In this document: positions 1 through 64,000 of the stretch, one piece after another
Layout of the letters: the number at the start of each line of letters is the position of its first letter
Numbering within the stretch: the first letter of the stretch is position 1
Assembly: GCA_002364005.1 (NCBI GenBank)
Contig: DEXG01000023.1
Span: forward strand, 94,702 to 158,701
Direction: 5' to 3'
DNA length: 64,000 nt
DNA from: Phycisphaerales bacterium UBA3190
GTDB lineage: Bacteria; Planctomycetota; Phycisphaerae; Phycisphaerales; UBA1924
Made by a program: the position numbers and the translations under genes
Notes under the pieces: model-generated
Seen by the model: the letters and a program-made list of their open reading frames with translations, nothing else
The model's database searches: none
Told to the model about the DNA's origin: nothing

Positions 1-2
1 TG

Positions 3-464
3 ACCCCGGCCGCGCCGGGACTCTGGGCGCATACCAGCGCTGACGAGATGCGTGCCCAGCGCAGCTTCAGTCTGGCTCAGACGCTCCAAAACCCAACCTG
101 GCAGGCAACGATCGTCGCCCCGCCAGCCCTGTTCTGCTGTGTATGGGCATTCGCCTCATATACCCGCACCCGGAACCCCAACCGCGTCCGGCTCATGCGG
201 GCCTTCTCGATTGCCAAACGCAAATCAGGTGTCGATTCGCTCAAGGCCTACATCGCCCATGCACTCGAGATCGATCTCGACGCGGTGACGGCCAGCGATG
301 CCAAGCAACTGCCCATCGACGAGCAGACCCAGGACCGGCTCTACCACATCATCCTCAGCGATGAGTCCAATACCAACGCGACGGACGATCAGCGTGCTAT
401 CGCCAAGCTCCTGAGCGATGTTCACACGCAATGCCTGTCTCGACTGAAGGGAGCCGCGGCGTGA
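3..464 (+). CDS. 3' part of a membrane-protein gene running off the left edge (possibly BatD-like; function not established)
   Basis: Frame 3 is open from nt 3 to the TGA at 462-464. It has one hydrophobic helix (WQATIVAPPALFCCVWAFASY). Its stop overlaps the GTG start of the next gene (GTGA at 461-464). Confidence 0.35.
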   Translation, partial: TPAAPGLWAHTSADEMRAQRSFSLAQTLQNPTWQATIVAPPALFCCVWAFASYTRTRNPNRVRLMRAFSIAKRKSGVDSLKAYIAHALEIDLDAVTASDAKQLPIDEQTQDRLYHIILSDESNTNATDDQRAIAKLLSDVHTQCLSRLKGAAA

Positions 465-1294
465 AGACCACTCGAATTTCCATCCTCCTGATCCTCCTCT
501 TCGCTCGCTGCTGCTGGGCTTCTGACACGGACGCACAGCACGAGTTGGAGTCAGCCCTTTCCAAGCTCGAGACCGGGATCACCATGCTCGAGCAGCACGA
601 GCCAGATGCCCGGCTCACCCTGCGCGAGGCAGCCGCCGATTTGCAGCGGGTGATCGACGCCTACCAGATCCATACCCCCGGCGCATACCACGCCCTGGGG
701 AACGCCTACACCCTCGTGGGCGACGAGGGCCGGGCGGTGCTTGCCTACAAACGAGGCGAACGCATCGCTCCGACCGACCCACGCCTGAAGGACTCGCTCG
801 ATATGGCCAGATCACAGGTCCAGATCAAGGTCGAGCCCGATACGCCCCACCGGATCGTGTCCCTGCTGATGAGCTGGCGCGGGATCGTCCCGCGGACGCT
901 GCTCTGGGGGATCTCTCTGGGCCTGTTCACACTCGCATGGCTGATGCTCACCGCCCGCGTGGGTTTCGGCGCACCGCGTTGGTTCATCCCCGCGGCGATC
1001 TGGTCGCTGGGTGTGTCTTTGATACCGCTCGTAGCCCTGACCACCGAATGGGTGCTGTATGAAAACGCGGATGAAGTCGTCATTACTCAGGCGGGCATCA
1101 TCGCCCGGAGCGGCCCCGATGACAGCATCTACGACCCGGTATATTCCGAGCCGCTGAGCGCAGGGGTTGAGGGAACCGTCATCGAAAATCGCGACGCTTG
1201 GGCCCTCTTGGAACTCGCCGACGGGACCGAATGCTGGGTGCCTCAGGAAGCCTTTGAGCCGGTCAGTGTTTCATCACCCGCGCAGATCCAGTGA
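461..1294 (+). CDS. TPR / SH3b-like membrane protein (BatE-like)
   Basis: GTG 461 is preceded by GAAGGGAG. The protein has a signal-like N-terminus (ISILLILLFARCCWA), a TPR-like stretch (AYHALGNAYTLVGDEGRAVLAYKRGERIAPTDP), two TM helices and a C-terminal SH3b-like segment (GTVIENRDAWALLELADGTECWVP). Confidence 0.55.
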   Translation: MKTTRISILLILLFARCCWASDTDAQHELESALSKLETGITMLEQHEPDARLTLREAAADLQRVIDAYQIHTPGAYHALGNAYTLVGDEGRAVLAYKRGERIAPTDPRLKDSLDMARSQVQIKVEPDTPHRIVSLLMSWRGIVPRTLLWGISLGLFTLAWLMLTARVGFGAPRWFIPAAIWSLGVSLIPLVALTTEWVLYENADEVVITQAGIIARSGPDDSIYDPVYSEPLSAGVEGTVIENRDAWALLELADGTECWVPQEAFEPVSVSSPAQIQ

Positions 1295-1303
1295 CGCACC
1301 CGC

Positions 1304-2065
1304 TCAGCTCGGCCCCGCCCCAGAGTGTCCCGCGATCTGATCTTCGATCGCCTTGACGCACGCCTGCAAGGCCTCAATAGCGCAGGCCCGCTGGGCTTCA
1401 AACCGGCTGGACAGGATCGGCACGCAGATCGCATACCGATCTGGCAGGCGGAGATCAACCGCGACCCCAACAGCACACACACCCGGCGCATGCTCCTCGT
1501 CATCAATCGCAACGCCAGTCTCCCGCACCGTCTCGAGGTGTTCCAGCAGTTGCGCCCGACTCCCGATGGACTTGGGCGTTGTGCTTGGGAGGCGCTTTGG
1601 CAAACGACCTACGAGTTCCTCGTTCGTGCGTCGAGCGAGCAGCGCCTTGCCGCAGGCGGTCGTGTGCAAAGGCAGACGCGTCCCGCTGGAGAGGGAAATC
1701 CGCACTTCCGCGTTCGAGACCACCTCATCGACCAGTTCACACCCGTCTCGACGCTCAATCCACAGATCCACGGTTTCATCCAGTTCATGGGACAGTTGTT
1801 CGATGCGCGGGCGGGTGATCTCGGCAGCATCGAGATTCGCAGCATGGGCCAGCCGGGCCAGTGCTGGGCCAAGACGCACATTCCCATCATCCACCGTGAC
1901 GAAGCCCTCTTGGCGCAGGGAACACACGAGCCGAGTCACGGTCGTACGGGCCAGGCCCGTCGAACGGGTGACCTCAGCGACGGTCATCCCCGCTGGCTCA
2001 GACTCGAGACTGCGCAGGATCAAAGCCGCTCGTTCGATCACCTGGTGCCCGCTCTGAGATTCCAT
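1304..2065 (-). CDS. IclR-family transcriptional regulator
   Basis: N-terminal wHTH (MTVAEVTRSTGLARTTVTRLVCSLRQEGFV) plus an IclR-type effector domain. Start chosen at ATG 2065, which has GGAGG 5 nt upstream. Divergent from the MFS gene. Confidence 0.85.
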   Translation of the reverse strand: MESQSGHQVIERAALILRSLESEPAGMTVAEVTRSTGLARTTVTRLVCSLRQEGFVTVDDGNVRLGPALARLAHAANLDAAEITRPRIEQLSHELDETVDLWIERRDGCELVDEVVSNAEVRISLSSGTRLPLHTTACGKALLARRTNEELVGRLPKRLPSTTPKSIGSRAQLLEHLETVRETGVAIDDEEHAPGVCAVGVAVDLRLPDRYAICVPILSSRFEAQRACAIEALQACVKAIEDQIAGHSGAGPS

Positions 2066-2180
2066 CTGCCCCTCCAGTATGATTTTCTCTGACAGCGAAA
2101 TACTTGCCCGCTGTATGGTCATAGTATCCGTAGAGCGGTTATCTTTCTCTCCCACTGCCACCACCATCGATCAGGTGAAC

Positions 2181-3425
2181 ATGTCGAATCTGAACACCAC
2201 TTCGACCCGGAACATCGCGCGCCCCGGGCGAATCATCGCGATTCTTGGGATGCTGGCCGCCTTCGCACCCATGGCTACGGACATGTACCTCGCCGCTTTT
2301 GACCTGATGCGCGTGCATTTCGGTGCAAAAGAGGGTGAGATCGAGCTGACGCTCTCGATTTTCTTCCTTGGACTCGCGTTCGGGCAAGCGGTGTACGGCC
2401 CGATCATCGACCGCTTCGGTCGGCGCGTCCCCCTGCTCGTCGGGATCGGGATCTATCTCGCTTCGACGGCGTTGTTCTTGGTGGCCCAGGACCTGCGTGC
2501 CTTCATCGCCCTGCGATTCCTGCAGGCCGTGGGCGGCAGCTCCGGCATGATCATCGGGCGCGCGATCATCGCCGACATGTTCGACGAGCGTGAGAACGCA
2601 CGGGCTCTGTCCCTTGTCATCGCGGTCATGACGCTGGCGCCGGTGATCGCACCGGTGCTGGGCGGGATCGTGATCTCCCTGTTTGGATGGAAGTCCATCT
2701 TCCTGGTCATGCTGGCGTTCGGGGCGATTTGTGCGGCCCTGACCTGGCGCTACATCCCCGAGACACTGGCAAAGGAAGACCGCCGAGCCGAGAGCCCCGC
2801 CAAGATCGCGGGCGCGTGGTATCGGCTGGTAACCAAGCCGACCTTCATCGCCCCAGCGATCGTCGGCGGACTGGCCCAGGGATGCATGTTCGCATTCATC
2901 ACCGGCTCCCCGGAAGTGTTCCAGACCATCCACGGCGCAACGCCGTCTAGATACGGCCTCCTCTTCGCCACCATCGCGCTGGCACTCGTCATCTCGGCCC
3001 ACATCAACCGGATGGCCCTCAAATACAAAACCCCGGAGTTTCTGCTCGGGCTGCTCCTGCTGATCAACGCCCTGGCAGGGATCGGCACGATCATCGGGGC
3101 CAGCACAGGGAATCTGGTGCTGCTGATGATCCCGCTGTGGGTGGCGATCGGATCGATCGGGTTCATCGGCGCCAACGCCGCGGCGATCGCGATGGAATCA
3201 AGCACCGACCACGCCGGCAGCGGGTCATCGCTCATCGGCATCATGCAGTTTGGCGTGGCCTTCCTCGTCAGCACCGGCGTCGCGATGTCCCAGAACGGGA
3301 CCGCCTATCCCATGACCATCGCGATCGCAACCTGCGGCCTGTTGGCCAACGCTGTCTGGCGCGTGAGCAGACGAGGCGACACCGCATCGCGGAGGGCCGC
3401 CCAGATCCCAATCGGTTCGGGCTAA
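2181..3425 (+). CDS. MFS drug-resistance transporter, Bcr/CflA subfamily
   Basis: 12-TM profile with motifs ATDMYLAAF and DRFGRRVPLLVG. Start chosen at internal ATG 2181, because the upstream extension overlaps the divergent IclR promoter region. Confidence 0.85.
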   Translation: MSNLNTTSTRNIARPGRIIAILGMLAAFAPMATDMYLAAFDLMRVHFGAKEGEIELTLSIFFLGLAFGQAVYGPIIDRFGRRVPLLVGIGIYLASTALFLVAQDLRAFIALRFLQAVGGSSGMIIGRAIIADMFDERENARALSLVIAVMTLAPVIAPVLGGIVISLFGWKSIFLVMLAFGAICAALTWRYIPETLAKEDRRAESPAKIAGAWYRLVTKPTFIAPAIVGGLAQGCMFAFITGSPEVFQTIHGATPSRYGLLFATIALALVISAHINRMALKYKTPEFLLGLLLLINALAGIGTIIGASTGNLVLLMIPLWVAIGSIGFIGANAAAIAMESSTDHAGSGSSLIGIMQFGVAFLVSTGVAMSQNGTAYPMTIAIATCGLLANAVWRVSRRGDTASRRAAQIPIGSG

Positions 3426-3640
3426 TCAGATACCCGCGGCAACTTTGCCCGTCGATGCATGCCCGTGGGCACCCCAATACTGCCGCCCGAACCCGGATCA
3501 CGGCACCTTGCAAAATAGATATCCGAGCCGATCTGGGATATACTTCCAAGCAGCTCATACGAGTCCCTCGGCGGCAACGACCTCGGTCACCCGCCCGACC
3601 CGATCGAGCTGCGATCTCAGGTCGATCCTGTGATCGACAC

Positions 3641-3712
3641 GCGGGTGTAGTTCAGTGGTAGAACGTCAGCTTCCCAAGCTGAATGTCGTCGGTTCGATCC
3701 CGATCACCCGCT
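3641..3712 (+). tRNA. tRNA-Gly (anticodon CCC), CCA not encoded
   Basis: Hand-folded cloverleaf: acceptor GCGGGTG/CACCCGC, D stem GTTC/GAAC, anticodon stem TCAGC/GCTGA with loop TTCCCAA, 5-nt variable loop, T arm GTCGG-TTCGATC-CCGAT. Confidence 0.9.
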
Positions 3713-3823
3713 TTCATAAGTCTCGTAAAAACAAGTGTTTATGCGAGGCTTTTTCTTTTGCACTACTTCCGTCCGCACTACAAAATGCCCTATGTAGTGC
3801 AGATTCGACCCAAATGTAGTGCA
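3671..3823 (+). repeat. att junction 1: 45-nt tRNA 3' half plus about 110-nt conserved island arm
   Basis: 3671-3715 is identical to 11845-11889 and 35338-35382. 3716-3823 is visibly homologous to 11890-11997 and 35383-35490 and contains four GTAGTGC/GCACTAC sites. Confidence 0.75.
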
Positions 3824-3867
3824 CTCTGCAACCTCTTGCCTTCCTTTGGTCGGGGCAGATATGTCGC

Positions 3868-4374
3868 TCAGCCGTTGATCGGGATGGCTCCTGATGCACG
3901 TTCGCCATCCGCCGTTTCGATCTCAATCCAAAGTGAAAGACCTGGTCTGAGTTCAGAAGGAACTTCGACTTCTGCGTGGTAGTCCACACTGTTCCACATT
4001 GCCTTGCTCTTCAGTGTTCCAGTTGCTGCCTGGTCTCCGATCCAGACTCGGATTGCAACCGGCTCAGGGCCCGCGGTGGTTTCGATATCGAGATGCATGA
4101 CTGCCCCTGGCTCGATATCTTCACCCATCTTGACGCTGAGTGTGGTACCGGCGATCGTCACAGAGCCGAGGTCGTATTCAGAACCATGATCATCCTGCTC
4201 CTCTTCAGCGTGGTTGTGGTCTTCGTGTCCGTCATCGCCGTGGTCGTGACCCTCGTGGTTGTCGTGATCCAAGTGGGAATCTGTGTCAGGTGCTTCCGAT
4301 TCGTTGCTACACCCACCGAGAAAGAGCATGCCGGTGATTGTGGAAGCGAGGAGCAGTTTAGTGAGATTGTTCAT
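3868..4374 (-). CDS. His/Asp-rich metal-binding lipoprotein
   Basis: Lipobox LFLGGC, then an HLDHDNHEGHDHGDDGHEDHNHAEEEQDDH tract and a beta-rich C-terminal domain. Last gene of the RND operon. Confidence 0.7.
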   Translation of the reverse strand: MNNLTKLLLASTITGMLFLGGCSNESEAPDTDSHLDHDNHEGHDHGDDGHEDHNHAEEEQDDHGSEYDLGSVTIAGTTLSVKMGEDIEPGAVMHLDIETTAGPEPVAIRVWIGDQAATGTLKSKAMWNSVDYHAEVEVPSELRPGLSLWIEIETADGERASGAIPING

Positions 4375-4402
4375 GTCAGTTTTCCTGAAAATTGAGTGGG
4401 TT

Positions 4403-7400
4403 TTAAGTGGACTGCTTCCGGCGGAGCTTGCCGGCTAGACGGGAACGAAGCGACGGCGAAGTTCGCTGTCGCGGTTCTGGGTTGTGCCCGAACACAAGCG
4501 AGTAGCCGGCGGGGACGACGATGAGGTTTAAGAACGTCGAGGTCAGCAGTCCCCCGAGCGTGACGATGGCCAGCGGCGCAAGCAGCTCGCTACCAGGCTC
4601 GCCAGCGGCGAGTGCGAGCGGAACCAGCCCGAGAGCAGCAGAGATCGCAGTCATCAGGATTGGCACAAGCCGCTCCATCGACCCTTGAACGATCGCTTCA
4701 CCCATCGGCACATCCTCGGCCTCCATGAGATGGTTGTAGTGATTGATAAGCAGGATGCCGTTACGCACCGCAATCCCAAACAGTGTGATGAATCCCACGA
4801 GACTTGCGATCGAGATCACCGGTGGAACATACCCGCCGCCGATACCGACTAGTGCCAATGTATTGCTGATCGCTCCGGCACCTTCGGTCAGATAGATCGA
4901 TGCGATACCGCCAATGAGCGCGAGCGGCATGTTGAGCATGACGAGGACAGCGGCTCGCATCGAGCCTGTAGAGATTTGGAGGAGCATGAGCATGATGAGT
5001 GCGACGGCCACACCAGCGACGAGGATCGTACGTGATGCGGACTGCTGCGCCTCGAACTGTCCGCCGTACGAAACTGTCATCCCGGCTTCTTGGACGATTG
5101 GATCAACACGTTCCTGCACTTGAGCGACGAGATCACCGAGGTTCGATCCTTCAGCGACATTGAGAGAAATGACCGCCTTCCGCTGAGCATTCTCGCGAGT
5201 GATTAAGTTACTCGAGCGCTCGGGTCCGATGTCAGCAACATCACTAAGACGCACGGTTGCGCCGCCGCGTCCGCGAAGTAGTAGATCACGCACCTGCCGC
5301 ACCGATTCTCGATCGGCGGCCGCGAGACGTACAACGATGTCATACTGGCGGACGCCCTGATTGACGGTGTCGACAACCTCTCCGTATATCGCTTCACGGA
5401 CCTGTTCGGCGGCATCCGCCGGGCTAAGACCAACTGCAGCCAATTCCGCGTGGCGGTAGCGGATCGGGAGCGAAGTAATCATGACTTCACGATTGGCATT
5501 CACATCCCTGGCACCCGGGAGCGATTGTAACTCGCCTTCGATGGCTTTGGCGACACGACGAAGCTCTGATAGGTCCTCGCCGAATACATTGATCGCGACG
5601 GCGGCGGGAGTTCCCGAGAGGACATGGCTCAGGCGGTGCTCGATCGGTTGGCCGACCATGGTCGTGATGCCTGGGATTGATGCGAGAATGCGGTCGATCT
5701 CATCACGCACCTCTACTCGTGAACGCCCTGCATCGACCGTGACCTCGACCTCCGAGTTACTGACCGGTTCGGCGTGTTCATCACGCTCGGCTCGTCCAGT
5801 GCGGCGTGACACCGACCGAACACCATCGATCTCGACGAGCTGCTTCTCCACCTCGGTCGCGAGCCGGTCGCTTTCGACAATCGATGTACCGGGAGGCGCG
5901 AGGAGAAACACGGTAAAAGTCCCTTCGTTGAAGGAGGGCAAAAATGATGTGCCGAATGTGCTCGCCAGAAGCAACGCTGCGGCGGTGACCAGGCCCGCAG
6001 CTCCCAGTACCCATGCTCGGAACTGGATCGCGGATCGAAGAGCCGGCTCATACCCACGCTTGAGTACACGCACGAGAAAACCGTCACGATCTTCGTGTGT
6101 CCCGCCGAGCTTACCCTTGAGCAGGAAGCGGCACATCGCCGGGACGACCGTGAGGGCGACCACAAGGGACGCGAGGATAGAAATCATGTAAGTCAGCGCG
6201 AGCGGCTGAAAGAATCGCCCCTCGAGCCCCTGAAGAAACAGGAGCGGCAGAAAGACCATCACAATGATCACTGTCGCAAAAACCATCGCGGGTCTGATCT
6301 CATTACTGGCGTCAAAAATCACCTCTGTAAATGGGCGACGATCGGATTCAACCATCGCACGGTTCTGTTTGAGGCGTCGAAAGACATTCTCTACATCAAT
6401 GATCGCGTCATCGACCAGAACACCAATCGCGACAGTCAAGCCACCGAGAGTCATTACATTGAGCCCAAGCTTCATCGCATCCATCATCAGCAGACCGACA
6501 GCGAGCGAAATTGGAATAGCCGTGAGCGTTATGAGCGTCGTTCGTAGATTCATTAGGAACAGCACAAGCACGACCAAAACGATGAGGATGGCTTCGCCTA
6601 GCACTTTGGTCACGTTATGGACCGCGCGATCGATGAAATGCGACTGCCGAACCACGTCTCGATTCAGTACAATGCCCGCAGGGAGCGTTGGCTCTATTTG
6701 ATCAAAGAGCGCATCGAGGTTGTCGGTAAGGGCGAGGGTGTTGGTGCCGGGCGATTTCTGGATCGACAAGATGACTGCCGGATTGCCACCTTCTGAGGCA
6801 GTGCCTCGTTTGAGCGCCGGACCCAGACGAACATCGGCAACCTGCCCAATCGTTACGGCTACACCTTCGTGGTACTTGATGACCGAGTTGGCGATGTCTT
6901 CCGACCCCGTCACTCGGCTCTGCTGACGAATCGGAATCTCGAAGTTATCGACATTGACGAGATAGCCGCCGCTTGCGGTACTATGCGCCCCGCCTGCGGC
7001 TTCAACCACATCAGTAATTGTGAGGTCGTAGAGACGTAGTCGCTCTTGGTTGACATTGACCTGATACTCCGGTAACTCGCCACCGATTGCGACCGCTTGG
7101 GCTACACCGGGTACGGAGAGAATCTTGTTCCGAAGATCGAAGTCGGCATAGGATCGGAGTTCCATCGGATCGACGGATCCATCTGGAGAAGAGAGTGAGA
7201 CGAGCATGATCTCGCCGGCGATTGATGTAATCGGGGTTATGAACGGCTCAACCTCGTCGGGGAGGTTTTCTCTTGCGGTAACGAGCCGCTCTGCCACGAG
7301 TTGCCGTGCGTCGTATAGATCGGTCCCCCAGTCCAAATCAACCCACACGATGCCGAGGCCGATGGCGCTGGCGCTGCGGACACGTCTGACACCTGTCATG

Positions 7401-7624
7401 CCATTCACAGCAGACTCGATGGGAAAAGTAACATACTGCTCGACCTCGTCGGCGGCGAGCCCGCCTGACTCGGCCATGATGGTCACGGTTGGTGCATTGA
7501 GCTCCGGGAATACATCCACGCTCATACGCGGGAGCCGGTAGCCGGCGTACCCGACAACCATAACGGCAGCGATGAGAACAAGCGATGAGTACTGGAGCGA
7601 GAATCGGATGACTGCTTTCAACAT
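4403..7624 (-). CDS. Heavy-metal efflux RND transporter, CusA/CzcA family
   Basis: 1073 aa with the typical 12-TM / two large periplasmic loop layout and RND conserved stretches (for example VDDAIIDVENVFRRL and FGIAVRNGILLINHY). Confidence 0.95.
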   Translation of the reverse strand: MLKAVIRFSLQYSSLVLIAAVMVVGYAGYRLPRMSVDVFPELNAPTVTIMAESGGLAADEVEQYVTFPIESAVNGMTGVRRVRSASAIGLGIVWVDLDWGTDLYDARQLVAERLVTARENLPDEVEPFITPITSIAGEIMLVSLSSPDGSVDPMELRSYADFDLRNKILSVPGVAQAVAIGGELPEYQVNVNQERLRLYDLTITDVVEAAGGAHSTASGGYLVNVDNFEIPIRQQSRVTGSEDIANSVIKYHEGVAVTIGQVADVRLGPALKRGTASEGGNPAVILSIQKSPGTNTLALTDNLDALFDQIEPTLPAGIVLNRDVVRQSHFIDRAVHNVTKVLGEAILIVLVVLVLFLMNLRTTLITLTAIPISLAVGLLMMDAMKLGLNVMTLGGLTVAIGVLVDDAIIDVENVFRRLKQNRAMVESDRRPFTEVIFDASNEIRPAMVFATVIIVMVFLPLLFLQGLEGRFFQPLALTYMISILASLVVALTVVPAMCRFLLKGKLGGTHEDRDGFLVRVLKRGYEPALRSAIQFRAWVLGAAGLVTAAALLLASTFGTSFLPSFNEGTFTVFLLAPPGTSIVESDRLATEVEKQLVEIDGVRSVSRRTGRAERDEHAEPVSNSEVEVTVDAGRSRVEVRDEIDRILASIPGITTMVGQPIEHRLSHVLSGTPAAVAINVFGEDLSELRRVAKAIEGELQSLPGARDVNANREVMITSLPIRYRHAELAAVGLSPADAAEQVREAIYGEVVDTVNQGVRQYDIVVRLAAADRESVRQVRDLLLRGRGGATVRLSDVADIGPERSSNLITRENAQRKAVISLNVAEGSNLGDLVAQVQERVDPIVQEAGMTVSYGGQFEAQQSASRTILVAGVAVALIMLMLLQISTGSMRAAVLVMLNMPLALIGGIASIYLTEGAGAISNTLALVGIGGGYVPPVISIASLVGFITLFGIAVRNGILLINHYNHLMEAEDVPMGEAIVQGSMERLVPILMTAISAALGLVPLALAAGEPGSELLAPLAIVTLGGLLTSTFLNLIVVPAGYSLVFGHNPEPRQRTSPSLRSRLAGKLRRKQST

Positions 7625-7627
7625 GAC

Positions 7628-9097
7628 TTAATCCTCCCCTTCGTGGAAGGTGCCGTCGGAGTGGAAGTGGCCACCCTTCTGGATCGATCCGCTGGTCGCG
7701 AGCATAAGTTGGAAAGCCCCGTCAAGGACTACCTCGTCGCCGTCACGAACCCCGCTGAGCAGCACGACCCACCGGCCGTCATCTTTACCGAGGTCCGCTT
7801 CCATGCGAATCGCTTCATTGGGATTGTCGGGAGCCCGACGGAAGATCACTGGTGAGAGACCATCACGCTGTACGGCAGCAAGTGGAATTGAAACCTCGGG
7901 AGAGGCCGTGGCATCGGTCACAATCTCAAGCTGAGCCGAGACGCCCGGGCGTGCCCAAGAACTGAGTTCGTCGGGGACAACGAAGAGCTCAAGCGTGCGA
8001 TCGTTGGGATCACCGGCAAGCCCGAGGGTGAGCGCGCCATTCATCGTGTCTTGCAACGGCACTGCTCGACCAACGGCGGTAGGCGTCGGGGGAACGATCC
8101 GAGCGAGCAGGCCGTCCTTGAGCACGCCAAGATCACTCTGTAGACCAGATGCCCGGAAACGGAGCCGGTCAGGCTGCACCACCGTCATCACAGGCGTTTT
8201 CTCATCGGCCCATGATCCGTTTGTCAGGCCCAACGCCTCCACGACACCCGCCTCGGTCGCGACGACCTCAATCGTGTTAACTGCAGCCCACCTGGGTTCA
8301 GTCCCGTGGTCTGTTTCGACTGTGGAAGCAAGTTGCTCTCGATCGAGCGAGACGATTGCTGATGCCGAATCCAGCAGGTAGTTCAGTCGAGCCGCTGAAG
8401 CCCGAAGATCCGCCTCGGTTTGCTGACGATTGGCGTGCAGTTCAGCTTTCTTCTCCTGCACGCTTGCAAGCTCTGCCCTGTTGCTCGCGACCGCCGCTCT
8501 CGCCTGGGCGAGTTCGTCTATACGGCCGCCACCCATCTCGCGCACGCTTCTTAGCTGGTCGACACGCTCGTTCCATACAGCAACACTCTCATGGAGACTC
8601 TCTTCGTGCTGTTCGTGTGCCGCAAGGAGCGGCTCAAATGTTTCGAGCCGCGCACCAAACCTCTGGATTTGTGCTTCCGCATCGGCGAGTTGCTGCTGCA
8701 TATCGCGCCACGACGGAGAGTCGATGCGGTAGAGTACATCCCCAGCTTCCACTCGTTGGAACTGCTCTGCGAGCAGTTCGACGCGGCCCGGGACTGCCGT
8801 GCGGTACTCTCGGCGCGCTGTAGGCAGATACTCGAAACGCCCTGGCACGCGGAGGGTCTGCTCGATCCGCCGACGTTCGACCTTGACAAAGCTGATACCA
8901 AGATTCGACCGTACTGCGGAAGGAATAGCGACGCGGTCGGTACCGGTTGCCATGGCCTCGGTTTCTGACGAGTGGTCGTGCCCGTCGTCCTCGCCGTGCT
9001 CGACAACTCTTTGCTCGATGGATTCTGATCGATCGCAGGACACGAGGAACAAGGCGGCGATCGAGAACACTACTAAAGCGATCATAGTCCGGATCAT
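7628..9097 (-). CDS. Efflux RND periplasmic adaptor (MFP, CusB/CzcB-like) with a His-rich N-terminus
   Basis: Signal/lipobox (LFLVSC), a long coiled-coil hairpin and beta-barrel domains. Lies 3 nt upstream of the RND gene. Confidence 0.9.
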   Translation of the reverse strand: MIRTMIALVVFSIAALFLVSCDRSESIEQRVVEHGEDDGHDHSSETEAMATGTDRVAIPSAVRSNLGISFVKVERRRIEQTLRVPGRFEYLPTARREYRTAVPGRVELLAEQFQRVEAGDVLYRIDSPSWRDMQQQLADAEAQIQRFGARLETFEPLLAAHEQHEESLHESVAVWNERVDQLRSVREMGGGRIDELAQARAAVASNRAELASVQEKKAELHANRQQTEADLRASAARLNYLLDSASAIVSLDREQLASTVETDHGTEPRWAAVNTIEVVATEAGVVEALGLTNGSWADEKTPVMTVVQPDRLRFRASGLQSDLGVLKDGLLARIVPPTPTAVGRAVPLQDTMNGALTLGLAGDPNDRTLELFVVPDELSSWARPGVSAQLEIVTDATASPEVSIPLAAVQRDGLSPVIFRRAPDNPNEAIRMEADLGKDDGRWVVLLSGVRDGDEVVLDGAFQLMLATSGSIQKGGHFHSDGTFHEGED

Positions 9098-9582
9098 CCC
9101 TCACCCCCTTCACCATCCGCGACCTGCGCGAATGCTTCTTGGAGGCGATCGACGAGATCACTCACCGAAGGCACGCCATCGGGTCCTTCATACATACGGC
9201 AGCCCATCGAAGGAGTCTTCGGTGCTTCCGTGCCGAACAGGTCGGATTCATTCACTAGAACCGTCGGAGCGGGATATCCGCGGCGGAGGTCCGATGAATC
9301 CAAAGACTGCTGATCGATCTGCACAAGATCCAAGTCTCGACCGACTACTCTGATCGCCTGCTCGAGCCTCTCTTTCATGAGTGGTGTGAGCGGGCAGCCT
9401 TCGAATCCGAGAAGTGTGATTGACATGGCTGTATCTCTATCGCTAGGAATAATGTTTGCTGGAATTTGACTGTTTGTGGTCACATGAAGCTGTCGTTGAT
9501 CCGTTGCCCCTGTGCAGGCGGCCAGTGTCAGCGGCAGAAGTGCTGCTAGAACGATCGCGTTCGTCTGTTCCAAATATTTCAT
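9094..9582 (-). CDS. Small lipoprotein, possibly thioredoxin-like fold
   Basis: Lipobox LTLAAC, with ATGA-type overlaps to both neighbours (9094/9097 and 9579/9582). Single CP motif (GFEGCPLTP). Confidence 0.6.
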   Translation of the reverse strand: MKYLEQTNAIVLAALLPLTLAACTGATDQRQLHVTTNSQIPANIIPSDRDTAMSITLLGFEGCPLTPLMKERLEQAIRVVGRDLDLVQIDQQSLDSSDLRRGYPAPTVLVNESDLFGTEAPKTPSMGCRMYEGPDGVPSVSDLVDRLQEAFAQVADGEGGEG

Positions 9583-11063
9583 GGGGATGCCTCCTCGGCT
9601 GGCGTGTCGCCTCGCGCCGCGGTGTATGGTGTGTTTGTTTTTGTCGTGTCATATTCGGTCGCTGGCTCGATAGGCGCGGGAGGTTTCGGCTGATCCGGCC
9701 CGAGCAGTCTCATACGCTCGATTTCAGCATTCAATTCGGCTAGGCGCAAATCAAGCAGCTGGCTCTTGACCTCGAAGCGACGCGATACCGTCTCCAGCAG
9801 AATCAGCGTGTCAACTTCGCCGAAATCGATGAGCTTTTCAACTTCCCTCGACTGTTCCTCAAGCATCGGGACCAACTGCGTTTCGAACGCTTCGAGTTGG
9901 GTGCCAGCTGCAATAATCGCTGCATTCGTTGTGGCAAGCTCACGTGTGAGTTGCTCGAAGGTGATTTCCGCTGCGGCGCGAGCAACTTCGCGCTGTGCTC
10001 TCGCTTCAGCAATTCCAGCTCGGTTTGCAATAAGAATCGGAATCGGAAGTGATAAGCCAAGCAGAAGGCGGTCGTCGTTGTCTTCGCTGCCGTATCCACT
10101 GCCGATCGTGATATCCGGGTACTGCTTGCGGATCTCCAGGCGGAGTGTTTCCTCTGCGGTTTGGTACTCTGCACGACGCACCGCGAGCGATGTATTCGCC
10201 TCAATAAGCCGATGCAACTCGTCCGTGAACGACACTGACTCGCTGGGTGAGAGCGAGGGGATGAGCTCAATGTCAATTGATGGCGGTAAGCCAAGCAACC
10301 CAAGCAGATCAACTCGGGCTTGGGACGCCGCAAACTCAGCCTGAGCAAGTCTGCCGCGAGTCTGCACGAGTTCGGCACGTATGAGCCGGGCCTCGATACG
10401 GGTAAGTTCGCCGGCCTCTTCGAGCCTGTCGGTGATGGATCCGATCCTCTCGACCTGCCCGATTACGTCGCTCAGCAGACGAACGCGTTCATCGGCTACC
10501 GTCCACTCGGCCCACGCCGATCTGACACGAGCACGCATGGTCCACTCCGCGTCCACGATGCGCCTTAGCTCGGCCTCGTAGGAAGCTCCGGCGCGATCTT
10601 TGGCCACGCCCAACCGTCCGGATATCGGAACTGTGAAGCTGAGTGCTAGGCCATACTCGAACGGCCCCGAAGGCGACAAGATCTCAGCACCGTCGAAGCC
10701 GAACTCTGGGTCTTCCCATAGCCCCGCGGTTTCGTAGTCGGCGAGCGCAACGCCTGCCGCAAGCCTTGCCAATCGGAGATCGGCGTTGTAGAACAACGCG
10801 AGGACTTCACCCTCCGCCGATGACAAACCATCGGTTGGATCAAAGTTATCTGGCGTATCGCCACCAGATTCGTCCAGGCGGTTGAGGAATGCGTCGATCG
10901 AATCTGCGGCGTCTAGCCGGCTCTCAATTGTGTCTCGATGTGATGTGAGGTCGAGCGGTGCTCGCTCGTAGCTTTGGCAGCCGCCGAGCAATCCACCGGC
11001 CGCCGCCGCGGCGATGCCGGGCCAAGCCACCCGCCTCAAGAGCGGGGTTGTTGAGATGTCCAT
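9579..11063 (-). CDS. Outer-membrane efflux protein (TolC/CusC family)
   Basis: 494 aa with a duplicated alpha-helical/beta-barrel OEP pattern. First large gene of the operon. Confidence 0.9.
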   Translation of the reverse strand: MDISTTPLLRRVAWPGIAAAAAGGLLGGCQSYERAPLDLTSHRDTIESRLDAADSIDAFLNRLDESGGDTPDNFDPTDGLSSAEGEVLALFYNADLRLARLAAGVALADYETAGLWEDPEFGFDGAEILSPSGPFEYGLALSFTVPISGRLGVAKDRAGASYEAELRRIVDAEWTMRARVRSAWAEWTVADERVRLLSDVIGQVERIGSITDRLEEAGELTRIEARLIRAELVQTRGRLAQAEFAASQARVDLLGLLGLPPSIDIELIPSLSPSESVSFTDELHRLIEANTSLAVRRAEYQTAEETLRLEIRKQYPDITIGSGYGSEDNDDRLLLGLSLPIPILIANRAGIAEARAQREVARAAAEITFEQLTRELATTNAAIIAAGTQLEAFETQLVPMLEEQSREVEKLIDFGEVDTLILLETVSRRFEVKSQLLDLRLAELNAEIERMRLLGPDQPKPPAPIEPATEYDTTKTNTPYTAARGDTPAEEASP

Positions 11064-11147
11064 AAATTTAATTTCCTATCTGAGTGAACGACAAACCGCC
11101 CAATGCAGCTGGAGCTGCTCAGGGCACGATTTGGACTCAGACAGGAT

Positions 11148-11642
11148 TTAGAGAATCAAACGAGTAGTTGATACGATTGCAAGCCGCTGGGCACCACCTG
11201 GATCGAACCACTGCGGAATGCCCGGTGGACCGGTCCAAGACAGACCGTGCCCAAGTTCAGTGACAATCCAAGTTGGGGTTGGATGAACAGCATTCGTCTG
11301 CATCGAACCAATTTCTACTCTCGGAAGGCTGAGAAGCTCGACCAACTCGATTTCGATATCAATACAGGCACAATCCTCGCCGTGCTGATCAGCTGGCATC
11401 GGTCCAGGCAAGCCTTCTGCATGTCCGCAAGCAAGCTCGCACAATGCAAGCATCTCAGATGGCTGATGCTCGTGGCCGCCACCCAGACATAAAACGACTG
11501 CACCACCCAGACCTCCGTAGATAGCCTGAAAGCCGATGATCATGATCAAGAAGATGGAGAGCGAACGGTTATGCACGATACGAGTATACCTCGGCAATGG
11601 CGATGGGGTTGCTTGAGAGTCAGATGCTGAAGTGCAATTCAA
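11148..11642 (-). CDS. Cys/His-containing membrane protein (DUF2946-like guess)
   Basis: One TM helix followed by CLGGGHEHQ, CELACGH and HGEDCACID. Sits at the head of the efflux operon. Confidence 0.5.
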   Translation of the reverse strand: MNCTSASDSQATPSPLPRYTRIVHNRSLSIFLIMIIGFQAIYGGLGGAVVLCLGGGHEHQPSEMLALCELACGHAEGLPGPMPADQHGEDCACIDIEIELVELLSLPRVEIGSMQTNAVHPTPTWIVTELGHGLSWTGPPGIPQWFDPGGAQRLAIVSTTRLIL

Positions 11643-11676
11643 TTGCCACGGTTTCCCGTCTACCGGAGCTTCAGGT

Positions 11677-11997
11677 CAAACTGTCTTTGACGATGCGCTC
11701 TCTTCCTGATGTAGTGCAAAACCCCACAACAAAGCCCGCATTCGAGATCTCGGACCATGCGATCGCACCCAAGGCCTTGTCGCGGATCGAGTTGGGACGA
11801 CCTGGGATCAATCGGCGCGAACCAACATTCAGCGTTTGCCTTAGTTCCCAAGCTGAATGTCGTCGGTTCGATCCCGATCACCCGCTTTCGTAAGCTTCTC
11901 GCATGCAAGTGTTTATGAGGGCTCCGTTTTTTTGCACAACACCCGTTCTGCACTACAAATGATCCTTTGTAGTGCAGAATCATCCAAATTGCAGTGC
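11677..11997 (+). repeat. att junction 2: conserved upstream arm + 45-nt tRNA 3' half + conserved downstream arm
   Basis: 11677-11844 aligns with 35170-35337. 11845-11889 is identical to the tRNA 3' half. 11890-11997 aligns with 3716-3823 and 35383-35490. Confidence 0.75.
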
Positions 11998-12041
11998 TTG
12001 TCTTTGCGAGCGGATAATGGTTAAAGACCGTTCTCGATTTG

Positions 12042-12818
12042 TCATATCGACAGAATCAACAGCATGACAGCGGCCATCGCGGCCATGGTCAGATCCTCGA
12101 CGAGCGTGATCTTGGTCATAGGCAGGTTTAGCGCCGTGCCCAGGCAGGCGCAGCGGACAGCTCGCTTGTCGAGCAGCGCCTTGAGCACGCCGGCAGCTCC
12201 CACGAGCATCAAGACGAGTGTCACCGCGTTGGTCACGACGGGCACCCACGTGAGCAGATAGGCAACACCGAGCGCCAGTTCTACGAAGGGGTACGCCCAG
12301 CCCCAGGCGGGGATCTTGCGGGCGATGAGGTCGTAGCCGCGGTAGGCGGAGACGAAGCCGGACGGATCTAGGAGCTTGAAGAACGAGAAGACGATGAAGA
12401 AGCCGGCCATGAATTGCCGCATGAGGGGGTCGGCGGACCAGTCGCCGGTGCTAACGGCGACGAGCAGCGTGACGCCAGCGATGAAGCCCACGATCAAGAA
12501 GAGTGGGTAGAGGCTTCCCTTCGGTTGCTCTTGAGCCGTCGCGTGATGCTGATGAGTCGACGGATCGAGAGCGGCGGTTGCTGGTTCTGCCATTTCCACA
12601 GATGTCAGCGTGTAGTCGCCGGCTGTGGCAACGTCGTCTCTCAGCATGTTATCATCGGGCAGCGGGCTACCCGAACTGACGGCCTTACCCTCGTGCGGCG
12701 TCACATCGACGGAATCGATGCCGTCGAGCTTGAGCAGAGCGGTGTTGATTTTGCTCGCGCATCCGCCGCAGTGCATACCAGTGATGTTCAGTGTGGCTAA
12801 GCGTTTGTCAGTCGTCAT
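12042..12818 (-). CDS. HMA-domain / MauE-DoxX-type membrane protein fusion
   Basis: N-terminal heavy-metal-associated motif LNITGMHCGGCASKI, followed by 4-5 TM helices of MauE type. Start chosen at ATG 12818. Confidence 0.8.
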   Translation of the reverse strand: MTTDKRLATLNITGMHCGGCASKINTALLKLDGIDSVDVTPHEGKAVSSGSPLPDDNMLRDDVATAGDYTLTSVEMAEPATAALDPSTHQHHATAQEQPKGSLYPLFLIVGFIAGVTLLVAVSTGDWSADPLMRQFMAGFFIVFSFFKLLDPSGFVSAYRGYDLIARKIPAWGWAYPFVELALGVAYLLTWVPVVTNAVTLVLMLVGAAGVLKALLDKRAVRCACLGTALNLPMTKITLVEDLTMAAMAAVMLLILSI

Positions 12819-14181
12819 CAGGTTCTCTACTGTCGTTGTACTTTCGTGCGATGAAGATTGCTTCGAGCCCAAAAATCAGAGCCATCGATCCGAGGCCCAC
12901 GCCGACGATGAGCGGGTCGGTCGTGAGCTTGAGATACAGGAACGCCCCGAGCACGACAGCGTCGAGGACGAGAGCTATTAGCAGCACCCATGCCTTAGCG
13001 TTGAGCTCTGTGCGCAGGTACTTGAACACGCCCCAGTGGATCGCCATATCCATCACGATGTAAAAGATCGCGCCAAGGGAAGCGATTCGGCCAAGGTCGA
13101 AGAAGATCGTCAGCGCAAGGGCGATGACGGCGGTGTAGACGAGCGTGTGCTTTTGGATCCGCCCGGGCATCCCGAAGTGACGGTGCGGGACGAGGTCCAT
13201 GTCGGTGAGCATCGCGAGCATGCGAGAGACGGCAAACATGCTGGCGATGATGCCGGAGATGGTCGCGATGATGGCGAGGCCGATGGTCAGCCACTCGCCC
13301 CACTGGCCAACCGCCGGGCGTGCGGCCTCGGCAAGCGACGAGTCGCGCGCGGCGATGATCTCGTCAACGCTGAGATTGCCGGCAACAGCGAGGGTCACGA
13401 GCAGGTAGAGCCCGGTGCAGATGAGCAGGCTGTAGATGATGGAGCGGCCGACGTTCTTCTTGGGCTCCTTGATCTCATCGCCGCTGTTGGTGATGGTCGT
13501 GAAACCCTTGTACGCGAGGATTGACAGCGCGACTGCAGCGAGAAAGCCCGTGATGCCACCCTGGGCATCGGATGACGCGCTGTTGCCTGTGAGCGTGTCG
13601 AAGGAGAGACCCGACACCCAGAGGCCGATGCCGGCAAAGATGCCGATACCCACGATCTTAATGATCGAGGTGACCTTGCTCAGCCCGCCGATGACCTGAT
13701 TACCAAGCAGGTTGACAACGAACGCAACGACGATCAAGCCGACGCCGAGCGCGGGCACGAGCCATGAGTCCGATCCCTCGCCAAAGATCCGCATTGTGTA
13801 GGTGCCGAAGGTCCGGGCAACGAGGCTTTCGTTGATGACCATCGAGAAGTACATGAGAAGCGAGCACCCGGCGGTGATGATACCTGGCCCGTAGCTCTTC
13901 TTGAGGATCATCGCGATGCCGCCGGCGGACGGATACTCATTGCACACCTTGACATACGAATACGCGCTGAATGCAACGACGAGGGCTGCGGCGATGAACG
14001 CGACCGGGAAGAGGCCGCCAGCAAGTTCGGCGACCTGGCCGGTGAGGGCGAAGATGCCCGCACCGATCATGACGCCGGTGCCCATCGCGATCGAACCGGT
14101 CAGGGTCAGGCTGCCCTTCTCGTAGTCGGCCCCGTGCTTGTGACCTTCATTCCGGCCATCGCCTTGATCATTCTCAGTCAT
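12808..14181 (-). CDS. APC-superfamily amino-acid/polyamine permease
   Basis: 457 aa, 12 TM, motif GTGVMIGAGIFALTG. Its start overlaps the stop of the upstream channel gene (ATGA). Confidence 0.85.
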   Translation of the reverse strand: MTENDQGDGRNEGHKHGADYEKGSLTLTGSIAMGTGVMIGAGIFALTGQVAELAGGLFPVAFIAAALVVAFSAYSYVKVCNEYPSAGGIAMILKKSYGPGIITAGCSLLMYFSMVINESLVARTFGTYTMRIFGEGSDSWLVPALGVGLIVVAFVVNLLGNQVIGGLSKVTSIIKIVGIGIFAGIGLWVSGLSFDTLTGNSASSDAQGGITGFLAAVALSILAYKGFTTITNSGDEIKEPKKNVGRSIIYSLLICTGLYLLVTLAVAGNLSVDEIIAARDSSLAEAARPAVGQWGEWLTIGLAIIATISGIIASMFAVSRMLAMLTDMDLVPHRHFGMPGRIQKHTLVYTAVIALALTIFFDLGRIASLGAIFYIVMDMAIHWGVFKYLRTELNAKAWVLLIALVLDAVVLGAFLYLKLTTDPLIVGVGLGSMALIFGLEAIFIARKYNDSREPDDD

Positions 14182-14633
14182 CTGTGCCTTTCAAACGAGC
14201 TGTTGCGGTCCTTGAGCATGCGGTTCATCGCTGCGAAGATGAAAGAGGCCGACCACGCGAGATACAGCAACCCACTCAATCCCTGAGTGGATGCGATAAA
14301 CCGTAAATGCCCAGTTGGGAGAATGTCGCCGAATCCAATGGTGGTGTACATGACAGCAGAAGCGTAAAAATGACCGAGTAGACCATCCGTTCGATCTTCC
14401 GAGAGGGTGCCGATCTCCAACATATGCCAAGCGAAATAGTACGCCAACGCGTAGACAACGATGTCGAATACATGACTGATGTAGATGCCGAGCATGAGGC
14501 AAAAAAACCGGTGCCAAGTAAAGTCTTTGGATTCAAGTGTGAATTTTGCTGCCACCATAAAAAAAGCGAGACGAACGCCGGTGGTCAAGAGAATGAGCAG
14601 GATGCTGATAAGGATTGCAGTGGTCATTGGCAC
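14178..14633 (-). CDS. Two/three-TM potassium-channel-like protein
   Basis: Selectivity-filter signature TTIGFGD within a pore-loop context. Confidence 0.8.
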   Translation of the reverse strand: MPMTTAILISILLILLTTGVRLAFFMVAAKFTLESKDFTWHRFFCLMLGIYISHVFDIVVYALAYYFAWHMLEIGTLSEDRTDGLLGHFYASAVMYTTIGFGDILPTGHLRFIASTQGLSGLLYLAWSASFIFAAMNRMLKDRNSSFERHR

Positions 14634-14660
14634 AGTCCTTACATCGGTCTGTCGATCACG

Positions 14661-15575
14661 CTAGAACGCAAGCCGCACACCAAAGATCAGTGATACATTT
14701 TCCGTGTCAGTGCCGACCGACTCGGCAACGCTTGCGGTCTCACCGGCCAGCACTCCGTAGCGCACCCCGATGTACGGCGCGAACTCGCGCTTGATCTCGT
14801 AACGCAGGCGCAGGTCGAGATTCGCATCAGTCAATCCAGCACCGATCGCACGATCCGGAATGTCTTGGAAAGCGAAGCCAAGCTCTGCTCGGGGCTGAAG
14901 CACGAATCGCTGCGTGAGGCGGAGGTTGTATTCCGCTTCGACTGCGGCCGTAACATCCGCATCTTCAGAGATGTAGAGTGATGAGTCCATTTCAATCATC
15001 CCGGGAGCGAGGCCCTGGAGAGCGAGAACGCCGGACCATCGGTCCTCGTAGTCTCCGGATTCCCACTCATTGGCGTACTGGGCTCCGGCCTGCAAACTCC
15101 AGAATGGCGTGATTAGACGCGAGTAGAGCAAATCGGTTTCCGATTCACCTTGATCCTGACCTTCAAAGGCCAGTTCGCCTTCAGACTTCCACACAAAGCG
15201 GTTGTAGTCGAAGCCGACCCATCCCTGGGCCTCCCAACCAATCTGATCAGCGCCTCCCCCGTCCGGAATCCTGTATTCGAGCTGCTCAAACAGAGTGAAG
15301 AACTTCAACTCGTCATCTGCGACTGGATCTGGATAGCTTTCTGGGGGCGGGCCCGCGGCATAGTCAAGCACACCGTCCAGAGACATGCCTTCTGGTAAGG
15401 CGGGACCGTCACTGTGATGAGACCCTTCAGCGGATGTTTCGGGCTGCGGCTGCTGCGATGTCTCCGGTGTCTCGGTCTTGGTTTCGCTTGCGGGATGCTC
15501 GTGCTGCGCGAGCGCTGGCTCGACTGCCATTCCCCAAGAGACTAGAATCAACAACACACACTTATGAATCTGCAT
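14661..15575 (-). CDS. copB: Copper resistance protein B (CopB/PcoB outer-membrane protein)
   Basis: Signal peptide, His/Met/Pro-rich N-terminus and a beta-barrel C-terminus. Start ATG 15575 follows GAGGAGG and overlaps the end of the oxidase gene. Confidence 0.85.
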   Translation of the reverse strand: MQIHKCVLLILVSWGMAVEPALAQHEHPASETKTETPETSQQPQPETSAEGSHHSDGPALPEGMSLDGVLDYAAGPPPESYPDPVADDELKFFTLFEQLEYRIPDGGGADQIGWEAQGWVGFDYNRFVWKSEGELAFEGQDQGESETDLLYSRLITPFWSLQAGAQYANEWESGDYEDRWSGVLALQGLAPGMIEMDSSLYISEDADVTAAVEAEYNLRLTQRFVLQPRAELGFAFQDIPDRAIGAGLTDANLDLRLRYEIKREFAPYIGVRYGVLAGETASVAESVGTDTENVSLIFGVRLAF

Positions 15576-17427
15576 TTGCAGCCTCCTCTTCCAGAGAACG
15601 GACAACGGCAATCGTCCGGAACATGCCCATCTTCATGTGATAGAGGACGTGGCAATGAAACGCCCACTGCCCCGGCGCATCGGCCGTGATGTCGACCGTG
15701 AGAAGCTCAGCAGGCTGGACATTCACGGTGTGCTTGCGTGGATTCTTGGCGTAATTGTTTCCTGCATAGAGATCCATCCACATGCCATGGAGGTGAATCG
15801 GATGATTCATCATGGTGTCGTTGATCATGTTGATGCGCAGGCGTTCGCCGTATTGAAAGCGGATCATGTCCGCTTCCGACCACTTCTTGCCGTCGAACCC
15901 CCAGATGTACTTATGCATATTTCCAGTCAGGTGAAGATCGAACTGTCGAGTCGGTGGACGCCGATCGGAGGGTGTTTCTAGGCATCGGAGTTGCGAATAG
16001 GTGAGAACGCGCCGCCCATCATCCCCAAGCCCCGAGCCCGGATCGCTCAGTTGACGATACCTGGTGCGCCCCATCACGATGCTACCCGGGCCGTGCATAT
16101 CGGGGCCATGCTCGATCCGCTCCGGCAACCCCGATGTCGGTAGGTCTTCGACCGAACTCGCAGACCCCTCGTTGGTGTGCGCGGTATCGGCTGCGTCACT
16201 CATGTCCCCGTGCGACCCGTGCTCCATTGAACCCGCGTCCGAGGAGTCGCCATTCATCACGGTGTGCATCATCCCCATGTCCGCCATTGTGAGCATGGGT
16301 CGCTGACGACACTCTGGTATCGCCGCTTCGATATCAAGACGAGGTCCGATTGTGCCGCGTGCGAACCCGCTCCGGTCCATCGCTTCGGCAAAGAGCGTCC
16401 TCGGGCGATCGTCGGGAAGCGTGACGATGACATCGTAGGTTTCCGCAACGGCGATCCGGAGCTCGTCGGTTTCCACAGGCTCGATGTTCTGGCCATCGGC
16501 TTGGACCACCGTCATCGGCAAACCGTTGACCCTGAAGTCGTAGTACGTCAATGCAGAGGCATTGACGATCCGCAGGCGAACACGCTGGCCGGGCTGCGCA
16601 ACAGCAGCCCAGTTTTCATCCGGGGTCCGCCCATTCATGAGGAAGGTGTATATCGATCCGGTCACATCGGCGATGTCCGTTGGGTCCATCCGCATGCGTT
16701 GCCAGTTAAATCGCGTCTTGAGAACCTCGGTAAAGCTTTGCCCCGTAGCCTCGGCTTGCGTATTCAGGTTCGCAAGCGTGGGGCGTTGGAAGTTGAAATA
16801 GCCCTCCATCGTCTTGAGCTTGTGCATCACCACATACGGGTCCATGTGCGTCCAGTCTGACAAGACAATCGAGTATTCGATGTCGTACTCGACGGGATCC
16901 TTGTCGGCTGGATCGATGATCAACTGCCCGTAGTGGCCGAGCTGCTCTTGGAGCCCGGAATGGCTGTGATACCAGTAGGTTCCATTCTGACGCACAGGGT
17001 ACCGATACTCGAATGTCGTTCCCGGATCGATCCCCTCGAAGCTGACTCCTGGCACGCCGTCCATTGTGAATGGCACCAGAAGCCCGTGCCAATGGATCGA
17101 TGTTGATTCGTCAAGACGGTTGTGCACACGGATCAACGCCTCCCGGCCCTCACGCATGCGGATCAGCGGACCGGGGATGCCTCCATTGATCGTGATCGCA
17201 GACGACGGACGACAACCGATGTCAATCGTTTTCCGCTCAATAAATAGATCGATACCCTCTGGCGAGGTGGCGTCGAGCTCCGAGCTCGTCCCTCGCGCTA
17301 ATTCGCCAGACGCGCGCGCAACACCGGGGACCGACAATGCATAGGCGGCAAGCACGGCCCGACCACCGGTCCCGATAAACCGGCGTCGACTCCATGATTC
17401 CCATACTCGTGGATCGATATCAGACAT
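15562..17427 (-). CDS. copA: Periplasmic multicopper oxidase CopA/PcoA
   Basis: Tat signal (SRRRFIGTGG), copper-site motifs HWHGL and HCHVLYHMKMGM, and a Met/His-rich insert. Confidence 0.9.
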   Translation of the reverse strand: MSDIDPRVWESWSRRRFIGTGGRAVLAAYALSVPGVARASGELARGTSSELDATSPEGIDLFIERKTIDIGCRPSSAITINGGIPGPLIRMREGREALIRVHNRLDESTSIHWHGLLVPFTMDGVPGVSFEGIDPGTTFEYRYPVRQNGTYWYHSHSGLQEQLGHYGQLIIDPADKDPVEYDIEYSIVLSDWTHMDPYVVMHKLKTMEGYFNFQRPTLANLNTQAEATGQSFTEVLKTRFNWQRMRMDPTDIADVTGSIYTFLMNGRTPDENWAAVAQPGQRVRLRIVNASALTYYDFRVNGLPMTVVQADGQNIEPVETDELRIAVAETYDVIVTLPDDRPRTLFAEAMDRSGFARGTIGPRLDIEAAIPECRQRPMLTMADMGMMHTVMNGDSSDAGSMEHGSHGDMSDAADTAHTNEGSASSVEDLPTSGLPERIEHGPDMHGPGSIVMGRTRYRQLSDPGSGLGDDGRRVLTYSQLRCLETPSDRRPPTRQFDLHLTGNMHKYIWGFDGKKWSEADMIRFQYGERLRINMINDTMMNHPIHLHGMWMDLYAGNNYAKNPRKHTVNVQPAELLTVDITADAPGQWAFHCHVLYHMKMGMFRTIAVVRSLEEEAANADS

Positions 17428-17493
17428 GGTGATTATTCTCCCGCAATGCATACATACTAGAAATTGGTGACGATGCTGGTGGTAAAATATTTC

Positions 17494-18123
17494 TCATTGT
17501 GCACTTGTGTAAAGCGAAACCCTTGCTTTCTTGAGCATGCCAATGAAGGCCAAGCCGGGCTCCTTGAACTCGCTCAGCCGCAGGGTCTGCCAGTGGCGAT
17601 CGAGGTATTCATCAAGGTAGGATATAACCTGCGAGAGAAGGATCACATGGCAATGTCGCCCAACACTCTGGTCGTGCGTTGATCCGAAAGCGACCAGACG
17701 GACCCGGTGCCCCGATTGAGTCTGTGCGGCTCCTCGACTCACAAGTTCGGTGGCTAATGTCTCCGCGTGGTCGTAACTGCAGCATCCGAACCTCGTTAAG
17801 GCTGCACGCAGTACAGCGGGTTCCGTGGCTCCTCTATTGAGAGTTGCCTTTCCCTCTTTGACCTCACCGACGAGCATGTCGGCTCCGCCATCGGTGAGCG
17901 CGAGTGCTGGGTCAACCTCACCGACTGCAACGTCCTGGGTAGAGGATCTACCGCGCCTTGGGATCAACCGAGCGGCATCGGGAAATCGAAATGCCAAAAC
18001 GTCGATGTCAGTCGCGGTTCGGTGGATGCCCGAGCGACCTGATTCGACGATTGGGAATTCGGTGACAGTGAAGTAGCCATTGACCCTAAGGTAAGCCTGC
18101 ACCAGTGCGACTGCGTTGTCCAT
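17494..18123 (-). CDS. Hypothetical protein with a PD-(D/E)xK nuclease-like motif
   Basis: DIDVLAF ... LVGEVKEGK spacing is typical of the restriction-endonuclease fold. No other recognisable domain. Confidence 0.5.
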   Translation of the reverse strand: MDNAVALVQAYLRVNGYFTVTEFPIVESGRSGIHRTATDIDVLAFRFPDAARLIPRRGRSSTQDVAVGEVDPALALTDGGADMLVGEVKEGKATLNRGATEPAVLRAALTRFGCCSYDHAETLATELVSRGAAQTQSGHRVRLVAFGSTHDQSVGRHCHVILLSQVISYLDEYLDRHWQTLRLSEFKEPGLAFIGMLKKARVSLYTSAQ

Positions 18124-18144
18124 TGTGATACTCCTTCGAGTAAT

Positions 18145-18594
18145 CTAAGGTGTCGGGGTAGATACATGTATTGCCTCGGCCTCGGAAACGAAGTATTCCG
18201 TGATTGCGATACCAAATGGTGAGGAGGCATCGGACTCAACAACTCGTTGATTCCACGCCTTCATCCACTCAACGTGCCGGAGAATCGCGTCCTCTTGGTT
18301 CCCGAGACTGGGATCGAGTTCATACAACTCTATCTTGGCTTGCATTCGTCTCTTGGACCACCGGTAGATGGCCTCGGGATCCATACCACCTCGCGGAGCA
18401 CCGCTTTCTGCATCGTGGAACATGTGACAGATGCGCTCAGCGACTTGGAGCTTGGCTCGGGCGGCATCGAGCTGATCCATGGCCGCTACGCGGCCTTCAG
18501 GTTGGCGTTCGCCGGCGTCAAGACTGCCGGCCGCGATTGTGAACAATGCGATCATCAGAATGGCTGCGGTTATGGTGGGCGTGAAATGTTTCAT
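18145..18594 (-). CDS. Secreted hypothetical protein
   Basis: N-terminal signal peptide (ILMIALFTIAAGSLDA). Sits between the nuclease-like gene and the ATPase. Confidence 0.5.
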   Translation of the reverse strand: MKHFTPTITAAILMIALFTIAAGSLDAGERQPEGRVAAMDQLDAARAKLQVAERICHMFHDAESGAPRGGMDPEAIYRWSKRRMQAKIELYELDPSLGNQEDAILRHVEWMKAWNQRVVESDASSPFGIAITEYFVSEAEAIHVSTPTP

Positions 18595-18633
18595 GGCTCA
18601 TGTCCTATTGAGGGGATATATGTAAATCGCTTC

Positions 18634-20703
18634 CTACTCGTCGCGTTCTGTCACCACATGATGGGTGTCCGTTGGAAGCCGCTCGATGCGTAGGAACTTG
18701 GCGTTGATTGCCACGATCACGGTGGAAAGAGACATGAATACAGCGCCCAGTGCCGGAGACAGTACGATCCCGAGCGGGTACAGCACCCCAGCAGCTGCGG
18801 GGATGGCGAACGCGTTATAGCCCGTTGCCCACCAAAGGTTCTGGACCATCTTGCGATAGGTTGCACGCGAAAGCTCAATAATGGCGGTCACATCTCGGGG
18901 GTCAGAGCGGACAAGCACGATGTCCGCAGACTCGATCGCGACATCAGTACCAGCCCCGACGGCGATGCCAACATCGGCTTGGGTGAGTGCCGGCGCGTCG
19001 TTCACACCATCACCGGTCATCGCGACCACGAGGCCACGCGACTGCACTTCCTTGATCTTGGATGCCTTCTGGTCTGGAAGAACTTCGGCGAAGTAGTCAT
19101 CGAGTCCGAGTTCCTCAGAGACCCATTTCGCTACGGCCTCGGCGTCACCGGTAAGCATCATTACCTGTATGCCCATGGCTTTGAGCCGTTCGAGCGCCTC
19201 GCGTGACTCCGGTCTGATGATGTCTGCAAGCGCGATGGCTCCCTCGACAGCCCCGTCGATAATCAAGTAAACAACGGTCTTACCCTGATCGGCGACGGTG
19301 CGTACTCGCTCGTCGGTGACGACCATGTCATGCTCACGGAGGTAGCCCGGGCTGACGATCCGGAGACGAATGCCGTCGACGACCGCCTCGGCTCCGCGGC
19401 CTGGGATGGCTCTGAACTCTGATGGTGCGGGGAACTCGACTTTCCGTTCCCGGGCACCACGCACGACACCTTCAGCGATGGGGTGCTCTGACTGACTCTC
19501 AAGACTCGCCGCGAGGCGAAGAAGTTCCTCTTCGGACCGCTCGCCAAGAGGGATGATGTCGGTGACGCCGAATCTGCCTTCTGTGAGCGTGCCGGTCTTG
19601 TCGAAGACGATGGCGTCAAGGTCTTTGCCTCTCTCGAAAGCAGTGCGATCGCGGATGAGAAGGCCGTTTCCGGCCGAGATCGACGTCGAGACAGCAACGA
19701 CGAGCGGGACCGCCAAGCCCAACGCATGAGGGCACGCGATGATCATGACGGTTACCGCACGCTCAAGTGAGAAGTCGAACGGCTTACCGATGAGAAGCCA
19801 CGTCACGAGCGTGGCAGAGCCTACTGTGATCGCAATCACAGTGAGCCAGAGTGCCGCGCGGTTGGCCAAGTCCTGCGTCTTGGACTTCGACTCTTGCGCC
19901 GCGCGGACCATCTCGATGACCTGAGCGAGATAGGTCTCGCCCCCAGTGCGTCGGACCTCCATAGTGAAGGCCGATTCACCGTTAATCGCACCCCCGATGA
20001 CTTCGTCTCCCTCTCCCTTCTCGGCAGGCTTGCTCTCGCCGGTGAGCATCGCCTCGTTGATGGTCGATCGCCCATCGACAATCATTCCGTCGGTCGGGAT
20101 CTTCTCGCCGGGCTTGACCAAGACTCGGTCGCCGTGGTGAATTTCGGAAACCGGGACGTCGCGAGTGCTTCCGTCATCGCCGACGAGATGCGCCTCAGAA
20201 GGCATGAGTTTGACGAGTTTCTCGAGCGCAGCGGACGCCCCCATCACGGACTTCATCTCGATCCAGTGGCCCAGAAGCATGATGTCGATGAGCGTTGCGA
20301 GTTCCCAGAAGAACACTTCGCCGACCAGCCCAAAGACAACCGCGGTGGAATAGAAGTACGCCACAGAGATCGCCAACGCGATGAGCGTCATCATGCCCGG
20401 GCGTCGCTTACCCAGTTCGTTGCCCAGACCGGAAAGGAATGGCCAGCCGCCGAAAAAATATACGATCGAAGCGAACACAAACTGCACATAGGAATCGCCT
20501 GTGAAAGAAAGCGCCTCCTCTAATCCAAGCAGTGACTGGATCATGGGCGCAAGAGCGACGACAGGGGCAGTCAGCACCAGCGAGACCCAGAAGCGCTTTC
20601 GGAAGTCCGCCACCATGTGCGCATGATGATTATGATGACCGCCCTCGGATTGATTGTTGTGGCCGTGTTGATTCACAGCGTGGCCGTGATGTTTATGGGT
20701 CAT
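18634..20703 (-). CDS. Copper-translocating P1B-type ATPase with a His-rich N-terminus (CopB-type)
   Basis: DKTGTLT, TGES, MLTGD and GDGVNDAP motifs, plus membrane CPH (IIACPHALG). Start ATG 20703 follows GGAGA. N-terminus is [29 protein letters not shown]. Confidence 0.95.
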
Positions 20704-20990
20704 GACGATCTCCTTCCAACGGCGAGGTTGTAGAGTGAAGCAATGAGTGCACCAAAGAGCCAACCGAGAAGGATGACCTCCACGGTGCCGACGATGGCTT
20801 CCCACCACGGCATGTCCCAACGAACAAATGACTCGACATCGAGGCCGTGCATAACGCTGTTGAAGAACCGGACCACGAGCTCCTTCGGCGCAACGAGCAT
20901 GAGCGTGGCACACGCGATGTACAGCAAGCCGCAGGCGACCCCGAAGGCGAATCCGGATCCTTTGATACTAATCGTGTTCACAGGGCACAT
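20700..20990 (-). CDS. Small membrane protein (DUF5676-like guess)
   Basis: 96 aa with 2-3 TM. Its stop overlaps the ATPase start (ATGA). Confidence 0.55.
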   Translation of the reverse strand: MCPVNTISIKGSGFAFGVACGLLYIACATLMLVAPKELVVRFFNSVMHGLDVESFVRWDMPWWEAIVGTVEVILLGWLFGALIASLYNLAVGRRSS

Positions 20991-21171
20991 CTCCTTTATC
21001 TGTCGGGGTCGATCCGTGGTTATGCCCGCGGAGCATCAGCAAATGACACCCGAACATCAGCACGATGAAGACGAACAACGCGACGTTGTTGTCGACTCCG
21101 AACAGCGGGAGCAGGAACACTGCGAGTAGTGGCAGGGCACAGCCCGCCACATGCATGAGTGAATGTCGCAT
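20968..21171 (-). CDS. Small His-containing membrane protein (DUF2933-like guess)
   Basis: 67 aa with two TM helices and CHLLMLRGHNHG. Its start overlaps the phosphatase stop by 1 nt (TGATG). Confidence 0.5.
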   Translation of the reverse strand: MRHSLMHVAGCALPLLAVFLLPLFGVDNNVALFVFIVLMFGCHLLMLRGHNHGSTPTDKGDVPCEHD

Positions 21172-22604
21172 CAGCAGACCCCCTGTGGTTGTTTGGCTAC
21201 TGCAACGGCGACAGTGACTACCGTCATGTCGTCCGCGGCGGCTCTGCCATCGAGGTGTTGACGCGCAGAATTAAGTACGCTCTCGGCCACGGATTTTGGA
21301 GTGCGATTACGCAGTCGGGTGAGATTCCGCACGATCGACTGTCGGCCCAGCAGCTTTCCGTCGCGGTCCACAGATTCGCTCAAACCATCGGACATGAGTA
21401 CGAGGACATCGCCAGCGTCAAGATCGAGTTCGACATCTTCGAATTCTGCGGAGGGGTCGATGCCGAGGATCATGCCCGTCGAAGTGAGCTCGGTGAGCTG
21501 CCCTTGGGCAATGAGCACATAGCAGGTTTCGTGACCCGCGCTCGCATACGTGATGGGACCTCCGAGTGCGGGCACACGCACGACAATCATGGTCACAAAA
21601 TCCTCCGGCAAACTCGCACGGCAGACCCCCGAGTTGAGGTTTTTGAGCACCGCTGCTGGGCTGAGCTCCGACGCATCGAGGGAAACAACGAGCGCTTTGA
21701 TGACGGCGGCACCCATGGCAGCTGGGACCCCGTGCCCGACGACGTCGGCAAGGCATATCAACCTGTCTCCGCCCACCAGTTCGATCACTTCCACGTAGTC
21801 ACCGGCAACCTGGTCAGCCGGGTGGTACTCGATGGCGATGTCGGGGTCTGATGACGCACCGGCCATCAATCGAGACTGGAGTCGCCTGGCGCGTGCCAGT
21901 TGCGCCGCGCGGTCTTCCTCTCGCCTTACGAGATCGAGCATCATGGTGCCCAGTTCCCCCGTCAGCGTTGCCAACTCGGCGTTGGTGGGCTCAGGGAGAT
22001 CGACGGTGGTGTGCGTCTCCCCAAAGGTGCGGACGCGATGCGACAGAGCTTCGAGCGGTGCTGAGATGAGTCGCAGTAGGAGTGCGTTCACGATGGCTGC
22101 TGCAACTACGGAGGTGACAAAGAGCACTAGAGCACGCCTCAAAGCAGTAGCTCTGGCTGATGCAACCACTGGGCTCGCCGACTCTGAAACCCTGACCAAT
22201 GTCGGTTCGCTGGCGGATTCGCCCCGGATACGAGACAGACTCTCGGAATGAACATGCGCGGTGTGTGAGGCGAAATACTGGCCCGTGGCCTGCCACGCCT
22301 GCACTGTGTGCCCAGGCGATGTCTTCGTGTCCATCGCAGTGCAAACACCGTCGAGATAGGCCTGGACGGCCTCGCTCCCGTGATGGCTGAGCGCGTTGAT
22401 GGCCTCGCTAATCGCACTGGCCTCGTCGGCGAGCGATGCCTGCTTGCTCAGAATCGCCGCATCCATGCTGGCTCGGTAGTCAAGATAAAGCATGCCGAGC
22501 GTGGCTACGCCAACGACGGTGTTCACGACGAGCAGTAGCTGCGTGCGAACTCGGAGGCTGGCAAACCACTTCCGGGAGCGTGTAGTGAATGACCAGGGCT
22601 TCAT
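21171..22604 (-). CDS. Membrane-anchored PP2C-type phosphatase (SpoIIE/RsbU family) with sensor/HAMP-like N-terminus
   Basis: Motifs GDYVEVIEL, DVVGHGVPAAM and SDGLSE, with two TM segments bracketing a periplasmic region. Confidence 0.85.
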   Translation of the reverse strand: MKPWSFTTRSRKWFASLRVRTQLLLVVNTVVGVATLGMLYLDYRASMDAAILSKQASLADEASAISEAINALSHHGSEAVQAYLDGVCTAMDTKTSPGHTVQAWQATGQYFASHTAHVHSESLSRIRGESASEPTLVRVSESASPVVASARATALRRALVLFVTSVVAAAIVNALLLRLISAPLEALSHRVRTFGETHTTVDLPEPTNAELATLTGELGTMMLDLVRREEDRAAQLARARRLQSRLMAGASSDPDIAIEYHPADQVAGDYVEVIELVGGDRLICLADVVGHGVPAAMGAAVIKALVVSLDASELSPAAVLKNLNSGVCRASLPEDFVTMIVVRVPALGGPITYASAGHETCYVLIAQGQLTELTSTGMILGIDPSAEFEDVELDLDAGDVLVLMSDGLSESVDRDGKLLGRQSIVRNLTRLRNRTPKSVAESVLNSARQHLDGRAAADDMTVVTVAVAVAKQPQGVC

Positions 22605-22942
22605 GAGCAGCTCTCCGGCTTCTTGTGGCCGTCGCGCCGAAGCTCGTAGGCGATGCTCAGACTAAGCACGGTGCGAATCACGATGACCGCACCGAGTACG
22701 GCCATACCCTCGAGTGTGGGCGTGACAACCGTCTTGAGGATGTCCGCCGCGATCAGGAACTCAAGTGAGAGCACAAGGCGTTCGGCGAGACGGAGGCGCG
22801 ACTCGGTCGTGCGCTCGCGGAGACCCCGGCGTATCGCTGCGACCACGATGTCTATGACGGCAGCCACGATGGATGCAGCGATCATGATCGCGGCGATCGC
22901 TTCGATGAACTGAACAGTGATGTTGATGAGTTGTTCTATCAT
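22601..22942 (-). CDS. DUF1622-like small membrane protein
   Basis: 113 aa with LEFLIAADILKT. ATGA overlap with the phosphatase gene. Confidence 0.65.
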   Translation of the reverse strand: MIEQLINITVQFIEAIAAIMIAASIVAAVIDIVVAAIRRGLRERTTESRLRLAERLVLSLEFLIAADILKTVVTPTLEGMAVLGAVIVIRTVLSLSIAYELRRDGHKKPESCS

Positions 22943-22963
22943 GCGATGTCGTAGCTCTATCTA

Positions 22964-23737
22964 TCAGTGGTGCTTGTACCAGCCGATTCGTGGGATCTCG
23001 TTCCATGAGTTGGTCCGGTGACATTTGAAGCAATCCGTCACCTCGGCATGCTCAATACCAGCGACACGTTTCGATACCATTTTGAAATGGCCCATGTAGT
23101 GACTCGGCGGCGCGCTGTGGCACTGCGCACAGTTCATGGACATCGGCGACGGGTGCCGGTACTCCGGGATGTTCCAGGTCAATGTGGAGTGGCAGGATGC
23201 GCAGCTGGTTCCGAAGAGTGTGCGGTGCGGGTCCTCGTTGGCGTGACAGGACGCGCAATCAAGAGCAAGTTCGCTCGACGAGATCCGCGGGTGTGGTGTC
23301 GGCATCGCGCGAGCATGAGCCCGTATTGACTCGATGATGACCTGCGCGTCGTTGCTTGCACCGGATTGTGCGATCTCAACAAATAAGTCATGGTCCATGG
23401 CCGTCGGGGTCGCTGGTGGCGACTGGTGTTCGGCGTGACAGCCGACGCAAGAGCCCACGCTTGCATGGAACGCAGTCTCAGGTTGAGAAAGAAGCTCTTC
23501 GTCATTGGCGTGGCACGCAATGCAGTTCGAAGCAGTGACGCCGATGTGGGGCGTGTGGCAAGAGGTGCAATCGTTGCCGAGAAAGGCGTGGGCCTCGGTG
23601 AGCGGTCCGGGACTGACGAACTCTTGCCAACCGGGAGCCGCGTCTGCACCCCCTCGATGGACGAACAGTGGGAGTGAGAACGCGAAGCCAAGTCCTCCGA
23701 GTGTGACGACGCCATAGATAACTTCGAGTTTTTTCAT
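22964..23737 (-). CDS. Periplasmic heptaheme c-type cytochrome
   Basis: Seven CxxCH motifs (CTSCH, CIACH, CVGCH, CASCH, CASCH, CAQCH, CFKCH). Signal anchor MKKLEVIYGVVTLGG. Its start overlaps the upstream stop (ATGA at 23734-23737). Confidence 0.85.
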   Translation of the reverse strand: MKKLEVIYGVVTLGGLGFAFSLPLFVHRGGADAAPGWQEFVSPGPLTEAHAFLGNDCTSCHTPHIGVTASNCIACHANDEELLSQPETAFHASVGSCVGCHAEHQSPPATPTAMDHDLFVEIAQSGASNDAQVIIESIRAHARAMPTPHPRISSSELALDCASCHANEDPHRTLFGTSCASCHSTLTWNIPEYRHPSPMSMNCAQCHSAPPSHYMGHFKMVSKRVAGIEHAEVTDCFKCHRTNSWNEIPRIGWYKHH

Positions 23738-24486
23738 GGGAGCCACCGGATGCCGAAGTACCACGCCGACCAGACATGTATGAAGAGCAGCGCGTAGAGC
23801 ACGACGGCAACGAGGATGTGACACACGAGCCAGCGGGCGAATGCGTTCTTGGCTGTGGAGTGCGTGCGGATGGCGAGGTCGAGGTCTGAGATGGATTCGC
23901 TGATACGAATCGCCCTTGACGGGAGCTGCATTAACCCCTGTTCGTCACGCGCGACGAAAAACGATGCCGCCCGGCCGAGCAGCGAACTATTCCGGCGGAG
24001 CGTCAAAGCGGCATCCGAGTGGTCGCCCATCTCTTGAGCCAGGGCACGATGCGCCGTCAGCAAACGCTCACGGTCTGCTTTCATCTTCCGGATGTCGGTC
24101 GAAAGCTGTCCGAGGAGGTATCGCCCAAGGTATCCGCTCACCGCTACGACGAGCATCATGAGAGTAAGGGCAATACCGATAGGGCTCTGAAACTTGTGCC
24201 CCGTGTGCAGCACACCGAGGATTGGAGCGAGTACGCCGGCGTAAATGTGAACCGTGAGGAAGGTTCGCATCGAGACGTACGGCGTGACTCTCCGTTTGAG
24301 CCACGGAATCCGCTTCACGAACAGGTAGAGCAGCGGCACAAGCATGAGCGATGCGGCGGCAACACCGAGCAGGCCACCGGTGAGGCTGCCCGCGAATCGT
24401 GGGTCACGGTGCACGAAGAAGCCCAAGGTGAGCATCAGCAAAAGCGTGATAAGCCCCGAAACGATGATCTTCTGTCGCTCATGCAT
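23734..24486 (-). CDS. Five-TM bis-histidine membrane protein (ferric-reductase/NOX-type di-heme b domain-like)
   Basis: Two TM helices each carry a His pair spaced i/i+14 (HIYAGVLAPILGVLH and HILVAVVLYALLFIH). ATG 24486 lies 1 nt after the upstream TGA. Confidence 0.65.
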   Translation of the reverse strand: MHERQKIIVSGLITLLLMLTLGFFVHRDPRFAGSLTGGLLGVAAASLMLVPLLYLFVKRIPWLKRRVTPYVSMRTFLTVHIYAGVLAPILGVLHTGHKFQSPIGIALTLMMLVVAVSGYLGRYLLGQLSTDIRKMKADRERLLTAHRALAQEMGDHSDAALTLRRNSSLLGRAASFFVARDEQGLMQLPSRAIRISESISDLDLAIRTHSTAKNAFARWLVCHILVAVVLYALLFIHVWSAWYFGIRWLP

Positions 24487-24487
24487 C

Positions 24488-26065
24488 TCAGGCCTCCACC
24501 TCAAGCTTGTCGCTCTTGCTCTTGGCCTGACAGGCGAGGATGACGCCGGCTTGTCGGTCCGCGTCATCAAGCGCGTCCTCCACGTCCATCGTGACCTCGC
24601 CCTTGAGAAGCTTTACTCTGCAGCTCCCGCAGGTCCCCGCACGACAGAAGTTATCGATGTCGACCCCGGCGTCATCCGCCGCCTCAAGCACTGTGGATGT
24701 CGGCGGAAGAGGGACTGTTTTTCCGGACACGGTGAAACGCACGGTCGAATACGACGCCTGAGTTGCGGTATCCGCTGCCGGAACAGCTCTCTTGGCGGGT
24801 CCGAAGGCTTCGGTCTTGACGCGTTCGGAGGGGACACCGAGTTTGCAGAGCGTGCCCTTGATCGCTTCCATCATCGGCGGTGGGCCGCACAGATGAACGA
24901 GCTTGGAGGCGATGTCTGGCACACATTCTCGGATGAGCCCTGCCGAAAGCCGCCCGGTCGGGCCAACCCAGGTGCTGCCTCGTGCACGCGTCATTGTGGC
25001 CGTGATGTTGAGGCGCGAGTGCTTCAGCTGCAAATACTCCAGTTCATAGCGGAAGCAAAAATCGTCGGTGGTTCGGCAGCAGTGCAGGAGATAGATGTGG
25101 CCCGCCCACGCGCGATCCGTGAGGTATCGGATCACACTCATCATGGGAGTGATGCCGACTCCGCCGCTGACGAGGACGATGCTTTCTTCCCCCTCGCCGG
25201 TGAATGTGAACGTTCCCGACGGAGCACTCAGTGTGAGCTCGTCGCCATCGGCGAGCGTGTCGTGGAGCGCACGGCTCACGACGCCGTGCTCCTCGCGCTT
25301 GACGGAAATCTCGACGTACTCCTGGCGCGTGGGGCTCGACGCGATCGTGTAAGACCGCTTCACGCGTCGTCCCTCGGTTTCGATCTCCACGGTCATGAAC
25401 TGACCGGGGAGGTACGAGAACGGGACAGCGCCTCCAGTGGGGTTGACGAAGCGGAAGGTATCAATGTCAGGCGTCTCTCTGAACGTCGCTGCGAGACGGA
25501 GCCGCCCTTCCCAGCGTTCATTGCGGACCGATGGCTGCAACGCCGCTGTTGCGGGCGCGGGAGGAGGGGCGAGGATCGCGGCGGATGAAGCCGACGGAGC
25601 TGACTGGGCTGATGGAGCACCCTCAGGTCGTGCCGAGAGTTCTTGCAGCAGGTTCGTGGCTCGCCGCATCTTCATGAAGTACAGCGCGATCATGACAAGG
25701 GCGAAGCCGATCAGCACGGCCATGCCGCTCGCGTGGAACCAGGACCACCCAAACGGACCAGTCGTGGTCGAGGCCGACGCCGGCGTAGAGAGATTCAACT
25801 CGCGCTTGAACCACTCCATGGCGGCCTGGTCCGAGGGCACCCCACTGTTCATGACACGGTGCGCAGCCAGTCCGCTATCGAATCGTGACAGGCCCTCTCG
25901 GAGCATGTTCACGGCGTCCTGCATTGCCTCGAAGTCCTGCGTGGGTGACGACCGTAGCAGTGCGTCAAAGCCCTCGCTCATTAGTTCTGTACCGGCGCGC
26001 ATCCGCTCGTGGCCGAGTCGCTCAAACGCGTCGCGCTGCTCAGCCGTCATGTTCGGGAGGTCCAT
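24488..26065 (-). CDS. Membrane-anchored FNR-like oxidoreductase (FAD/NAD(P)-binding) with a C-terminal plant-type 2Fe-2S ferredoxin domain and an N-terminal LTXXQ-like domain
   Basis: RSYTIASSP (FAD-binding motif), GGVGITPM (NAD-binding motif) and CRAGTCGSCRVKL (2Fe-2S motif). One TM helix (MAVLIGFALVMIALYF). Confidence 0.85.
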   Translation of the reverse strand: MDLPNMTAEQRDAFERLGHERMRAGTELMSEGFDALLRSSPTQDFEAMQDAVNMLREGLSRFDSGLAAHRVMNSGVPSDQAAMEWFKRELNLSTPASASTTTGPFGWSWFHASGMAVLIGFALVMIALYFMKMRRATNLLQELSARPEGAPSAQSAPSASSAAILAPPPAPATAALQPSVRNERWEGRLRLAATFRETPDIDTFRFVNPTGGAVPFSYLPGQFMTVEIETEGRRVKRSYTIASSPTRQEYVEISVKREEHGVVSRALHDTLADGDELTLSAPSGTFTFTGEGEESIVLVSGGVGITPMMSVIRYLTDRAWAGHIYLLHCCRTTDDFCFRYELEYLQLKHSRLNITATMTRARGSTWVGPTGRLSAGLIRECVPDIASKLVHLCGPPPMMEAIKGTLCKLGVPSERVKTEAFGPAKRAVPAADTATQASYSTVRFTVSGKTVPLPPTSTVLEAADDAGVDIDNFCRAGTCGSCRVKLLKGEVTMDVEDALDDADRQAGVILACQAKSKSDKLEVEA

Positions 26066-26292
26066 GAGGCTCGGATAGATATCCTTGGGCGGCGGAACAC
26101 CATCCGGCTCATCATCTCACCCATGTCGCCCATGCCCTGCATGCCGCCAGCACCGCTCGCCTCAGTCGTGTCGCCCGCCGCTGACTCGGGATGATGCTGA
26201 GCGTGCTCTTCTGGTGATACTTGCGCATATGTGTTAGTACCAATGACGGCAATGAGAAAGCACATCAGGACTAGCGTGGTTGATCGGCTCAT
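26047..26292 (-). CDS. Signal peptide + Met-rich segment; possibly the displaced 5' end of the reductase gene
   Basis: MSRSTTLVLMCFLIAVIGTNTYAQ signal, then GMQGMGDMGEMM. The frame overlaps the reductase frame over 26050-26116. Confidence 0.45.
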   Translation of the reverse strand: MSRSTTLVLMCFLIAVIGTNTYAQVSPEEHAQHHPESAAGDTTEASGAGGMQGMGDMGEMMSRMVFRRPRISIRASWTSRT

Positions 26293-27275
26293 GATGTACC
26301 CTCAGCGGGCTGAGTCCCAAAAAACGACTCGTCGGCGGAAGTGGTATTAGCGAGCACTCTCTGAAGTGCTGCAAACGCCGTCTCATCGAGCTTCGCTCCT
26401 CGCAGAGACTCCATGGCTTGAATCGCCTCTGACTCTGTCATCGCTTCGTGGTACGGTCTCGCCTCGGTGAGTGCTGCGAACACATCCGCAACCCGAAGCA
26501 CCGCGGCGGTGGGGTCGATGTCTGAGGCGGTAAGGCCTCTGGGGTACCCCGAGCCATCCGGAGACTCGTGATGCTGGGATACCAAACGGGCGATCGCTTC
26601 CGTGCCCGGAATCTCACCGAGCATCCCAACGGCGATGTCGACATGCTCGCGCATAGCGGCCATCTGCTCATAATCGAGCGAGCCGTGTTTGAATAGAACC
26701 GCGTCAGGGACTCCTGCCTTGCCTATGTCGTGCACCAAAGCCGCGAGATGTAACTGAGACACCTCGTGGGCTTCAACCCCGAGTTCCTCGGCAATCGCTG
26801 TAGAGAGCTCCGCCACTCGGCGCGAGTGTTGAATAGTGGCTTCGTCTCGCACGCCAACGGCGGTGAGCAATCCCGTGATGCCGTTGATCATCTCGGTATG
26901 CTGAGAGCGAGCGATGACTTCGTCGCGCTGTCGCTTGCGCATGTTCGACGACTGCACGAGATGCCCGGTGATCGCACCAACAACCGGGTACACACCAATC
27001 CACGCGTATTGATCAAGATTTGCCATAGGCGAATCACCCCATGACCAGAGCAGGTGGCTGAAGTAAACGGCACTCGCAACAGCGGATGCGAGCAACCCTC
27101 CTTTTAGCTCGAATGCCACGGCGCAGATCAGGATGGGTATGAGGAAGAGACCTGCAAGCAGGATGTGAAGCCAGTGGAGCGCCGGCGAATGCGTATTGAT
27201 CGCAAAGTGGGCAACGGTAATCCCGACAGTCCAAAAGGCTGCGCGTTGAATCTGCGATTTCTGGTATGTCAGCAT
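26289..27275 (-). CDS. Membrane HD-GYP domain protein (c-di-GMP phosphodiesterase-type)
   Basis: HDIGK and HHESPDGSGYP motifs with a 4-5 TM N-terminus. Start chosen at ATG 27275 (MLTYQK), because the upstream extension is Arg/Pro-rich. Confidence 0.85.
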   Translation of the reverse strand: MLTYQKSQIQRAAFWTVGITVAHFAINTHSPALHWLHILLAGLFLIPILICAVAFELKGGLLASAVASAVYFSHLLWSWGDSPMANLDQYAWIGVYPVVGAITGHLVQSSNMRKRQRDEVIARSQHTEMINGITGLLTAVGVRDEATIQHSRRVAELSTAIAEELGVEAHEVSQLHLAALVHDIGKAGVPDAVLFKHGSLDYEQMAAMREHVDIAVGMLGEIPGTEAIARLVSQHHESPDGSGYPRGLTASDIDPTAAVLRVADVFAALTEARPYHEAMTESEAIQAMESLRGAKLDETAFAALQRVLANTTSADESFFGTQPAEGTS

Positions 27276-27421
27276 GCTGCCCCTTCGTTCGCGCGTTTCT
27301 GGCCGTCGCTTTGCTGGTAGATGGTGCCCAGCCGAACCGAGCTCGCCTCGACGCACAACGAGGGCATGAGATGCCCCGCTGTGCGTCGGTGCGCTTGGCA
27401 TGGCCGGATAGGTGCAGCCCA

Positions 27422-27736
27422 TTAGCTCTCCGCGTTGACTTCGAGCACGCGGTTCATCGTGCCGAACTCGTTGGGAGCGCAGCCCTCACAGCCGTTGTAC
27501 GGGCGATCGCAACCGGCCTCACAGCACCACGCGCCGTCAACAACGAACTTGTACTCGTAGCGGCTCGGTGGGAGGTCAAGCTCGATCTCCCACCAACCCT
27601 GCCTGTCGCGCGTCATTGCGTGTGTGGTCGTGCTCCATTCGTTGAACGAGCCGGCGACAAATACTTCGCTCGCGTCAGGGGCAGCGAGTGTGATGCGTGA
27701 GACGGTGGTCTGGGTTGCTTGCTTGGGCATTGTCAT
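27422..27736 (-). CDS. CBM48 / AMPK-beta glycogen-binding-like (early-set) domain protein
   Basis: VFVAGSFNEWS ... WWEIELDLPPSRYEYKFVVDG pattern. Confidence 0.7.
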   Translation of the reverse strand: MTMPKQATQTTVSRITLAAPDASEVFVAGSFNEWSTTTHAMTRDRQGWWEIELDLPPSRYEYKFVVDGAWCCEAGCDRPYNGCEGCAPNEFGTMNRVLEVNAES

Positions 27737-27755
27737 GCTCCTTTCAGTAATGGTG

Positions 27756-28583
27756 TCAGTCGTCCTTGCTCTGGCCAGTCATGTCCATGGGGCGGGTTCC
27801 TGCGAGGGTTTGCCGTTGCTCAACAGTCAGAATCTGGGCAGCCTCGCCCACCGCTCTGATAAACGCGAGACGCTTCTCGGCACGCAGCGCTTCGATGGCG
27901 CGGACCTCGGTCTCGATGCGATTGATGTCGGGGGTAGACGCGGCCGTCAGCGACCACAGCACTTCTTCGAGGCCCTCGATGCGGCGGTCGTAATCCGACT
28001 GGGCGAGGATGATTTCCTGCTTCGTTTCGTTCAGACGAGTTTGTTGTTCGAGCGTCAGGTCGATGTGCTCGTTGTGGTCGAGGAAGAAGCCGGTAGCGCC
28101 GATGTGGTAGACGTGCGATGCGCCAGGAAAGCCCGGAAGGTCAGAGCGAACTTCCATCGCATCGGTGGTGCCATCGACATCTTTTGCCTTCGGACCCATG
28201 CCCATCATGCCACCCATGCCTCCCATGGAGTTGGCATGGGAGGGCCCCATTTCTCCCATGGCGTTCATGCCCATCTGACGCTTACCACCCATGTCGCCCA
28301 TGCCACCCATCGCGTTCTGCTTCTTGGAGGTGCGCGCGGGCGCGCCGTCCGAAGTCGATGAAACCGGTCGGTGATCGAGCTGTAGCGAGGCTTCAAGCTG
28401 GGCGACCTGAGCGCGGAGTGCTGCGAGCTCTTTCACGATGTCAGCGTTTCCGCTGATTTCATGCGTTTCGTGTTTGGTGTGGTCCCCATCTCCGTGGTTC
28501 TGTGCGATTGCCGGAGTTGCGAACATGGTGGCCGCGAACAGCAGCGGAATGAGGAAGGATATTTGTGCCTGAGAGTTTTTCAT
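27756..28583 (-). CDS. Periplasmic Met-rich LTXXQ (CpxP/Spy/ZraP-like) heavy-metal stress protein
   Basis: Signal peptide, MGGMGDMGGKRQMGMNAMGEMG...MGGMGGMMGMG tract, and two LTXXQ motifs (LTLEQ, LTVEQ). Confidence 0.8.
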   Translation of the reverse strand: MKNSQAQISFLIPLLFAATMFATPAIAQNHGDGDHTKHETHEISGNADIVKELAALRAQVAQLEASLQLDHRPVSSTSDGAPARTSKKQNAMGGMGDMGGKRQMGMNAMGEMGPSHANSMGGMGGMMGMGPKAKDVDGTTDAMEVRSDLPGFPGASHVYHIGATGFFLDHNEHIDLTLEQQTRLNETKQEIILAQSDYDRRIEGLEEVLWSLTAASTPDINRIETEVRAIEALRAEKRLAFIRAVGEAAQILTVEQRQTLAGTRPMDMTGQSKDD

Positions 28584-28800
28584 GATTCAGCTCCTTGTCA
28601 GGGGTAAACACGCCAACCGTCCTACTGGCCTCTGAATGCCACGGCGGCCAATTGACACACTAAAGATGCATATACTATCTTCTTTGAATGTATTGGGCAA
28701 CCGTGCTTTATCACTTGCCTGCGTGCTCACGCCTCCGATTGCCCATATCCTTCGAAGACGTTGATGAACAAAGTGGCCGCAATGGTCTCGAAAGGTCTGG

Positions 28801-29256
28801 ATGATTTCACGGCAGGTAGCAATGGCGGCGGTTTGCATGGGGCTCATCGGTCGCGATGGGTCTGACGAGTGCATGCAGATTCCCGAGCTTGTTGAGCTGA
28901 CCGGGATTTCGCGGCCAACTCTTGGCAAGGTCGTCAATGCACTAGCCCGGAAGAAACTCGTGAAGACCCAGCGTGGTGTCGGCGGCGGGGTGCGATTAGT
29001 CCGTTCTGTCGAGCAGGTCTCCCTGTACGACCTGTGCGTGGCCTTTGACGACCCGGTGATCGAGTGCCAATGTTCTTTCGGTTTCGGCCACTGCGCCGAA
29101 GAGGGCCCGTGCCCCCCCGGATGCCTATGCGTCGCGCAGCAGTCGAAGCAGTTGGAGTACCTCAAGAACACGAGCGTGTTTGATATCGCTGAAATGATGT
29201 TGCCGAGGCTCAAGAAGGCTGCTCGGTCAGCGAAGCGAGCGAAGCAGAATCGCTGA
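28801..29256 (+). CDS. Rrf2-family transcriptional regulator with a Cys-rich C-terminal region
   Basis: wHTH (IPELVELTGISRPTLGKVVNALARKKLV, GVGGGVRL) and a Cys cluster CQCSFGFGHCAEEGPCPPGCLC. Divergent from the LTXXQ gene. Confidence 0.85.
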   Translation: MISRQVAMAAVCMGLIGRDGSDECMQIPELVELTGISRPTLGKVVNALARKKLVKTQRGVGGGVRLVRSVEQVSLYDLCVAFDDPVIECQCSFGFGHCAEEGPCPPGCLCVAQQSKQLEYLKNTSVFDIAEMMLPRLKKAARSAKRAKQNR

Positions 29257-29317
29257 GCCTGATCCCTGCCCAAGTCGCCTGGGGATGCCCGCATTCCGGT
29301 TTCAGCTGGTTCTCGCA

Positions 29318-30211
29318 TCATGGTAGCAGATACTCCCATCCATAGACAAGCGAACCGCCGAAATGACCCGCGACTCCAACCAAAGCGGCAGACACCAGCA
29401 ACGCAGCCGTAGCGAATCGGCTCATCCTCTTGCATCTCGCGCGTTGTTCAACGGCGAACCACGCGATGCCTGCAGCAACCGCGACCGAGATCCCCAGTGC
29501 GCGGTGCCACCAGAACACCCACGACAACGTGCCCGAGTAATCGCTCGCAGACCCATGAAGCAAACCAAGCAGCACTGCCGCGACGGCCGAAAGCGCTCCT
29601 ACTGCTGTGAGCAGTCGAATGACCCCCTCGTTCCTCAATTGCTCGCGGGCGAGTCCTACAACCTCGACAAGCGCCCCGAGGAGCAGGAACGCGATCGGGA
29701 AGTGGATGACTACGACGTGGAGTCGACCGAGCATCGCTGTGAGTGACACGCCATGGTCTGTAGCGTGGTCGTGGTTCTCTTCGGGCGACTCACCGTCGTG
29801 ATCGTGGCCACCATCAGTCGCGCCGAGCCGGTCCGCGTCTGGCTGCCCGGCGACAGCAGCATCCTCAGGATGATCGTGATCATGCCCCTCCGCTTCGGGC
29901 TTGCTCTTGTCCTCCGGCATTGCCACAGGCATGACCCTCGCCAACGACTCAGTAAGAGCCTCCGGATTCTGTTTGAATCGGAGCACGCAACGCCGACAGC
30001 AGAAATACACACGCGTGCCATCATGGTCAGTGAAAAAGCTTGGATCGACCGCCTCATCCGGCGTCACCGGACACAGGGTATTGGCCAACCCCGTCTCTCC
30101 CCCCGTTCCGTCCGGGGAGGAGATCTGGGCCGCCAATACTGAGGCATCCACAATGAACACCAGCAACAGGAGCAGCGGTACCAAGAAACGTCGACGGTTT
30201 ATGGTGTCCAT
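29318..30211 (-). CDS. YHS/TRASH-domain + multi-TM (DUF2231-like) protein
   Basis: Signal peptide, CPVTPDEAVD...YFCCRRCVLRF (YHS-type), a His/Asp-rich linker and four C-terminal TM helices. Confidence 0.75.
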   Translation of the reverse strand: MDTINRRRFLVPLLLLLVFIVDASVLAAQISSPDGTGGETGLANTLCPVTPDEAVDPSFFTDHDGTRVYFCCRRCVLRFKQNPEALTESLARVMPVAMPEDKSKPEAEGHDHDHPEDAAVAGQPDADRLGATDGGHDHDGESPEENHDHATDHGVSLTAMLGRLHVVVIHFPIAFLLLGALVEVVGLAREQLRNEGVIRLLTAVGALSAVAAVLLGLLHGSASDYSGTLSWVFWWHRALGISVAVAAGIAWFAVEQRARCKRMSRFATAALLVSAALVGVAGHFGGSLVYGWEYLLP

Positions 30212-30228
30212 GCGTATTTTTCCTCGTG

Positions 30229-31242
30229 TTAGCTGTCGCTGTGACCGTGACTGCCATCGCTGTGATTCTCATGACCCTCCCGACCGTGGTCACTATCCAT
30301 CTGTTCTTTCTCGACCGAGAGATTACCCCGCGCGTCGAGGATGGACTTCCACGCCTTATCGAGTTGTGCGAGGTACTGTGCTGGATTCTCGATCACCTTG
30401 GGTTCGCACATTGCACAACAGAACCGGATGAGGCGGCCCGCAAGGACGATCTCGGAGGGCTCACCCATAGACCCGAGCTTGCCCCCGATCATGCACTTGT
30501 CGAGTGGGTAGTCCGCCCTCTGAGTATCGGCGGCGGCCCTATCAATCTCGGCGATGTAAGCGCCCGGGTCCTTTTTGAACTCCTTGACGCAGGACCTGCA
30601 GCAGAGGCGTATGAGCCGGTTGGCGTGGATCAGGTTGATCGCGATGTCCTCGCCATCCTCTGAGAGGGGCTCGCCTGAAATTGCGCAGGTCGTCATCGGG
30701 TAGTACGGAAGCTGATCCTCGATCATCTGCTCGTCGATCTTCTTGAAGTACTGTTCCTTGTTCTTCTCAAACCGACCCACGCACATATTGCAGCAGAACC
30801 GTACCTCGCGCCCGTCGATCTCTTTGACGACCGGGTCACCCATCGATCCCAGCGCCTCACCCGAGACCGGGCAGGCGGTGAGGGTGTAGGGCTGGCTCTT
30901 GACGGCGGTTGGGACGACGGTTTGCGCATCGGCTTGCGCGTGGTGTTCACCGGGCTCGTTGCCTGCTTTGGCGAGGGCAACGAACGCGTCGCGTTTCGAC
31001 TCATCCCACCCCATAAACTCCTTGTCGCACCCCGGGCAGCAGAACCCGACGGTCTCGCCCTTGTATACGACCGAGGGGACCCCCTCGACGATGGGCTCTT
31101 TCCCGATGGGGCACATGGTGTTCACGGGTTTTTTGTCGTCGTGCTGCGCGTGGTTGGCGTGGGAGTCGTGGTGGTCTTGCGCGAGGGATACAGGCACGCA
31201 GTAGGCGCACGCAATGACAGCGATTATCACTGAAGTTTTCAT
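30229..31242 (-). CDS. Periplasmic protein with four tandem YHS/TRASH metal-binding domains
   Basis: Four repeats of the CP..G.....(F/L)CC..C pattern, plus a His-rich C-terminus (HENHSDGSHGHSDS). Start at the signal peptide MKTSVIIAVIACAY. Confidence 0.8.
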   Translation of the reverse strand: MKTSVIIAVIACAYCVPVSLAQDHHDSHANHAQHDDKKPVNTMCPIGKEPIVEGVPSVVYKGETVGFCCPGCDKEFMGWDESKRDAFVALAKAGNEPGEHHAQADAQTVVPTAVKSQPYTLTACPVSGEALGSMGDPVVKEIDGREVRFCCNMCVGRFEKNKEQYFKKIDEQMIEDQLPYYPMTTCAISGEPLSEDGEDIAINLIHANRLIRLCCRSCVKEFKKDPGAYIAEIDRAAADTQRADYPLDKCMIGGKLGSMGEPSEIVLAGRLIRFCCAMCEPKVIENPAQYLAQLDKAWKSILDARGNLSVEKEQMDSDHGREGHENHSDGSHGHSDS

Positions 31243-31297
31243 GTGGAACTCCTTTGATTTTGCCCGGGTCGTCCGAGCGTGTTGGAAAAACGAAGCC

Positions 31298-31481
31298 TGA
31301 GCTCGGCCCATCCGCAGTAGAGGATGGGCACGACGAACCAGGTCAGGGATGCGACGGCCATCCCACCGAAGGTCGGGATGGCCATGGGGATCATGATGTC
31401 TGACCCGCGCCCCGAGCTTGTGAGCACGGGCAGCAGCGCGAGGATAGTTGTCGCGCTGGTCATGACGGCGGCGCGGATGCG
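31298..31481 (-). pseudogene. Remnant of the C-terminal end of an RND (CusA/CzcA-type) pump
   Basis: RIRAAVMTSATTILALLPVLTSSGRGSDIMIPMAIPTFGGMAVASLTWFVVPILY matches the last two TM helices of RND pumps. No upstream part of such a gene is present. Confidence 0.6.
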
Positions 31482-31705
31482 TGAGGGCACAGATGCCGAA
31501 GGCGACGGTGGGTTGAACGAGCGAGTCAGCGTGTGCGATGGGCGCGGGGCGAGCGGGTCACTCGAGCACCATATGAGCGTCAAAGACGAGGCGCACGCGA
31601 ACAGGATGGTCCGGTTCATGGCAGATGTCCTAGTGAGGTCTGGTCCGATTGAAAAGCATCGTGGAACGGTACGCGCAGCGCGTACCGTCCCTCAGGGACG
31701 CGTCT

Positions 31706-32140
31706 CTATCGTTGCCAGACGCCCAGGAGTGCCTGTGTCTGATTGTGCGAGAACCCCGCGCGGATCGAGCCCTTCCGGGCGATCGAGATCAGACGCGTGG
31801 GGAGTTCAGTGATGATGATCTGGATGGATGCGGGCGGCCCGCGAACCATCTGCAGCGAGTCGCGATCTCGCGATGGCATCGGGAGTGGCTCGTTGGGTGA
31901 CCGGTCATCGATGGGTTTGATGCCGCAGGTGCAAGGGCCGTTGCTCATCTTACAGAAGTTGTGGACGCTCTTGGTGTCGCAGCACAATACCTCGCGGATC
32001 TCTTCATGACATTCTGTCATCACGCACTGATCTGATCCCATCGCGAGCGCGTGGGACTTCGACGAGCTCCAAAGGGAATCCATCCCCCGCATCCCGAATA
32101 GGGATGCCGCGATAAGCAGGATGAGGTGGATGCGGGTCAT
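31706..32140 (-). CDS. Secreted Cys-rich hypothetical protein
   Basis: Signal peptide, then CVMTECHEEIREVLCCDTKSVHNFCKMSNGPCTCG. Divergent from the haloperoxidase-like gene. Confidence 0.45.
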   Translation of the reverse strand: MTRIHLILLIAASLFGMRGMDSLWSSSKSHALAMGSDQCVMTECHEEIREVLCCDTKSVHNFCKMSNGPCTCGIKPIDDRSPNEPLPMPSRDRDSLQMVRGPPASIQIIITELPTRLISIARKGSIRAGFSHNQTQALLGVWQR

Positions 32141-32439
32141 GTGCAGTTTCAGTCTATCGATTCGGGTTCATCCAAGCAACAATCAAGAAGGCGAAAGTAT
32201 TTCCAAAAAAATATTTCACCCGAGTTACGGAGGTAAACATGTGACAACTTTCGCGCGTGCGATATATATAGTAGCGAGGTTATCGGCGCGGTGGTCTATC
32301 GCGGTCATCTCTTCTTGAGTTGTGGCCAAAATCTGCCAGGCAGGGGCTTGAGTCACGAAACCAAATCTGTAGAGTGGTAGGGGGTATTTCTCGGGATCGA
32401 CACCCAATATCCTTCACTTTGGCCTCGTGGAGCAGCGTC

Positions 32440-34608
32440 ATGAATCTTTTGCTTTGTCAAGTTACCCTGTTCGCGGGGTTGGTCGGGTTGCCTACATCTG
32501 CCGACGCACAGACTTCCCGTTCACCCGCAAACCCGGATGCGTTGACAACGACCAAGATGCGTCCGCTCGAGCATCAATCCGCAGCGGTCCGACGCGATCT
32601 CGCAGAGCAGCTTGGGATCGAGCATTCTGTTGCGCGGATGTGGAGCGAGTTGTTGCTCGATTCGATTCGACGCGACTTTGCTCGCCCGACGATCCATTCG
32701 CGCAACCTGTATCACACATCCGCAGCGATGTGGGACGCGTGGGCAGCGTTCGAGCCCGGGACGGATCAGGTGTTCCATAACGAAACAATGATCGCTGACG
32801 ATGTGCAGCTCGCTAGAGAGGAAGCAATCAGTTATGCGATGTATCGCATCCTTCGTCATCGTTTCGCGCTCTCCCCAGCCGCCATCGAGATGTACCCTGA
32901 GTATGACATGCTCATGGGCGAGTTAGGGTACGACATCTCCATCACGGACACTGCTGGAGATACCCCAGCGGCCCTGGGGAATCGCATCGCAGAATCGGTC
33001 ATCCAGTTTGGTCTTACGGACGGGTCGAACGAGCAGCTCGATTACGCGAACCTGTACTACGAGCCAATCAATCCACCGTTGCTACCGGACTTCCCGGGCA
33101 ACCCGGACATGCTCGATCCGAACCGTTGGCAGCCGCTTGCACTCGAGTTCTTCGTGGATCAATCGGGCAACCCGATCCCAACAGGGTACCCGGACTTCCT
33201 GAGCCCGGAATGGGGCGAAGTGACCCCGTTCGCGATGGACCAAGACGATGTGCAGATCAAGCAGCGTGACGGGTTCACCTGGCAAATCTGGCACGACCCG
33301 GGAGATCCGCCATACATTAACGGCGAACCCGCAGAAGACCTGCGTTACAAGTGGGGATACGAAGTGGTCGTTACCTGGTCTTCACACCTCGATCCCGCGA
33401 CGGGGACCATGATTGACATCTCTCCCGCGACATTCGGGAACGCGCCTCTTCCATTGATCGCGGAGGAGACGGACTTCTATGACAAGCTCAACGGTGGTGA
33501 TTGGGGTGAGGGGTACGATGTGAACCCGAGCACCGGGTTGCCTTACGAGCCCCAGATGGTGCCCTTGGGTGATTATGCGCGTGTGCTCGCGGAGTTCTGG
33601 GCGGATGGTCCGGATTCAGAGACACCTCCGGGGCATTGGTTCTCGGTGCTTCATTATGTCACCGATCACCCGGAGCACAACGGGCAGTTCATGGGACAAG
33701 GCCCAGTCCTCGATCCGCTCGAGTACGACGTGAAGTCATACCTTGCGCTCGGTGGTGGGATGCACGACAGCGCGATTTCTGCGTGGTCCGTGAAGGGGTA
33801 CTACGACTATCCTCGCCCGGTTTCTTCCATCCGGTACATGTGCGATCGTGGTCAATGCTCTGATCCGAATATGCCGAGTTTCCACCCAGAGGGGATCAAC
33901 CTCATCCCTGATTACATCGAAGTGGTGACAACTGAGACTACCGCACCAGGTGAGCGTCACGCACACCTTGCTGGTAGCGAGGGCAAGATCGCGGTCAAGG
34001 CTTGGAAGGGTCCTGACTTCATCAACGACCCTGATACAGATGTCGCCGGTGTAGGGTGGATCCTCGCTGATAACTGGTGGCCTTACCAGCGTCCAAGTTT
34101 CGTCAGTCCCCCGTTTGCGGGTTATGTCTCAGGGCACTCGGTGTTCTCTCGCGCCGCAGCGGAAATCATGTCTATGTTGACTGGGAGCGAATACTTCCCA
34201 GGCGGTATGGGTGAGTTCGAAGCGCCCATGAATGAGTTTCTCGTCTTTGAGGACGGCCCATCCATGGACATCACCCTGCAATGGGCGAAGTACGCGGACG
34301 CGTCCGATCAAACATCCCTCTCGCGTATCTGGGGGGGGATCCACCCGCCTGCGGATGATCTCCCCGGTCGGTATATGGGTCTCGATATTGGTCCCGAAGC
34401 GTTCACAGAAGCACGTCGGTACTACAACGGGCTCAAGTCCTGTCCCGCTGATTTTATGCCCGACAGCACTTTGAACTTCTACGATGTCAGCGGGTTCATT
34501 GTAAGGTACCTAGCAGGTGATTTGCTCGCCGACATGAATGGCGATCTTCATCTCGACGCGATGGATGTGATGGACTTCCTCAACTCATATTCTGATGGCT
34601 GTCCATAA
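32440..34608 (+). CDS. Secreted PAP2-superfamily / vanadium-haloperoxidase-like protein with a C-terminal dockerin-like module
   Basis: PAP2 motifs (KGYYDYPRP, YVSGHS, SRIWGGIHPPADD). C-terminus CPADF...DMNGDLHLDAMDVMDFLNSYSDGCP. Start at signal peptide ATG 32440. Confidence 0.8.
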   Translation: MNLLLCQVTLFAGLVGLPTSADAQTSRSPANPDALTTTKMRPLEHQSAAVRRDLAEQLGIEHSVARMWSELLLDSIRRDFARPTIHSRNLYHTSAAMWDAWAAFEPGTDQVFHNETMIADDVQLAREEAISYAMYRILRHRFALSPAAIEMYPEYDMLMGELGYDISITDTAGDTPAALGNRIAESVIQFGLTDGSNEQLDYANLYYEPINPPLLPDFPGNPDMLDPNRWQPLALEFFVDQSGNPIPTGYPDFLSPEWGEVTPFAMDQDDVQIKQRDGFTWQIWHDPGDPPYINGEPAEDLRYKWGYEVVVTWSSHLDPATGTMIDISPATFGNAPLPLIAEETDFYDKLNGGDWGEGYDVNPSTGLPYEPQMVPLGDYARVLAEFWADGPDSETPPGHWFSVLHYVTDHPEHNGQFMGQGPVLDPLEYDVKSYLALGGGMHDSAISAWSVKGYYDYPRPVSSIRYMCDRGQCSDPNMPSFHPEGINLIPDYIEVVTTETTAPGERHAHLAGSEGKIAVKAWKGPDFINDPDTDVAGVGWILADNWWPYQRPSFVSPPFAGYVSGHSVFSRAAAEIMSMLTGSEYFPGGMGEFEAPMNEFLVFEDGPSMDITLQWAKYADASDQTSLSRIWGGIHPPADDLPGRYMGLDIGPEAFTEARRYYNGLKSCPADFMPDSTLNFYDVSGFIVRYLAGDLLADMNGDLHLDAMDVMDFLNSYSDGCP

Positions 34609-35169
34609 AGCGACTTAATGACTTAGACATGCGCCTTTACGAGTGTTCCGAGATATATGCTCTAATTTCGTGACCATGCAGTCGTACAGGCTCGCTTGGC
34701 CACATGCTAAGAATGTTATATTTTCAGCACAGTTGAGTTTAGCCAGGCAGAATCGATTCAGGAGGGCGTCTGCGAGCAGGAGCTTTATGTCGAACGAGCA
34801 GTTTCAATTCCTTTTTGAGATTCGATGTCTCAATCCATGCTCCTTTAGGATGTTGCGTATTGGTGCCACTTGAAATAGACTGGTGCCATATCGACGAGTA
34901 CCACAAGGGCGTTGATGTAGAAGCAACGGGCGGACTTTCCATGAACGTCGGTTAACCCCTATGAATTTCGTAGGCTCTTAAATTGCGTGCTACAAACATC
35001 ATCTGCTATCACGCATTTTGAACGACGCTGTGCCGCCCCAGCACAATGAGCATCTGCGAAGTAACGCGGATTCCATGGTGGACACTCACTGCACACTAGA
35101 ATTGCAATTTCGCGACTATGTAATACAAAATGAACTCAGAAACATCGTCAGTATGTTGTTCGACCCTGC

Positions 35170-35490
35170 CAAACTGTCATTGACGGCGCGTTCACATCCT
35201 GATGTAGTGCAGAACCCCGCAACAAAGCCCTCAATCGAGCCCTCGGGCCATGCGATCGCTCCCAAGTCATTGTCGCGGATCGAGTTGGGACGACCTGGGA
35301 CCAATTGGGACATGCCAACATTCAGCGTTTTCCTTTGTTCCCAAGCTGAATGTCGTCGGTTCGATCCCGATCACCCGCTTTCACAAGTCTCGCTTAAACA
35401 AGTGTTTATGCGAGGCTTGTTCTTTTTGCACTACACCTGGCCGCACTACAAATGGCCCTTTGTAGTGCAAATTCGTCCCAAATGTAGTGC
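35170..35490 (+). repeat. att junction 3: conserved upstream arm + 45-nt tRNA 3' half + conserved downstream arm
   Basis: Collinear with 11677-11997. The 45-nt core 35338-35382 is identical to the tRNA 3' half. Contains five GTAGTGC/GCACTAC sites. Confidence 0.75.
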
Positions 35491-35613
35491 GGCCCTGACC
35501 TCATCCCAGTCGGGCGTCCCCCTGGCCAACTCCGTGACGATGGTGACGACACGATGTCAGACCATCGTGCCAGGTCTCCAGCAACTGGTAGCAATCTACA
35601 CTATCATGTGTGC

Positions 35614-35850
35614 ATGACCAACGCTTCGACTGGATCCAGGGATGTTCCGGACCCGCCGCAGGTGATGACGATTGACGACTTGGCGTCGTATCTCCAAGTC
35701 GCCAAGTCAACGCTCTACAAACTTGCCCAAGAGGGCAAGGTGCCTGGGCAGAAGGTTGGGAAGCATTGGCGATTCAAGAAGGATGCCATCGACCGCTGGC
35801 TGGAGCATCGAGACGAAGGAAGAGGTGTTGACGTGGAGGACAGCAAATGA
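35614..35850 (+). CDS. Excisionase-family (MerR-like HTH_17) DNA-binding protein
   Basis: MTIDDLASYLQVAKSTLYKLAQEGKVPGQKVGKHWRFKKDAIDRWL. Alternative start at 35665. Its stop overlaps the ATG of the ATPase gene (ATGA at 35847-35850). Confidence 0.75.
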   Translation: MTNASTGSRDVPDPPQVMTIDDLASYLQVAKSTLYKLAQEGKVPGQKVGKHWRFKKDAIDRWLEHRDEGRGVDVEDSK

Positions 35851-38800
35851 TCGTCACAGTTCGAGACGCCTGCGTTCTCCAGGACAATGCCCTTGACCTG
35901 CGTGTGAGCGACCAAGTCGAGCAGCTCGACGAGCTCATCACGGCTGAGGGCGATGGCCGGGCCTACTTCGAGAAGACGCACGTTACTGCGGGCATGGACG
36001 AGCTGATTCGCGAGGGCATCAAGAGACTCGCTGGCAAGTCCAACAACGCGATCTTCCACCTCAAGCAGGCGATGGGCGGCGGTAAGACGCACTTGCTTGT
36101 CGGCTTTGGTCTTTTGGCGAAGCACAAGTCACTGCGAGAGTCTCATTTCGGCGAGGTCCCGCACGTTGACGGCTTCGCGACGGTTCGCATTGCGGCCTTC
36201 AATGGTCGCAATCAGCCGTCTTCGTTTCTTTGGGGCGATATCGCCCAGCAACTTGGTCGTCCTGACCTCTTCAAACCCTTCTGGGAGGGCGGGCCGAAGG
36301 CCCCGGACGAACGGGATTGGCTGAGCCTCTTCGAGAGCCCGGAGCCCACGCTCATTCTGCTCGACGAACTTCCTCCATACTTCCACTACTACGGCACACA
36401 GGCCGTTGGTGCCGGAACCGTAGCAGACATCGCAACACGTGCGTTCGCCAATATGCTGTCTGCAGCCGGCAAGAAATCCAATGTCTGTGTAGTGATATCC
36501 GACCTTGCGGCGAGCTATGACACCGGCAGCAAGCTGATCAACCGAGCCCTTGGGGACGCCAAGCAGGAGCTTGGCAGACAAGAGCACACCATCACGCCGG
36601 TCGACCTCGAAGGCAACGAAGTCTACGACATCCTTCGTAAGCGACTGTTCAAGTCGCTGCCATCCGACGACCAGATCGATGAAACGGCCCAGCAGTTTGC
36701 GAAGGCACTCGCCGAGGCAAAGAAGGCGAAGATCGCGAGCCGATCTGCAGAGGCGGTCGCCGACGAGATTGCCAAGACATACCCGTTTCACCCGCAGTTC
36801 AAGAACATCGTCGCACTGTTCAAAGAGAACGAGACGTACAAGCAGACACGCGGCCTTATGGAGCTCGTGTCTCGCCTCTTAAAGTCGGTCTGGAATCGAC
36901 CGGCGAATGATGTCTACCTCATCGGTCCGCAGCACTTCGATATGGCGTTGCCCGAAGTGCGAGAGAAGCTCGCCGATATCTCGGGGATGCGAGATGTCAT
37001 CGCAAAGGATCTGTGGGACAGTAACTTTTCTGCCCACGCTCAGATCATCGACCAGGACCGTGGTCAGGGAAAAACTGAAGCTGCGCAGGTCGGTGCTCTA
37101 CTGATCACCGCCAGCCTTTCGAACGCGGTCAACTCGGTGAAGGGGCTCACGCGAGAGGAAATGGTCGAGTGCCTTGTTGCTCCTCTTACGGACCCGTCGG
37201 AGTACCTCGACGCATTTGACGAGCTTGACGCACGGGCGTGGTACTTACACCACACTCCGGAAGGTCGCCATTACTTCGACCGGCAGGAGAACCTCACCAA
37301 ACTGCTCCAGAATCTCGCCGAGAAAGCCCCGCAGAACAAGATTGACGAGCTCATTCGGGATCGGTTGAAGAGCATGTACAAGGCCAGCCGCAAGGTGGCC
37401 TACAGCGAAGTGATCCCTCTACCAGAGCTCGACGAAATCGCCGAACGAGTCCGGAAGCAACGTGTGTTGGTCATCCACGACCCCGACTCGAAGATGCCGC
37501 CCGAGGAGGTCGCTCGCTTCTTCAACGATATTCTCCAAAAGAACAATCTACTTGTTCTGACAGGAACGCAGTCGAAGATGGCTTCGTTGGAGCAAGCGGC
37601 CCGAAACTTGTTCGCCGCTCTCCAAGCCGATGGCCGTATTCCCAAGGGGCATCCACAACGGGAAGAGTTGGAGAGCAAGACTGCCTCTTACGAGCAGGCA
37701 TTCAACGGGACGATTCGGGCGATCTTCGACCAACTCCTGATCCCGTTTCATCGACAGGGTGGACAGCCTCAGCTTCGCTCGAAGCCGCTGGACCAGACGC
37801 ATAGCCACAATGAGCCGTTCGATGGCGAGAAGCTCATCGAGCAGACGCTCCAGAGCGACCCGAAGAAGCTCTACCTGGATATCGAGAAAGACTTTGATGG
37901 TCTTCGCGATAAGGCCCAGGACCTGCTTTGGCCAGCCAACCAGGACGAAGCTCGCTGGAGCGATATGACGGACCGCATGGCCGAACAGGCAGGCATGCCG
38001 TGGCTGCCACCAAAGGGTCTCGAACAGCTCAAGGAGATCGGCTGCAGCCGAGGGCTCTGGGAAGACCTTGGCAACGGCTATGTGAGTAAGAAGCCCAAGC
38101 AGAAGAAGGCGACAGTCCAGGTCCTTGTTGAGTCCGGTCCGGATGACGAAGGAAACGTCCGACTGCGTGTCACCCCAATGCACGCTGGGAGCAATCCGCG
38201 GATTCACTACGCCGAGAATGCCGCAGCCACTGATGCCAGTCCACGGCTCGATGATGACCAGCTCACGACGAAGGCCCTTCGTGTGCAGTTCCTTGCCGTT
38301 GATCCTTCCGGCCAACACGAGAGTGACACACCGACCACCTGGAAGAACCAGCTCAAGCTCCGATGCGAACTCATCGAGGAGTCAGACCCTCGCCGTGTCC
38401 GGCTACTTGTTGTGCCATCGGGCGAGATCCGTTTCACGCTCGATGGAAGCGAGCCACGGAATGGCACGCCGTACAAGGAGCTCATCGAGATTGGCTCCAA
38501 CGAAGTCCGCATCCTCGCGTTCGCCGAGGCGGATGGCCTGGAGACGAAGGAGTCGTTTCAGTTCGCCGCAAAGGGCGAGACCAAGGTCAAGATCGACCCG
38601 AGCAAGCCGGCACACATCCAATCGGCCAAGGGTGGTGGCAAGAAGCTCGATTCTCGTGCAACGACTTTCACGGGTCTGCACGATGCGAAGGAACGAAAGG
38701 TCACCTTTGAGAACGTCGTGATGACGATCGGAGAAGGAAACAAAGGCGTTCAGGTCGTCTTCGGCGAAATCACGGTGAAGCCGGAGTACCTCCAGGCTGT

Positions 38801-38948
38801 CCTCGAATCTGCCTTGGAGGAGTTCCCGCCAGAGACCCCTGTGACGATGTCGTTCCGGAAAGCCCACTTCTCCAGTGGACACGACCTGGAGGCGTTCGCG
38901 AAAGCGGTGGGCATCGAGTTGGCACAAGGCGAGGTAGTCCAAGAGTGA
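35847..38948 (+). CDS. Large P-loop ATPase, DUF499 / BrxC-PglY-like
   Basis: 1033 aa with Walker A AMGGGKTHLL and Walker B TLILLDELPPY. C-terminal Ig/Fn3-like repeats (IRFTLDGSEPRNGTPYKELI). Confidence 0.85.
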   Translation: MIVTVRDACVLQDNALDLRVSDQVEQLDELITAEGDGRAYFEKTHVTAGMDELIREGIKRLAGKSNNAIFHLKQAMGGGKTHLLVGFGLLAKHKSLRESHFGEVPHVDGFATVRIAAFNGRNQPSSFLWGDIAQQLGRPDLFKPFWEGGPKAPDERDWLSLFESPEPTLILLDELPPYFHYYGTQAVGAGTVADIATRAFANMLSAAGKKSNVCVVISDLAASYDTGSKLINRALGDAKQELGRQEHTITPVDLEGNEVYDILRKRLFKSLPSDDQIDETAQQFAKALAEAKKAKIASRSAEAVADEIAKTYPFHPQFKNIVALFKENETYKQTRGLMELVSRLLKSVWNRPANDVYLIGPQHFDMALPEVREKLADISGMRDVIAKDLWDSNFSAHAQIIDQDRGQGKTEAAQVGALLITASLSNAVNSVKGLTREEMVECLVAPLTDPSEYLDAFDELDARAWYLHHTPEGRHYFDRQENLTKLLQNLAEKAPQNKIDELIRDRLKSMYKASRKVAYSEVIPLPELDEIAERVRKQRVLVIHDPDSKMPPEEVARFFNDILQKNNLLVLTGTQSKMASLEQAARNLFAALQADGRIPKGHPQREELESKTASYEQAFNGTIRAIFDQLLIPFHRQGGQPQLRSKPLDQTHSHNEPFDGEKLIEQTLQSDPKKLYLDIEKDFDGLRDKAQDLLWPANQDEARWSDMTDRMAEQAGMPWLPPKGLEQLKEIGCSRGLWEDLGNGYVSKKPKQKKATVQVLVESGPDDEGNVRLRVTPMHAGSNPRIHYAENAAATDASPRLDDDQLTTKALRVQFLAVDPSGQHESDTPTTWKNQLKLRCELIEESDPRRVRLLVVPSGEIRFTLDGSEPRNGTPYKELIEIGSNEVRILAFAEADGLETKESFQFAAKGETKVKIDPSKPAHIQSAKGGGKKLDSRATTFTGLHDAKERKVTFENVVMTIGEGNKGVQVVFGEITVKPEYLQAVLESALEEFPPETPVTMSFRKAHFSSGHDLEAFAKAVGIELAQGEVVQE

Positions 38949-39514
38949 TGTCAGCCACGCCGCTCAAGATGATTGACTTTGGTGCTCCCGACATCGTGGG
39001 AGCCCACGTGTTCCGCGTCGAGATCCCGCGGGCACGCAACGATGCCGTGGTCATCACTGAGCAGTATGGCTATCGGGGCGGTCATGGCGGCGTACCCGAA
39101 GAGGAACCACGCGTGCGGCTCAACCGCCATGTCTGGAGTGGAATCCGCGATGCCGCCAAGCGGGAGTTTAACACACGCCTGAAAGCAACCAAGTTGCCTG
39201 CGGGCCGGTGGAGTGTCGGAGACAACCTCGTCGATCGCATCCTCGGCAAGGAGCTATGCGTGCTGGCTTGGGCGGCCGAGGAAGCCACGGATGATGTGCT
39301 TCCGATCGTCTGCACGCGGTGGTCCGCTCTCCGGCCGGAAGAGCGGTGGTGGCTGTTCTCGATGACTTCGGCGGAAGCCGGACTTCCAGAAGACCGTGGC
39401 CGCGGCTGGCGGAAGGCACTTCGTAGTGCCCTCTGTGATGGCGAGAAGAGTGCTCCGCGGCCACGACCCGTTGAATCGCGAACGGGTCCACATCTCTTTG
39501 GAGACCTGCAATGA
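38945..39514 (+). CDS. Small accessory protein (DUF3780-like guess)
   Basis: 189 aa, start and stop both overlap neighbours (GTGATG at 38945-38950, ATGA at 39511-39514). Size and position match the DUF499-DUF1156 gene context. Confidence 0.6.
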   Translation: MMSATPLKMIDFGAPDIVGAHVFRVEIPRARNDAVVITEQYGYRGGHGGVPEEEPRVRLNRHVWSGIRDAAKREFNTRLKATKLPAGRWSVGDNLVDRILGKELCVLAWAAEEATDDVLPIVCTRWSALRPEERWWLFSMTSAEAGLPEDRGRGWRKALRSALCDGEKSAPRPRPVESRTGPHLFGDLQ

Positions 39515-42369
39515 GCACAACAAGCGAAGCCAGCCAGGTGGAGTCATTTGCATCGGACGGGGGGCTCGCTCCACACAGCCTGAAGGATGTGCCAGTCCTC
39601 ATCGAACGACTGTTCCCTGTGCAGAAGATGTCGGTTGAGAGCTACAAGGAGCAGATGGCCAACGTCGGAAAGACCCTGACTGCGTTGGGCAGCTATTGGA
39701 AGGGACGCAAGCCCCTCATCCTCAACAAGGCCTGCATCTTGGGCACATTACTACCCGCGACAAATGACCCAGTAAAGGACCTAGAGGTCTTTGAGCTCTT
39801 GATGGGTATGGACAATGACGGCCTGATGAGGCGCATGTGTGCGAAGGGTTCCATTAAGCACGGCGATCCTCTTCCTCGTAATTCGTATCACGAGCTCGTT
39901 AAGAAGTCGAAGCGACCAGAAGAGCTTGGGGATGCGTTTTTTGAGCCGATTTGGGACCGCGTCAATACCCACCTCGGCACGACCGCGTCGAGCTTCCCAG
40001 ACCTAATTGAACAGCTTGGGATCGCTCGGTTTGGACGCCGCCCGATAGTCGCCGACACATTTTGCGGCTCAGGCCAGATCCCGTTTGAAGCCGCTCGGCT
40101 TGGGTGCGATGTCATTGCGTCTGACCTTAATCCCATCGCATGCATGCTCACCTGGGGAGCGATGAATATTGTCGGTGGTCCTCCAGAGGAACGTAAAAGA
40201 CTAGCCTCCGAGCTAAAGACACTTTCTCAACGCGTGCTTGCGGAAGTTGACCGACTCGGCATAGAAACGGCGGAGCTTGATGGAAAACTCTGGCGAGGGA
40301 AGGTCTACCTGTATTGCGTTGAGACACGGTGTCCGTCGACTGGGTGGATGGTCCCCATGCTTCCAACCCGGGTAGTGAGCAAGACCCATTCAGTCATTGC
40401 GGAGCTTGTTCCCGATCCAGACTCTCAACGCTACGACATTCTGATTCGGCAAGGTGTTTCAGCGACAGAATTAAAAGCTGCTGCACACGGAACGGTCGTG
40501 CGGGACGCCCTAATCCATGTTGTAAACGGCATCGAATACCGAACCCAAATCAAGACGCTACGCGGTGACTTTCGAAGCGACGAGGGTTCGTCAGGGAGTC
40601 AACTTCGTCAATGGGAGAATCGCGACTTCAAACCTCGTCCCGAGGATGTCTTCCAGGAGAGGCTCTATGCCATCCAATGGCAGGAGGAGGGGCCGAATCG
40701 AGGGGAGCTAGCTTATAGGGGCGTGACCGCCGCCGACCTTGAACGCGAGGAGGCCGTCGACCGGTACCTATCCGAGCACTTTATGAACTGGCAGGCAGTT
40801 GGCTGGATTCCGGACATGAAGATTGAGGCCGGCTACAACACGAATCAACCGATCCGAGAGCGTGGCTGGACGCATTGGCACCATATGTTCAACCCACGGC
40901 AACTCCTTCTGCTGGGACTTATTCGCCAGTGCCTTTCGGCGGTGACATTCTTGCCATTCGCACAGGCATTGCAGTGCAACGCCCGTCTCAGTCGTTGGGA
41001 TAATTCGGCAGGCGGACGCGAAGCAGTCAAAGGTGTATTTGACAATCAGGCGCTAAATACACTCCTGAATTACGGATGCCGCGGCAGTCGCTATCTGCTC
41101 AAGGAGATGGACAAGACTCTTAAGGAATCCAGCATTCACGGTTCGGCTCGGATTGCCTGCGGTCCCGCTGAGGCGCATGGCCACGATTGTGATCTCTATG
41201 TAACTGATCCGCCGTATGGGGATGCCGTAAAGTACGAGGAGATTCTCGAGTTCTTCATCGCGTGGCTCCGCAAGAATCCTCCGCCCGAATTCGCAGAGTG
41301 GGTCTGGGATAGCCGACGAGCGCTCGCCATCCACGGGGAAGACGAGGGTTTTCGCCAAGGTATGGTTGCAGCTTATCGGAATATGACAGATCACATGTCG
41401 GAGAACGGCCTCCAGATCGTGATGTTCACGCATCAATCCACGGGGATCTGGGCAGACATGGCCAACATCGTCTGGGCAAGTGACCTTCAGGTGACTGCTG
41501 CATGGTATGTTGCAACCGAGACGGACTCTGCTCTGCGTCAGGGCGACAACGTGAAGGGCACCAACATTCTCGTTTTGAGGAAGCGGTGTGGGCACTCGAA
41601 AACCACGCGCGACGACCTGGCTTGGGAGCTTGAAGAGGAGGTCAAGCATCAGATCCAAACGCTCACGGGCCTCAATCAACAAGCCCTTGGGTTGTATCGT
41701 GACGAAAATCTGTTTGAGGATGCCGATCTTCAAATGGCCGGATACGCCGCGGCACTTCGGGTGTTGACACAGTACGCAGTCATCGACGGTAAGCAGATGA
41801 GCGAAGAAGCCTGCCGCCCGCGAGCGAGGGGCGAGAAAACCGCCGTGGACAGCCTCATCGACTTCGCTGTCGAAGTCGCCAACCGATGCCTGATCCCACA
41901 AGGCATTACCGAGAGCCACTGGCGAGAGTTGGAGCCTATTGAGCGGTTCTATCTGAAGATGCTCGGAATGGAAGCCAGCGGCGTCAGTAAACTCGACAAC
42001 TACCAGAACTTTGCCAAGGCGTTCAAGGTTTCAGACTTTCGCAGCGTGATGCAGTCGGCCAAGGCCAACAGCTCACGGCTTAAGTCGGCTGCGGAATTCA
42101 AGCGAAACGACATGGGCGAAGGCAGCCCGCTCCACAACACGCCGTTGCGGGCCATCCTCTACGCGATGATGGAGCTCGGGAAGGATGCGGACACTGACGA
42201 TGTGCTCGCTCACCTCGCGATGAATGTGCCGAACTACTACGCACAGGGGACGCGAGACCTGATCGTTGCTCTTTGTCAGTACCTCGGCACCGTGCTGGAG
42301 CCGATCCGGCCTGACGAGGCGAGCCACGCTCGCGTGCTTGCCCAGAGCGTGCGGAATCAGCGTCTGTGA
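39511..42369 (+). CDS. DNA methyltransferase, DUF1156 / COG1743-type (N6-A or N4-C, DPPY)
   Basis: Motif I FCGSGQIPFEAARLG..DLNP, motif IV LYVTDPPYGDAVKY, and a Zn-ribbon-like YCVETRCPSTGWMVP. Confidence 0.9.
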   Translation: MSTTSEASQVESFASDGGLAPHSLKDVPVLIERLFPVQKMSVESYKEQMANVGKTLTALGSYWKGRKPLILNKACILGTLLPATNDPVKDLEVFELLMGMDNDGLMRRMCAKGSIKHGDPLPRNSYHELVKKSKRPEELGDAFFEPIWDRVNTHLGTTASSFPDLIEQLGIARFGRRPIVADTFCGSGQIPFEAARLGCDVIASDLNPIACMLTWGAMNIVGGPPEERKRLASELKTLSQRVLAEVDRLGIETAELDGKLWRGKVYLYCVETRCPSTGWMVPMLPTRVVSKTHSVIAELVPDPDSQRYDILIRQGVSATELKAAAHGTVVRDALIHVVNGIEYRTQIKTLRGDFRSDEGSSGSQLRQWENRDFKPRPEDVFQERLYAIQWQEEGPNRGELAYRGVTAADLEREEAVDRYLSEHFMNWQAVGWIPDMKIEAGYNTNQPIRERGWTHWHHMFNPRQLLLLGLIRQCLSAVTFLPFAQALQCNARLSRWDNSAGGREAVKGVFDNQALNTLLNYGCRGSRYLLKEMDKTLKESSIHGSARIACGPAEAHGHDCDLYVTDPPYGDAVKYEEILEFFIAWLRKNPPPEFAEWVWDSRRALAIHGEDEGFRQGMVAAYRNMTDHMSENGLQIVMFTHQSTGIWADMANIVWASDLQVTAAWYVATETDSALRQGDNVKGTNILVLRKRCGHSKTTRDDLAWELEEEVKHQIQTLTGLNQQALGLYRDENLFEDADLQMAGYAAALRVLTQYAVIDGKQMSEEACRPRARGEKTAVDSLIDFAVEVANRCLIPQGITESHWRELEPIERFYLKMLGMEASGVSKLDNYQNFAKAFKVSDFRSVMQSAKANSSRLKSAAEFKRNDMGEGSPLHNTPLRAILYAMMELGKDADTDDVLAHLAMNVPNYYAQGTRDLIVALCQYLGTVLEPIRPDEASHARVLAQSVRNQRL

Positions 42370-42391
42370 TCTTGAAGCGAGGAGTGCGATA

Positions 42392-45091
42392 GTGTCCGGC
42401 ATTCAACGCTTCTCATCCCGGTGTACACCGCTCGACCGCGTGTACCTCGCCGACCGCTTGGCAAATGCGAAGAGCTACAAGCGAATCGCGGGCTACTTTC
42501 GGAGTTCAATCCTTGAGCTCGTTGGCGAGGAGATAGCGGGCATCCCAGATGTTCGCATCGTCTGCAACAGCGACCTCGACGTCGCCGATATAGCGGTGTC
42601 AAAGGCTGCTCGGGCCATCTCGCTGAAGGCGAAGTTCAACGAGGGCAACGCGGAGTTGGAAGCCCTTCTCTCCCGCGACCGGTATCGCAAGCTGTACGAC
42701 CTGCTGAGATCTGGCAATGTGCAGATCCGCGTGCTTCCGAAGGAGAAGGTGTTTCTCCACGGCAAAGCGGGGGTCATCGAGGGGCCTGCTGGGAAGACCT
42801 GTTTCCTCGGGTCTATTAACGAAACGAAGAGTGCATTCGCGTCCAACTACGAGATCCTCTGGGAGGACCCATCGCCGGAAGGGGTCGCGTGGGTAGAGGA
42901 GGAGTTTGATGCACTGTGGGCTGACGCGTTCGAGCTGCCCGAAGCCATCGTGGAGGAGATCGGCCGCATCGCGGACCGTATCGAGATCAGGTTCGAGGAC
43001 GCCGGGAAGGAACTCCCCGCGGCTACGCTCGCGGAGAGCCCGATCTACCGCAATGGCGAGCAGCTCCAGCCGTGGCAACGGTCGTTCGTGACAACGTTCC
43101 TGCAACACCGCGAGGCCTATGGCTCGGCGAGACTCCTTCTGGCAGATGAGGTTGGGCTCGGAAAGACGCTTTCGCTCGCGACGGCGTCGATGATCTCGTC
43201 GTTGCTTGGTGACGGTCCGGTACTCATCCTGTGCCCATCAACACTGACTTGGCAGTGGCAAGTTGAACTCAAGGACCGCCTCGGCATTCCGAGTGCGGTC
43301 TGGCATTCAAGCAAGAAGGAGTGGTTCGACCCGGACGGTCATCGGATCAGAACGCGCGGCCCGGAGGACATCGCCCGATGCCCCTACCAGATCGCCATCG
43401 TCTCAACTGGTTTGATCTTCCACCACACCAAGGAGCGGGAAGTGCTCCTTGGACGAAAGTATGGAACGCTCGTGCTCGACGAGGCCCACAAGGCCAGGCG
43501 GAGAGGTGGGCTTGGGAAAGAGGCAGGCAAGCCGAACAACTTGCTCGACTTCATGCTCAAGGCCGCGAGGAAAGCACGCCATTTGCTTCTCGGCACGGCC
43601 ACGCCAATCCAGACAGACGTGGCCGAGCTTTGGGACTTGCTCGACATTCTCGCAGTCGACAACGACTTCGTCCTCGGACGACCGCTCGTGAGCAGGTGGG
43701 TAGATCCGGAGCGTGCCCGGCCAATCGTGACAGGCGAGGAAACGCCGGACGATCAATCGGAGGCATGGGAGCTCTGCAGAACCCCACTGCCGCCAGCGTC
43801 CGAGCATCCACTATTCGCGAGTCTCCGTTCAAGCCTCGATATCGCAGACGACTTCTTCTATTCCAACCAGGGCGTGAGCGATCTGGATTACTTCGCCAAG
43901 CTTCAACTGGACCAAGCTATGGAGGCAGGCTTCTTCCGACAGCACAATCCAGTGCTTCGACATACGGTGCTTCGTCGCAGGAAGGCACTTGAGGACGAGG
44001 GGATGTTGAAGCCGATCGCGGTGGATGTTCACCCCGACCCTGACCGGCCAGACAAGTATCCCGGCCTGGTATTCACAGGACTCGGGTTGCAGACGAATCA
44101 CCCGTTTGATCAGGCGTACAAGGCGGCCGAGGATTTCACGACCGCACTTCAGCAGCGAACCAAGGGTGCAGGATTCATGCGTTCGATGCTGCTGCAACGA
44201 ATCTGTTCTAGCTTCGCTTCGGGCCGTTCCACCGCTCAGAAGCTCCTCGACAAGCAGGAGCTGGAAGACGCTGAGGACGACGGCCACGCGATCCTCGACG
44301 CGACCAGTGAGATGTCCCCCGAGGAAGCATCCTCTTTGAAGACCATTGTCGACGAACTCTCGCGCCCCGAAGCAAGAGACCCCAAGCTTGCGGCGGTGCA
44401 GTATTTCCTCGATAGGCACCGCAGCGACGGTAGGAGTTGGCTGCAGCTCGGCTGCATCATCTTCAGCCAGTACTACGACACCGCCTACTGGTTCGCTCAA
44501 CAGCTCTCGGAATGGCGGCCCGACGAACCTGTGGCTGTCTATGCGGGTGTTGGTAGGAGTGTTCTGTTCCGGCAAGGCCAACACGTCGCCATTGAGCGTG
44601 AGGAGATTAAGGCGGCGGTCAAGGACCGGACGATTCGGCTCCTCGTCGCAACTGACGCGGCGTGCGAAGGCCTGAACCTGCAGACGCTCGGCACGCTGAT
44701 CAACGTCGATCTGCCGTGGAATCCATCTCGGCTAGAGCAGCGACTCGGCAGAATCAAGCGTTTCGGCCAGGCCAGAGACAGCGTGGACATGCTCAATCTC
44801 GTTTATCACGAGACTCGGGATGAAGATGTGTATCGAGCTTTGTCACGACGACTGAAGGATCGGTACGACATATTCGGTGGCCTACCCGATACCATCGAAG
44901 ACGAGTGGATTCAGGACATCGCGCGCCTCGAAGAGCAGATGGACCTATACATCCACCTTCGCAAACAAGCGGTGGACGCATTCGACGTGAGATATCAAGC
45001 GACCATCGATCCCGAGGCGAACCGGTGGGAACTATGCAGCCGGGTGCTCTCACGGCAGGACGTTCGAGACCGACTCAGTGAATCTTGGTGA
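42392..45091 (+). CDS. PLD-nuclease / SNF2-family helicase fusion
   Basis: N-terminal PLD-like motif (LHGKAGVIE...GSINET). Helicase motifs LLADEVGLGKTL, LVLDEAHKAR, LLGTATPIQ, ATDAACEGLNLQ and NPSRLEQRLGRIKRFGQ. Start GTG 42392 follows GAGGAG. Confidence 0.9.
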   Translation: MSGIQRFSSRCTPLDRVYLADRLANAKSYKRIAGYFRSSILELVGEEIAGIPDVRIVCNSDLDVADIAVSKAARAISLKAKFNEGNAELEALLSRDRYRKLYDLLRSGNVQIRVLPKEKVFLHGKAGVIEGPAGKTCFLGSINETKSAFASNYEILWEDPSPEGVAWVEEEFDALWADAFELPEAIVEEIGRIADRIEIRFEDAGKELPAATLAESPIYRNGEQLQPWQRSFVTTFLQHREAYGSARLLLADEVGLGKTLSLATASMISSLLGDGPVLILCPSTLTWQWQVELKDRLGIPSAVWHSSKKEWFDPDGHRIRTRGPEDIARCPYQIAIVSTGLIFHHTKEREVLLGRKYGTLVLDEAHKARRRGGLGKEAGKPNNLLDFMLKAARKARHLLLGTATPIQTDVAELWDLLDILAVDNDFVLGRPLVSRWVDPERARPIVTGEETPDDQSEAWELCRTPLPPASEHPLFASLRSSLDIADDFFYSNQGVSDLDYFAKLQLDQAMEAGFFRQHNPVLRHTVLRRRKALEDEGMLKPIAVDVHPDPDRPDKYPGLVFTGLGLQTNHPFDQAYKAAEDFTTALQQRTKGAGFMRSMLLQRICSSFASGRSTAQKLLDKQELEDAEDDGHAILDATSEMSPEEASSLKTIVDELSRPEARDPKLAAVQYFLDRHRSDGRSWLQLGCIIFSQYYDTAYWFAQQLSEWRPDEPVAVYAGVGRSVLFRQGQHVAIEREEIKAAVKDRTIRLLVATDAACEGLNLQTLGTLINVDLPWNPSRLEQRLGRIKRFGQARDSVDMLNLVYHETRDEDVYRALSRRLKDRYDIFGGLPDTIEDEWIQDIARLEEQMDLYIHLRKQAVDAFDVRYQATIDPEANRWELCSRVLSRQDVRDRLSESW

Positions 45092-46169
45092 AATGTTCAC
45101 TCTCGGCTGTCAGCCGCATCCGCAAGTGCCTGCCGCGGTCTTCGTCTACACACGAGAGGCAGCCCCAGTTTCGCGTGCGGACCATCCAGCAAAACAAGCC
45201 CGGGACATTCCGTCGTCCGACGCGAACCGCGTGGGCAGCAGCGGCAAATACCGCCAGTATGTCCGCTTCGGTCTTCTTAACCAGCCCACGTAGCCTCGCC
45301 TGCTTGAACAATGCCGCCAACCGCCACGGGTCTTTGAGATCCTCCACCGTCACCTCATTCAGGTTTGGTTCTTTCGCTCGTGTGCGAGCACCAGCCGCGT
45401 CCGTCGCATGGGCGGGTTTCTGGTGATCAACTCTCGTAGAGAGTTTCTTGTGATCTCTTAGGGGTGCAGATTTGGTTGTGGATTGTGCCGGACGGTGTGC
45501 GGATTCGCTCATCCATCTCAGACAAATGACCAGCGGTCTGCCGAACCGATTCAGGCGGAGTTGGTCTGCTCGGAGCAATCTGAATACGCCAAGTTCCACC
45601 AGCCGGGTGCGTGCATCCTTGACTGCTCGAACAGCAACGTCGAAGACCTCGGCGACCCATGATGCTTTGCACCAACCGCCGGACCGACAAATGCCGTTCT
45701 TGTAATACAGACAGCGGATAAGATGACCGAGCACAGTGGCGATGTAAGCTCGCCCACTCGATTTGCTCAGCATCCGAATGACCGTTCGGGGTACCGGAAC
45801 GGGCCTTCCAGGATCATCGTTCACTTCGTACGGCATGGTGATGAGCTCATCCTCACAGAAGCGTACCAACCCGTGCCGTTGCAATGCGCGAAGTGAATGT
45901 CGAATGTGCTGGCCCCCAACTCCGCCAACTAGGCCGTGGATCTCTTCGATTGTAAAACGTGGTTTGCGTCCTTCTTCGAGCGTGCACCGTCTGGCATTGA
46001 CCTCATGGCAAGCCAACCACACGCGAAGGTCTCGGAGAGCGATCTCCCCAGACCGGAGGTATCCCCAGACAGCATGGATGCTGTTCTCGTGAATGAAACA
46101 GAATCCACCGTGAGGTTTTGCTGCTTCTACGTACCAATCCTGTCCGCGCGCGTATTCAATCGTTGCCAT
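45075..46169 (-). CDS. Hypothetical wHTH protein, possible replication-initiator/regulator of the element
   Basis: 364 aa, convergent with the helicase gene and divergent from parA. ATG 46169 follows GGAGAGAG. No catalytic motif recognised. Confidence 0.55.
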   Translation of the reverse strand: MATIEYARGQDWYVEAAKPHGGFCFIHENSIHAVWGYLRSGEIALRDLRVWLACHEVNARRCTLEEGRKPRFTIEEIHGLVGGVGGQHIRHSLRALQRHGLVRFCEDELITMPYEVNDDPGRPVPVPRTVIRMLSKSSGRAYIATVLGHLIRCLYYKNGICRSGGWCKASWVAEVFDVAVRAVKDARTRLVELGVFRLLRADQLRLNRFGRPLVICLRWMSESAHRPAQSTTKSAPLRDHKKLSTRVDHQKPAHATDAAGARTRAKEPNLNEVTVEDLKDPWRLAALFKQARLRGLVKKTEADILAVFAAAAHAVRVGRRNVPGLFCWMVRTRNWGCLSCVDEDRGRHLRMRLTAESEHFTKIH

Positions 46170-46226
46170 ATCTCTCTCCATCAATGTGGTTTCGAGAGAC
46201 CGGTGGGTTGGTGGCACCACCAACCG

Positions 46227-46256
46227 TTGACGACCGTGCACAAAATGTCGTAGATT
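46227..46256 (+). promoter_or_regulatory. Sigma70-like promoter candidate (TTGACG-18 nt-TAGATT)
   Basis: TTGACG at 46227-46232 and TAGATT at 46251-46256, directly after an 8-bp inverted repeat GGTTGGTG-GCAC-CACCAACC (46206-46225). Confidence 0.3.
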
Positions 46257-46303
46257 CTTATCAACGACCCGTCTTAGCTTTCGTGTCGATCTCCGATCTC
46301 TTG

Positions 46304-46330
46304 GGCCGCCACTTGTTTGGCGGCCTTTTT
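46304..46330 (+). terminator. Intrinsic terminator-like hairpin
   Basis: GGCCGCCA-CTTGTT-TGGCGGCC followed by TTTTTCTCTT. Located 230 nt upstream of parA. Confidence 0.5.
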
Positions 46331-46559
46331 CTCTTGAACTACACCATCACCCGTTTTGATGCTGCATGGCAAGCCCCGTGTGCATCATCACGGCGAAATG
46401 GCACCAACGCCATATCGCTCAATGCGCGTGAAAGCCAACCGGTTGACGCCCTCCTCCATGCTGTGCCATTGTCATAGCGAATATGCAGCGTTCGGGCTTT
46501 CGGCCCATATGCCGTTGAGGCTCTTTGAGTTTTGCCAACCTAGCTACACGGAGGAGCTC

Positions 46560-47450
46560 ATGAATGGACTTGAAACAACTTGGGGTGGGATTGTCATTGC
46601 GGTCGGCAACCAGAAAGGCGGCGTTGGCAAGACTACGACCGCCGTTCACGTCGCGTGCGGACTCGCCAACCGCGGGCATCGAACACTCTTGTGGGACCTA
46701 GACCCATCAGCCGGTGCCACAAAGCACCTCGGGCTCACCCCAGATGCGTATCCAGGCACGCTTGAGCTGCTGCTTGGAGACATCAATGTGGACGAAGCGT
46801 GCATCTCCCATACCAACCACGACATCGACATGCCTGACCGCCTCAGCATCATCCCATCGAAACGTCGACTTGAAAGAATCGACTCAACCCTCGGCTCACG
46901 ATGCCGTTTCTTCAATCCGCTCGATGTTCTCGCCCACCCAATCGCGACACTCCGTCAATCATTCGACATCATCGTGCTGGATACACCACCGAGCACGGTG
47001 CTCTCGCCGTCACTGGCGACCTACGCATCGGCTGATTGGTTCCTGCTCGCGGCGATGCCCGACCCGCTCGCTATCACAGGCCTGGCCGATGCAGCCCGCG
47101 ACATCGAAGCGGTCCGCGATTCTGCCAACCGGAAGCTCCAGCTCCTCGGCGTCGTGCTCAATGCCGTCGATAACCGCACTCGACTCTGTCGAGAGCTGAC
47201 CACCTATGTAGATGAATGCTTCGCATCGCCAACCGGGGACACGCTGAGGCTCACACCAACTATCAGCCGGTCCACGGTGGTACCAACCGCCCAAAAATTA
47301 GGGCGGTCCGTCATCGACGCGTTCCCCCGTCATCCTGTGGCGGAGCAGTTCCTCGCAATCGCCATAGCCATTGAGGACCGCCTGATTCTCGCTCAACGAG
47401 CTCTTGGCGATGCGATATCTGAAGCTTCGCTTGCGGGTGGTCTCCGATGA
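46560..47450 (+). CDS. parA: ParA/Soj-family partition ATPase
   Basis: Deviant Walker A VGNQKGGVGKTTTAVH. ATG 46560 follows GAGGAG. Confidence 0.9.
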   Translation: MNGLETTWGGIVIAVGNQKGGVGKTTTAVHVACGLANRGHRTLLWDLDPSAGATKHLGLTPDAYPGTLELLLGDINVDEACISHTNHDIDMPDRLSIIPSKRRLERIDSTLGSRCRFFNPLDVLAHPIATLRQSFDIIVLDTPPSTVLSPSLATYASADWFLLAAMPDPLAITGLADAARDIEAVRDSANRKLQLLGVVLNAVDNRTRLCRELTTYVDECFASPTGDTLRLTPTISRSTVVPTAQKLGRSVIDAFPRHPVAEQFLAIAIAIEDRLILAQRALGDAISEASLAGGLR

Positions 47451-47881
47451 GCCAGAGACATTCAAATCGCCCATTCTCTCCGCTCGACGATGTCCGGTCA
47501 TCATCGTTGTGCCAGGCAAGACCTTCCGAGGAACGCCTTCAATTGGGGGCTCAAAGAACTACCCAGCTTCCTCGCTCGCCATCCAACACCCAACGCACGA
47601 CACTTCGCACACGGATGCTTCCCGACGAAAAGCGTCGCGTCGAGTCGCTTTGCGTCTCACTCAGCGAAAGTCTCCGTGCAACGGTCAGGCCCAGTAACCT
47701 CCTGAGAGCACTCCTCATTCTGGTCCGAGAGACCGAATCAGGAATTCATGCCGAGGCTCGTCGGGTACATGGGCTGGAGCGACCGTCCAACAATGACAGA
47801 CCAGGGATAGAGGACTTTGAGCGTGCTCTCGCCGTCGTAATTCGCGATGGCATATCTGCTGCAGTGTCGCGGCATCGGTGA
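47447..47881 (+). CDS. Small basic protein coupled to parA (candidate centromere-binding partner)
   Basis: ATGA overlap with the parA stop. 144 aa with an Arg/Ser-rich N-terminus and a helical C-terminus. Confidence 0.45.
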   Translation: MSQRHSNRPFSPLDDVRSSSLCQARPSEERLQLGAQRTTQLPRSPSNTQRTTLRTRMLPDEKRRVESLCVSLSESLRATVRPSNLLRALLILVRETESGIHAEARRVHGLERPSNNDRPGIEDFERALAVVIRDGISAAVSRHR

Positions 47882-48313
47882 GATAGATGCTACGGATTGG
47901 CTCAGCGGTCGGCACGTTCCACCGGCACCGGTCACGCCAGGTGTTCTTCAAAAGTGTTTGAGGTACGCAGTTCCTCCGGAACACCTGTCATGCCCGGTGC
48001 CTTATCGGTGGAATGTACCGGCTGTCTTTGTCCAAACGGTATAGCCCCAAGGACGCTTTGCGTCCGTCGCGAATGCTGTGTCATGAGTCGTCACGCTCCA
48101 AGCACGCTGCGCGTGCGTCGCGTGGCTGTATTTATGGTGCTTTCTCGACAACGGGGCCAGCGAGATTTGAACAGCTGTGAAAATCCTCGCCGCCCCCGTT
48201 GTCAGGAAAGCACGTGATTGGGGGCGGAGGCAAATCGGAGAACAGGAGATGAACACGACAACACACACCAACTCGGAAGCGACTACCAGCTTTCGTATCC
48301 AAGACTGGGCACG

Positions 48314-48604
48314 ATGAACCCGGCCCGAGCGGTGCAAGAACCGCAGCGAGAAACCGAATCGAACCCACTCGACACGGGCATGCTCCCTCGATGGTTGAGC
48401 GTGAATCAGATTCGCAAGATGCAGCGATGCCGCCGCGAGACCGTCAAGCTTGCGATGGACAGCGGCGAGTTGCCCTTCGAGCAGCGAGGCCGAATCCGCT
48501 ACTCCCGGCTCTCTGATGTCATCCGATGGGAAGAGCGTCGGCTGCAACCCGACTCCGAGCCCGTCGCCGGACTTATTCACCCCGACCTACAGGAGTTCGT
48601 ATGA
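48314..48604 (+). CDS. Excisionase-family (HTH_17) DNA-binding protein
   Basis: LSVNQIRKMQRCRRETVKLAMDSGELPFEQRGRIRYSRLSDVIRWEERR. Alternative start at 48380. Its stop overlaps the ardC ATG (ATGA). Confidence 0.65.
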   Translation: MNPARAVQEPQRETESNPLDTGMLPRWLSVNQIRKMQRCRRETVKLAMDSGELPFEQRGRIRYSRLSDVIRWEERRLQPDSEPVAGLIHPDLQEFV

Positions 48605-49563
48605 GCAGCTCCGCAATGTTGGCTCCTCTGGTTAGTGCTCCGACTGACTTGGCACAACGGCCCCTTTCGACCGAGCCCGCACGGCCCGCCAGTTCTGGCG
48701 AGCGGGCCGCGTCGGCCCCGGAAACGAAAGGAGCCAAGCACATGACCATGGCACAAGAAGCACGCAAGACCATCGACCAGGCACTGGAGCGTCTCAGCGA
48801 CGAACTCAACAACGGCAAGAGCGAGACCATGCAAGCATTCCTCGCTATGCTCGCCAAGTTCCACCGGTACAGCTTCGGAAACATCATGCTCATCCTCGCT
48901 CAGCGACCCGAAGCGACACAGGTCGCCGGGTACCGAGCCTGGCAGGGCCTCGGGCGACAGGTCCGCAAGGGTGAGAAGGGCATCACCATCATCGCCCCGA
49001 TGATGCTCAAGAAGGACAGCGAATCCGGCAATGACCCCGAGAAGGTGCTCCGCTTCAGAGCAACGAGTGTCTTCGACCTCTCCCAGACAGACGGCGAGGA
49101 ACTCCCCGCCCCCACCACGATGCAGGGCACACCCGGAGAGCACCTCACCCAGCTGCGTGACTTTGTCATCTCTTTGGGCATCTCACTCGATACCGAGAAA
49201 GACCTTTGCGGACCGCTAGGCGTCAGCCGGGGTGGCTCTATCACCATCCTGGACAATCTCAACGACCCCGAGGGTTTCTCGGTCCTGGTGCACGAGCTCG
49301 CACATGAGATGCTCCATCACGGCGAGAACGCCCAGCGAGCCGACAAAACGACGCGAGAACTTGAAGCCGAAGCAACCGCACACGCGGTCTGTACCGCTGT
49401 GGGACTTGAGCCCGGTACCGCTTGCAGCGACTACATCCAGTCCTACGGCGGTGATGCTGAACTGCTCGCCTCGGTGCTCCACCGAGTGCAGAAGACCGCC
49501 GCTCGCATTCTCGACGCGGTGCTCATTCCAGCGGATGAGACCGTTGAAGCCGAGGCGGCTTGA
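48601..49563 (+). CDS. ardC: ArdC-like antirestriction protein (ssDNA-binding N-domain + HExxH metalloprotease)
   Basis: YSFGNIMLILAQRPEATQVAGYRAWQGLGRQVRKGEKGI (ArdC-N/DUF1738 pattern) and VHELAHEMLHH. Confidence 0.85.
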   Translation: MSSSAMLAPLVSAPTDLAQRPLSTEPARPASSGERAASAPETKGAKHMTMAQEARKTIDQALERLSDELNNGKSETMQAFLAMLAKFHRYSFGNIMLILAQRPEATQVAGYRAWQGLGRQVRKGEKGITIIAPMMLKKDSESGNDPEKVLRFRATSVFDLSQTDGEELPAPTTMQGTPGEHLTQLRDFVISLGISLDTEKDLCGPLGVSRGGSITILDNLNDPEGFSVLVHELAHEMLHHGENAQRADKTTRELEAEATAHAVCTAVGLEPGTACSDYIQSYGGDAELLASVLHRVQKTAARILDAVLIPADETVEAEAA

Positions 49564-49676
49564 AACAGATTTCGGGTGTCCGCGACTGGTCCCGCCGGTC
49601 GAGGATATCCGGCTCGCTCGTGATAAAACGAGCAAGCAAATCCATGAATAGATGACACTGGCAGCGGGACTGCTGG

Positions 49677-50072
49677 ATGTCATATCGGAGAAACAAAATG
49701 AACATGCAAACAACAACAATCGACTGCCCAGTTGTGATTCCTGAATCCATCGAAGAATGCTACGAGATGCTCGAGCATGACAATCTCGTTGGGCTTGAAG
49801 ACTTCGCACGCGAAGCAGGCTTTCAAGAAACCGTGCTCGTCACTCAGAATGCTTTGAAACGGATGGTGGGTGAACGTTCCTACTACCAGCCAAAGCTCTT
49901 CATCCCAGCGATTGTCCAGTCATTGCGAGATATGCGAGCCATACTGCAACAGATTCCTGGGCGGCAGACTCCTGTACTACTCGAAACGGATATTGACGGT
50001 GAGGTGGTGGATGTACTCGTCCGGCAGAACCCTTTGGCACACCCGCCATTCACGCTCGTGACGCTGCAATAA
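49677..50072 (+). CDS. Hypothetical protein
   Basis: 131-aa ORF in operon orientation between ardC and the methyltransferase-like gene. Confidence 0.45.
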   Translation: MSYRRNKMNMQTTTIDCPVVIPESIEECYEMLEHDNLVGLEDFAREAGFQETVLVTQNALKRMVGERSYYQPKLFIPAIVQSLRDMRAILQQIPGRQTPVLLETDIDGEVVDVLVRQNPLAHPPFTLVTLQ

Positions 50073-50131
50073 ACAACCCGCGGGGTTTGGCACTGACTCG
50101 CCTGGCCCCGCCGAAACTCTACGAGAGGAAC

Positions 50132-50839
50132 ATGATTCAGACACAACAGGCCGCACAGCGGCCACAACTTCCTGCCGATACGGAGAACACTCGGCTCTAC
50201 GCACCGGCCCAAACCTTCAGCTCCATCGTGAGCATCCCGCAGCGTTGCACGCTGTGGGGTGACGCGAGGTATAGAGGCAACTGCGACGGAACGCTCTTCA
50301 AAGAGCTCGTTCACCAATACAGGCCCCGCTCAATCGCAGACCCGATGAGGGGCTCAGGAACAACGGCTGATGTCGTTGCTGGTATGAGAGAGCTTGGCTT
50401 GTACGATGGCTCCTACTGGTCGTCCGATCTCAAAGAGGGATTCAACCTCCTGACCACGCCGCTGCCTGGGCGGCACGACATGGTCTGGGTCCATCCGCCG
50501 TACTGGAACATCATCAGATACAGCGACCACATAGCCGATTTGAGTACCATCGACGTGTTCGAGGAGTTCATTGCTGCACTGGAGGCCTGCCTCATTCGGT
50601 GCATCGATTCACTGAATCCTCGTGGAACTCTTGCGGTGCTCATCGGCGATGTGCGTCGCCAGGGGCGGTACTACTGCCTTGCACAACATGTCATGGGCAT
50701 GTCAGACCAACTCGGTAACCTCGTCTCGGTCATCATCAAGGCCCAGCACAACTGCTCGTCTGACAGGAAGCGGTATGGCAACATGAAACACGTGCCTATC
50801 AAGCACGAATACTGCCTGCTGTTCCAAAAGAACATTTGA
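50132..50839 (+). CDS. Small DNA-methyltransferase-like protein (orphan)
   Basis: DPMRGSGTTADV (motif I-like) and VWVHPPYWN (motif IV-like, with His instead of D/N/S). ATG 50132 follows GAGAGGAA. Confidence 0.5.
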   Translation: MIQTQQAAQRPQLPADTENTRLYAPAQTFSSIVSIPQRCTLWGDARYRGNCDGTLFKELVHQYRPRSIADPMRGSGTTADVVAGMRELGLYDGSYWSSDLKEGFNLLTTPLPGRHDMVWVHPPYWNIIRYSDHIADLSTIDVFEEFIAALEACLIRCIDSLNPRGTLAVLIGDVRRQGRYYCLAQHVMGMSDQLGNLVSVIIKAQHNCSSDRKRYGNMKHVPIKHEYCLLFQKNI

Positions 50840-51051
50840 CAGCACAATTTTCCGCCAAGGTCGCACCACAACCAAATCATGGCTTGAGTGTACATCTTGG
50901 CGGTTCAAAGCGATATCACAGCGCCCGTACATCCATCTGACATCCATTTCACTTGGGCAACCGCGTCAGCTTGCATCATTCCGAGCGGTAATGCGTATAG
51001 ACGACGTCTTTCTCGTTCTGGATGGGCTCTAAGCAGGTATTGCAGAAGCAC

Positions 51052-51076
51052 GCACCGTCTGTCATCAGACAGGTGC
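51052..51076 (+). promoter_or_regulatory. Candidate oriT hairpin upstream of the relaxase gene
   Basis: GCACCGTCTG-TCAT-CAGACAGGTGC (10-bp stem with one bulge), 44 nt before ATG 51120. Confidence 0.35.
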
Positions 51077-51119
51077 CTGATGCAAGCAGAATCGCCTTAG
51101 AGCATTTGGAGGTCTGCAA

Positions 51120-53957
51120 ATGCTCCGTGTGACAACACAATACTGTGCCGAAGCCATCAAGCAGTACTTCTCCGAAACTCTCCACCACGAGGACTACTAC
51201 AGCCAGGGCACCGAGGTGCCCGGCGTATGGAACGGAAAGGGCACGGAACGGCTCGGCCTCGCGAAGAATGTTGGCCAGAGCGCGTTCTATCGCCTCACCG
51301 ACAATCTTCACCCGTCGCGGGATTCATCACTGACCCCTCGCACCAAGCCTGGACGCAGGATTGGCTATGACTTCTGCTTCAACGTCCCCAAGTCCGTCTC
51401 CGCAACGTGGGCTTTGACCGGAGACGAGAAGATTCTCTGGGCGTTCCGAAAGACCGTCTGGCAAACGATGGAGGAGATTGAGCAAGAGATGCAGACTCGT
51501 GTGCGGAGGGACGGAGCGAATCACGACCACCACACTGGCAACATGGTTTGGGCTGAGTACCTGCACTACACCACCCGTCCCATCAACGGCGTCCCTGACC
51601 CACACATTCACATGCACTGCTTCGTATTCAACTGCACCTTTGACGAAGAGGAGCAGCGTTGGAAGGCGGGGCAGTTCCATGACATCCTGAAGGTCGCCCC
51701 GACATACCAAGCGACCTACTTCTCTCACCTCGCATCGAATCTTATCGAAATTGGATACCCCATCCGTCGCACCGAGTTCGCGTTTGAGATTGACGGTATC
51801 CCGGAATCCGTCAACAAGAAACTCTCTCGCCGCACCAAATACATCGAGTCTCTGGCCGCCGACCTCGGCTTTGAGGACAAGCAAAAGGCAAAGCTGGGTG
51901 CCCGCACACGCGAACGGAAGCGTGACGAGCAACAACTCGACGAGCTGAGAAGAGGCTGGGCCGACTGGCTCGACGCCGACGAGCTTGTTGCGGTTGAATC
52001 GGTAGGGTTGAACAACCAGGCAGTACCGGAACGCGAGCTCGAACAGGAGGACATCGTCGAATCACTCCGAAACGACGAGTGGTCAAAGCGTGCGGATACA
52101 CGCGAGACGGCTGAGAGCAAAGGAAGTGATTCGGACTCGCACCAAGAACGACATCGCCCTTGGGGACCGCACCTGCTCGTGTCACTTTCCGCGAACAACG
52201 CGGTCAAAGCCGCCGCTGCTCAACTGTTTCACTTTGAGGCTGTGGTCACCGAGCCCCGGCTCCGGGAGGCCGCTCTCAAGCTGAGCTACGGGCGTGCGAC
52301 ACCCCAACAAATCAGAGAGGCCATCCAGAAACGCCCCGAGCTCGTTGAGCGAACGATTGAAGGCCGCACCTACATCACGACACATGAGGCGGTCAAAGAC
52401 GAGCGGTTCCTCGTCGATTTTGCTCGCAAAGGTCGGGGAGCGAAGCGAGCACTCGGTCTGTTTACCCTCAGCATGGCCGGATTCCGTCTCGACGCCAGGG
52501 AGAAGGAGGTGCTTCGCGAGCTGCTGAACTCGAAAGACCGCATTACTCTGTTTAAGCACACTGGCCCGAGTCGACGCCCCGAGCTGAGCCGTGCCGCCAT
52601 GACCTCTGTGCAGGAGTCCGGGCACAAGCTCTTCGTCGTCACGCCGTCCACGGTCTCGGCCCGTCAGGCCGAACAGGACTATGGCCTTGACCGAGTATTC
52701 ACGGTGAATCAGCTCCTCGATGACGAGATGATGCCCGAGAAGCTCAAAGACTGGGGAATGGGGTTCAAGCTCATCTGGGTTGAGGATGCCGGGCGGCTCG
52801 GAACGCGGTCCGTCTCTGCGCTCGCTCGGCTTGCCAAGGAAACCGGAGCCCGAATCTTGCTTTCAGGAGACTCAGGCCGAGCTCGTTCGCAAGAACGTGG
52901 CGACCCGTTCCGGGTGCTCCGTGATGAAGCGGGGCTGACATCCGTTGAGTACAACGTCATGCAGGAGAAACAGAACTCGCTAGAGCGTGCCTTGCAGACC
53001 ATTCAATGGGCAGGTGGTGAAGCCTCGTTGAGGAGTCTCAAGGACGCGGAGCTCGTGCACATCAGCGGGGAAGACACGCTTGCTGACGACGCTGCCTCCT
53101 ACTACATCGAACAGCATAAACTCGGACGCAAACCACTCCTCGTCACTCCCGGCATTCGCACGATGGGACGGCTTATCAAGGCTGTGCGGACAAAGCTCCG
53201 TGACAAGGGCATACTGAAAGGTCGCGAACGGTCCGTGCTCCAGCTCCGTCCCTGCTCATGGGGCGACAGCAAGAAGAGAAAGAGCGAGAGCTACCGGAAA
53301 GGACTCATCATCGAGTTCCATCAACCGAGCCGTGGCTTTCGCTCAGGCGACCGGACCCGCGTCATGGGTGTCGACTCAACAGGTGGTGTGTGGGTGTGGA
53401 GCCGCTTCCTTACTCCCGAACGACTCAAACTCGGGCACAGCAGCCGCTTTACTGTCCACACCGTGAATCGTGCTCACCTTGCGGTCGGCGACCGTATTCG
53501 TGTCACCAGGTACACCCGAGCCGCCCTTGGGCGTCCGCTTCGCTCCAACAGCGTGGTGACGGTCAATGCGTTCAATCCCCGTGGCGACATCGTGGTCGAT
53601 GGGATGCGAATCCTGAATCGCAACTTTGGTCACTTTGAGCAGGACTATGTCACGACCCACTACGGCCTGAAAGGGCGGCGGGTTGATTCGGTCGGTTTCA
53701 TCGCTGAGGCCGGGGAATATGCCATGGCTGAAGCAAAGGACGTGGTCGCTGCTGGTGAGGCGAGCAAGAAATCCTTCCAGGTCTTCGCCGACGACGAGGT
53801 GGGACTGACCAACCTCCTGGCATTCGAGCGTCCGGTCACATCGGCCATCGACCTAGAGGACCGACTCGACGAACTCGACCTGGAGATGCAGGACTATGAG
53901 CACATCTTCAACCGAACACAATCCCAATCGGCGAGGGGCTACGGCTATGGAAGATAA
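51120..53957 (+). CDS. MobF-family conjugative relaxase (TrwC/TraI-like) with a degenerate helicase-like C-terminal region
   Basis: N-terminus MLRV...YFSETLHHEDYYSQGTEVPGVWNGKGTERLGL. His triad region DPHIHMHCFVFN. RBS GGAGG is present. Confidence 0.9.
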   Translation: MLRVTTQYCAEAIKQYFSETLHHEDYYSQGTEVPGVWNGKGTERLGLAKNVGQSAFYRLTDNLHPSRDSSLTPRTKPGRRIGYDFCFNVPKSVSATWALTGDEKILWAFRKTVWQTMEEIEQEMQTRVRRDGANHDHHTGNMVWAEYLHYTTRPINGVPDPHIHMHCFVFNCTFDEEEQRWKAGQFHDILKVAPTYQATYFSHLASNLIEIGYPIRRTEFAFEIDGIPESVNKKLSRRTKYIESLAADLGFEDKQKAKLGARTRERKRDEQQLDELRRGWADWLDADELVAVESVGLNNQAVPERELEQEDIVESLRNDEWSKRADTRETAESKGSDSDSHQERHRPWGPHLLVSLSANNAVKAAAAQLFHFEAVVTEPRLREAALKLSYGRATPQQIREAIQKRPELVERTIEGRTYITTHEAVKDERFLVDFARKGRGAKRALGLFTLSMAGFRLDAREKEVLRELLNSKDRITLFKHTGPSRRPELSRAAMTSVQESGHKLFVVTPSTVSARQAEQDYGLDRVFTVNQLLDDEMMPEKLKDWGMGFKLIWVEDAGRLGTRSVSALARLAKETGARILLSGDSGRARSQERGDPFRVLRDEAGLTSVEYNVMQEKQNSLERALQTIQWAGGEASLRSLKDAELVHISGEDTLADDAASYYIEQHKLGRKPLLVTPGIRTMGRLIKAVRTKLRDKGILKGRERSVLQLRPCSWGDSKKRKSESYRKGLIIEFHQPSRGFRSGDRTRVMGVDSTGGVWVWSRFLTPERLKLGHSSRFTVHTVNRAHLAVGDRIRVTRYTRAALGRPLRSNSVVTVNAFNPRGDIVVDGMRILNRNFGHFEQDYVTTHYGLKGRRVDSVGFIAEAGEYAMAEAKDVVAAGEASKKSFQVFADDEVGLTNLLAFERPVTSAIDLEDRLDELDLEMQDYEHIFNRTQSQSARGYGYGR

Positions 53958-54339
53958 TCCAATCGACAAGGTGAAGCAGGCCATCTTCGGCGACGAACTC
54001 TCGTCGGTGACCGACGGCGTCCGCCCAGGGATGCTGGACCTCCGACCCCGCAAGGGGCAGTGGTTGGCATTGCCCTATACCGCCATCCGTGAGGTTTCGT
54101 ACAACCCCAGTTCGAAACCCCCACTCCGAATCGAGTTCTCGTCCTACATCATTGAGATTCAGGGCACACACCTCAAAGGCGTGTACCTGTCCATCGTCGG
54201 CATGCGCGCGGTGACCCTCACCGAAGTACAATCTCTGCATCGAATCGGCGTGGAATCCGAAGACCAAGAATCCCCGAACATCGACCGCATCTCTATCAAG
54301 CGGAAGAAAGCTCGCTCTGCCCAAGAGGAGGCGGGATAG
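53947..54339 (+). CDS. Hypothetical protein
   Basis: 130 aa. ATG 53947 overlaps the relaxase end by 11 nt. Confidence 0.45.
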   Translation: MEDNPIDKVKQAIFGDELSSVTDGVRPGMLDLRPRKGQWLALPYTAIREVSYNPSSKPPLRIEFSSYIIEIQGTHLKGVYLSIVGMRAVTLTEVQSLHRIGVESEDQESPNIDRISIKRKKARSAQEEAG

Positions 54340-54454
54340 TCCTGCATAGAAGCGGCCTACTGGCGACAGAATTAGAGCAGACGTCTCCCCTAAGCATCCG
54401 CTTAGGCCGCTCATCGCTAGTCTAGGGCAAATTTTCAAATATTAATGAGTCACA

Positions 54455-63156: not shown

Positions 63157-64000
63157 ATGCCCATCCTTGAGGTGCAAACCCAGGACTACCTCCACCAGAC
63201 CCTCGGCGGACAGCTTCACACCACCGCCTGGAACGGTGCAGCCAGACTCCCCGCCTTCTTGACGGCCAGGTATCGGTTCGCGCACCTTGACCTCATGGGG
63301 CGAGAGCTTCTCCTCGTTATCGACGAGGCTCCTGAACAAGAGTCGCCCGCCACCATCCGCAAGCACACCGAGCAGGTCAGAGCAAAGTGGAGCGGCCCGG
63401 TCGTGTATGTGCGGGACCAGGTCACCGCGTACAACCGCAAGCGGCTAATCGAGCAGCGAGTGCCGTTCATCATCCCCGGAAACCAAATGTACCTCCCCGA
63501 TCTCGGGCTCGACCTGCGGGAATACTTCCGCACACCGTCACCCTCGAAGCGGAAGTTCTGGCCCGCAACACAGGCGGTCCTGATCTATGTACTACTCAAC
63601 CGCAAAGACAACGAGACGACTGCCGCTGCGCTGGCACCGAAGCTCGGGTACTCCACAATGACCTTGAGCCGGGTGTTCAACGAGCTCGAATCTGTTGAGC
63701 TGGCAGAGTCCGCCTCCATCGGCCGCCAGCGAGTCCTCCACTTCCCGACCAACGGCCAAGAAACTTGGAGGCGGGCACAGCAGTGGCTGATCAATCCGGT
63801 GAAGTCACGTCACTTCGTCGTCGGCCATCCACAGGGGCTACGCGCAGGACAACAAGCCCTGGCAGACTACACAATGCTTGCCGAGTCGCATCGCCCCGTC
63901 ATCGCGATCAGCCACAAGCAGTGGCAATCATTCCGAAACACCGAATTAGCCATAGAACTACAAGGCCTTGAAGAAGCAAACTATGAGGTTGAAGTCTGGA
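63157..64000 (+). CDS. wHTH-containing hypothetical protein, 5' part (runs off the right edge; not in the supplied ORF track)
   Basis: My own translation from ATG 63157 stays open to nt 64000 (281 codons): MPILEVQTQDYLHQ... It has an HTH-like segment LAPKLGYSTMTLSRVFNELESVELAE. Confidence 0.55.
   Translation, partial: MPILEVQTQDYLHQTLGGQLHTTAWNGAARLPAFLTARYRFAHLDLMGRELLLVIDEAPEQESPATIRKHTEQVRAKWSGPVVYVRDQVTAYNRKRLIEQRVPFIIPGNQMYLPDLGLDLREYFRTPSPSKRKFWPATQAVLIYVLLNRKDNETTAAALAPKLGYSTMTLSRVFNELESVELAESASIGRQRVLHFPTNGQETWRRAQQWLINPVKSRHFVVGHPQGLRAGQQALADYTMLAESHRPVIAISHKQWQSFRNTELAIELQGLEEANYEVEVW

Follow-up and report, generated by a model that had tools for sequence, protein, structure and literature searches.

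Core repeats and att arms at the tRNA-Gly(CCC) gene

The window (the whole stretch of DNA that was analysed, 64,000 nt) carries an intact tRNA-Gly(CCC) gene on the plus strand at 3641–3712, recognized by ARAGORN and by the Rfam tRNA model (71.5 bits). The 45-nt 3' half of this gene occurs in the window as three exact copies, all on the plus strand and without mismatches, as stated in the original prediction. Core copy 1 (3671–3715, plus strand) starts at the anticodon loop, ends 3 nt beyond the tRNA and belongs to the only intact tRNA among the copies, which constitutes the attL of the array. Core copy 2 (11845–11889, plus strand) forms the hybrid att of islands 1 and 2, and the 30 nt upstream of it do not correspond to the tRNA 5' half. 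Core copy 3 (35338–35382, plus strand) is the hybrid att of islands 2 and 3. The 45-mer did not occur in 100 shuffles. Some 5 kb beyond the end of the window there is a fourth copy, also exact, at about 69,049–69,093 (L001 20196–20240), and a sensitive search of 70 kb revealed no further or fossil core copies. This fourth core closes island 3, first given as more than 28.6 kb, at 33,711 nt (33.7 kb) and brings the entire insert to 65.4 kb, with islands 1 and 2 measuring 8,174 and 23,493 nt. Direct repeats of the tRNA 3' end are thus found at both ends and an intact tRNA at one, the arrangement of a tRNA-integrated island.

The sequences that flank the cores are also repeated. About 108 nt 3' of each window core are homologous, with 85% identity between copies 1 and 3 and 75–77% for copy 2, and the 168 nt 5' of copy 2 share 85% identity with those 5' of copy 3, whereas this arm matches the sequence upstream of the tRNA at about 52%, the background level. 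The homologies of about 110 nt after each copy (75–85% by alignment) and of about 170 nt before copies 2 and 3, absent upstream of the tRNA, are therefore as first described. All four cores are identical (45/45) although the arms diverge by 15–25%.

Over 70 kb, 15 copies of the motif TGTAGTGC were counted, where about 1.8 would be expected. Because 13 of the 15 copies are located in the arms, at most 140 nt from a core, they are likely candidates for arm-type integrase sites. The P' arm of island 1 (3716–3823, plus strand), which also adjoins the tRNA in L011, L047 and L098, contains four such sites (GCACTAC at 3760 and 3775, GTAGTGC at 3794 and 3816). That of island 2 (11890–11997, plus strand) has two intact (11950, 11969) and two degenerate sites, and that of island 3 (35383–35490, plus strand) again has four (35428, 35443, 35462, 35484); 10 of the 12 are intact. 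The P arms of island 1 (11677–11844, plus strand; 85% identical to 35170–35337) and island 2 (35170–35337, plus strand) hold just one perfect site each, GTAGTGC at 11711 and 35204, respectively. The layout is conserved, with two inverted and two direct sites in P' and two direct sites beside int, and recurs near int homologues (85–93% identity) in unrelated host flanks.

To the right of the window, a fourth junction made of the 170-nt upstream arm and the core had been anticipated. The exact core is present at about 69,049, but its upstream arm is an integrase-proximal one with two TTGTAGTGC sites (about 68,980 and 69,003) that differs from the 170-nt arm of copies 2 and 3. Islands 1 and 2 share with this junction the identical core and the TGTAGTGC motif, with only one perfect site in their P arms. 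The sequence 3' of core 4 is P'-arm-like with all four sites mutated, which is not predicted by a simple model with native flank at this position.

Instead of site-specific integration, a local duplication, or homologous recombination in the 3' region of the tRNA, could also give direct repeats with homology that continues beyond the tRNA for about 110 nt in each of the four copies. Yet the anticodon loop is the exact point at which identity begins in all copies, as well as at a tRNA-Gly(GCC) sister locus, the segments between the repeats are unrelated cargo, and a tyrosine integrase with matching arm sites lies at one end. With the empty site of relatives and the same arms at the same tRNA in other genomes, both described below, such an origin is very improbable.

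Cargo and mobility genes of the three islands

Island 1 (cargo at 3868–11642, minus strand; Pfam) comprises a 168-aa ORF, an RND pump (4403–7624), a membrane-fusion protein (7628–9097), a 162-aa ORF, an outer-membrane factor (9579–11063) and a 164-aa ORF. Island 2 (cargo at 12042–34608; Pfam) is a copper island (CopA, CopB, multicopper oxidase and others). Its products comprise an HMA-MauE protein, a permease, CopB, a multicopper oxidase and a P-type ATPase. It further encodes a PP2C-type (SpoIIE-family) phosphatase, cytochromes, a ferredoxin reductase-like protein, an HD domain protein, a TRASH/YHS protein, a vanadium chloroperoxidase-like (VCPO/DUF6851) protein and a truncated RND fragment (31239–31619). 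In the large ORFs of either island, Pfam revealed no integrase, relaxase or transfer genes, and tblastn with the integrase of island 3 revealed no integrase remnant (best E = 0.048). Att sites flank each island: a core followed by a P' arm at its left end, and a P arm followed by a core at its right end. Because they possess no recombination, conjugation or mobilization genes yet retain both att arms, islands 1 and 2 can be regarded from their gene content as CIME-like passengers that fit the definition of cis-mobilizable elements (PMC5704250).

Island 3 carries an HTH_17/excisionase-family gene (35614–35850, plus strand; Pfam HTH_17; TIGR01764 at 59 bits, above the cutoff; PADLOC mad1), which scores 72.5 bits against MADS1, just under the cutoff. 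The gene overlaps a defence operon, and its homologues head other defence operons. Its product may act as the recombination directionality factor, or it may be MAD1-like and regulate the overlapping operon; the sole candidate excision factor of the array may thus not be an excisionase. The defence cargo (35847–45091, plus strand; Pfam) consists of a DUF499 ATPase, a DUF3780 protein, a DUF1156 methyltransferase and a PLD-SNF2 helicase, with full-length PADLOC matches of 1381–1528 bits for the three large proteins and 242 bits for DUF3780.

A maintenance and transfer module follows (46356–55972, plus strand; Pfam), with ParA (46356–47450), an ArdC-like protein (48526–49563), a methylase fragment, a TrwC/MOBF relaxase (51120–53957; E = 5.5e-64) and a coupling-protein-like ATPase (54455–55972; TraG-D_C domain, E = 1.6e-5). 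This relaxase shares about 30% identity with MobF/TraI from plasmids of Planctomycetes. The remainder of island 3 in the window (55969–64000) contains a match to a group II intron domain as well as ORFs that match no family, and from 64,000 to core 4 there are an AbiEii-like gene, an LmuB/SMC-like ATPase, the integrase and the two arm sites next to it. No mating-pore genes (VirB4-type ATPase and others) were found in the ORFs of island 3 by Pfam (including hits with E up to 1), NCBIfam or PADLOC. The cargo had been described as metal efflux, copper homeostasis and a defence/conjugation element; RND efflux, copper and defence genes plus a relaxase are indeed present, but the term conjugation is not borne out. 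These searches thus reveal no mating-pair formation system belonging to the island itself, as an ICE would have. With an integrase, a relaxase and a coupling protein, which is optional in such elements, and no recognisable mating-pore genes, it is better named an integrative mobilizable element (IME).

The tyrosine integrase is encoded on the minus strand outside the window (about 67,677–68,921), 128 nt from core 4 at the tRNA-distal end of island 3, the only island with a recombinase beside an att site. It matches XerA/XerC models across the catalytic domain and belongs to a family of at least 427 clusters, the named members of which are from Planctomycetota and many of which match PF00589. 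Pfam PF00589 was not detected in the island 3 copy, though it is present in close homologues, and the sequence matched no solved structure. An AlphaFold model of a 93%-identical homologue (pLDDT 85) was compared by Foldseek and resembles Tn1549 Int (E = 1.6e-8), and also XerA, full-length lambda Int, IntI and Cre. The homologue model displays the core-binding and catalytic domains of the tyrosine recombinase fold, preceded by an N-terminal three-strand-plus-helix domain. Residues K283, R357, H381 and Y391 are invariant across 48 homologues. By manual reading of the alignment, the box I arginine position reads G-F-G-Q-S-D-L, so the arginine seems absent there, and the first histidine of HxxR is replaced by tyrosine. 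Based on the model, the enzyme is predicted to be a lambda-type integrase, with arm-binding, core-binding and catalytic domains, of a Planctomycetota-specific clade.

Occupied and empty sites in related genomes

In two related Phycisphaerales (L094 and L118), the order p138, SH3-like gene, tRNA-Gly, (p84), M14 peptidase is found with nothing inserted, and the site is thus unoccupied within the same flanks. In L094, the SH3-like protein, p84 and the M14 peptidase are 46%, 70% and 72% identical in amino acid sequence, respectively. Island 1 lies beside the same tRNA in three other species (L011+L018, L047, L098) with 94–98.6% nucleotide identity, next to flanks that are unrelated or just 38% identical at the amino acid level. 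It has therefore moved recently without an integrase of its own, and has spread horizontally between marine Phycisphaerales species. OFTM350 has island 1 but not island 2, in the place of which stands another element led by an HTH gene.

Another integrase-less island (L142) has arms 89–98% identical to those described here at the nucleotide level, and its RND pump is merely 30% identical in amino acid sequence. The P arm of island 2 is 94–98% identical to the arm of this island of unrelated cargo and to that of an array end (L143), where an arm of this type lies directly against native flank. A comparison of L152/L154 with L151/L153 reveals a common island-2-like copper island (94% identical to the window, 99.8% among themselves). 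What comes before it is an intact tRNA-Gly(GCC) in one case and, in the other, the integrase, two arm sites and a 3' half core, and identity breaks precisely at the anticodon loop. The integrase element is thus present or absent beside an island-2-like island at tRNA-Gly(GCC) in near-identical strains. The presence/absence polymorphism in related genomes that the original prediction called for is therefore found in the empty sites, in island 1 with other partners and in this sister locus.

In the source population the island order is uniform (6–9 distinct neighbourhoods listed, from 15–23 contigs per query protein), and a metagenome scan revealed no junctions without island 3; there is, consequently, no direct sign of excision in this population. 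Decayed arrays with degenerate cores and arms occur elsewhere (L148, L150).

Because the source is a metagenome-assembled genome, we considered whether repeats of 150–330 nt might have chained contigs of different genomes. Short-k assemblies do end right at the cores, with Logan contigs of 8,120 and 33,692 nt, but independent assemblies from different projects and assemblers display the same order at all junctions (contigs of 427, 227, 101, 85 and 68 kb), and an arm divergence of 15–25% is enough for resolution. An artefact of assembly or binning is extremely improbable.

Probable accretion of CIME-like islands and an IME

Very probably, three elements that integrate site-specifically stand in tandem in tRNA-Gly(CCC), bordered and separated by the four identical 45-bp cores, and CIME-like passengers accompany an IME in this array. 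[quoted passage not shown] If any two of the four cores can recombine, the integrase-less islands could exit alone as circles, or jointly with the element that bears the integrase. Within such a composite, islands 1 and 2 might be carried to new hosts from the origin of transfer of island 3. The interpretation of tandem accretion at one tRNA was essentially right, and the two observations that it had named as able to refute it turned out in its favour: island 3 has a junction at its far end, and relatives differ in which of the segments they carry. Repeated integration of related elements agrees with the array, its junctions and the empty sites, but only island 3 encodes an integrase, and beyond the window; since islands 1 and 2 have neither integrase nor transfer genes, these most likely rode on, or were served by, the integrase-bearing element.

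It is also conceivable, though unlikely, that three once-autonomous elements integrated in turn, that islands 1 and 2 lost their integrase and transfer genes, and that the repeats are frozen scars of an array that is now immobile. The invariant order in the listed contigs, the lack of island-3-less junctions in the metagenome scan, the decayed arrays and the two degenerate sites in the P' arm of island 2 would fit such a history. It agrees poorly with the cores remaining identical while the arms differ by 15–25%, with the intact P'-arm sites, with island 1 in three other species amid unrelated flanks, with the conserved arms over the unrelated cargo of L142, and with the integrase element being present or absent at the sister locus.

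Under the array reading, accretion itself is already known, and the locus is a clear, fully delimited tRNA example in Planctomycetota. It ties chromosomal MOBF relaxase/coupling-protein modules of this phylum to a defined integrase, an att site and a candidate arm-site motif, and its anatomy offers a practical rule to delimit islands in these genomes. Islands for metal resistance that possess no mobility gene have passed between marine Phycisphaerales species. More speculatively, islands of the type of 1 and 2 might represent not decay but a dedicated satellite lineage, in which the att arms are conserved and the cargo can be swapped. Such a lineage would depend on a lambda-like integrase that is specific to Planctomycetota and unusual in its active site, and it would spread between species on MOBF/coupling-protein elements without known mating-pore genes. 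If true, this would point to an undescribed DNA-transfer route in Planctomycetota. To our knowledge, conjugation between members of this phylum has never been reported, and its mobile elements are, as far as we know, hardly charted.

A close parallel is the CIME-ICE and CIME-IME accretion and cis-mobilization that PMC5704250 reviews for ICESt1/ICESt3 and the CIMEs of Streptococcus thermophilus (Pavlovic 2004; Bellanger 2011). Both are tandem arrays produced by site-specific recombination with internal hybrid att sites between units, in which members without recombination or transfer genes retain both att sites, an integrase-bearing element lies at one end and composite excision is possible. 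They differ in the host (here Planctomycetota), the integrase clade and the target, here the 3' half of tRNA-Gly with its anticodon loop and in S. thermophilus the end of a protein-coding gene; mobilization is only predicted here. Moreover, the integrase-bearing partner has no recognisable mating-pore genes, and the integrase-less islands look like one lineage in which the arms are conserved and the metal cargo varies, not like one-off decay.

Williams, in 2002, is said to have distinguished sublocation classes, with lambda-type heterobivalent tyrosine integrases targeting the tRNA anticodon loop. The identity block from anticodon loop to 3' end, the repeated candidate arm-type sites on both arms and the three domains of the model are similar to these integrases. 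By contrast, int is tRNA-distal, the box I arginine is seemingly missing at its usual place and PF00589 is undetected. The ssrA islands of Dehalococcoides are reportedly stacked in tandem with repeated copies of the gene 3' end; in the tRNA-Gly array, set beside them, two of the three units have no integrase. PMC3146451 describes such ssrA-specific islands, which lie at a single tRNA/tmRNA gene. Finally, Planctomycetes chromosomes contain a MOBF relaxase and a coupling protein without a complete mating-pore system (preprint 10.1101/2024.01.22.576637), the same composition as the island 3 module. Unlike the surveyed modules, that of island 3 is part of an integrative element whose limits are defined and which has att sites and its integrase, and comparative evidence indicates that elements of its family move between genomes.

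Core repeats, extent of the array and the empty site

The sole tRNA gene of the window, tRNA-Gly(CCC), is located at 3641-3712. An exact search for the 45-mer TTCCCAAGCTGAATGTCGTCGGTTCGATCCCGATCACCCGCTTTC, which extends from the first base of the anticodon loop to 3 nt beyond the end of this tRNA, identified three copies at positions 3671, 11845 and 35338, all of them on the plus strand and with 0 mismatches, and no match was found in shuffled sequences. The 108 nt downstream of the cores (the P' arms) are homologous, with an identity of 85% between copies 1 and 3 and of 75-77% in the comparisons with copy 2. The 168 nt upstream of copies 2 and 3 (the P arms) share 85% identity with each other and about 52%, the background level, with the sequence ahead of the tRNA. 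The exact matches and the arm identities thus show that the original prediction of three copies with homologous flanks described the repeat accurately. A scan of the P' arm revealed no canonical terminator behind the tRNA. Open reading frames spanning the P arm, core and P' arm are present at 35018-35617, 11597-11893 and 3683-3982 (all plus strand) and have no family match; a 180-aa version is annotated as a gene in several public assemblies, and they are probably spurious.

The window proteins recur unaltered on many Tara, UBA, JGI and Logan contigs, and the window matches contig PBNQ01000002.1 of GCA_002723305.1. L001, which extends the sequence rightward by 10 kb, is identical to the window across 15,147 nt and contains the fourth junction that had been anticipated beyond the right end, with an exact core at L001 20196-20240, equivalent to about 69,049 in window numbering. 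The units formed by island 1 (RND efflux), island 2 (copper) and island 3 (defence and transfer) measure 8,174, 23,493 and 33,711 nt, respectively, and the whole insert 65,378 nt. No extra cores, fossil att sites or junctions were found inside the islands in 70 kb by sensitive blastn and fuzzy matching.

The right flank, following core copy 4, consists of a gene for an 84-aa protein (p84) and an M14 peptidase. Comparison with related genomes revealed the same tRNA site in an unoccupied state. On the related Phycisphaerales chromosome OZ244206.1 (L094), homologues of both flanks directly adjoin tRNA-Gly, one per side: the 138-aa protein and an SH3-like protein (46% aa identity) on the left, and p84 (70%) and the M14 peptidase (72%) on the right. 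The arrangement of a second locus, L118, resembles that of L094, and both represent the empty site, syntenic on both flanks. On the left side of the array, an IclR regulator and an MFS transporter (1304-3425) separate the SH3-like gene from the tRNA in this genome only; the gene abuts the tRNA in the related loci L094, L108, L118, L015, L043 and L098, and the segment is a 2.3-kb insertion without att-like ends.

Island 3, its integrase and the candidate arm sites

Island 3 opens with an HTH_17/excisionase-family gene (35614-35850) that overlaps a four-gene defence set comprising DUF499, DUF3780, a DUF1156 methyltransferase and a PLD-SNF2 helicase. The HTH_17 gene scores above the excisionase-domain cutoff, with a further match to the MAD1 defence regulator. 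Homologous genes stand at the head of an SNF2 helicase gene in L113 (4765-4980), a Phycisphaerales locus, and of a type I restriction-modification operon in another locus, L148 (approximately 4616-5069), so that HTH_17 genes lead three differing defence-type operons. A role of this gene as a recombination directionality factor is doubtful, and instead of an excisionase it may encode a regulator of defence operons.

The defence set is followed by genes for ParA, an ArdC-like protein, a TrwC/MOBF relaxase and a coupling-protein-like ATPase; the ORFs downstream of the latter have no family match. Beyond the window, island 3 continues with an AbiEii-like gene, an LmuB/SMC-like ATPase and the integrase. 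The closest plasmid relatives of the relaxase are MobF/TraI proteins of Planctomycetes plasmids, with approximately 30% identity. Because no mating-pore gene was recognised in island 3 (Pfam to E 1, NCBIfam and PADLOC), the element is classified as an integrative mobilizable element and not as an ICE. A match to the group II catalytic intron domain (RF00029, 48.1 bits, Rfam gathering-level) lies at 62725-62828 on the minus strand; no reverse-transcriptase ORF was seen near it, and the region is shared, at 84% nucleotide identity, with the related element L151.

The integrase (Int) gene encodes 414 aa on the minus strand of L001 (18824-20068), with 128 nt between its start codon and core 4. Pfam yields weak N-terminal SAM-like matches only, while in NCBIfam residues 159-385 align to XerA (E = 9.5e-13) and XerC is matched as well. 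The family comprises at least 427 clusters, of which the named ones belong to Planctomycetota; many of its records are named integrase, and PF00589 is on record for many. Sequence and profile searches against solved structures returned no match. In a structure comparison, an AlphaFold model (pLDDT 85) of a homologue with 93% identity gave matches to Tn1549 Int, XerA, full-length lambda Int, IntI and Cre. The N-terminus of the model folds into three strands and a helix (residues 13-60), which we infer to constitute a putative arm-binding domain of the lambda/Tn916 type. Residues K283, R357, H381 and Y391 are invariant across 48 homologues. By manual reading of the alignment, the customary box I arginine position reads GFGQSDL throughout the family, in the context G-L-G-F-G-Q/A-x-D-L (Int and homologues P0001-P0120), and in the HxxR motif a tyrosine replaces the first histidine; both changes are conserved in the 48 homologues.

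The sequence TGTAGTGC, a candidate arm motif, occurs 15 times in 70 kb against 1.8 expected, and 13 of these copies fall within 140 nt of a core. Each P' arm includes two inverted and two direct copies; the full set is intact beside core copies 1 and 3, and two of the four sites have degenerated beside copy 2, leaving the other two intact. The Int-proximal arm has two direct copies of TTGTAGTGCA, at -68 and -45, and the P arms of islands 1 and 2 carry a single motif copy each, at -134. The layout of integrase gene, two sites and 3' half core is repeated beside integrases of 85-93% identity in three unrelated host contexts (L144, L145 and L146). The half tRNA of L146 has a T-arm of another type, presumably host-derived, which suggests that strand exchange would occur 5' of the T stem.

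Sequence homologous to the P' arm persists beyond core 4, with 88% identity over the first 48 nt. This stretch (L001 20241-20350, approximately 69,094-69,200 and outside the window) has all four TGTAGTGC sites mutated, and related genomes display a differing native flank at that position (TCGCAAGAGCCCGCTC...). The stretch may have been left behind by an older element as a relic, or may be the ancestral sequence from which the P' arm originated, the right flank and the native flank of relatives being too diverged in alignment to tell relic from native.

A variant arrangement was observed in five Phycisphaerales loci (L038, L086, L113, L028 and L011), where an Int-family gene (37-59% aa identity) with its two arm sites immediately precedes a tRNA-Gly(CCC) that is complete and not a half copy. 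Some relatives of the element thus seem to hold a whole tRNA gene inside the att site. The int-side arm motif of L113 reads GTCGTGC, versus GTAGTGC.

Integrase-less islands in other genomes

Island 1 encodes an RND pump, a membrane-fusion protein, an outer-membrane factor and small ORFs, and island 2 an HMA-MauE protein, CopB, a multicopper oxidase, a P-type ATPase and further redox and metal genes. Neither includes a recombinase, relaxase or other mobility gene, and tblastn with Int as query found no Int remnants in them. A 168-aa ORF beside the P' arm was considered as a backbone gene and rejected, as it has a weak ZrgA-like match only; it is more likely metal cargo. In island 2, a 126-aa ORF (31239-31619, minus strand) aligns only to the final 60 residues of an RND pump (ACR_tran 959-1018) and is a truncated RND remnant, which suggests that island 2 is itself a patchwork.

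Island 1 adjoins the same tRNA in JAJDDO010000026.1 (L011 and L018; 94% nucleotide identity), OZ246976.1 (L047; 98.6%) and CAXBJM010000001.1 (L098; 97.4%). The flanks of these copies are unrelated or, in L098, include an SH3-like protein that is merely 38% identical at the amino acid level; therefore, an island without a mobility gene has crossed species. In JAJDDO010000026.1, the island 1 junction is followed by another HTH-led element (73% aa) instead of island 2. A further integrase-less island was found on a metagenome contig (L142), with a P' arm 89% identical to that of island 1, a P arm 94-98% identical to that of island 2 and an RND pump of only 30% aa identity; in L143, a P arm of this type and a core abut the native flank and M14 peptidase of a related species. 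Conservation of the arms thus greatly exceeds that of the cargo.

A sister system (L151-L154) occupies tRNA-Gly(GCC), with the core TTGCCAACGTGAATGTCGTCGGTTCAAATCCGATCACCCGCTTTC, and comprises a copper island that is 94% identical to island 2 across 10.7 kb; therefore, the same cargo is carried on elements of two integration specificities. The left end of this island differs from that of island 2 and includes a 141-aa ORF. In L152/L154 the island comes after an intact tRNA-Gly(GCC) and a DsbD flank, whereas in L151/L153 it (99.8% identical over 1,500 nt) is preceded by an integrase (59% aa), two arm sites and the tRNA 3' half only. Divergence of the two arrangements begins precisely at the anticodon loop's 5' edge; they are natural alternatives of one polymorphism, in which an integrase-bearing element is present or absent next to an integrase-less island. 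Two tandem RND islands in L148 and L150, one of them 81-86% identical to island 1 in nucleotide sequence, are divided by degenerate cores and arms (approximately 2,950-3,100 and 11,365-11,490 in L148, reverse-complement coordinates), with an HTH gene and a type I restriction system after them; they constitute a decayed array of the same kind.

Caution about present movement is called for by the source population, where the island order is invariant on all contigs examined (those with identical proteins) and a metagenome scan for junctions without island 3, i.e. tRNA, P1 or P2 joined through a core to the right flank, returned 0 matches. Logan contigs of 8,120 and 33,692 nt were rejected as circles, since assemblers break at the repeated core and arm, and the 33-nt terminal overlap of L142 was dismissed as circle evidence for the same reason.

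Probable accretion and comparison with known systems

The best reading of the array is that it formed by accretion, as defined for CIME-ICE and CIME-IME tandems (PMC5704250). Incoming elements that share the core would integrate at the att sites of resident elements. Units that lack an integrase and retain attL and attR could then be excised by a resident integrase, singly or as composites, and would travel along with the mobilizable element. In a survey of Planctomycetes chromosomes, MOBF relaxases were found, often with a coupling protein, in the absence of a complete mating-pore system (10.1101/2024.01.22.576637), and island 3, with its relaxase and coupling protein and without recognised pore genes, agrees with that survey. 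The kind of array is already known; the novelty lies in the host phylum, in the integrase clade and its candidate arm motif, in an apparent lineage of metal islands with conserved arms, and in the tie to MOBF/coupling-protein modules without a known pore.

Follow-up and report, generated by a model that had tools for sequence, protein, structure and literature searches.

The two metal-resistance islands beside the tRNA-Gly(CCC) gene of this Phycisphaerales genome are best explained as non-autonomous, CIME-like islands that were stacked at the gene by site-specific recombination and would be mobilized by a neighboring IME, a reading to which we give a probability of about 65%. The DNA analyzed, referred to as the window, is a stretch of 64,000 nt, and positions beyond its right end are given as window equivalents. 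A sequence-only reading of the window had proposed that the two islands (islands 1 and 2) are CIME-like passengers whose recombinase is supplied by a neighbor, and this is supported here by the finding of integrase-less islands next to an element, island 3, that encodes an integrase. The arrangement is of a known kind, and the array is a good new example of hitch-hiking islands. It provides a clean case of the accretion model outside the Firmicutes, in which all partners are identified, namely the target, the cores, the arm sites, the integrase, a candidate excisionase, the relaxase, and the passengers. In an uncultured marine planctomycete, it also assigns copper and cation-efflux genes totaling about 32 kb to units that cross genera and contain no recombination gene. 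For annotation, the absence of an integrase gene need not mean an immobile island, and a real enzyme can escape a six-frame search with PF00589.

Array layout at the tRNA-Gly(CCC) gene

The integration target is a tRNA-Gly(CCC) gene on the plus strand (3641..3712; ARAGORN, and Rfam RF00005 at 71.5 bits). A 45-nt core, made up of 42 nt of the 3′ end of this gene plus 3 nt and starting at its anticodon loop, TTCCCAA, is found in four exact copies at 3671, 11845, 35338, and 69049, the last being a window equivalent (C9:163750) 5 kb to the right of the window. No further copy was found in the 3.4-Mb assembly when up to 6 mismatches were allowed. The cores bound three islands of 8.2, 23.5, and 33.7 kb, arranged in the order tRNA-Gly(CCC), island 1, island 2, island 3, with the metal islands between the tRNA gene and the mobilizable element. 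Core 1 (3671..3715, plus strand) is the attL of the array, with the structure tRNA-core-P′1, while cores 2 (11845..11889, plus strand) and 3 (35338..35382, plus strand) form the internal junctions P1-core-P′2 and P2-core-P′3, and core 4 (window-equivalent 69049-69093) has the structure P3-core-B′. Islands 1 and 2 are therefore each flanked by exact cores left and right, and each keeps both conserved arms, as the sequence-only reading had described.

The integrase of island 3 and the gene content of islands 1 and 2

Island 3 (33711 nt) runs from 35383 to window-equivalent 69093, the window itself ending at 64000. Its HTH_17/excisionase-family gene (35554..35850, plus strand; PF12728, 4.2e-16; TIGR01764, 58.6 bits) is a candidate directionality factor. 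This gene has homologues in genomes G201 and G202 and is part of the IME backbone. Related IMEs without the DUF499/DUF3780/DUF1156 defence cassette found within island 3 retain it beside the P′ arm. Island 3 also encodes ParA (46356-47450), ArdC (48526-49563), a MobF/TrwC relaxase (51120-53957), and a coupling protein (54455-55972; TraG-D_C domain, 25.2 bits), followed to the right of the window by AbiEii, an SMC-like ATPase, the integrase, the arm P3 with two GTAGTGC sites, and core 4. No VirB4 or T4SS was found among the ORFs of island 3, several of which have no assignment, or in the genome, which is 91% complete. Because the relaxase and coupling protein are present and a T4SS was not found, island 3 qualifies as an IME, not an ICE.

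The only recombinase gene in the array lies beside core 4, at the right end of island 3 beyond the window, where the sequence-only reading had expected it. It is located on the minus strand (window-equivalent 67677-68921), 127 nt from core 4, and encodes a divergent tyrosine recombinase of 414 aa. A six-frame search of the genome with PF00589 missed this gene, which was located by position and then confirmed by NCBIfam, homologues, and fold. The NCBIfam XerA model matches at 9.5e-13, under its cut-off, and N-terminal SAM-domain Pfam matches also fall under their curated cut-offs, while neither the integrase nor its family profile retrieved any match from the PDB by sequence. In its AlphaFold model (pLDDT 81.6), the integrase is predicted to adopt a tyrosine-recombinase fold with an arm-binding N-domain, as the top Foldseek matches of the model are Tn1549 Int, lambda Int in full length with its arm-binding domain, XerA, and Cre (probability 1.00, E down to 2e-9). 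Catalytic positions were assigned by a motif alignment made in this analysis, with R-K-H-R-H/W-Y as the expected set. Here, K283, R357, H381, and Y391 do not vary among 20 homologues, with an invariant glycine (Gly260) at the expected position of catalytic Arg I and Tyr354 at that of the expected His, and the family appears to function without the first catalytic arginine.

Island 1 (3716..11889; 8174 nt) contains, by Pfam, a ZrgA-like gene, a CzcCBA-type RND efflux operon on the minus strand (4403-11063), and two small ORFs without assignment. Island 2 (11890..35382; 23493 nt) contains, again by Pfam, HMA-MauE, an APC permease, CopB, a multicopper oxidase, a P-type ATPase, a PP2C/cytochrome/reductase cluster, HD, LTXXQ, and YHS/TRASH proteins, and a PAP2/haloperoxidase-like protein. 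An orphan AcrB C-terminal fragment (31239-31619) in island 2 is a deletion scar that shows past deletions. Several ORFs of the two islands match neither Pfam nor NCBIfam.

Because PF00589 had missed the integrase of island 3, the recombinase search of islands 1 and 2 was supplemented with a family-specific integrase profile. Among the 37 ORFs of 3716-35382, Pfam assigned only metal-efflux/copper, redox, and signalling genes, and neither these scans nor the six-frame HMM and integrase-family profile searches found a recombinase, transposase, relaxase, or replication gene in islands 1 and 2. The claim that these islands have no recombinase thus holds under profile searches as well, and no divergent recombinase was found in them. 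Both findings that would have refuted the sequence-only reading, such a recombinase or an island 3 with no integrase, were looked for, and neither was made. Six-frame searches with PF00589, PF00239, PF00665, and PF01609 gave zero matches within the window, and tblastn with the island 3 integrase found nothing significant in islands 1 and 2 (best E 2.4). The unfiltered family profile, run against 1030 stop-to-stop frames, retrieved the integrase gene alone (next E 0.31). A homologue of the HTH_17 gene is absent from islands 1 and 2, Pfam scans found no relaxase, coupling protein, or T4SS among their ORFs, and tblastn and the family profile found no remnant of an integrase or helper backbone. 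Nothing in their sequence points to an origin by decay from an element with an integrase. A low-GC tract (34609-35169) and the right arm of these islands were considered as a decayed integrase gene, but tblastn and the profile gave no signal, and the tract does not code for protein but is conserved as a module, with 93-95% identity in four other loci.

The islands would be autonomous if one of the ORFs without a Pfam or NCBIfam match encoded a new kind of recombinase, the candidates being at 17494-18123 (209 aa), 11148-11642 (164 aa), and 9094-9582 (162 aa). We regard this as highly improbable. These ORFs are short and look like membrane proteins or proteins with a signal peptide, with many metal-binding residues. 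No such ORF is common to islands 1 and 2 or to other islands with the same type of right arm, one of which (on contig L034) contains nothing besides an RND efflux operon and a CDF fragment.

Attachment arms and their partners in other genomes

The left arms of the three islands are mutually 76-87% alike, each with four GTAGTGC/GCACTAC sites. P′1 (3716..3822, plus strand) contains a terminator-like hairpin and four perfect 7-mers (GCACTAC twice and GTAGTGC twice), P′2 (11890..11997, plus strand) has two perfect 7-mers and two with one mismatch, and P′3 (35383..35490, plus strand) has four perfect 7-mers. P′1 is 86.8% identical to P′3, and its four 7-mers have the same spacing. Within the window, GTAGTGC occurs 17 times against 3.7 expected, with 12 of the 17 copies less than 150 nt from a core. 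The 7-mer also lies in the gap that separates the core from the integrase gene, both in island 3 and in close homologues elsewhere.

The right arms of islands 1 and 2, P1 (11677..11844, plus strand) and P2 (35170-35337, plus strand), are 85.5% alike over 166 nt and are not homologous to P3, the right arm of island 3; we refer to them as type 2. P1 has one GTAGTGC, at -134, and ends with ACATTCAGC, which repeats core bases GCTGAATGT in inverted orientation, followed by 10 nt. P2 lies inside a non-coding right-end module of island 2 (34869..35337, plus strand) that recurs at 93-95% identity in four other genomes or contigs with different cargo. In essence, a type-2 arm combines one arm-type site with a 9-bp inverted core copy placed one helical turn further out. 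It has one perfect 7-mer versus two in P3, its inverted half-site is shifted by about 10 nt, and the left flank of its crossover region, TTTGCCTTAG or TTTTCCTTTG, is unlike that of island 3. Because of these differences, the excision of island 1 or 2 singly may be inefficient or impossible.

The single perfect 7-mer and displaced half-site of the type-2 arms, together with the two degenerate 7-mers of P′2 and the deletion scar in island 2, could also mean that islands 1 and 2 are inert fossils, integrated in the past through att sites that are now dead, with only island 3 mobile. However, the internal cores are still exact (45/45 nt) and P′1 retains four perfect 7-mers, and the distribution of these islands also argues against this explanation. 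The type-2 arm is found in six other Phycisphaerales genomes or contigs (G201, G202, G203, G204, L034, and L036), where it is 93-100% conserved while the cargo varies, and no PF00589 or integrase-family match lies inside any fully sequenced island with this arm. Seven different partners are joined to type-2 arms exactly at the core, five to P2 and two to P1. Arrays vary by whole islands, with islands 1, 2, and 3 here, islands 1 and 3 in G201, islands 2 and 3 in G202, and a different IME followed by an island with a P2 arm in G203. Synteny evidence was taken from G089 and G203; G181, of the same genus and with a single core copy, was considered as an empty site and set aside, as its neighborhood is rearranged and uninformative. 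The L034 contig has a 33-nt terminal overlap, and its first 123 nt are common to a chromosomal contig of the same metagenome. It was considered as an excised circle, but its break points fit a same-arm tandem of two islands at least as well, and it is therefore not used as evidence of excision.

Island 1 is matched at 98.8% identity over 7978 nt in OZ246976.1 and at 94% in JAJDDO010000026.1. In G204, island 1 is 98.8% identical, while the genes flanking the tRNA share 61-68% protein and 67-73% DNA identity with their counterparts here. On these comparisons, the metal islands have moved recently between distant bacteria, across genera, including a different genus in which island 1 is 98.8% identical. 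The complete G204 chromosome has no integrase of the island 3 family although it has such an island, and integrase-less islands can therefore sit stranded. Furthermore, the G204 island looks like two islands fused after losing their internal junction. Both features of G204 would fit inert fossils, an explanation that we consider unlikely overall. Recurrence of the arm without an integrase, seven partners at the core, and 98.8% identity despite flanks at 61-68% instead support recently moved, CIME-like hitch-hikers.

A further question is which enzyme moves the islands. A different recombinase could act in trans, either another tyrosine integrase of the genome or one on a transient element. Several integrase types use tRNA-Gly(CCC) in this bacterial family, the type-2 arm is unlike island 3's arm, and the P2-arm island of G203 adjoins an IME whose integrase is only 52% identical. 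However, that IME has GTAGTCG instead, whereas the 7-mer in the arms of islands 1 and 2, GTAGTGC, is the motif found beside integrases at least 79% identical to that of island 3. An IME of the island 3 type directly adjoins such islands in three genomes, and the remaining PF00589 genes of this genome are either at a distance of more than 110 kb or on a different contig. We therefore judge a separate enzyme in trans to be improbable, and infer that the integrase of island 3 acts on islands 1 and 2, which would still be able to excise.

Proposed mobilization in cis and comparison with known systems

In the proposed mechanism for CIME-like passengers, the sole recombination machinery of the array would come from island 3, as a heterobivalent tyrosine integrase and probably the excisionase-family HTH protein, while its MobF relaxase and coupling protein would serve transfer through the conjugation pore of another element. 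First, the N-domain of the integrase would bind the GTAGTGC 7-mers in the arms. Its core domains would then work on the 45-nt core at the end with the anticodon loop. Recombination of core 1 (tRNA-core-P′1) with core 4 (P3-core-B′) would excise the whole 65-kb composite, a reaction that would need helper-type arms only, because the four 7-mers of P′1 are spaced as in P′3. The metal cargo of about 32 kb would travel in cis with the oriT of the IME, and recombination at the internal cores would release single islands or leave them behind. No repeat longer than 30 nt is common to islands 1 and 2 and the island 3 backbone, so these islands contain no second copy of oriT, which favors their mobilization in cis over mobilization in trans. 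Against this mechanism count the failure to find a T4SS in this genome, the invariant glycine at the Arg I position of the integrase family, the differing right arms of islands 1 and 2, and the stranded island of G204.

Tentatively, the type-2 islands may be not decay products but a dedicated Phycisphaerales lineage of non-autonomous integrative elements, in which a conserved right arm of 170 nt would have become adapted to use the integrase that an unrelated IME backbone encodes, in the manner of MITEs or integron cassettes; metal-efflux operons would thereby spread between genera. This broader proposal is somewhat less probable than its opposite.

The closest known systems are the CIMEs and the accretion-mobilization of ICESt1/ICESt3-type elements of Streptococcus thermophilus (Pavlovic 2004; Bellanger 2011; reviewed in PMC5704250, section 2.3, and PMC6323972). 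Like the CIMEs described there, islands 1 and 2 have attL and attR at their ends, encode neither integration nor transfer functions, and are in tandem with an integrase-encoding element, and the composite could in principle excise and transfer in cis. The ICESt1/ICESt3 model also involves tandem accretion and internal deletion, and the G204 island looks like such a fusion. In contrast to the S. thermophilus CIMEs, the host here is a member of the Planctomycetota (Phycisphaerales), the target is a tRNA-Gly gene, and an IME with no T4SS takes the place of the ICE as partner. Islands 1 and 2 have a right arm that is conserved as a type of its own and is not that of the helper, and no integrase or helper-backbone remnant is present. 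In streptococci, CIME-IME and IME-IME tandems are found at tRNA and other 3′ gene ends, and partners that lack an integrase are generally regarded there as products of decay (Guedon et al. 2017, PMC5704250). Unlike these, the lineage described here has its own arm, occurs in at least seven loci, and is integrase-less wherever a whole island is readable.

The integrase of island 3 resembles lambda Int and Tn916/Tn1549 Int in its predicted fold, with a three-stranded arm-binding N-domain followed by core-binding and catalytic domains, and the system shares with lambda-type systems repeated 7-mers in both arms and a small excisionase-family gene. It differs in being too divergent for PDB sequence searches and in the Gly that is invariant at the Arg I position of its family. 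Integron gene cassettes are likewise recombinase-less cargo units, each with a recombination site and dependent on an array-adjacent integrase. The present islands are comparable in being recombinase-less units beside an encoded integrase; unlike the cassettes, which are single genes, they are units of 8-33 kb with two-armed att sites on a tRNA 3′ end, beside a transferable IME.

Array layout at tRNA-Gly(CCC)

The 45-nt core bounding each island consists of the last 42 nt of tRNA-Gly(CCC) (3641-3712, ARAGORN and Rfam) plus 3 nt, beginning at the anticodon loop. Within the window (C9:94702-158701 of G000, the UBA3190 genome), exact cores lie at 3671, 11845 and 35338. The sequence-only reading had presumed an integrase at the unseen right end of island 3, and to the right of the window a whole-assembly search located a fourth exact core at C9:163750 (window-equivalent 69049, in window numbering extended rightwards) with an integrase gene adjoining it; beyond these four, the assembly holds no core, with up to 6 mismatches allowed. 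The order is therefore tRNA, island 1 (3716-11889, 8174 nt), island 2 (11890-35382, 23493 nt), island 3 (35383-69093, 33711 nt) and chromosome, each island being core-delimited. In the same-genus genome G089, the two chromosomal flanks are collinear with those of UBA3190 and enclose a different 24-kb island, and the right flank in the closest relative, G203, has 89% DNA identity to that of UBA3190; thus, the 65 kb is an insertion at tRNA-Gly(CCC).

Beyond core 4 on its right side, the chromosomal flank (window-equivalent 69094-69195; L006:5796-5897 in the extracted right-end locus) is itself a degenerate left arm, with 78% identity to P'3, the left arm of island 3, over 102 nt and the same terminator hairpin, and with no intact copy of the 7-mer GTAGTGC/GCACTAC. 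G203 has it too, G089 lacks it, and it is probably what remains of an earlier island.

Two or more core copies occur in about 11 of 200 sampled same-family genomes. Islands at these multi-core loci carry other integrase types, or none, so tRNA-Gly(CCC) serves generally as a hot spot, and three or more kinds of integrase use it across the 200 genomes. Some of these integrases adjoin the tRNA (480-610-aa reading frames); for the rest, the gene is at the distal end of the island, as in UBA3190. Integrase-less islands of 2-12 kb are found in four genomes (G160, G024, G035 and G026).

Cargo and mobility genes

A Pfam scan of 37 ORFs from islands 1 and 2 identified, in island 1, a CzcCBA-type RND operon, a ZrgA-like gene and small unknown ORFs. 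Island 2 holds metal and transport functions (HMA-MauE, permease, CopB, multicopper oxidase, P-type ATPase), together with a PP2C/cytochrome/reductase cluster, HD, LTXXQ and YHS/TRASH proteins, and a haloperoxidase-like protein. An orphan C-terminal fragment of an AcrB/RND pump in island 2 (31239-31619, minus strand; ACR_tran profile positions 959-1018 of 1021) is a deletion scar. The unannotated ORFs of the two islands are short and signal-peptide- or membrane-protein-like, with abundant metal-binding residues, and none is common to both.

Six-frame HMM searches for Phage_integrase, Resolvase, rve and DDE_Tnp_1 gave no match within the window. The PF00589 search (E <= 0.01) overlooked the true integrase of island 3, and its negative result, taken by itself, is weak evidence that an integrase is absent; a family profile was therefore built from 20 integrase homologues. 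When every stop-to-stop frame of at least 40 aa across the array (1030 in all) was searched with this profile, unfiltered, only the island 3 integrase gene scored (2e-223), with the runner-up at an E-value of 0.31, and tblastn likewise found no second member of the family. The earlier claim that islands 1 and 2 hold no recombinase, transposase or relaxase is thus borne out by Pfam, six-frame HMMs, family profile and tblastn. Neither the profile nor tblastn found an integrase remnant in these islands, which gave no sign of an origin by decay of an integrase-bearing element.

The island 3 integrase (414 aa; window-equivalent 67677-68921, L006:4379-5623, minus strand) ends 127 nt from core 4. It matches the integrase N-terminal SAM domain below threshold and NCBIfam XerA at 9.5e-13, under the model's cut-off. 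Its 427 homologues include named ones, all Planctomycetota 'site-specific integrase', some with precomputed PF00589 matches. An alignment-based AlphaFold model (pLDDT 81.6) has as its best Foldseek PDB matches Tn1549 integrase, full-length lambda integrase with its arm-binding domain, XerA and Cre. In our own motif alignment, K283, R357, H381 and Y391 are invariant in the family, while among 20 homologues of 51-93% identity an invariant Gly260 stands at the expected Arg I position and Tyr354 at that of the first His. R246, R280 and R281 are also invariant in these 20, and any of them could substitute for Arg I. A missing Arg I has a precedent in IntDOT of CTnDOT.

Island 3 is an integrative mobilizable element (IME). 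It encodes a MobF relaxase and a coupling protein, while VirB4 was found neither in the island nor in the genome (91% complete), and it also carries a DUF499/DUF3780/DUF1156 defence cassette, ParA, ArdC, AbiEii and an SMC-like ATPase. The IMEs of two other genomes, G201 and G202, share a backbone of ParA, ArdC, relaxase, coupling protein and integrase at 89-95% protein identity. An excisionase-family HTH gene (35554-35850; PF12728 4.2e-16, TIGR01764 58.6 bits) belongs to the element rather than to the defence system, because these two IMEs retain it beside the left arm and lack the cassette. A group II intron match inside island 3 (RF00029, domains V-VI; 62725-62828, minus strand; 48.1 bits, gathering score 40) has no apparent reverse-transcriptase ORF upstream on its strand and may represent a truncated intron or one that lacks an ORF.

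Attachment arms and their partners

The window contains 17 copies of the 7-mer GTAGTGC/GCACTAC (3.7 expected), 12 of them within 150 nt of a core. Counted from the core start, the four sites of each left arm lie at +89, +104, +123 and +145; all are perfect in islands 1 and 3, and two carry one mismatch in island 2. The right arm of island 3, P3, has sites at -68 and -45, as in close integrase homologues elsewhere. Those of islands 1 and 2, P1 and P2 (type-2 arms), are 85.5% alike over 166 nt, have no similarity to P3, and bear one perfect site each, at -134; their last element is ACATTCAGC, which inverts core bases GCTGAATGT and is separated from the core by 10 nt. Both segments therefore do keep exact cores and conserved left arms, as first read, with right arms that are conserved between them and unlike that of island 3. 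We infer that the integrase would act on the 7-mers and the type-2 sites.

A type-2 junction pattern matched five Phycisphaerales genomes, and a second pattern three metagenome contigs. G201 (JAJDDO010000026.1) has the tRNA, an island 1-like segment (94% identical) and an island 3-like element with a 93% identical integrase, and G202 (CAXBJM010000007.1) a P2 arm followed by an island 3-like element (94% integrase). G203 (JBICHR010000004.1) carries a different IME, whose 52% identical integrase (C4:209128-210517, loci L028/L029) adjoins a complete tRNA-Gly copy, with 7-mer GTAGTCG and arm repeat AAATGTAGTCGA present twice; this is a sister IME with att identity across the whole tRNA. It is followed by a 33-kb integrase-less mosaic with a P2 arm and the same right flank as in UBA3190. 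Across the core, the P2 arm meets five different partners and the P1 arm two; no fully sequenced type-2 island contains a PF00589 or integrase-family match.

In the complete chromosome G204 (OZ246976.1), the tRNA precedes a 16.4-kb integrase-less island (between C1:2636233 and C1:2652634, L030/L031) made of the island 1 body (98.8% identity over 7978 nt), a second efflux operon (8 kb) and a P2 arm, and no island 3-family integrase occurs anywhere in that chromosome. The genes flanking its tRNA have only 61-68% protein (67-73% DNA) identity to their UBA3190 counterparts, which sit on other contigs; island 1 has therefore recently crossed between distant lineages, with the same tRNA as landing site. 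With the island 1 body joined to an L034-type island, and the internal arm-core-arm junction plus about 600 nt absent, the G204 island looks like an accretion followed by fusion through deletion. L034 itself, an 8.9-kb contig (8930 nt) of metagenome Ga0189276, reads P2 arm, core, P'1-like arm (island 1 type), RND/CDF efflux cluster and P2 arm, and its ends overlap exactly by 33 nt. L036, a 114-kb chromosomal contig of the same metagenome (P2 arm, core, chromosome), begins with the same 123 nt as L034, so both arm-core-left arm and arm-core-chromosome junctions are present in the sample; these are ambiguous between an excised circle and a tandem of two islands.

Movement and comparison with CIMEs

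Excision of island 1 or 2 alone appears doubtful, because the right arm is atypical. Most plausibly, the composite would excise by recombination between cores 1 and 4, a reaction that would need only arms of the type found in the helper, island 3, and transfer would then proceed via the IME relaxase, with the pore provided in trans. That type-2 islands have a conserved arm of their own hints that they may form a dedicated non-autonomous lineage. Cis-mobilizable elements (CIMEs) are defined by retention of attL and attR and absence of integration and transfer genes (PMC5704250 section 2.3; PMC6323972). The structure of islands 1 and 2 fits this definition, in agreement with their original description as CIME-like, and their placement within this known kind is well supported. 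As in such systems, they stand in accretion, here with an IME.

What the first reader, a model, noticed from the sequence alone, without database searches (positions are those of the whole stretch)
21171..26292. Split NOX/ferric-reductase-like electron-transfer chain feeding a heptaheme cytochrome, coupled to a PP2C phosphatase
Six minus-strand genes are joined by overlaps or gaps of 21 nt or less.

- A signal-peptide/Met-rich ORF.
- A membrane-anchored FNR-type flavoprotein with a C-terminal 2Fe-2S ferredoxin domain.
- A 5-TM protein with two His pairs spaced i/i+14 on separate helices. This is the spacing used to ligate two stacked b hemes in NOX/FRE-type ferric-reductase domains.
- A periplasmic cytochrome with seven CxxCH sites.
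- A DUF1622-like membrane protein.
- A membrane PP2C (SpoIIE-type) phosphatase.

Together the parts give a complete path: cytoplasmic NAD(P)H to FAD to 2Fe-2S to two b hemes across the membrane to a multiheme c wire in the periplasm. I do not know of this gene combination as a described system. In a copper island it could reduce periplasmic Cu(II), Fe(III) or another oxidant, or act as a redox sensor driving the phosphatase.
Basis: inference. Interest (0 to 1): 0.65.

Follow-up and report, generated by a model that had tools for sequence, protein, structure and literature searches.

The report
Copper-island NAD(P)H-to-periplasm electron chain
Three genes that travel together in copper-resistance islands of hundreds of bacterial species look like a wire carrying electrons from cytoplasmic NAD(P)H across the membrane to a seven-heme periplasmic cytochrome, and nobody appears to have described or tested this wire.

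Summary
The domain calls at 21171-26292 are correct, but the gene count and the core of the system need correcting.

**One gene, not two.** The "Met-rich ORF" and the flavoprotein are a single gene. A 1-nt deletion at window 26100/26101 (GGG to GG) splits it. Relatives encode it intact, at 560-680 aa. It has a signal peptide, a His/Met-rich periplasmic domain, one TM helix, then FAD, NAD and 2Fe-2S domains.

**Conserved core.** The core is a triad:
- the membrane-anchored FNR-ferredoxin;
- a 250-aa, 5-TM protein with four invariant His (H-x13-H on TM3 and on TM5);
- a membrane-tethered cytochrome with seven CxxCH sites.

Across 80 species genomes the reductase gene is adjacent in 73 of 75 assessable loci. 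The cytochrome gene is adjacent in 76 of 76. In all, 503 species genomes and 54 plasmids carry the 5-TM gene.

**Context.** Neighbours are mostly copper genes: multicopper oxidase, CopB, Cu-ATPase, CsoR and a Met-rich CpxP-like protein.

**Accessory genes.** DUF1622 recurs in 25 of 80 loci. The PP2C directly follows the module only in close relatives (7 of 80).

**Family placement.** The 5-TM protein has the NOX/FRE-like His pattern. Pfam, Foldseek and hhalign all failed to place it in that family.

**Best reading.** An uncharacterised NAD(P)H-driven electron-export module for periplasmic copper redox handling, probably Cu(II) reduction. I found no published description.

The parts
24488..26292 (-). 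One ancestral gene for a membrane-anchored FNR-ferredoxin. It encodes a signal peptide, an EEHAxHHP plus Met-rich stretch, a helical periplasmic domain, one TM helix, then FAD, NAD and 2Fe-2S domains. In the window it is read as two ORFs (26047-26292 and 24488-26065) because of a frameshift.
   Evidence: Relatives encode one ORF of 601 aa (L004-L007), 577 aa (L001) or 617 aa (L003). Pfam finds FAD_binding_6, NAD_binding_1 and Fer2. Motifs RSYT, GGVGITP, CGP and C-x4-C-x2-C...C are present. The N-terminal domain is conserved across 45 sequences.
26100..26101 (-). Frameshift site. The window has GG where all relatives have GGG, a 1-nt deletion.
   Evidence: DNA alignments to L004, L006 and L007. 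This is the only gap in 19 kb against L004. A 1106-nt Tara contig, L092, is 100% identical and carries the deletion.
25658..25747 (-). The single TM helix of the reductase. It separates the periplasmic N-terminal domain from the cytoplasmic FNR/2Fe-2S part.
   Evidence: Hydropathy. The AlphaFold model of the N-terminal 140 aa has helices at 8-39, 45-74, 78-89 and 109-139, with pLDDT 86.
23734..24486 (-). A 250-aa, 5-TM protein and candidate di-heme b transmembrane relay. The start is M29 of the mechanical ORF. Between TM4 and TM5 it carries an ~85-aa helical insert on the cytoplasmic side.
   Evidence: Homologues start at this Met. There are 467 close hits and 2101 cluster representatives. The AlphaFold model has pLDDT 80.7. 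The SGxxG motif on TM4 and W219 are conserved.
24205..24249 (-). TM3 His pair, H80-x13-H94 in the 250-aa numbering.
   Evidence: Invariant in 40 close and 28 distant family members.
23776..23820 (-). TM5 His pair, H223-x13-H237, preceded by W219.
   Evidence: Invariant in 40 close and 28 distant family members.
22964..23737 (-). A 257-aa heptaheme c-type cytochrome with an N-terminal membrane anchor or signal sequence. The start is M30 of the mechanical ORF.
   Evidence: Seven CxxCH sites, found in 82 of 86 homologues. Seven invariant extra His, a conserved SHYMxHF motif and a C-terminal KHH. Pfam Cytochrom_c3_2.
22601..22942 (-). DUF1622 small membrane protein, a recurrent accessory gene.
   Evidence: Pfam 1.1e-20. 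Present in 25 of 80 loci. Also found next to the cytochrome on a Methylophaga plasmid and nearby on a Variovorax plasmid.
21171..22604 (-). Membrane PP2C (SpoIIE-type) phosphatase with two TM helices and a HAMP-like linker, a lineage-specific accessory gene.
   Evidence: Pfam SpoIIE 6.2e-41 and sub-threshold HAMP. Its start overlaps the DUF1622 stop in an ATGA. It directly follows the module in only 7 of 80 loci.
26289..27422 (-). Membrane HD-GYP-type (HD_5) protein. It lies immediately upstream, with an ATGA overlap onto the reductase gene start.
   Evidence: Pfam HD_5 7.9e-36. Junction. Present in 34 of 80 loci.
27422..27736 (-). A 104-aa CBM48/AMPK-CBM-like protein with a Cys-rich tail, in the upstream part of the same array.
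   Evidence: Pfam. Present in 31 of 80 loci.
27756..28583 (-). Secreted His/Met-rich protein with a CpxP/LTXXQ 'Metal_resist' domain, the usual first gene of the array.
   Evidence: Pfam Metal_resist. Upstream in 59 of 80 loci. RefSeq names homologues 'periplasmic heavy metal sensor' or 'Spy/CpxP family'.

Best explanation
[quoted passage not shown] It is carried in mobile copper-homeostasis islands.

**Proposed path**
1. NAD(P)H reduces FAD in a membrane-anchored FNR-type reductase.
2. The electron passes to that protein's C-terminal plant-type 2Fe-2S cluster.
3. It then passes to the cytoplasmic-side heme b of a 5-TM protein (ligands H80 and H223), and across the membrane to the periplasmic-side heme b (ligands H94 and H237).
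4. It enters a membrane-tethered cytochrome carrying seven hemes, all plausibly bis-His.

**Likely acceptor.** The reductase carries a periplasmic domain with a His cluster (EEHAxHHP) and a Met-rich stretch. The array usually begins with a Met-rich CpxP-like periplasmic protein. I therefore propose that the terminal acceptor is copper, with Cu(II) reduced to Cu(I) and bound to Met sites, or another copper-stress-related periplasmic oxidant.

**What is shown and what is inferred.** Shown: domain content, motif conservation, gene order, copper context and mobility. Inferred: heme b binding, direction of electron flow, complex formation and the acceptor.

**In this window.** The reductase gene carries a 1-nt deletion, so this copy may be impaired. 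DUF1622, PP2C and HD-GYP are lineage-specific additions, not core parts.
For: **Domains and motifs**
- The domains and cofactor motifs are intact.
- Four His are invariant in 40 close members and in 28 distant members down to 27% identity, with x13 spacing on TM3 and TM5.
- Sub-threshold Pfam hits go to two di-heme families: Ferric_reduct in 17 of 40 members and DUF4405 in 19 of 40.
- The pattern of 5 TM helices, SGxxG on TM4 and WxxxHx13H was reported for inner-membrane partners of multiheme cytochromes (PMC5566968).

**Topology (inference)**
- The reductase has a Sec-type signal peptide, then one TM helix, then the FNR part.
- K/R-rich loops of the 5-TM protein lie on the side of H80 and H223.
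- The cytochrome has an N-terminal anchor.

**Cytochrome**
- Seven CxxCH sites and seven further invariant His fit an all bis-His wire.

**Gene linkage**
- The reductase gene is adjacent in 73 of 75 assessable loci and the cytochrome gene in 76 of 76.
- These loci span Planctomycetota, Nitrospirales, Verrucomicrobiota, Hydrogenedentota, Legionella and Methyloversatilis.
- The triad is also on plasmids of Bacteroidota and of Alpha-, Beta- and Gammaproteobacteria.
- One metagenomic representative, P0329, has NAD_binding, Fer2 and the 5-TM protein in one polypeptide.
- Stop/start overlaps suggest translational coupling.

**Copper context**
- A multicopper oxidase, CopB or Cu-ATPase lies within 8 kb in 50 of 80 loci, and the Met-rich CpxP-like gene in 59 of 80.
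- CsoR, HMA, TRASH/YHS, DUF305, DUF411 and DUF2933 genes also recur.

**Other support**
- A Glu/Leu/Phe/Val dehydrogenase gene overlaps the reductase gene start in 17 loci, a possible local NAD(P)H source.
- The ccm cytochrome c maturation genes lie about 3 kb downstream of the triad on the Methylophaga plasmid.
Against: - No cofactor, activity, transcript or phenotype has been measured for any member.
- The 5-TM protein has no significant match to any solved structure, by sequence or by fold. hhalign against E. coli MsrQ also finds nothing. The di-heme assignment therefore rests on the conserved His pattern.
- Reducing Cu(II) to the more toxic Cu(I) beside a multicopper oxidase that re-oxidises it looks futile unless Cu(I) is channelled onward.
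- About a third of the loci show no recognised copper gene within 8 kb. Some neighbours are a NiFe hydrogenase or an ATP synthase operon.
- The 80 loci surveyed are those closest to the window, so the copper frequency may be biased.
- The window's own reductase gene is frameshifted.
Confidence: 0.6

Rival explanations
1. The 5-TM protein is a quinone-reactive cytochrome b, as proposed for the PCC3/PCC4 inner-membrane proteins and as known for CymA/NapC/CbcL-type entry points. On this view it links the quinone pool, not NAD(P)H, to the heptaheme cytochrome. The flavoprotein would then serve another partner, or act as a second input.
For: He et al. proposed quinone coupling for 5-TM proteins with the same motif pattern (PMC5566968). 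Recent work finds a ubiquinone cofactor in MsrQ (title of PMC12525009). Two loci, L059 and L075, lack an adjacent reductase gene.
Against: The reductase gene is adjacent in 73 of 75 loci, often with overlapping stop and start codons. One representative is fused to the reductase C-terminus. The reductase is itself membrane-anchored, which fits a fixed membrane partner. No quinone-site motif was identified.
Confidence: 0.12
2. The chain supplies reducing power to repair or protect the periplasm during copper-driven oxidative stress. It would act like Fre-MsrQ-MsrP, for example by reducing peroxide, superoxide or O2, or by re-reducing oxidised Met-rich copper proteins. Copper itself would not be the acceptor.
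For: A split NOX-like chain that feeds a periplasmic repair enzyme and is induced under copper stress is documented in E. coli (PMC9302797, PMC5676040). Met-rich proteins flank the module.
Against: No MsrP-like molybdoenzyme, peroxidase or thiol-redox gene was found among the genes conserved around the triad. Seven invariant distal His suggest that all hemes are six-coordinate, which is poor for catalysis on small oxidants.
Confidence: 0.12
3. It is an assimilatory ferric (iron) reductase, as the automatic name 'iron reductase' implies.
For: UniRef and some RefSeq records name the 5-TM protein 'iron reductase'. c3-type cytochromes are promiscuous metal reductases (general knowledge, not tested here).
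Against: No iron-uptake genes were found among the conserved neighbours, and the context is copper resistance across phyla. The name is automatic and no experimental basis for it was found.
Confidence: 0.06
4. It is a redox or copper sensor whose output is the PP2C phosphatase or the HD-GYP enzyme, as the reader suggested as an alternative.
For: In the window's clade, HD-GYP and PP2C flank the module with overlapping stop and start codons. The reductase has a periplasmic His/Met domain that could sense copper.
Against: The PP2C directly follows the module in only 7 of 80 loci and HD-GYP is present in 34 of 80. Many lineages (Legionella, Alteromonas, Variovorax, Spirosoma) have neither. A nine-heme, flavin and Fe-S chain is far more than known sensors use.
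Confidence: 0.05

Closest known systems
NOX/FRE NADPH oxidases and ferric/cupric reductases, including bacterial SpNOX (PMC5676040, PMC11031084, PMC11564096)
   Same: Cytoplasmic NAD(P)H and FAD feed two stacked b hemes. These are held by His pairs on TM3 and TM5, and electrons leave on the outer face. Eukaryotic members reduce Cu(II) as well as Fe(III) (PMC7558416).
   Different: Here the flavoprotein is a separate polypeptide with its own TM anchor and periplasmic domain, and a 2Fe-2S cluster sits between FAD and heme. The membrane part has 5 TM helices rather than 6, with an ~85-aa cytoplasmic insert. A heptaheme cytochrome c follows it. No significant sequence or fold match to the family was obtained.
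Fre-MsrQ-MsrP, the two-component NOX-like system of E. coli
   Same: The design is split: a cytoplasmic flavin reductase, a membrane b-type cytochrome and a periplasmic redox partner. It is linked to copper stress (PMC9302797).
   Different: MsrQ has six TM helices and belongs to PF01794. Fre is soluble, unanchored and encoded elsewhere. The acceptor is a molybdoenzyme, not a multiheme cytochrome. hhalign of this family against MsrQ gives 0.2% probability.
MsrQ-like extracytosolic electron-transfer clusters with a fused NAD-binding domain (bioRxiv 10.1101/2021.01.07.425746)
   Same: These are predicted routes from NAD(P)H to a di-heme protein to an extracytosolic redox carrier. They were found by genomics and are uncharacterised.
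   Different: There the outer carrier is an ApbE-flavinylated FMN protein and the membrane protein is a true PF01794 member. The clusters are mostly in Actinobacteria and are linked to iron. Copper is not mentioned in that paper.
Inner-membrane proteins of the PCC3/PCC4 porin-cytochrome clusters (He et al. 2017, PMC5566968)
   Same: Five TM helices, SGxxG on TM4, WxxxHx13H motifs on TM3 and TM5, and a gene next to periplasmic multiheme cytochromes.
   Different: Those clusters carry a porin and giant extracellular cytochromes, and were proposed to exchange electrons with quinones for iron oxidation. Here there is no porin, there is a dedicated NAD(P)H reductase, and the context is copper. Direct sequence homology was not tested.
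NqrF of the Na+-NQR complex
   Same: It is a membrane-anchored subunit carrying FAD, an NADH site and a 2Fe-2S cluster. It injects electrons into a transmembrane relay that reaches periplasmic-side cofactors (PMC10643135; the comparison otherwise rests on general knowledge).
   Different: The domain order differs: TM, Fer2, FAD, NAD in NqrF against periplasmic domain, TM, FAD, NAD, Fer2 here. The relay also differs, being an Fe centre and flavins in NQR against hemes here. NQR ends at quinone.
CcoG, the only specific bacterial cupric reductase described so far (PMC7558416)
   Same: It is a membrane-bound Fe-S protein dedicated to Cu(II) reduction within copper trafficking.
   Different: CcoG uses two 4Fe-4S clusters, its electron donor is unknown, and it serves cbb3 oxidase assembly. 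It has no hemes, no flavin and no periplasmic wire.

Membership tests
Ferric-reductase domain (FRD; NOX/FRE/STEAP/MsrQ, Pfam PF01794) | Two His pairs about 13 residues apart on TM3 and TM5 | tested here: met
   H80-x13-H94 on TM3 and H223-x13-H237 on TM5. Both pairs are invariant in 40 close and 28 distant members.
Ferric-reductase domain (FRD; NOX/FRE/STEAP/MsrQ, Pfam PF01794) | Significant match to the family profile | tested here: not met
   The window protein scores 18 bits against a gathering score of 28. Only 17 of 40 members give sub-threshold hits, the best at E = 0.0014, and DUF4405 scores equally well.
Ferric-reductase domain (FRD; NOX/FRE/STEAP/MsrQ, Pfam PF01794) | Six-TM core fold resembling solved NOX, STEAP or MsrQ-type structures | tested here: not met
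   Five TM helices are predicted. Foldseek against the PDB gives no hit at E <= 0.001, and NOX5 ranks 46th at E = 1.7. hhalign against E. coli MsrQ gives 0.2% probability, although a single-sequence template is a weak test.
Ferric-reductase domain (FRD; NOX/FRE/STEAP/MsrQ, Pfam PF01794) | Binds two b hemes | not testable with these tools
   This needs a pyridine hemochrome assay or spectroscopy on purified protein.
PCC3/PCC4-type 5-TM inner-membrane proteins (PMC5566968) | Five TM helices, SGxxG on TM4 and WxxxHx13H on TM3 and TM5 | tested here: met
   Five TM helices. S117-G118-x-x-G121 is conserved, and W219-x3-H223-x13-H237 lies on TM5. TM3 has Hx13H, but the Trp is not at position -4.
PCC3/PCC4-type 5-TM inner-membrane proteins (PMC5566968) | Cluster also encodes a porin and very large multiheme cytochromes | tested here: not met
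   The only cytochrome is the ~260-aa heptaheme protein. No such genes appear among the conserved neighbours.
PCC3/PCC4-type 5-TM inner-membrane proteins (PMC5566968) | Sequence homology to the published PCC3/PCC4 proteins | not tested
FNR-family reductases with a plant-type 2Fe-2S domain (phthalate dioxygenase reductase-like) | FAD_binding_6, NAD_binding_1 and Fer2 domains with the RxYS/T, GGxGxTP and C-x4-C-x2-C...C motifs | tested here: met
   All three domains score above the Pfam cut-offs. The motifs lie at residues 237, 301, 474-482 and 512 of the 525-aa ORF. No NCBIfam equivalog cut-off is reached, so this is not a named enzyme such as GbcB or PaaE.
Class III (c3-type) multiheme cytochromes c | Multiple CxxCH sites with His as the second axial ligand, and a match to the family profile | tested here: met
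   Seven CxxCH sites. Cytochrom_c3_2 scores 35.8 bits against a cut-off of 25. Seven invariant non-motif His are present. Which His ligates which heme was not determined.
PP2C/SpoIIE phosphatases | SpoIIE domain above threshold | tested here: met
   140.9 bits against a cut-off of 25. No partner STAS or anti-sigma gene was found among the window ORFs I scanned.
MsrPQ-type periplasmic repair system | A periplasmic molybdopterin Met-sulfoxide reductase (MsrP) encoded with the membrane cytochrome | tested here: not met
   No such domain occurs in the window ORFs I scanned or among the conserved neighbour clusters.

The most novel reading that the evidence does not exclude
The triad is a dedicated, NAD(P)H-powered periplasmic cupric reductase. 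Cu(II) is captured by the His cluster of the reductase's periplasmic domain, or by conserved His/Met sites on the cytochrome. The heptaheme wire reduces it. Cu(I) is then handed to Met-rich carriers for Cu(I)-specific efflux or sequestration. This would be the first extracytoplasmic copper reductase known in bacteria. It spreads between phyla on plasmids and conjugative elements, including elements of Legionella pneumophila.
Probability: 0.3. Interest if true: 0.8.

Novelty: new variant of a known kind. Interest (0 to 1): 0.66.

Why it matters
- **An open question in copper biology.** It is not known how the redox state of periplasmic copper is set. Efflux pumps and Met-rich chaperones handle Cu(I), whereas oxic environments supply Cu(II). 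A 2020 review lists CcoG as the only specific bacterial cupric reductase and calls the apparent lack of others puzzling (PMC7558416).
- **A concrete candidate.** This module is cofactor-rich and strongly conserved. It sits in copper islands of at least 503 species genomes and 54 plasmids. All three proteins carry only generic or automatic names: hypothetical protein or 'iron reductase' for the 5-TM protein, 'cytochrome c3 family protein', and 'FAD-binding oxidoreductase'.
- **A new family to define.** The 5-TM four-His proteins form a family with no curated Pfam or NCBIfam model above threshold, comprising 2101 clusters at 50% identity.
- **A new design.** It shows another way of wiring cytoplasmic NAD(P)H to periplasmic multiheme cytochromes without the quinone pool.
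- **It can be tested.** Cultured, genetically tractable carriers exist: Legionella, Alteromonas macleodii, Variovorax and Bradyrhizobium BTAi1.

Tried and rejected
- **PDB sequence searches.** The 5-TM protein gave nothing as a single sequence or as a 40-sequence profile. The cytochrome gave only weak c3-like hits, the best at E = 0.044.
- **Foldseek on the 5-TM model** (pLDDT 80.7). There was no hit at E <= 0.001, and the top hits were generic helical bundles and ABC transporters.
- **Foldseek on the reductase's periplasmic domain model** (pLDDT 86.3). The domain is a helical hairpin plus a short helix, and no informative match was found.
- **hhalign of the family profile against E. coli MsrQ.** No similarity.
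- **BLASTP of the reductase N-terminal domain against the upstream Met-rich CpxP-like protein.** No similarity beyond composition, so the two are not paralogues.
- **Word-indexed homologue search with the 140-aa N-terminal fragment.** It returned only one hit and was uninformative. I repeated the search with the full-length protein.
- **Promoter and terminator scan of 14000-32000.** The counts match shuffled sequence, so the scan says nothing about operon boundaries.
- **Literature.** Seven of the eight searches run, by function terms, product names and accession or locus tags, found no paper describing the triad. One further search failed on syntax.
- **Bradyrhizobium BTAi1 plasmid.** I considered that its hits might be PCC3-type clusters. 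They are further copies of the same triad, one of them disrupted by an IS3 element.
- **Frameshift as a shared allele.** One other contig, L092, carries the deletion. It is 100% identical over 1106 nt and may come from the same sample, so it is not independent evidence.

Full report
**1. What is in the sequence**

- Pfam confirms the domain calls:
  - The 525-aa protein has FAD_binding_6, NAD_binding_1 and Fer2.
  - The cytochrome matches Cytochrom_c3_2 above threshold.
  - The 113-aa protein is DUF1622 (1.1e-20).
  - The 477-aa protein is a SpoIIE-type PP2C (6.2e-41) with two TM helices and a sub-threshold HAMP hit.
- The cytochrome has exactly seven CxxCH sites.
- The membrane protein has five hydrophobic helices and two His pairs at i/i+14.
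- The flavoprotein has the RSYT, GGVGITP and CGP motifs, and a C-x4-C-x2-C...C cluster of the plant-ferredoxin type.
- Homologues show the real starts: M29 of the membrane protein ORF (gene 23734-24486, 250 aa) and M30 of the cytochrome ORF (gene 22964-23737, 257 aa).
- With those starts, the junctions are a 1-nt gap, an ATGA overlap, a 21-nt gap and an ATGA overlap.

**2. First correction: five genes, not six**

- In every relative, the 'signal-peptide/Met-rich ORF' and the flavoprotein are one ORF of 560-680 aa.
- The window lacks one G in a GGG run at 26100-26101.
- A marine metagenome contig, L004, is 98.9% identical over 19 kb and differs by a single gap, which is this one.
- One 1106-nt Tara contig is 100% identical to the window and carries the deletion. 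It may come from the same material, so I cannot say whether the frameshift is real or an assembly error.
- The intact protein runs as follows:
  - a Sec-type signal peptide;
  - a near-invariant SPEEHAxHHP motif;
  - a Gly/Met-rich stretch (MQGMGDMxEMM);
  - a conserved helical domain;
  - one TM helix;
  - the FNR and 2Fe-2S part.
- The helical domain is modelled as a hairpin plus a short helix, with pLDDT 86.
- A periplasmic His/Met domain on an FNR-type reductase is unusual. It has no Pfam model and no informative structural neighbour.
- If the deletion is real, the window's copy loses its signal peptide and may be impaired.

**3. Second correction: the core is a triad, and the array is longer**

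- Scanning one genome per species found 503 genomes that encode a relative of the 5-TM protein.
- In the best 80 loci, the reductase gene is immediately upstream in 73 of 75 assessable cases. The heptaheme cytochrome gene is immediately downstream in 76 of 76.
- The lineages include:
  - Phycisphaerae and Planctomycetia (Stieleria, Tautonia);
  - Nitrospirales;
  - Verrucomicrobiota;
  - Hydrogenedentota;
  - Methyloversatilis;
  - Legionella.
- The triad is also on 54 plasmids, 27 of them typed as conjugative. The hosts include Legionella pneumophila, Alteromonas macleodii, Sphingobium, Spirosoma, Variovorax, Methylophaga and Bradyrhizobium BTAi1, the last with several copies.
- Seven CxxCH sites occur in 82 of 86 cytochrome homologues.
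- Accessory genes are less constant:

| Gene | Loci out of 80 |
|---|---|
| DUF1622 | 25 |
| HD-GYP | 34 |
| PP2C within 8 kb | 13 |
| PP2C directly after the module | 7 (close Phycisphaerales relatives only) |

- In the window, the tightly packed array extends upstream through HD-GYP, a small CBM48-like Cys-rich protein and a secreted Met-rich CpxP/LTXXQ protein. The last of these is found in 59 of 80 loci. Downstream the array runs into DUF5676 and the Cu-ATPase.

**4. The 5-TM protein**

- The family is well defined and has no significant Pfam or NCBIfam match. It has 467 close hits, and a profile search finds 2101 representatives at 50% identity.
- H80, H94, H223 and H237 are invariant in 40 close members. 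They are also invariant in 28 members down to 27% identity, as are G118 and G121 of an SGxxG motif on TM4; W219 is nearly invariant.
- Charge distribution and the model place H80 and H223 near the cytoplasmic face and H94 and H237 near the periplasmic face. This is the arrangement in which each of two hemes is held between TM3 and TM5 (inference).
- An ~85-aa helical insert between TM4 and TM5 lies on the cytoplasmic side. It is a plausible docking site for the 2Fe-2S domain (inference).
- Two further His at the periplasmic face, H26 and H97, are invariant among close relatives only.
- Family membership is a separate question, and here it fails:
  - PF01794 is below threshold, with equally weak DUF4405 hits.
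  - There is no PDB relative by sequence or by profile.
  - Foldseek finds no match.
  - hhalign against MsrQ finds nothing.
- The closest published description is the 5-TM inner-membrane protein class of the PCC3/PCC4 clusters. That class has the same SGxxG and WxxxHx13H pattern next to multiheme cytochromes (PMC5566968).
- Two fusions are informative:
  - About ten loci fuse a DUF547 domain to the C-terminus.
  - One metagenomic protein joins the NAD_binding and Fer2 domains to the 5-TM protein.

**5. The cytochrome**

- Besides the seven CxxCH sites, it has seven invariant His (H50, H91, H104, H116, H171, H195 and H213). That is enough to make every heme bis-His, as in low-potential c3-type wires.
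- It also has conserved M114, an SHYMxHF motif and a C-terminal KHH.
- It has an N-terminal hydrophobic anchor and no significant solved relative.

**6. Context**

- The window's left and centre form a copper island. It contains a multicopper oxidase, CopB, a Cu-ATPase, an HMA-MauE fusion, TRASH/YHS proteins, DUF2231, an Rrf2 regulator and an RND efflux set.
- The right half carries ParA, ArdC and a TrwC relaxase, so the island rides on a conjugative element.
- Across the 80 loci, a multicopper oxidase, CopB or Cu-ATPase lies within 8 kb in 50.
- CsoR-type repressors, HMA and TRASH proteins and outer-membrane efflux proteins recur among the neighbours.
- Annotated plasmids from four other phyla or classes show the triad among copper resistance genes: DUF305, DUF411, DUF2933, a four-helix-bundle copper-binding protein, and CopA/CopB.
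- Exceptions exist. The triad sits next to a NiFe hydrogenase cluster in Alteromonas and next to an ATP synthase operon in Legionella.
- In 17 loci, a Glu/Leu/Phe/Val dehydrogenase gene overlaps the start of the reductase gene. This would fit a local NAD(P)H supply.

**7. Mechanism**

- Best-supported model: NAD(P)H to FAD to 2Fe-2S on the cytoplasmic side, then two b hemes across the membrane, then seven c hemes in the periplasm.
- The composition, the conservation and the obligatory gene linkage are shown. Cofactor binding, complex formation and direction of flow are inferred.
- Uphill flow from a periplasmic donor to NAD(P)+ is thermodynamically implausible. That statement rests on general redox chemistry.
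- The acceptor is unknown. Copper is the leading candidate for three reasons:
  - the genomic context;
  - the His-plus-Met periplasmic domain on the reductase;
  - the Met-rich partner protein.
- The objection is that Cu(I) is the more toxic form and the neighbouring multicopper oxidase re-oxidises it.
- Rival explanations are quinone coupling, a reductant supply for periplasmic repair, iron reduction and signalling. They are listed with their tests in the Rival explanations section.

**8. Comparison with what is known, and novelty**

- The logic of NAD(P)H to flavin to di-heme membrane protein to an outside acceptor is that of NOX/FRE enzymes. It is also that of the split Fre-MsrQ-MsrP system and of the predicted MsrQ-like clusters (PMC5676040, PMC9302797, bioRxiv 10.1101/2021.01.07.425746).
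- A membrane-anchored FAD/2Fe-2S subunit feeding a transmembrane relay recalls NqrF.
- The new features are:
  - the 5-TM family itself;
  - the 2Fe-2S step between FAD and heme;
  - the periplasmic His/Met domain on the reductase;
  - the heptaheme output;
  - the copper-island and mobile-element context.
- Source databases call the proteins 'hypothetical', 'iron reductase', 'cytochrome c3 family protein' or 'FAD-binding oxidoreductase'.
- Seven of the eight literature searches run found no description of the triad.
- I rate it a new variant of a known kind.

**9. Verdict**

All domain calls are right, but the gene count and the boundaries are wrong.
The electron path is well supported, the PP2C coupling is not general, and NOX/FRE membership is unproven.
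- Interest is moderately high. The module is widespread, uncharacterised and testable, and it bears on how bacteria set the redox state of periplasmic copper.

Noticed in passing
window 46356-53957 (+): A ParA-like ATPase (46356-47450), an ArdC-like anti-restriction protein (48526-49563) and a TrwC relaxase (51120-53957). The copper island therefore sits on an integrative-conjugative or plasmid-like element.
   Followed up: partly
window 35847-45091 (+): Four consecutive genes: a DUF499 ATPase, DUF3780, a DUF1156 methyltransferase-like protein and a PLD plus SNF2 helicase. This looks like a restriction-modification or defence-island module. I did not scan it against PADLOC.
   Followed up: no
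window 27422-27736 (-): A 104-aa CBM48/AMPK-CBM-like protein with no signal peptide and a Cys-rich tail (WCCEAGCDRPYNGCEGCAP). It is conserved upstream of the reductase gene in 31 of 80 loci and may be a cytoplasmic metal-binding protein.
   Followed up: partly
L076 4054-5829, plus 16 other loci; L088 12927-14198: A Glu/Leu/Phe/Val (glutamate-type) dehydrogenase gene lies directly upstream of the reductase gene and overlaps its start in 17 of 80 loci. The Legionella plasmid has one nearby. It may be a dedicated NAD(P)H source.
   Followed up: partly
L046 8001-9638, and about nine other loci (L047, L049, L050, L052, L058, L060, L063, L070, L073, L079): In some Planctomycetota and Hydrogenedentota the 5-TM protein carries a C-terminal DUF547 domain of about 280 aa with a conserved AVSCAAVSCPDR motif. 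On the proposed topology this domain is periplasmic.
   Followed up: partly
protein P0329 (465 aa, metagenomic representative): It has NAD_binding_1, then Fer2, then the N-terminal part of the 5-TM protein in one polypeptide. This is either a natural fusion or a read-through of the 1-nt gap between the genes.
   Followed up: no
window 32320-34608 (+): A 762-aa protein with DUF6851 and a vanadium-chloroperoxidase-like second helical-bundle domain, lying beside the copper island.
   Followed up: no
window 12042-12872 (-): A fusion of a heavy-metal-associated (HMA) domain with a MauE-type membrane domain.
   Followed up: no
L088 94-6273 (Legionella plasmid) and L003 1-2176: A second F-type ATP synthase operon lies just upstream of the triad on a conjugative L. 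pneumophila plasmid, with the gene order beta, epsilon, AtpZ/I, A, C, delta, alpha, gamma. ATP synthase genes also lie upstream in one metagenomic locus.
   Followed up: no
L089 11801-18720 (Alteromonas macleodii pAM1A3): The triad lies directly upstream of NiFe hydrogenase structural and maturation genes on this plasmid. This context is not obviously related to copper.
   Followed up: no
L090 (Bradyrhizobium sp. BTAi1 pBBta01): The plasmid has several copies of the triad. One has its reductase gene truncated beside an IS3 transposase. Another is preceded by a Spy/CpxP-family gene, and there RefSeq names the 5-TM protein 'iron reductase'.
   Followed up: partly
window 28801-29256 (+): An Rrf2-family regulator is transcribed divergently from the Met-rich first gene of the array and is a candidate regulator. 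The only good sigma-70-like match in the region (28652-28681) lies upstream of it, but the promoter scan as a whole was at chance level.
   Followed up: no

What the first reader, a model, noticed from the sequence alone, without database searches (positions are those of the whole stretch)
35614..45091. Five-gene coupled cassette: HTH + DUF499-type ATPase + small protein + DUF1156-type methyltransferase + PLD-SNF2 helicase (RM-like defence system of unknown mechanism)
All five genes are on one strand, and four junctions are overlaps or near-overlaps: ATGA at 35847, GTGATG at 38945, ATGA at 39511, and GTG 42392 lying 22 nt after the previous stop with its own GAGGAG. The motifs seen directly are:

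- **ATPase:** Walker A/B (GGGKTH, LILLDELPPY).
- **Methyltransferase:** motif I (FCGSGQ), motif IV (DPPY) and a Zn-ribbon-like segment.
- **Helicase:** PLD HxK...GSxN, plus a complete SNF2 helicase motif set.

From memory of comparative-genomics work on defence islands, COG1483/DUF499 - DUF3780 - COG1743/DUF1156 - SNF2 helicase is a recurrent predicted RM-like module. It shares the DUF499 ATPase with BREX (BrxC/PglY) but lacks PglZ and BrxL. Its mechanism is, to my knowledge, essentially uncharacterised. It may overlap with the core of recently named methylation-associated systems, which I cannot verify here. It sits at the att-proximal cargo position of a mobile element, as defence genes typically do.
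Basis: partly seen in the sequence, partly recalled or inferred. Interest (0 to 1): 0.78.

Follow-up and report, generated by a model that had tools for sequence, protein, structure and literature searches.

The report
Type-2 BREX-related defence cassette on ICE
This is an intact copy of an already catalogued, restriction-modification-like anti-phage gene cassette (DUF499 ATPase, DUF3780, DUF1156 methyltransferase, PLD-Snf2 helicase-nuclease, plus an optional small HTH gene), and it is ordinary as a find because only the biochemical mechanism of this kind of system is still untested.

Summary
Those motifs are invariant in 42-58 orthologues.

- All four large proteins pass the curated cut-offs of NCBIfam equivalogs NF042961-NF042964 ("anti-phage-associated DUF3780/DUF499/DUF1156", "phospholipase D-like anti-phage protein").
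- They match PADLOC models PDLC02189-02193 end to end.
- The architecture is the "Type-2 BREX-Related (BR) system" of Rakesh & Krishnan (NAR 2026), reported in 1120 taxa.

The gene order is the same in all 80 related genome loci I fetched. The HTH_17/MAD1-like leader gene is optional, being clear in 6 of 55 loci.

The cassette begins about 230 nt after a third direct copy of the tRNA-Gly 3' end, at the edge of a conjugative element. The "att-proximal cargo" claim is therefore supported.

I found no experimental work on type-2 BR. The nearest tested relative is HmaA of type-1 BR/Hma.

Side leads: the methyltransferase is a mosaic whose recognition half looks swapped, and some phages carry orphan DUF3780 copies that lack the C-terminal tail.

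Verdict: a new member of a known kind, of low-to-moderate interest.

The parts
35338..35383 (+). Third direct copy of the 3' 45 nt of tRNA-Gly(CCC). It is an att-type junction marking the left edge of the conjugative island that carries the cassette.
   Evidence: It matches 3671-3716 (the tRNA itself) and 11845-11889 exactly.
35396..35490 (+). Conserved island 'arm' next to the att copy. It holds four GCACTACA/TGTAGTGC 8-mers, two direct and two inverted. It is shared by all three tandem islands, so it is probably a set of recombinase or RDF arm sites, not an operator specific to the cassette.
35614..35850 (+). Small HTH_17 (excisionase/MerR-type, MAD1-like) DNA-binding protein. It is an optional leader gene of the operon and overlaps the DUF499 start by ATGA. 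Alternative starts are 35554 and 35665.
   Evidence: - Pfam HTH_17: E = 4e-16.
- PADLOC mad1: E = 2e-12.
- NCBIfam MAD1: 71.7 bits, below the cut-off of 80. TIGR01764: 58.6 bits, above its cut-off of 28.8.
- Homologues lie directly upstream of DUF499 in L001, L004, L019, L034, L053 and L074.
35847..38948 (+). DUF499 AAA+ (ORC/Cdc6-STAND-like) ATPase of 1033 aa. It has Walker A GGGKTH, Walker B LLDE and a C-terminal FnIII-like region.
   Evidence: - NF042962: 1444.6 bits against a cut-off of 1200.
- PDLC02192: 1527.9 bits, full length.
- Pfam DUF499, plus CHB_HEX_C_1/Fn3_assoc at aa 849-900.
- The motifs are invariant in 58 sequences.
38945..39514 (+). DUF3780 protein of 188-189 aa (the start is GTG 38945 or ATG 38948). 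It is a highly conserved alpha+beta protein with a basic C-terminal tail and no assigned biochemical function.
   Evidence: - Pfam: E = 3e-69.
- NF042961: 229.2 bits against a cut-off of 200.
- 4859 homologues. Mean column identity is 75% across 20 sequences from several phyla and an archaeon.
- The AF2 model has 4 strands and 5 helices at pLDDT 67.6, with no PDB fold match.
39511..42369 (+). DUF1156-type, predicted N6-adenine DNA methyltransferase of 952 aa. Motif I FCGSGQ (aa 184) and motif IV DPPY (aa 566) are separated by an insert of about 380 aa, presumed to be the target-recognition region.
   Evidence: - NF042963: 1261.3 bits against a cut-off of 1000.
- PDLC02189: 1393 bits.
- Pfam DUF1156.
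- The motifs are invariant in 53 sequences.
- Against L001 it is a mosaic: aa 1-560 are mostly 45-68% identical and aa 561-952 are 72-97% identical.
42392..45091 (+). Fusion of a PLD/HKD nuclease domain (aa 21-176, a single HxK...GSxN motif) to a Swi2/Snf2 helicase (GLGKT, DEAH, QRLGR), 899 aa. It is the predicted effector.
   Evidence: - NF042964: 1199.9 bits against a cut-off of 1100.
- PDLC02193: 1381 bits, full length.
- Pfam PLDc_2, SNF2-rel_dom and Helicase_C.
- The motifs are invariant in 42 sequences.

Best explanation
The cassette is a complete, apparently functional Type-2 BREX-Related (DUF499-centred) defence system. It is carried as cargo at the att-proximal edge of an integrative conjugative element inserted at tRNA-Gly(CCC) in a Phycisphaerae (Planctomycetota) genome.

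Proposed mechanism:
1. The DUF1156 methyltransferase N6-methylates adenine in a short sequence motif set by its large insert between motifs I and IV. This marks the host and element DNA as self. (Inferred.)
2. The DUF499 ORC/Cdc6-like AAA+ ATPase, with its variable C-terminal FnIII/RRM-like region, acts as the ATP-dependent scaffold or sensor. DUF3780 is a tightly bound adaptor. (Inferred.)
3. On unmethylated incoming DNA, the Snf2 motor of the fifth protein translocates along dsDNA and its N-terminal HKD domain cuts the DNA. The protein has only one HKD motif. PLD-family nucleases build one active site from two motifs (established for Nuc and BfiI), so cleavage should need two helicase-nuclease molecules to meet. 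(Inferred.)
4. The small HTH_17 protein is an optional transcriptional regulator, translationally coupled to the ATPase gene. (Inferred.)

What the sequence shows directly is the gene set, the coupling, the intact motifs, the conserved synteny and the location.
For: **Identity**
- All four large proteins exceed the curated cut-offs of NCBIfam equivalogs NF042961-64.
- They match PADLOC PDLC02189-02193 end to end.
- Pfam gives DUF499, DUF3780, DUF1156 and PLDc_2+SNF2+Helicase_C.
- The published definition of the Type-2 BR system matches feature by feature.

**Operon and integrity**
- The junctions are overlaps or a short spacer.
- No terminator-like excess lies inside the cassette.
- Catalytic residues are invariant in 42-58 orthologues.

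**Conservation**
- The order DUF499-DUF3780-MTase-helicase is identical in all 80 genome loci from many phyla.
- It is also identical in plasmid and viral-contig copies.

**RM-like logic**
- The methyltransferase half that holds the insert is as divergent from the closely related L001 copy as from any other family member (mostly 45-68% identity).
- The rest of the system is 84-97% identical to L001.
- That pattern is what a swapped specificity module would look like.

**Tested relative and context**
- In the related type-1 BR/Hma system, the Snf2-nuclease fusion HmaA protects E. coli against T4. Its nuclease (nickase) activity is essential for defence, and the Snf2 motif VI mutant R610A abolishes defence (PMC11232893).
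- Mobile-element context: the att copy at 35338-35383 and the conjugation genes downstream.
Against: - No experiment on any type-2 BR system was found in the library. Methylation, the recognised motif, DNA cleavage and phage protection are all inferred.
- No solved structure is detectably related by sequence to the ATPase, DUF3780 or the methyltransferase.
- Across phyla, the presumed recognition insert is still about 50% identical. That is much less variable than the TRDs of type I/II systems.
- DUF3780 and the other proteins are unusually conserved for defence proteins, at 60-68% identity across phyla.
- BREX itself, the nearest well-studied relative, does not obviously degrade DNA.
- The host is an uncultured MAG, so expression is unknown.
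Confidence: 0.7

Rival explanations
1. BREX-like exclusion without DNA degradation. The ATPase, DUF3780 and methyltransferase complex recognises unmethylated sites and blocks replication of incoming DNA. DUF499 is ORC/Cdc6-like. The PLD-Snf2 protein would act mainly as a remodeller or loader, not as a double-strand nuclease.
For: - The family is related to BREX in both its ATPase and its methyltransferase. PADLOC PglX/PglXI hits aa 415-650 of the methyltransferase at E = 2e-9, and the 2026 paper draws the same link.
- Bell et al. 2020 proposed that DUF499 could interfere with replication of foreign DNA (PMC7641849).
- The HmaA nuclease domain of the type-1 relative is a nickase, not a double-strand cutter.
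Against: - The HKD residues H123, K125, S141 and N143 are invariant in 42 orthologues.
- 83% of type-2 systems keep the HKD fusion, and the rest recruit other nucleases. That argues for a nucleolytic effector.
Confidence: 0.12
2. Modification-dependent (type IV-like) restriction. DUF3780 reads modified bases on phage DNA and directs the helicase-nuclease to it. The methyltransferase serves as an antitoxin-like protector of host DNA.
For: - The 2026 paper proposes that DUF3780 is a 'reader' replacing the Tudor domain. It notes rare fusions of DUF3780 to ASCH/PUA and RAMA domains.
- Bell et al. 2020 found EVE readers associated with the related archaeal operons.
Against: - DUF3780 has no detectable fold similarity to known modified-base readers. 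The best Foldseek PDB hit has E = 0.066 and TM about 0.2, on a model of only moderate confidence.
- A reader of diverse phage modifications would be expected to vary. DUF3780 is one of the most conserved parts of the system.
Confidence: 0.08
3. The main selected role is selfish maintenance or inter-element competition for the ICE: post-segregational killing, or exclusion of rival plasmids and ICEs. Phage defence of the host would be secondary.
For: - The cassette is the first cargo after the att copy of a conjugative element.
- That element also carries an ArdC-like anti-restriction gene and an orphan N6_N4 methyltransferase.
- The same element family carries the cassette in another Planctomycetota genome, L001.
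- Other copies sit on conjugative plasmids and beside Tn7-like transposition genes.
Against: - This is not exclusive of the main explanation, because the molecular mechanism would be the same.
- Most of the 80 related loci show no obvious mobile-element genes next to the cassette within the sequence examined, and their upstream contexts are heterogeneous.
Confidence: 0.1
4. A sub-claim about the first gene only. The HTH_17 protein is the excisionase or recombination directionality factor of the ICE and happens to abut the cassette. It is not a component of the defence system.
For: - It passes the 'excisionase family DNA-binding protein' model TIGR01764 at 58.6 bits against a cut-off of 28.8, but misses the MAD1 cut-off (71.7 bits against 80).
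- It lies about 230 nt from an att copy, next to arm-type repeats shared by all three tandem islands.
- 48 of 55 related loci have no such gene.
- Three of the loci that do have it also have a tRNA gene within 1.3-3.6 kb.
Against: - It overlaps the ATPase start codon (ATGA) in both the window and L001.
- Homologues lie 30-40 nt upstream of DUF499, on the same strand, in six loci from Planctomycetota, Oligoflexia, Desulfobacterales, Thermodesulfobacteriaceae and Verrucomicrobia. In the loci with enough upstream sequence (none could be examined in L074) the genes upstream of them are unrelated and often divergent. A viral contig, L105, shows the same arrangement.
- Islands 1 and 2 share the arm repeats but have no such gene after them.
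Confidence: 0.2

Closest known systems
Type-2 BREX-Related (BR) system (Rakesh & Krishnan, Nucleic Acids Res 2026, PMC12839542). It corresponds to the NCBIfam set NF042961-NF042964 and PADLOC models PDLC02189-02193. From memory, not checked here, it is also the COG1483-DUF3780-COG1743-helicase module predicted by Makarova et al. 2011.
   Same: - The same four proteins in the same order.
- A standalone DUF3780.
[quoted passage not shown]
- A DUF1156 N-terminal domain on the methyltransferase.
- An FnIII-like region near the C-terminus of the ATPase.
- All curated score cut-offs are passed.
   Different: - It carries an extra HTH_17/MAD1-like leader gene that the paper does not describe and that only about 11% of related loci have.
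- It lacks the inserted accessory genes (Schlafen/AlbA_2-HATPase_c_4, Macro, YhcG nuclease, PIN, DUF3800, AbiEii) that roughly half of the relatives carry between the core genes.
Hma system, also called the Type-1 BR system (PADLOC 2021, PMC8565338). HmaA was tested in Halomonas meridiana (PMC11232893).
   Same: - The same tripartite logic of a DUF499-type ATPase, a DUF1156-type methyltransferase and a Snf2 helicase-nuclease fusion.
- Detectable homology: HmaC 173.5 bits, HmaB 64.6 bits and HmaA 116 bits.
   Different: - Hma has no DUF3780.
- The HmaA nuclease is a C-terminal PD-(D/E)XK nickase with an N-terminal Tudor domain. Here the nuclease is an N-terminal HKD domain.
- The gene order differs.
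- The matches cover only part of each protein.
BREX, especially type 3 (BrxC, PglXI, BrxHII, PglZ, BrxA, BrxB)
   Same: - Methylation-based discrimination of self from non-self is predicted.
- The ATPase is remotely related to BrxC.
- The methyltransferase resembles PglXI (E = 2e-9).
- The helicase resembles BrxHI/HII (about 90 bits).
   Different: - No PglZ, BrxL, BrxA or BrxB was detected in or beside the cassette.
- No BrxC model hit the ATPase at E <= 0.01.
- A nuclease domain is fused to the helicase.
DISARM class 1 (DrmD Snf2 helicase, DrmMI, DrmA, DrmB, DrmC PLD nuclease)
   Same: It combines a Snf2 helicase, an adenine methyltransferase and a PLD nuclease. The best foreign match of the helicase is DrmD at 151-180 bits.
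   Different: - The DrmD score is far below its cut-off (180.5 bits against 610).
- There is no DrmA and no DrmB/DUF1998.
- Here the PLD domain is fused to the Snf2 protein instead of being a separate DrmC.
MADS (methylation-associated defence system), component MAD1
   Same: The small HTH leader protein resembles MAD1 (PADLOC mad1 at E = 2e-12; NF047737 at 71.7 bits).
   Different: The score is below the MAD1 cut-off of 80. The only other trace of a MADS component is a weak mad2 match on the methyltransferase (E = 0.0014).

Membership tests
Type-2 BREX-Related (BR) system | DUF499-family AAA+ ATPase, distinct from BrxC/DUF6079 | tested here: met
   NF042962 scores 1444.6 bits against a cut-off of 1200. 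PDLC02192 scores 1527.9 bits over the full length, and no BrxC model appears in the hit list.
Type-2 BREX-Related (BR) system | A standalone DUF3780 gene inside the locus, between the ATPase and the methyltransferase | tested here: met
   Pfam DUF3780 at E = 3e-69. NF042961 scores 229.2 bits against a cut-off of 200. Its position at 38945-39514 overlaps both neighbours.
Type-2 BREX-Related (BR) system | N6-type methyltransferase with an N-terminal DUF1156 domain and an insert after the first core strands | tested here: met
   Pfam DUF1156 covers aa 35-85. NF042963 scores 1261.3 bits against a cut-off of 1000. FCGSGQ lies at aa 184 and DPPY at aa 566. N6-adenine specificity itself was not tested.
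Type-2 BREX-Related (BR) system | Swi2/Snf2 helicase whose N-terminal Tudor domain is replaced by an HKD (PLD) nuclease domain | tested here: met
   PLDc_2 covers aa 21-176, SNF2-rel_dom aa 235-423 and Helicase_C aa 688-792, with no Tudor hit. NF042964 scores 1199.9 bits against a cut-off of 1100.
Type-2 BREX-Related (BR) system | Tandem FnIII-like domains before a C-terminal RRM in the ATPase (present in 53% of type-2 systems) | tested here: inconclusive
   One FnIII-associated Pfam hit (CHB_HEX_C_1/Fn3_assoc) covers aa 849-900. The second repeat and the RRM fold were not modelled.
Type-2 BREX-Related (BR) system | Anti-phage activity and self-methylation | not testable with these tools
   No experimental report for type 2 was found. 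This needs cloning, phage challenge and methylome sequencing.
BREX (types 1-6) | PglZ alkaline-phosphatase-like protein, together with a BrxC/PglY ATPase and BrxL, BrxA or BrxB | tested here: not met
   No PglZ, BrxL, BrxA or BrxB hit appeared in the five proteins or in the flanking ORFs between 32.3 and 60 kb.
Hma / Type-1 BR system | A three-gene set, with a helicase carrying an N-terminal Tudor domain and a C-terminal PD-(D/E)XK nuclease, and no DUF3780 | tested here: not met
   The HmaA, HmaB and HmaC matches are only partial (116, 64.6 and 173.5 bits). DUF3780 is present, and the nuclease is an N-terminal HKD domain.
DISARM | DrmA helicase and DrmB (DUF1998), with DrmD scoring above its equivalog cut-off | tested here: not met
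   DrmD NF038317 scores 180.5 bits against a cut-off of 610. No separate DrmA gene and no DrmB (DUF1998) gene is present: the only DrmA match (96 bits) falls on the shared SF2 helicase core of the PLD-Snf2 protein.
MADS | MAD1 HTH scoring above its cut-off, together with the other MAD components | tested here: not met
   NF047737 scores 71.7 bits against a cut-off of 80. The only other match is a weak mad2 hit on the methyltransferase (E = 0.0014).

The most novel reading that the evidence does not exclude
DUF3780 is the linchpin adaptor of type-2 BR systems. Its globular core would bind the C-terminal FnIII/RRM region of the DUF499 ATPase. Its conserved basic C-terminal tail (DGEK..RRPRPxE..LF) would recruit or license the methyltransferase or the HKD-Snf2 effector. 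Some phages would then carry tail-less DUF3780 copies as dominant-negative subunit mimics that switch the system off, which would be a new kind of anti-defence protein. In Proteus phage Pm34 the tail-less copy sits next to a copy of just the ATPase C-terminal region. The evidence so far is only comparative. All four orphan phage copies stop at the same point, just before the tail, while keeping the core motifs.
Probability: 0.2. Interest if true: 0.6.

Novelty: new member of a known kind. Interest (0 to 1): 0.3.

Why it matters
As a discovery it matters little. NCBI's pipeline already names these four genes, PADLOC carries models for them, and a 2026 survey catalogued the type in more than a thousand taxa.

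Its value is as material for experiment:
- It is a compact five-gene version with intact motifs.
- It has no inserted accessory genes.
- It comes from an under-studied phylum (Planctomycetota).
- It sits on a conjugative element.

That makes it a clean candidate for the first biochemical study of type-2 BR systems. Their methylated motif, their trigger and the role of DUF3780 are all unknown.

Two comparative observations made here give concrete handles for such work: the methyltransferase whose recognition half looks swapped, and the tail-less orphan DUF3780 genes in phages.

Tried and rejected
1. **GCACTACA repeats as an operator.** I first read the four GCACTACA/TGTAGTGC repeats upstream of the HTH gene as an operator for the cassette. 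I rejected this because the same 105-nt arm follows all three copies of the tRNA-Gly 3' end, including two islands that have no cassette.
2. **The convergent 388-aa ORF at 45075-46241 as a sixth component.** Rejected. It has no Pfam or PADLOC hit. It recurs only in L001, which shares the same ICE backbone, and in none of the other loci.
3. **The ORF at 35018-35617 (199 aa) upstream.** It spans the tRNA-fragment repeat and has no family hit, so I treat it as spurious.
4. **Fold search for DUF3780.**
   - The AF2 model has only moderate confidence (pLDDT 67.6).
   - Foldseek against the PDB gave nothing significant: best E = 0.066 and TM <= 0.25. Weak partial resemblance to PUR/Whirly-like beta-beta-beta-beta-alpha units (MRP1/2, Pur-alpha) is a lead at most.
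   - Sequence searches of the PDB for the ATPase, DUF3780 and the methyltransferase found nothing.
5. **Literature.**
   - Makarova et al. 2011 is not held in the library, so that attribution rests on memory.
   - A search for the MADS paper was swamped by mitotic MAD1 papers.
6. **Promoter and terminator scan.** It gave no informative sites, with fewer hits than in shuffled sequence.
7. **HTH candidates.** L016 and L011 turned out on alignment to be poor or decayed matches. I count six clear cases, not eight.

Full report

Yes. The mechanical ORF list shows five co-directional ORFs on the + strand:

| ORF (window coordinates) | Length | Identity |
|---|---|---|
| 35554/35614..35850 | 98 or 78 aa | HTH |
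| 35847..38948 | 1033 aa | DUF499 ATPase |
| 38945..39514 | 189 aa | DUF3780 |
| 39511..42369 | 952 aa | DUF1156 methyltransferase |
| 42392..45091 | 899 aa | PLD-Snf2 helicase |

Reading the junctions confirms each one:
- ATGA at 35847, behind a GGAGGA.
- GTGATG at 38945.
- ATGA at 39511.
- A 22-nt spacer containing GAGGAG before GTG 42392.

The quoted motifs are all present: GGGKTH, LILLDELPPY, FCGSGQ, DPPY, H-x-K...GSxN, GLGKT, DEAH and QRLGR.

I aligned orthologues from 42-58 related loci. In those alignments every one of these catalytic residues is invariant.

There are three small corrections:
- The DUF3780 start may be ATG 38948. The identical database protein has 188 aa.
- The HTH start is ambiguous, though conservation with the closest relative favours 35614.
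- The 'Zn-ribbon-like' segment is not a CxxC ribbon. Four conserved cysteines exist (C199, C211, C269, C274).

**2. What is it?**

Pfam gives HTH_17, then DUF499 with an FnIII-associated hit at aa 849-900, then DUF3780 (E = 3e-69), then DUF1156, then PLDc_2 + SNF2 + Helicase_C.

PADLOC has dedicated models. They match end to end at 1528, 242, 1393 and 1381 bits:
- DUF499 (PDLC02192)
- DUF3780 (PDLC02191)
- DUF1156_MTase (PDLC02189)
- PLD_Helicase (PDLC02193)

NCBIfam has four curated equivalogs, NF042961-NF042964. They are named 'anti-phage-associated DUF3780/DUF499/DUF1156 domain-containing protein' and 'phospholipase D-like domain-containing anti-phage protein'. All four window proteins exceed the trusted cut-offs.

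The literature search found Rakesh & Krishnan, NAR 2026 (PMC12839542). They define 'DUF499-centred BREX-Related (BR) systems' in three types. Their Type-2, found in 1120 taxa, has:
- a DUF499 ATPase, often with two FnIII-like domains before a C-terminal RRM;
- a standalone DUF3780, in 98% of cases;
- a DUF1156 N6-methyltransferase;
- a Swi2/Snf2 helicase whose N-terminal Tudor domain is replaced by an HKD nuclease, in 83% of cases.

That is exactly this cassette.

Earlier sightings were by Bell et al. 2020 and, from my memory only, by Makarova et al. 2011, which the library does not hold.

Type-1 BR is the PADLOC 'Hma' system.

**3. Comparative evidence gathered here**

*Breadth.* DUF3780 has 4859 homologues in the 90%-clustered database and 647 clusters at 50% identity. 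A scan of one genome per species found 465 loci.

*Gene order.* In the 80 loci kept, the order DUF499-DUF3780-MTase-helicase never varies.

*Inserted genes.* About half of the loci have one or more extra genes inserted between the methyltransferase and the helicase, or between DUF3780 and the methyltransferase. These include Schlafen/AlbA_2 + HATPase_c_4, Macro, YhcG PD-(D/E)XK nuclease, PIN, DUF3800, AbiEii and a transposase. They match the 'auxiliary effectors' of the 2026 paper. The window copy is the compact form without them.

*Conservation.* All four proteins are 59-68% identical to the window copy across Verrucomicrobiota, Pseudomonadota, Desulfobacterota, Chloroflexota, Cyanobacteria and Acidobacteriota. 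DUF3780 is about 63% identical even in a Methanomethylovorans archaeon. That is unusually conserved for a defence system.

**4. The HTH gene**

It is an HTH_17/excisionase-family protein. It resembles MAD1 of MADS but scores below that model's cut-off.

A clear homologue lies directly upstream of DUF499, on the same strand, in only 6 of 55 loci with enough upstream sequence: L001, L004, L019, L034, L053 and L074. L011 looks decayed and L016 was a false lead. One viral contig, L105, has the same arrangement.

Where upstream sequence was available, the genes upstream of these six are unrelated and often divergent (none could be examined in L074). I therefore treat the HTH as an optional leader or regulator gene of the operon.

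The alternative, that it is the ICE's excisionase, keeps about 0.2 probability. The gene sits about 230 nt from an att copy and passes the excisionase model.

**5. Context**

The 3' 45 nt of tRNA-Gly(CCC) (3671-3716) recur exactly at 11845-11889 and 35338-35383. Each copy is followed by a conserved arm of about 105 nt holding four GCACTACA-type 8-mers. The window therefore holds a tandem array of islands:

| Island | Extent | Contents |
|---|---|---|
| 1 | 3716-11845 | RND efflux |
| 2 | 11890-35338 | Multicopper oxidase, P-type ATPase and others |
| 3 | From 35383 to beyond the window end | The defence cassette, then ParA, an ArdC-like protein, an orphan N6_N4 methyltransferase, a TrwC relaxase and a coupling protein |

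The same ICE family, with the same cassette and neighbours, sits at tRNA-Gly(CCC) in Planctomycetota isolate PNC22 (L001).

Other copies sit on 21 PLSDB plasmids. One is an A. baumannii conjugative plasmid where PGAP already labels the four genes, next to Tn7-like tnsD/tnsE genes.

**6. Mechanism**

*Shown directly by sequence:*
- a coupled operon;
- an intact AAA+ ATPase, a DPPY methyltransferase, a single-HKD nuclease and a Snf2 motor;
- invariant synteny.

*Inferred:* methylation of a specific motif marks self. The ATPase with DUF3780 senses or scaffolds. The Snf2-HKD protein translocates and cuts unmethylated DNA.

The protein has a single HKD motif. PLD nucleases such as Nuc and BfiI build one site from two motifs (established knowledge). 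So two effector molecules must come together to cut.

One new piece of support for sequence-specific methylation comes from comparing the window with L001:

| Protein or region | Identity to L001 |
|---|---|
| ATPase | 90% |
| DUF3780 | 84% |
| Helicase | 89% |
| Methyltransferase aa 561-952 | 72-97% |
| Methyltransferase aa 1-560 | mostly 45-68% |

Methyltransferase residues 1-560 hold the DUF1156 domain, motif I and the long insert. Their identity to L001 is about the family background. This is the signature of a swapped specificity module.

Against the RM analogy, that insert is still about 50% identical family-wide. Nothing is known experimentally for type 2.

The nearest tested protein is HmaA of type-1 BR. 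It protects E. coli from T4. Defence needs its nuclease (nickase) activity and an intact Snf2 motif VI: the R610A mutant loses defence, while the motif I mutant T136A unexpectedly increased it.

Rival readings are listed with probabilities in the Rival explanations section. They are BREX-like exclusion without cleavage, modification-dependent restriction with DUF3780 as a reader, and selfish ICE maintenance.

**7. DUF3780**

- No PDB sequence relative was found.
- The AF2 model (pLDDT 67.6) has four strands followed by five helices. That agrees with the published description.
- Foldseek against the PDB found nothing significant.

In passing I found orphan DUF3780 genes in real phage contexts:
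- Proteus phage vB_PvuS_Pm34 gp4. The gene before it, gp5, matches only residues 846-1033 of the ATPase.
- Two IMG/VR contigs. In one the orphan is next to a large terminase. In the other it is next to a RecE-like exonuclease and virion proteins.
- One weaker case, L094.

All four keep the core motifs but end exactly before the basic C-terminal tail that every system-encoded copy carries. Eleven other viral contigs carry the full system or what remains of it on a truncated contig.

This suggests two things, without proving either. DUF3780 may bind the ATPase C-terminal region. The tail-less phage copies may be subunit-mimic inhibitors. The 2026 paper does not mention either observation.

**8. 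Verdict**

The system is a standard member of a kind that has been named and catalogued and that NCBI's curated models already label, so its novelty is low. Only the mechanism remains unknown.

I score interest at 0.3. The most novel reading still open is the DUF3780 adaptor and phage-mimic idea, at about 0.2 probability.

Noticed in passing
window 3641-3716, 11845-11889 and 35338-35383, with arms up to about 3830, 12000 and 35490: There are three exact direct copies of the 3' 45 nt of tRNA-Gly(CCC). Each is followed by a conserved arm of about 105 nt with four GCACTACA/TGTAGTGC 8-mers. This indicates a tandem array of at least three islands integrated at one tRNA gene. No integrase gene was identified among the ORFs scanned with Pfam, which did not cover every ORF; the integrase of island 3 may lie beyond 64 kb.
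   Followed up: partly
window 4403-31311: Islands 1 and 2 carry metal and efflux cargo: an AcrB/CzcA-type RND pump, a multicopper oxidase, a P-type ATPase and YHS/TRASH metal-binding proteins. A SpoIIE phosphatase and an HD-domain protein are also present.
   Followed up: partly
window 46356-55972: The ICE backbone downstream of the cassette encodes ParA, an ArdC-like anti-restriction protein (ArdcN + M78 peptidase), an orphan N6_N4 DNA methyltransferase, a TrwC relaxase and a TraG/TraD-type coupling protein. One element thus carries both a restriction-like system and anti-restriction genes.
   Followed up: partly
window 45075-46241 (- strand): A 388-aa ORF converges on the helicase gene and overlaps its 3' end by 17 nt. 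It has no Pfam or PADLOC hit. It is conserved (461 bits) only in L001, which shares the ICE backbone, so it is probably an ICE gene and not part of the defence system.
   Followed up: yes
L081 (Proteus phage vB_PvuS_Pm34, KY420199) 6398-7486; L087 7992-8447; L093 7986-8465; L094 5182-5685: Phage genomes carry orphan DUF3780 genes with no methyltransferase or helicase. All four lack the conserved basic C-terminal tail of the system-encoded copies. In Pm34 the preceding gene matches only the C-terminal 190 aa of the DUF499 ATPase. They may be anti-defence subunit mimics, or remnants of captured cassettes.
   Followed up: partly
window 39511-41190 compared with L001 10552-12250: The methyltransferase is a mosaic relative to the otherwise 84-90% identical L001 cassette. 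Residues 1-560 are mostly 45-68% identical, and residues 561-952 are 72-97% identical. This points to recombinational exchange of the recognition half.
   Followed up: partly
L002-L080 (for example L007 13591-15333, L019 14186-15337, L034 10528-11733): About half of the related loci have accessory genes inserted between the core genes. These encode Schlafen/AlbA_2 + HATPase_c_4, Macro domain, YhcG PD-(D/E)XK nuclease, PIN, DUF3800, AbiEii and a DDE transposase. The window copy has none of them.
   Followed up: partly
L082 (A. baumannii plasmid pJBA13_1, NZ_CP020582) 1-14149: On about 90-kb conjugative Acinetobacter baumannii plasmids, the same four-gene system lies beside Tn7-like tnsD/tnsE genes. 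It is preceded by a 361-aa XRE-family regulator in place of the small HTH_17 gene.
   Followed up: no
DUF3780, DUF499, MTase and helicase orthologues in L001-L080, plus P0022: All four proteins are unusually conserved for a defence system, at about 60-68% identity across distant bacterial phyla. DUF3780 is about 63% identical in a Methanomethylovorans archaeon. This points to strong constraint or recent wide horizontal spread.
   Followed up: no
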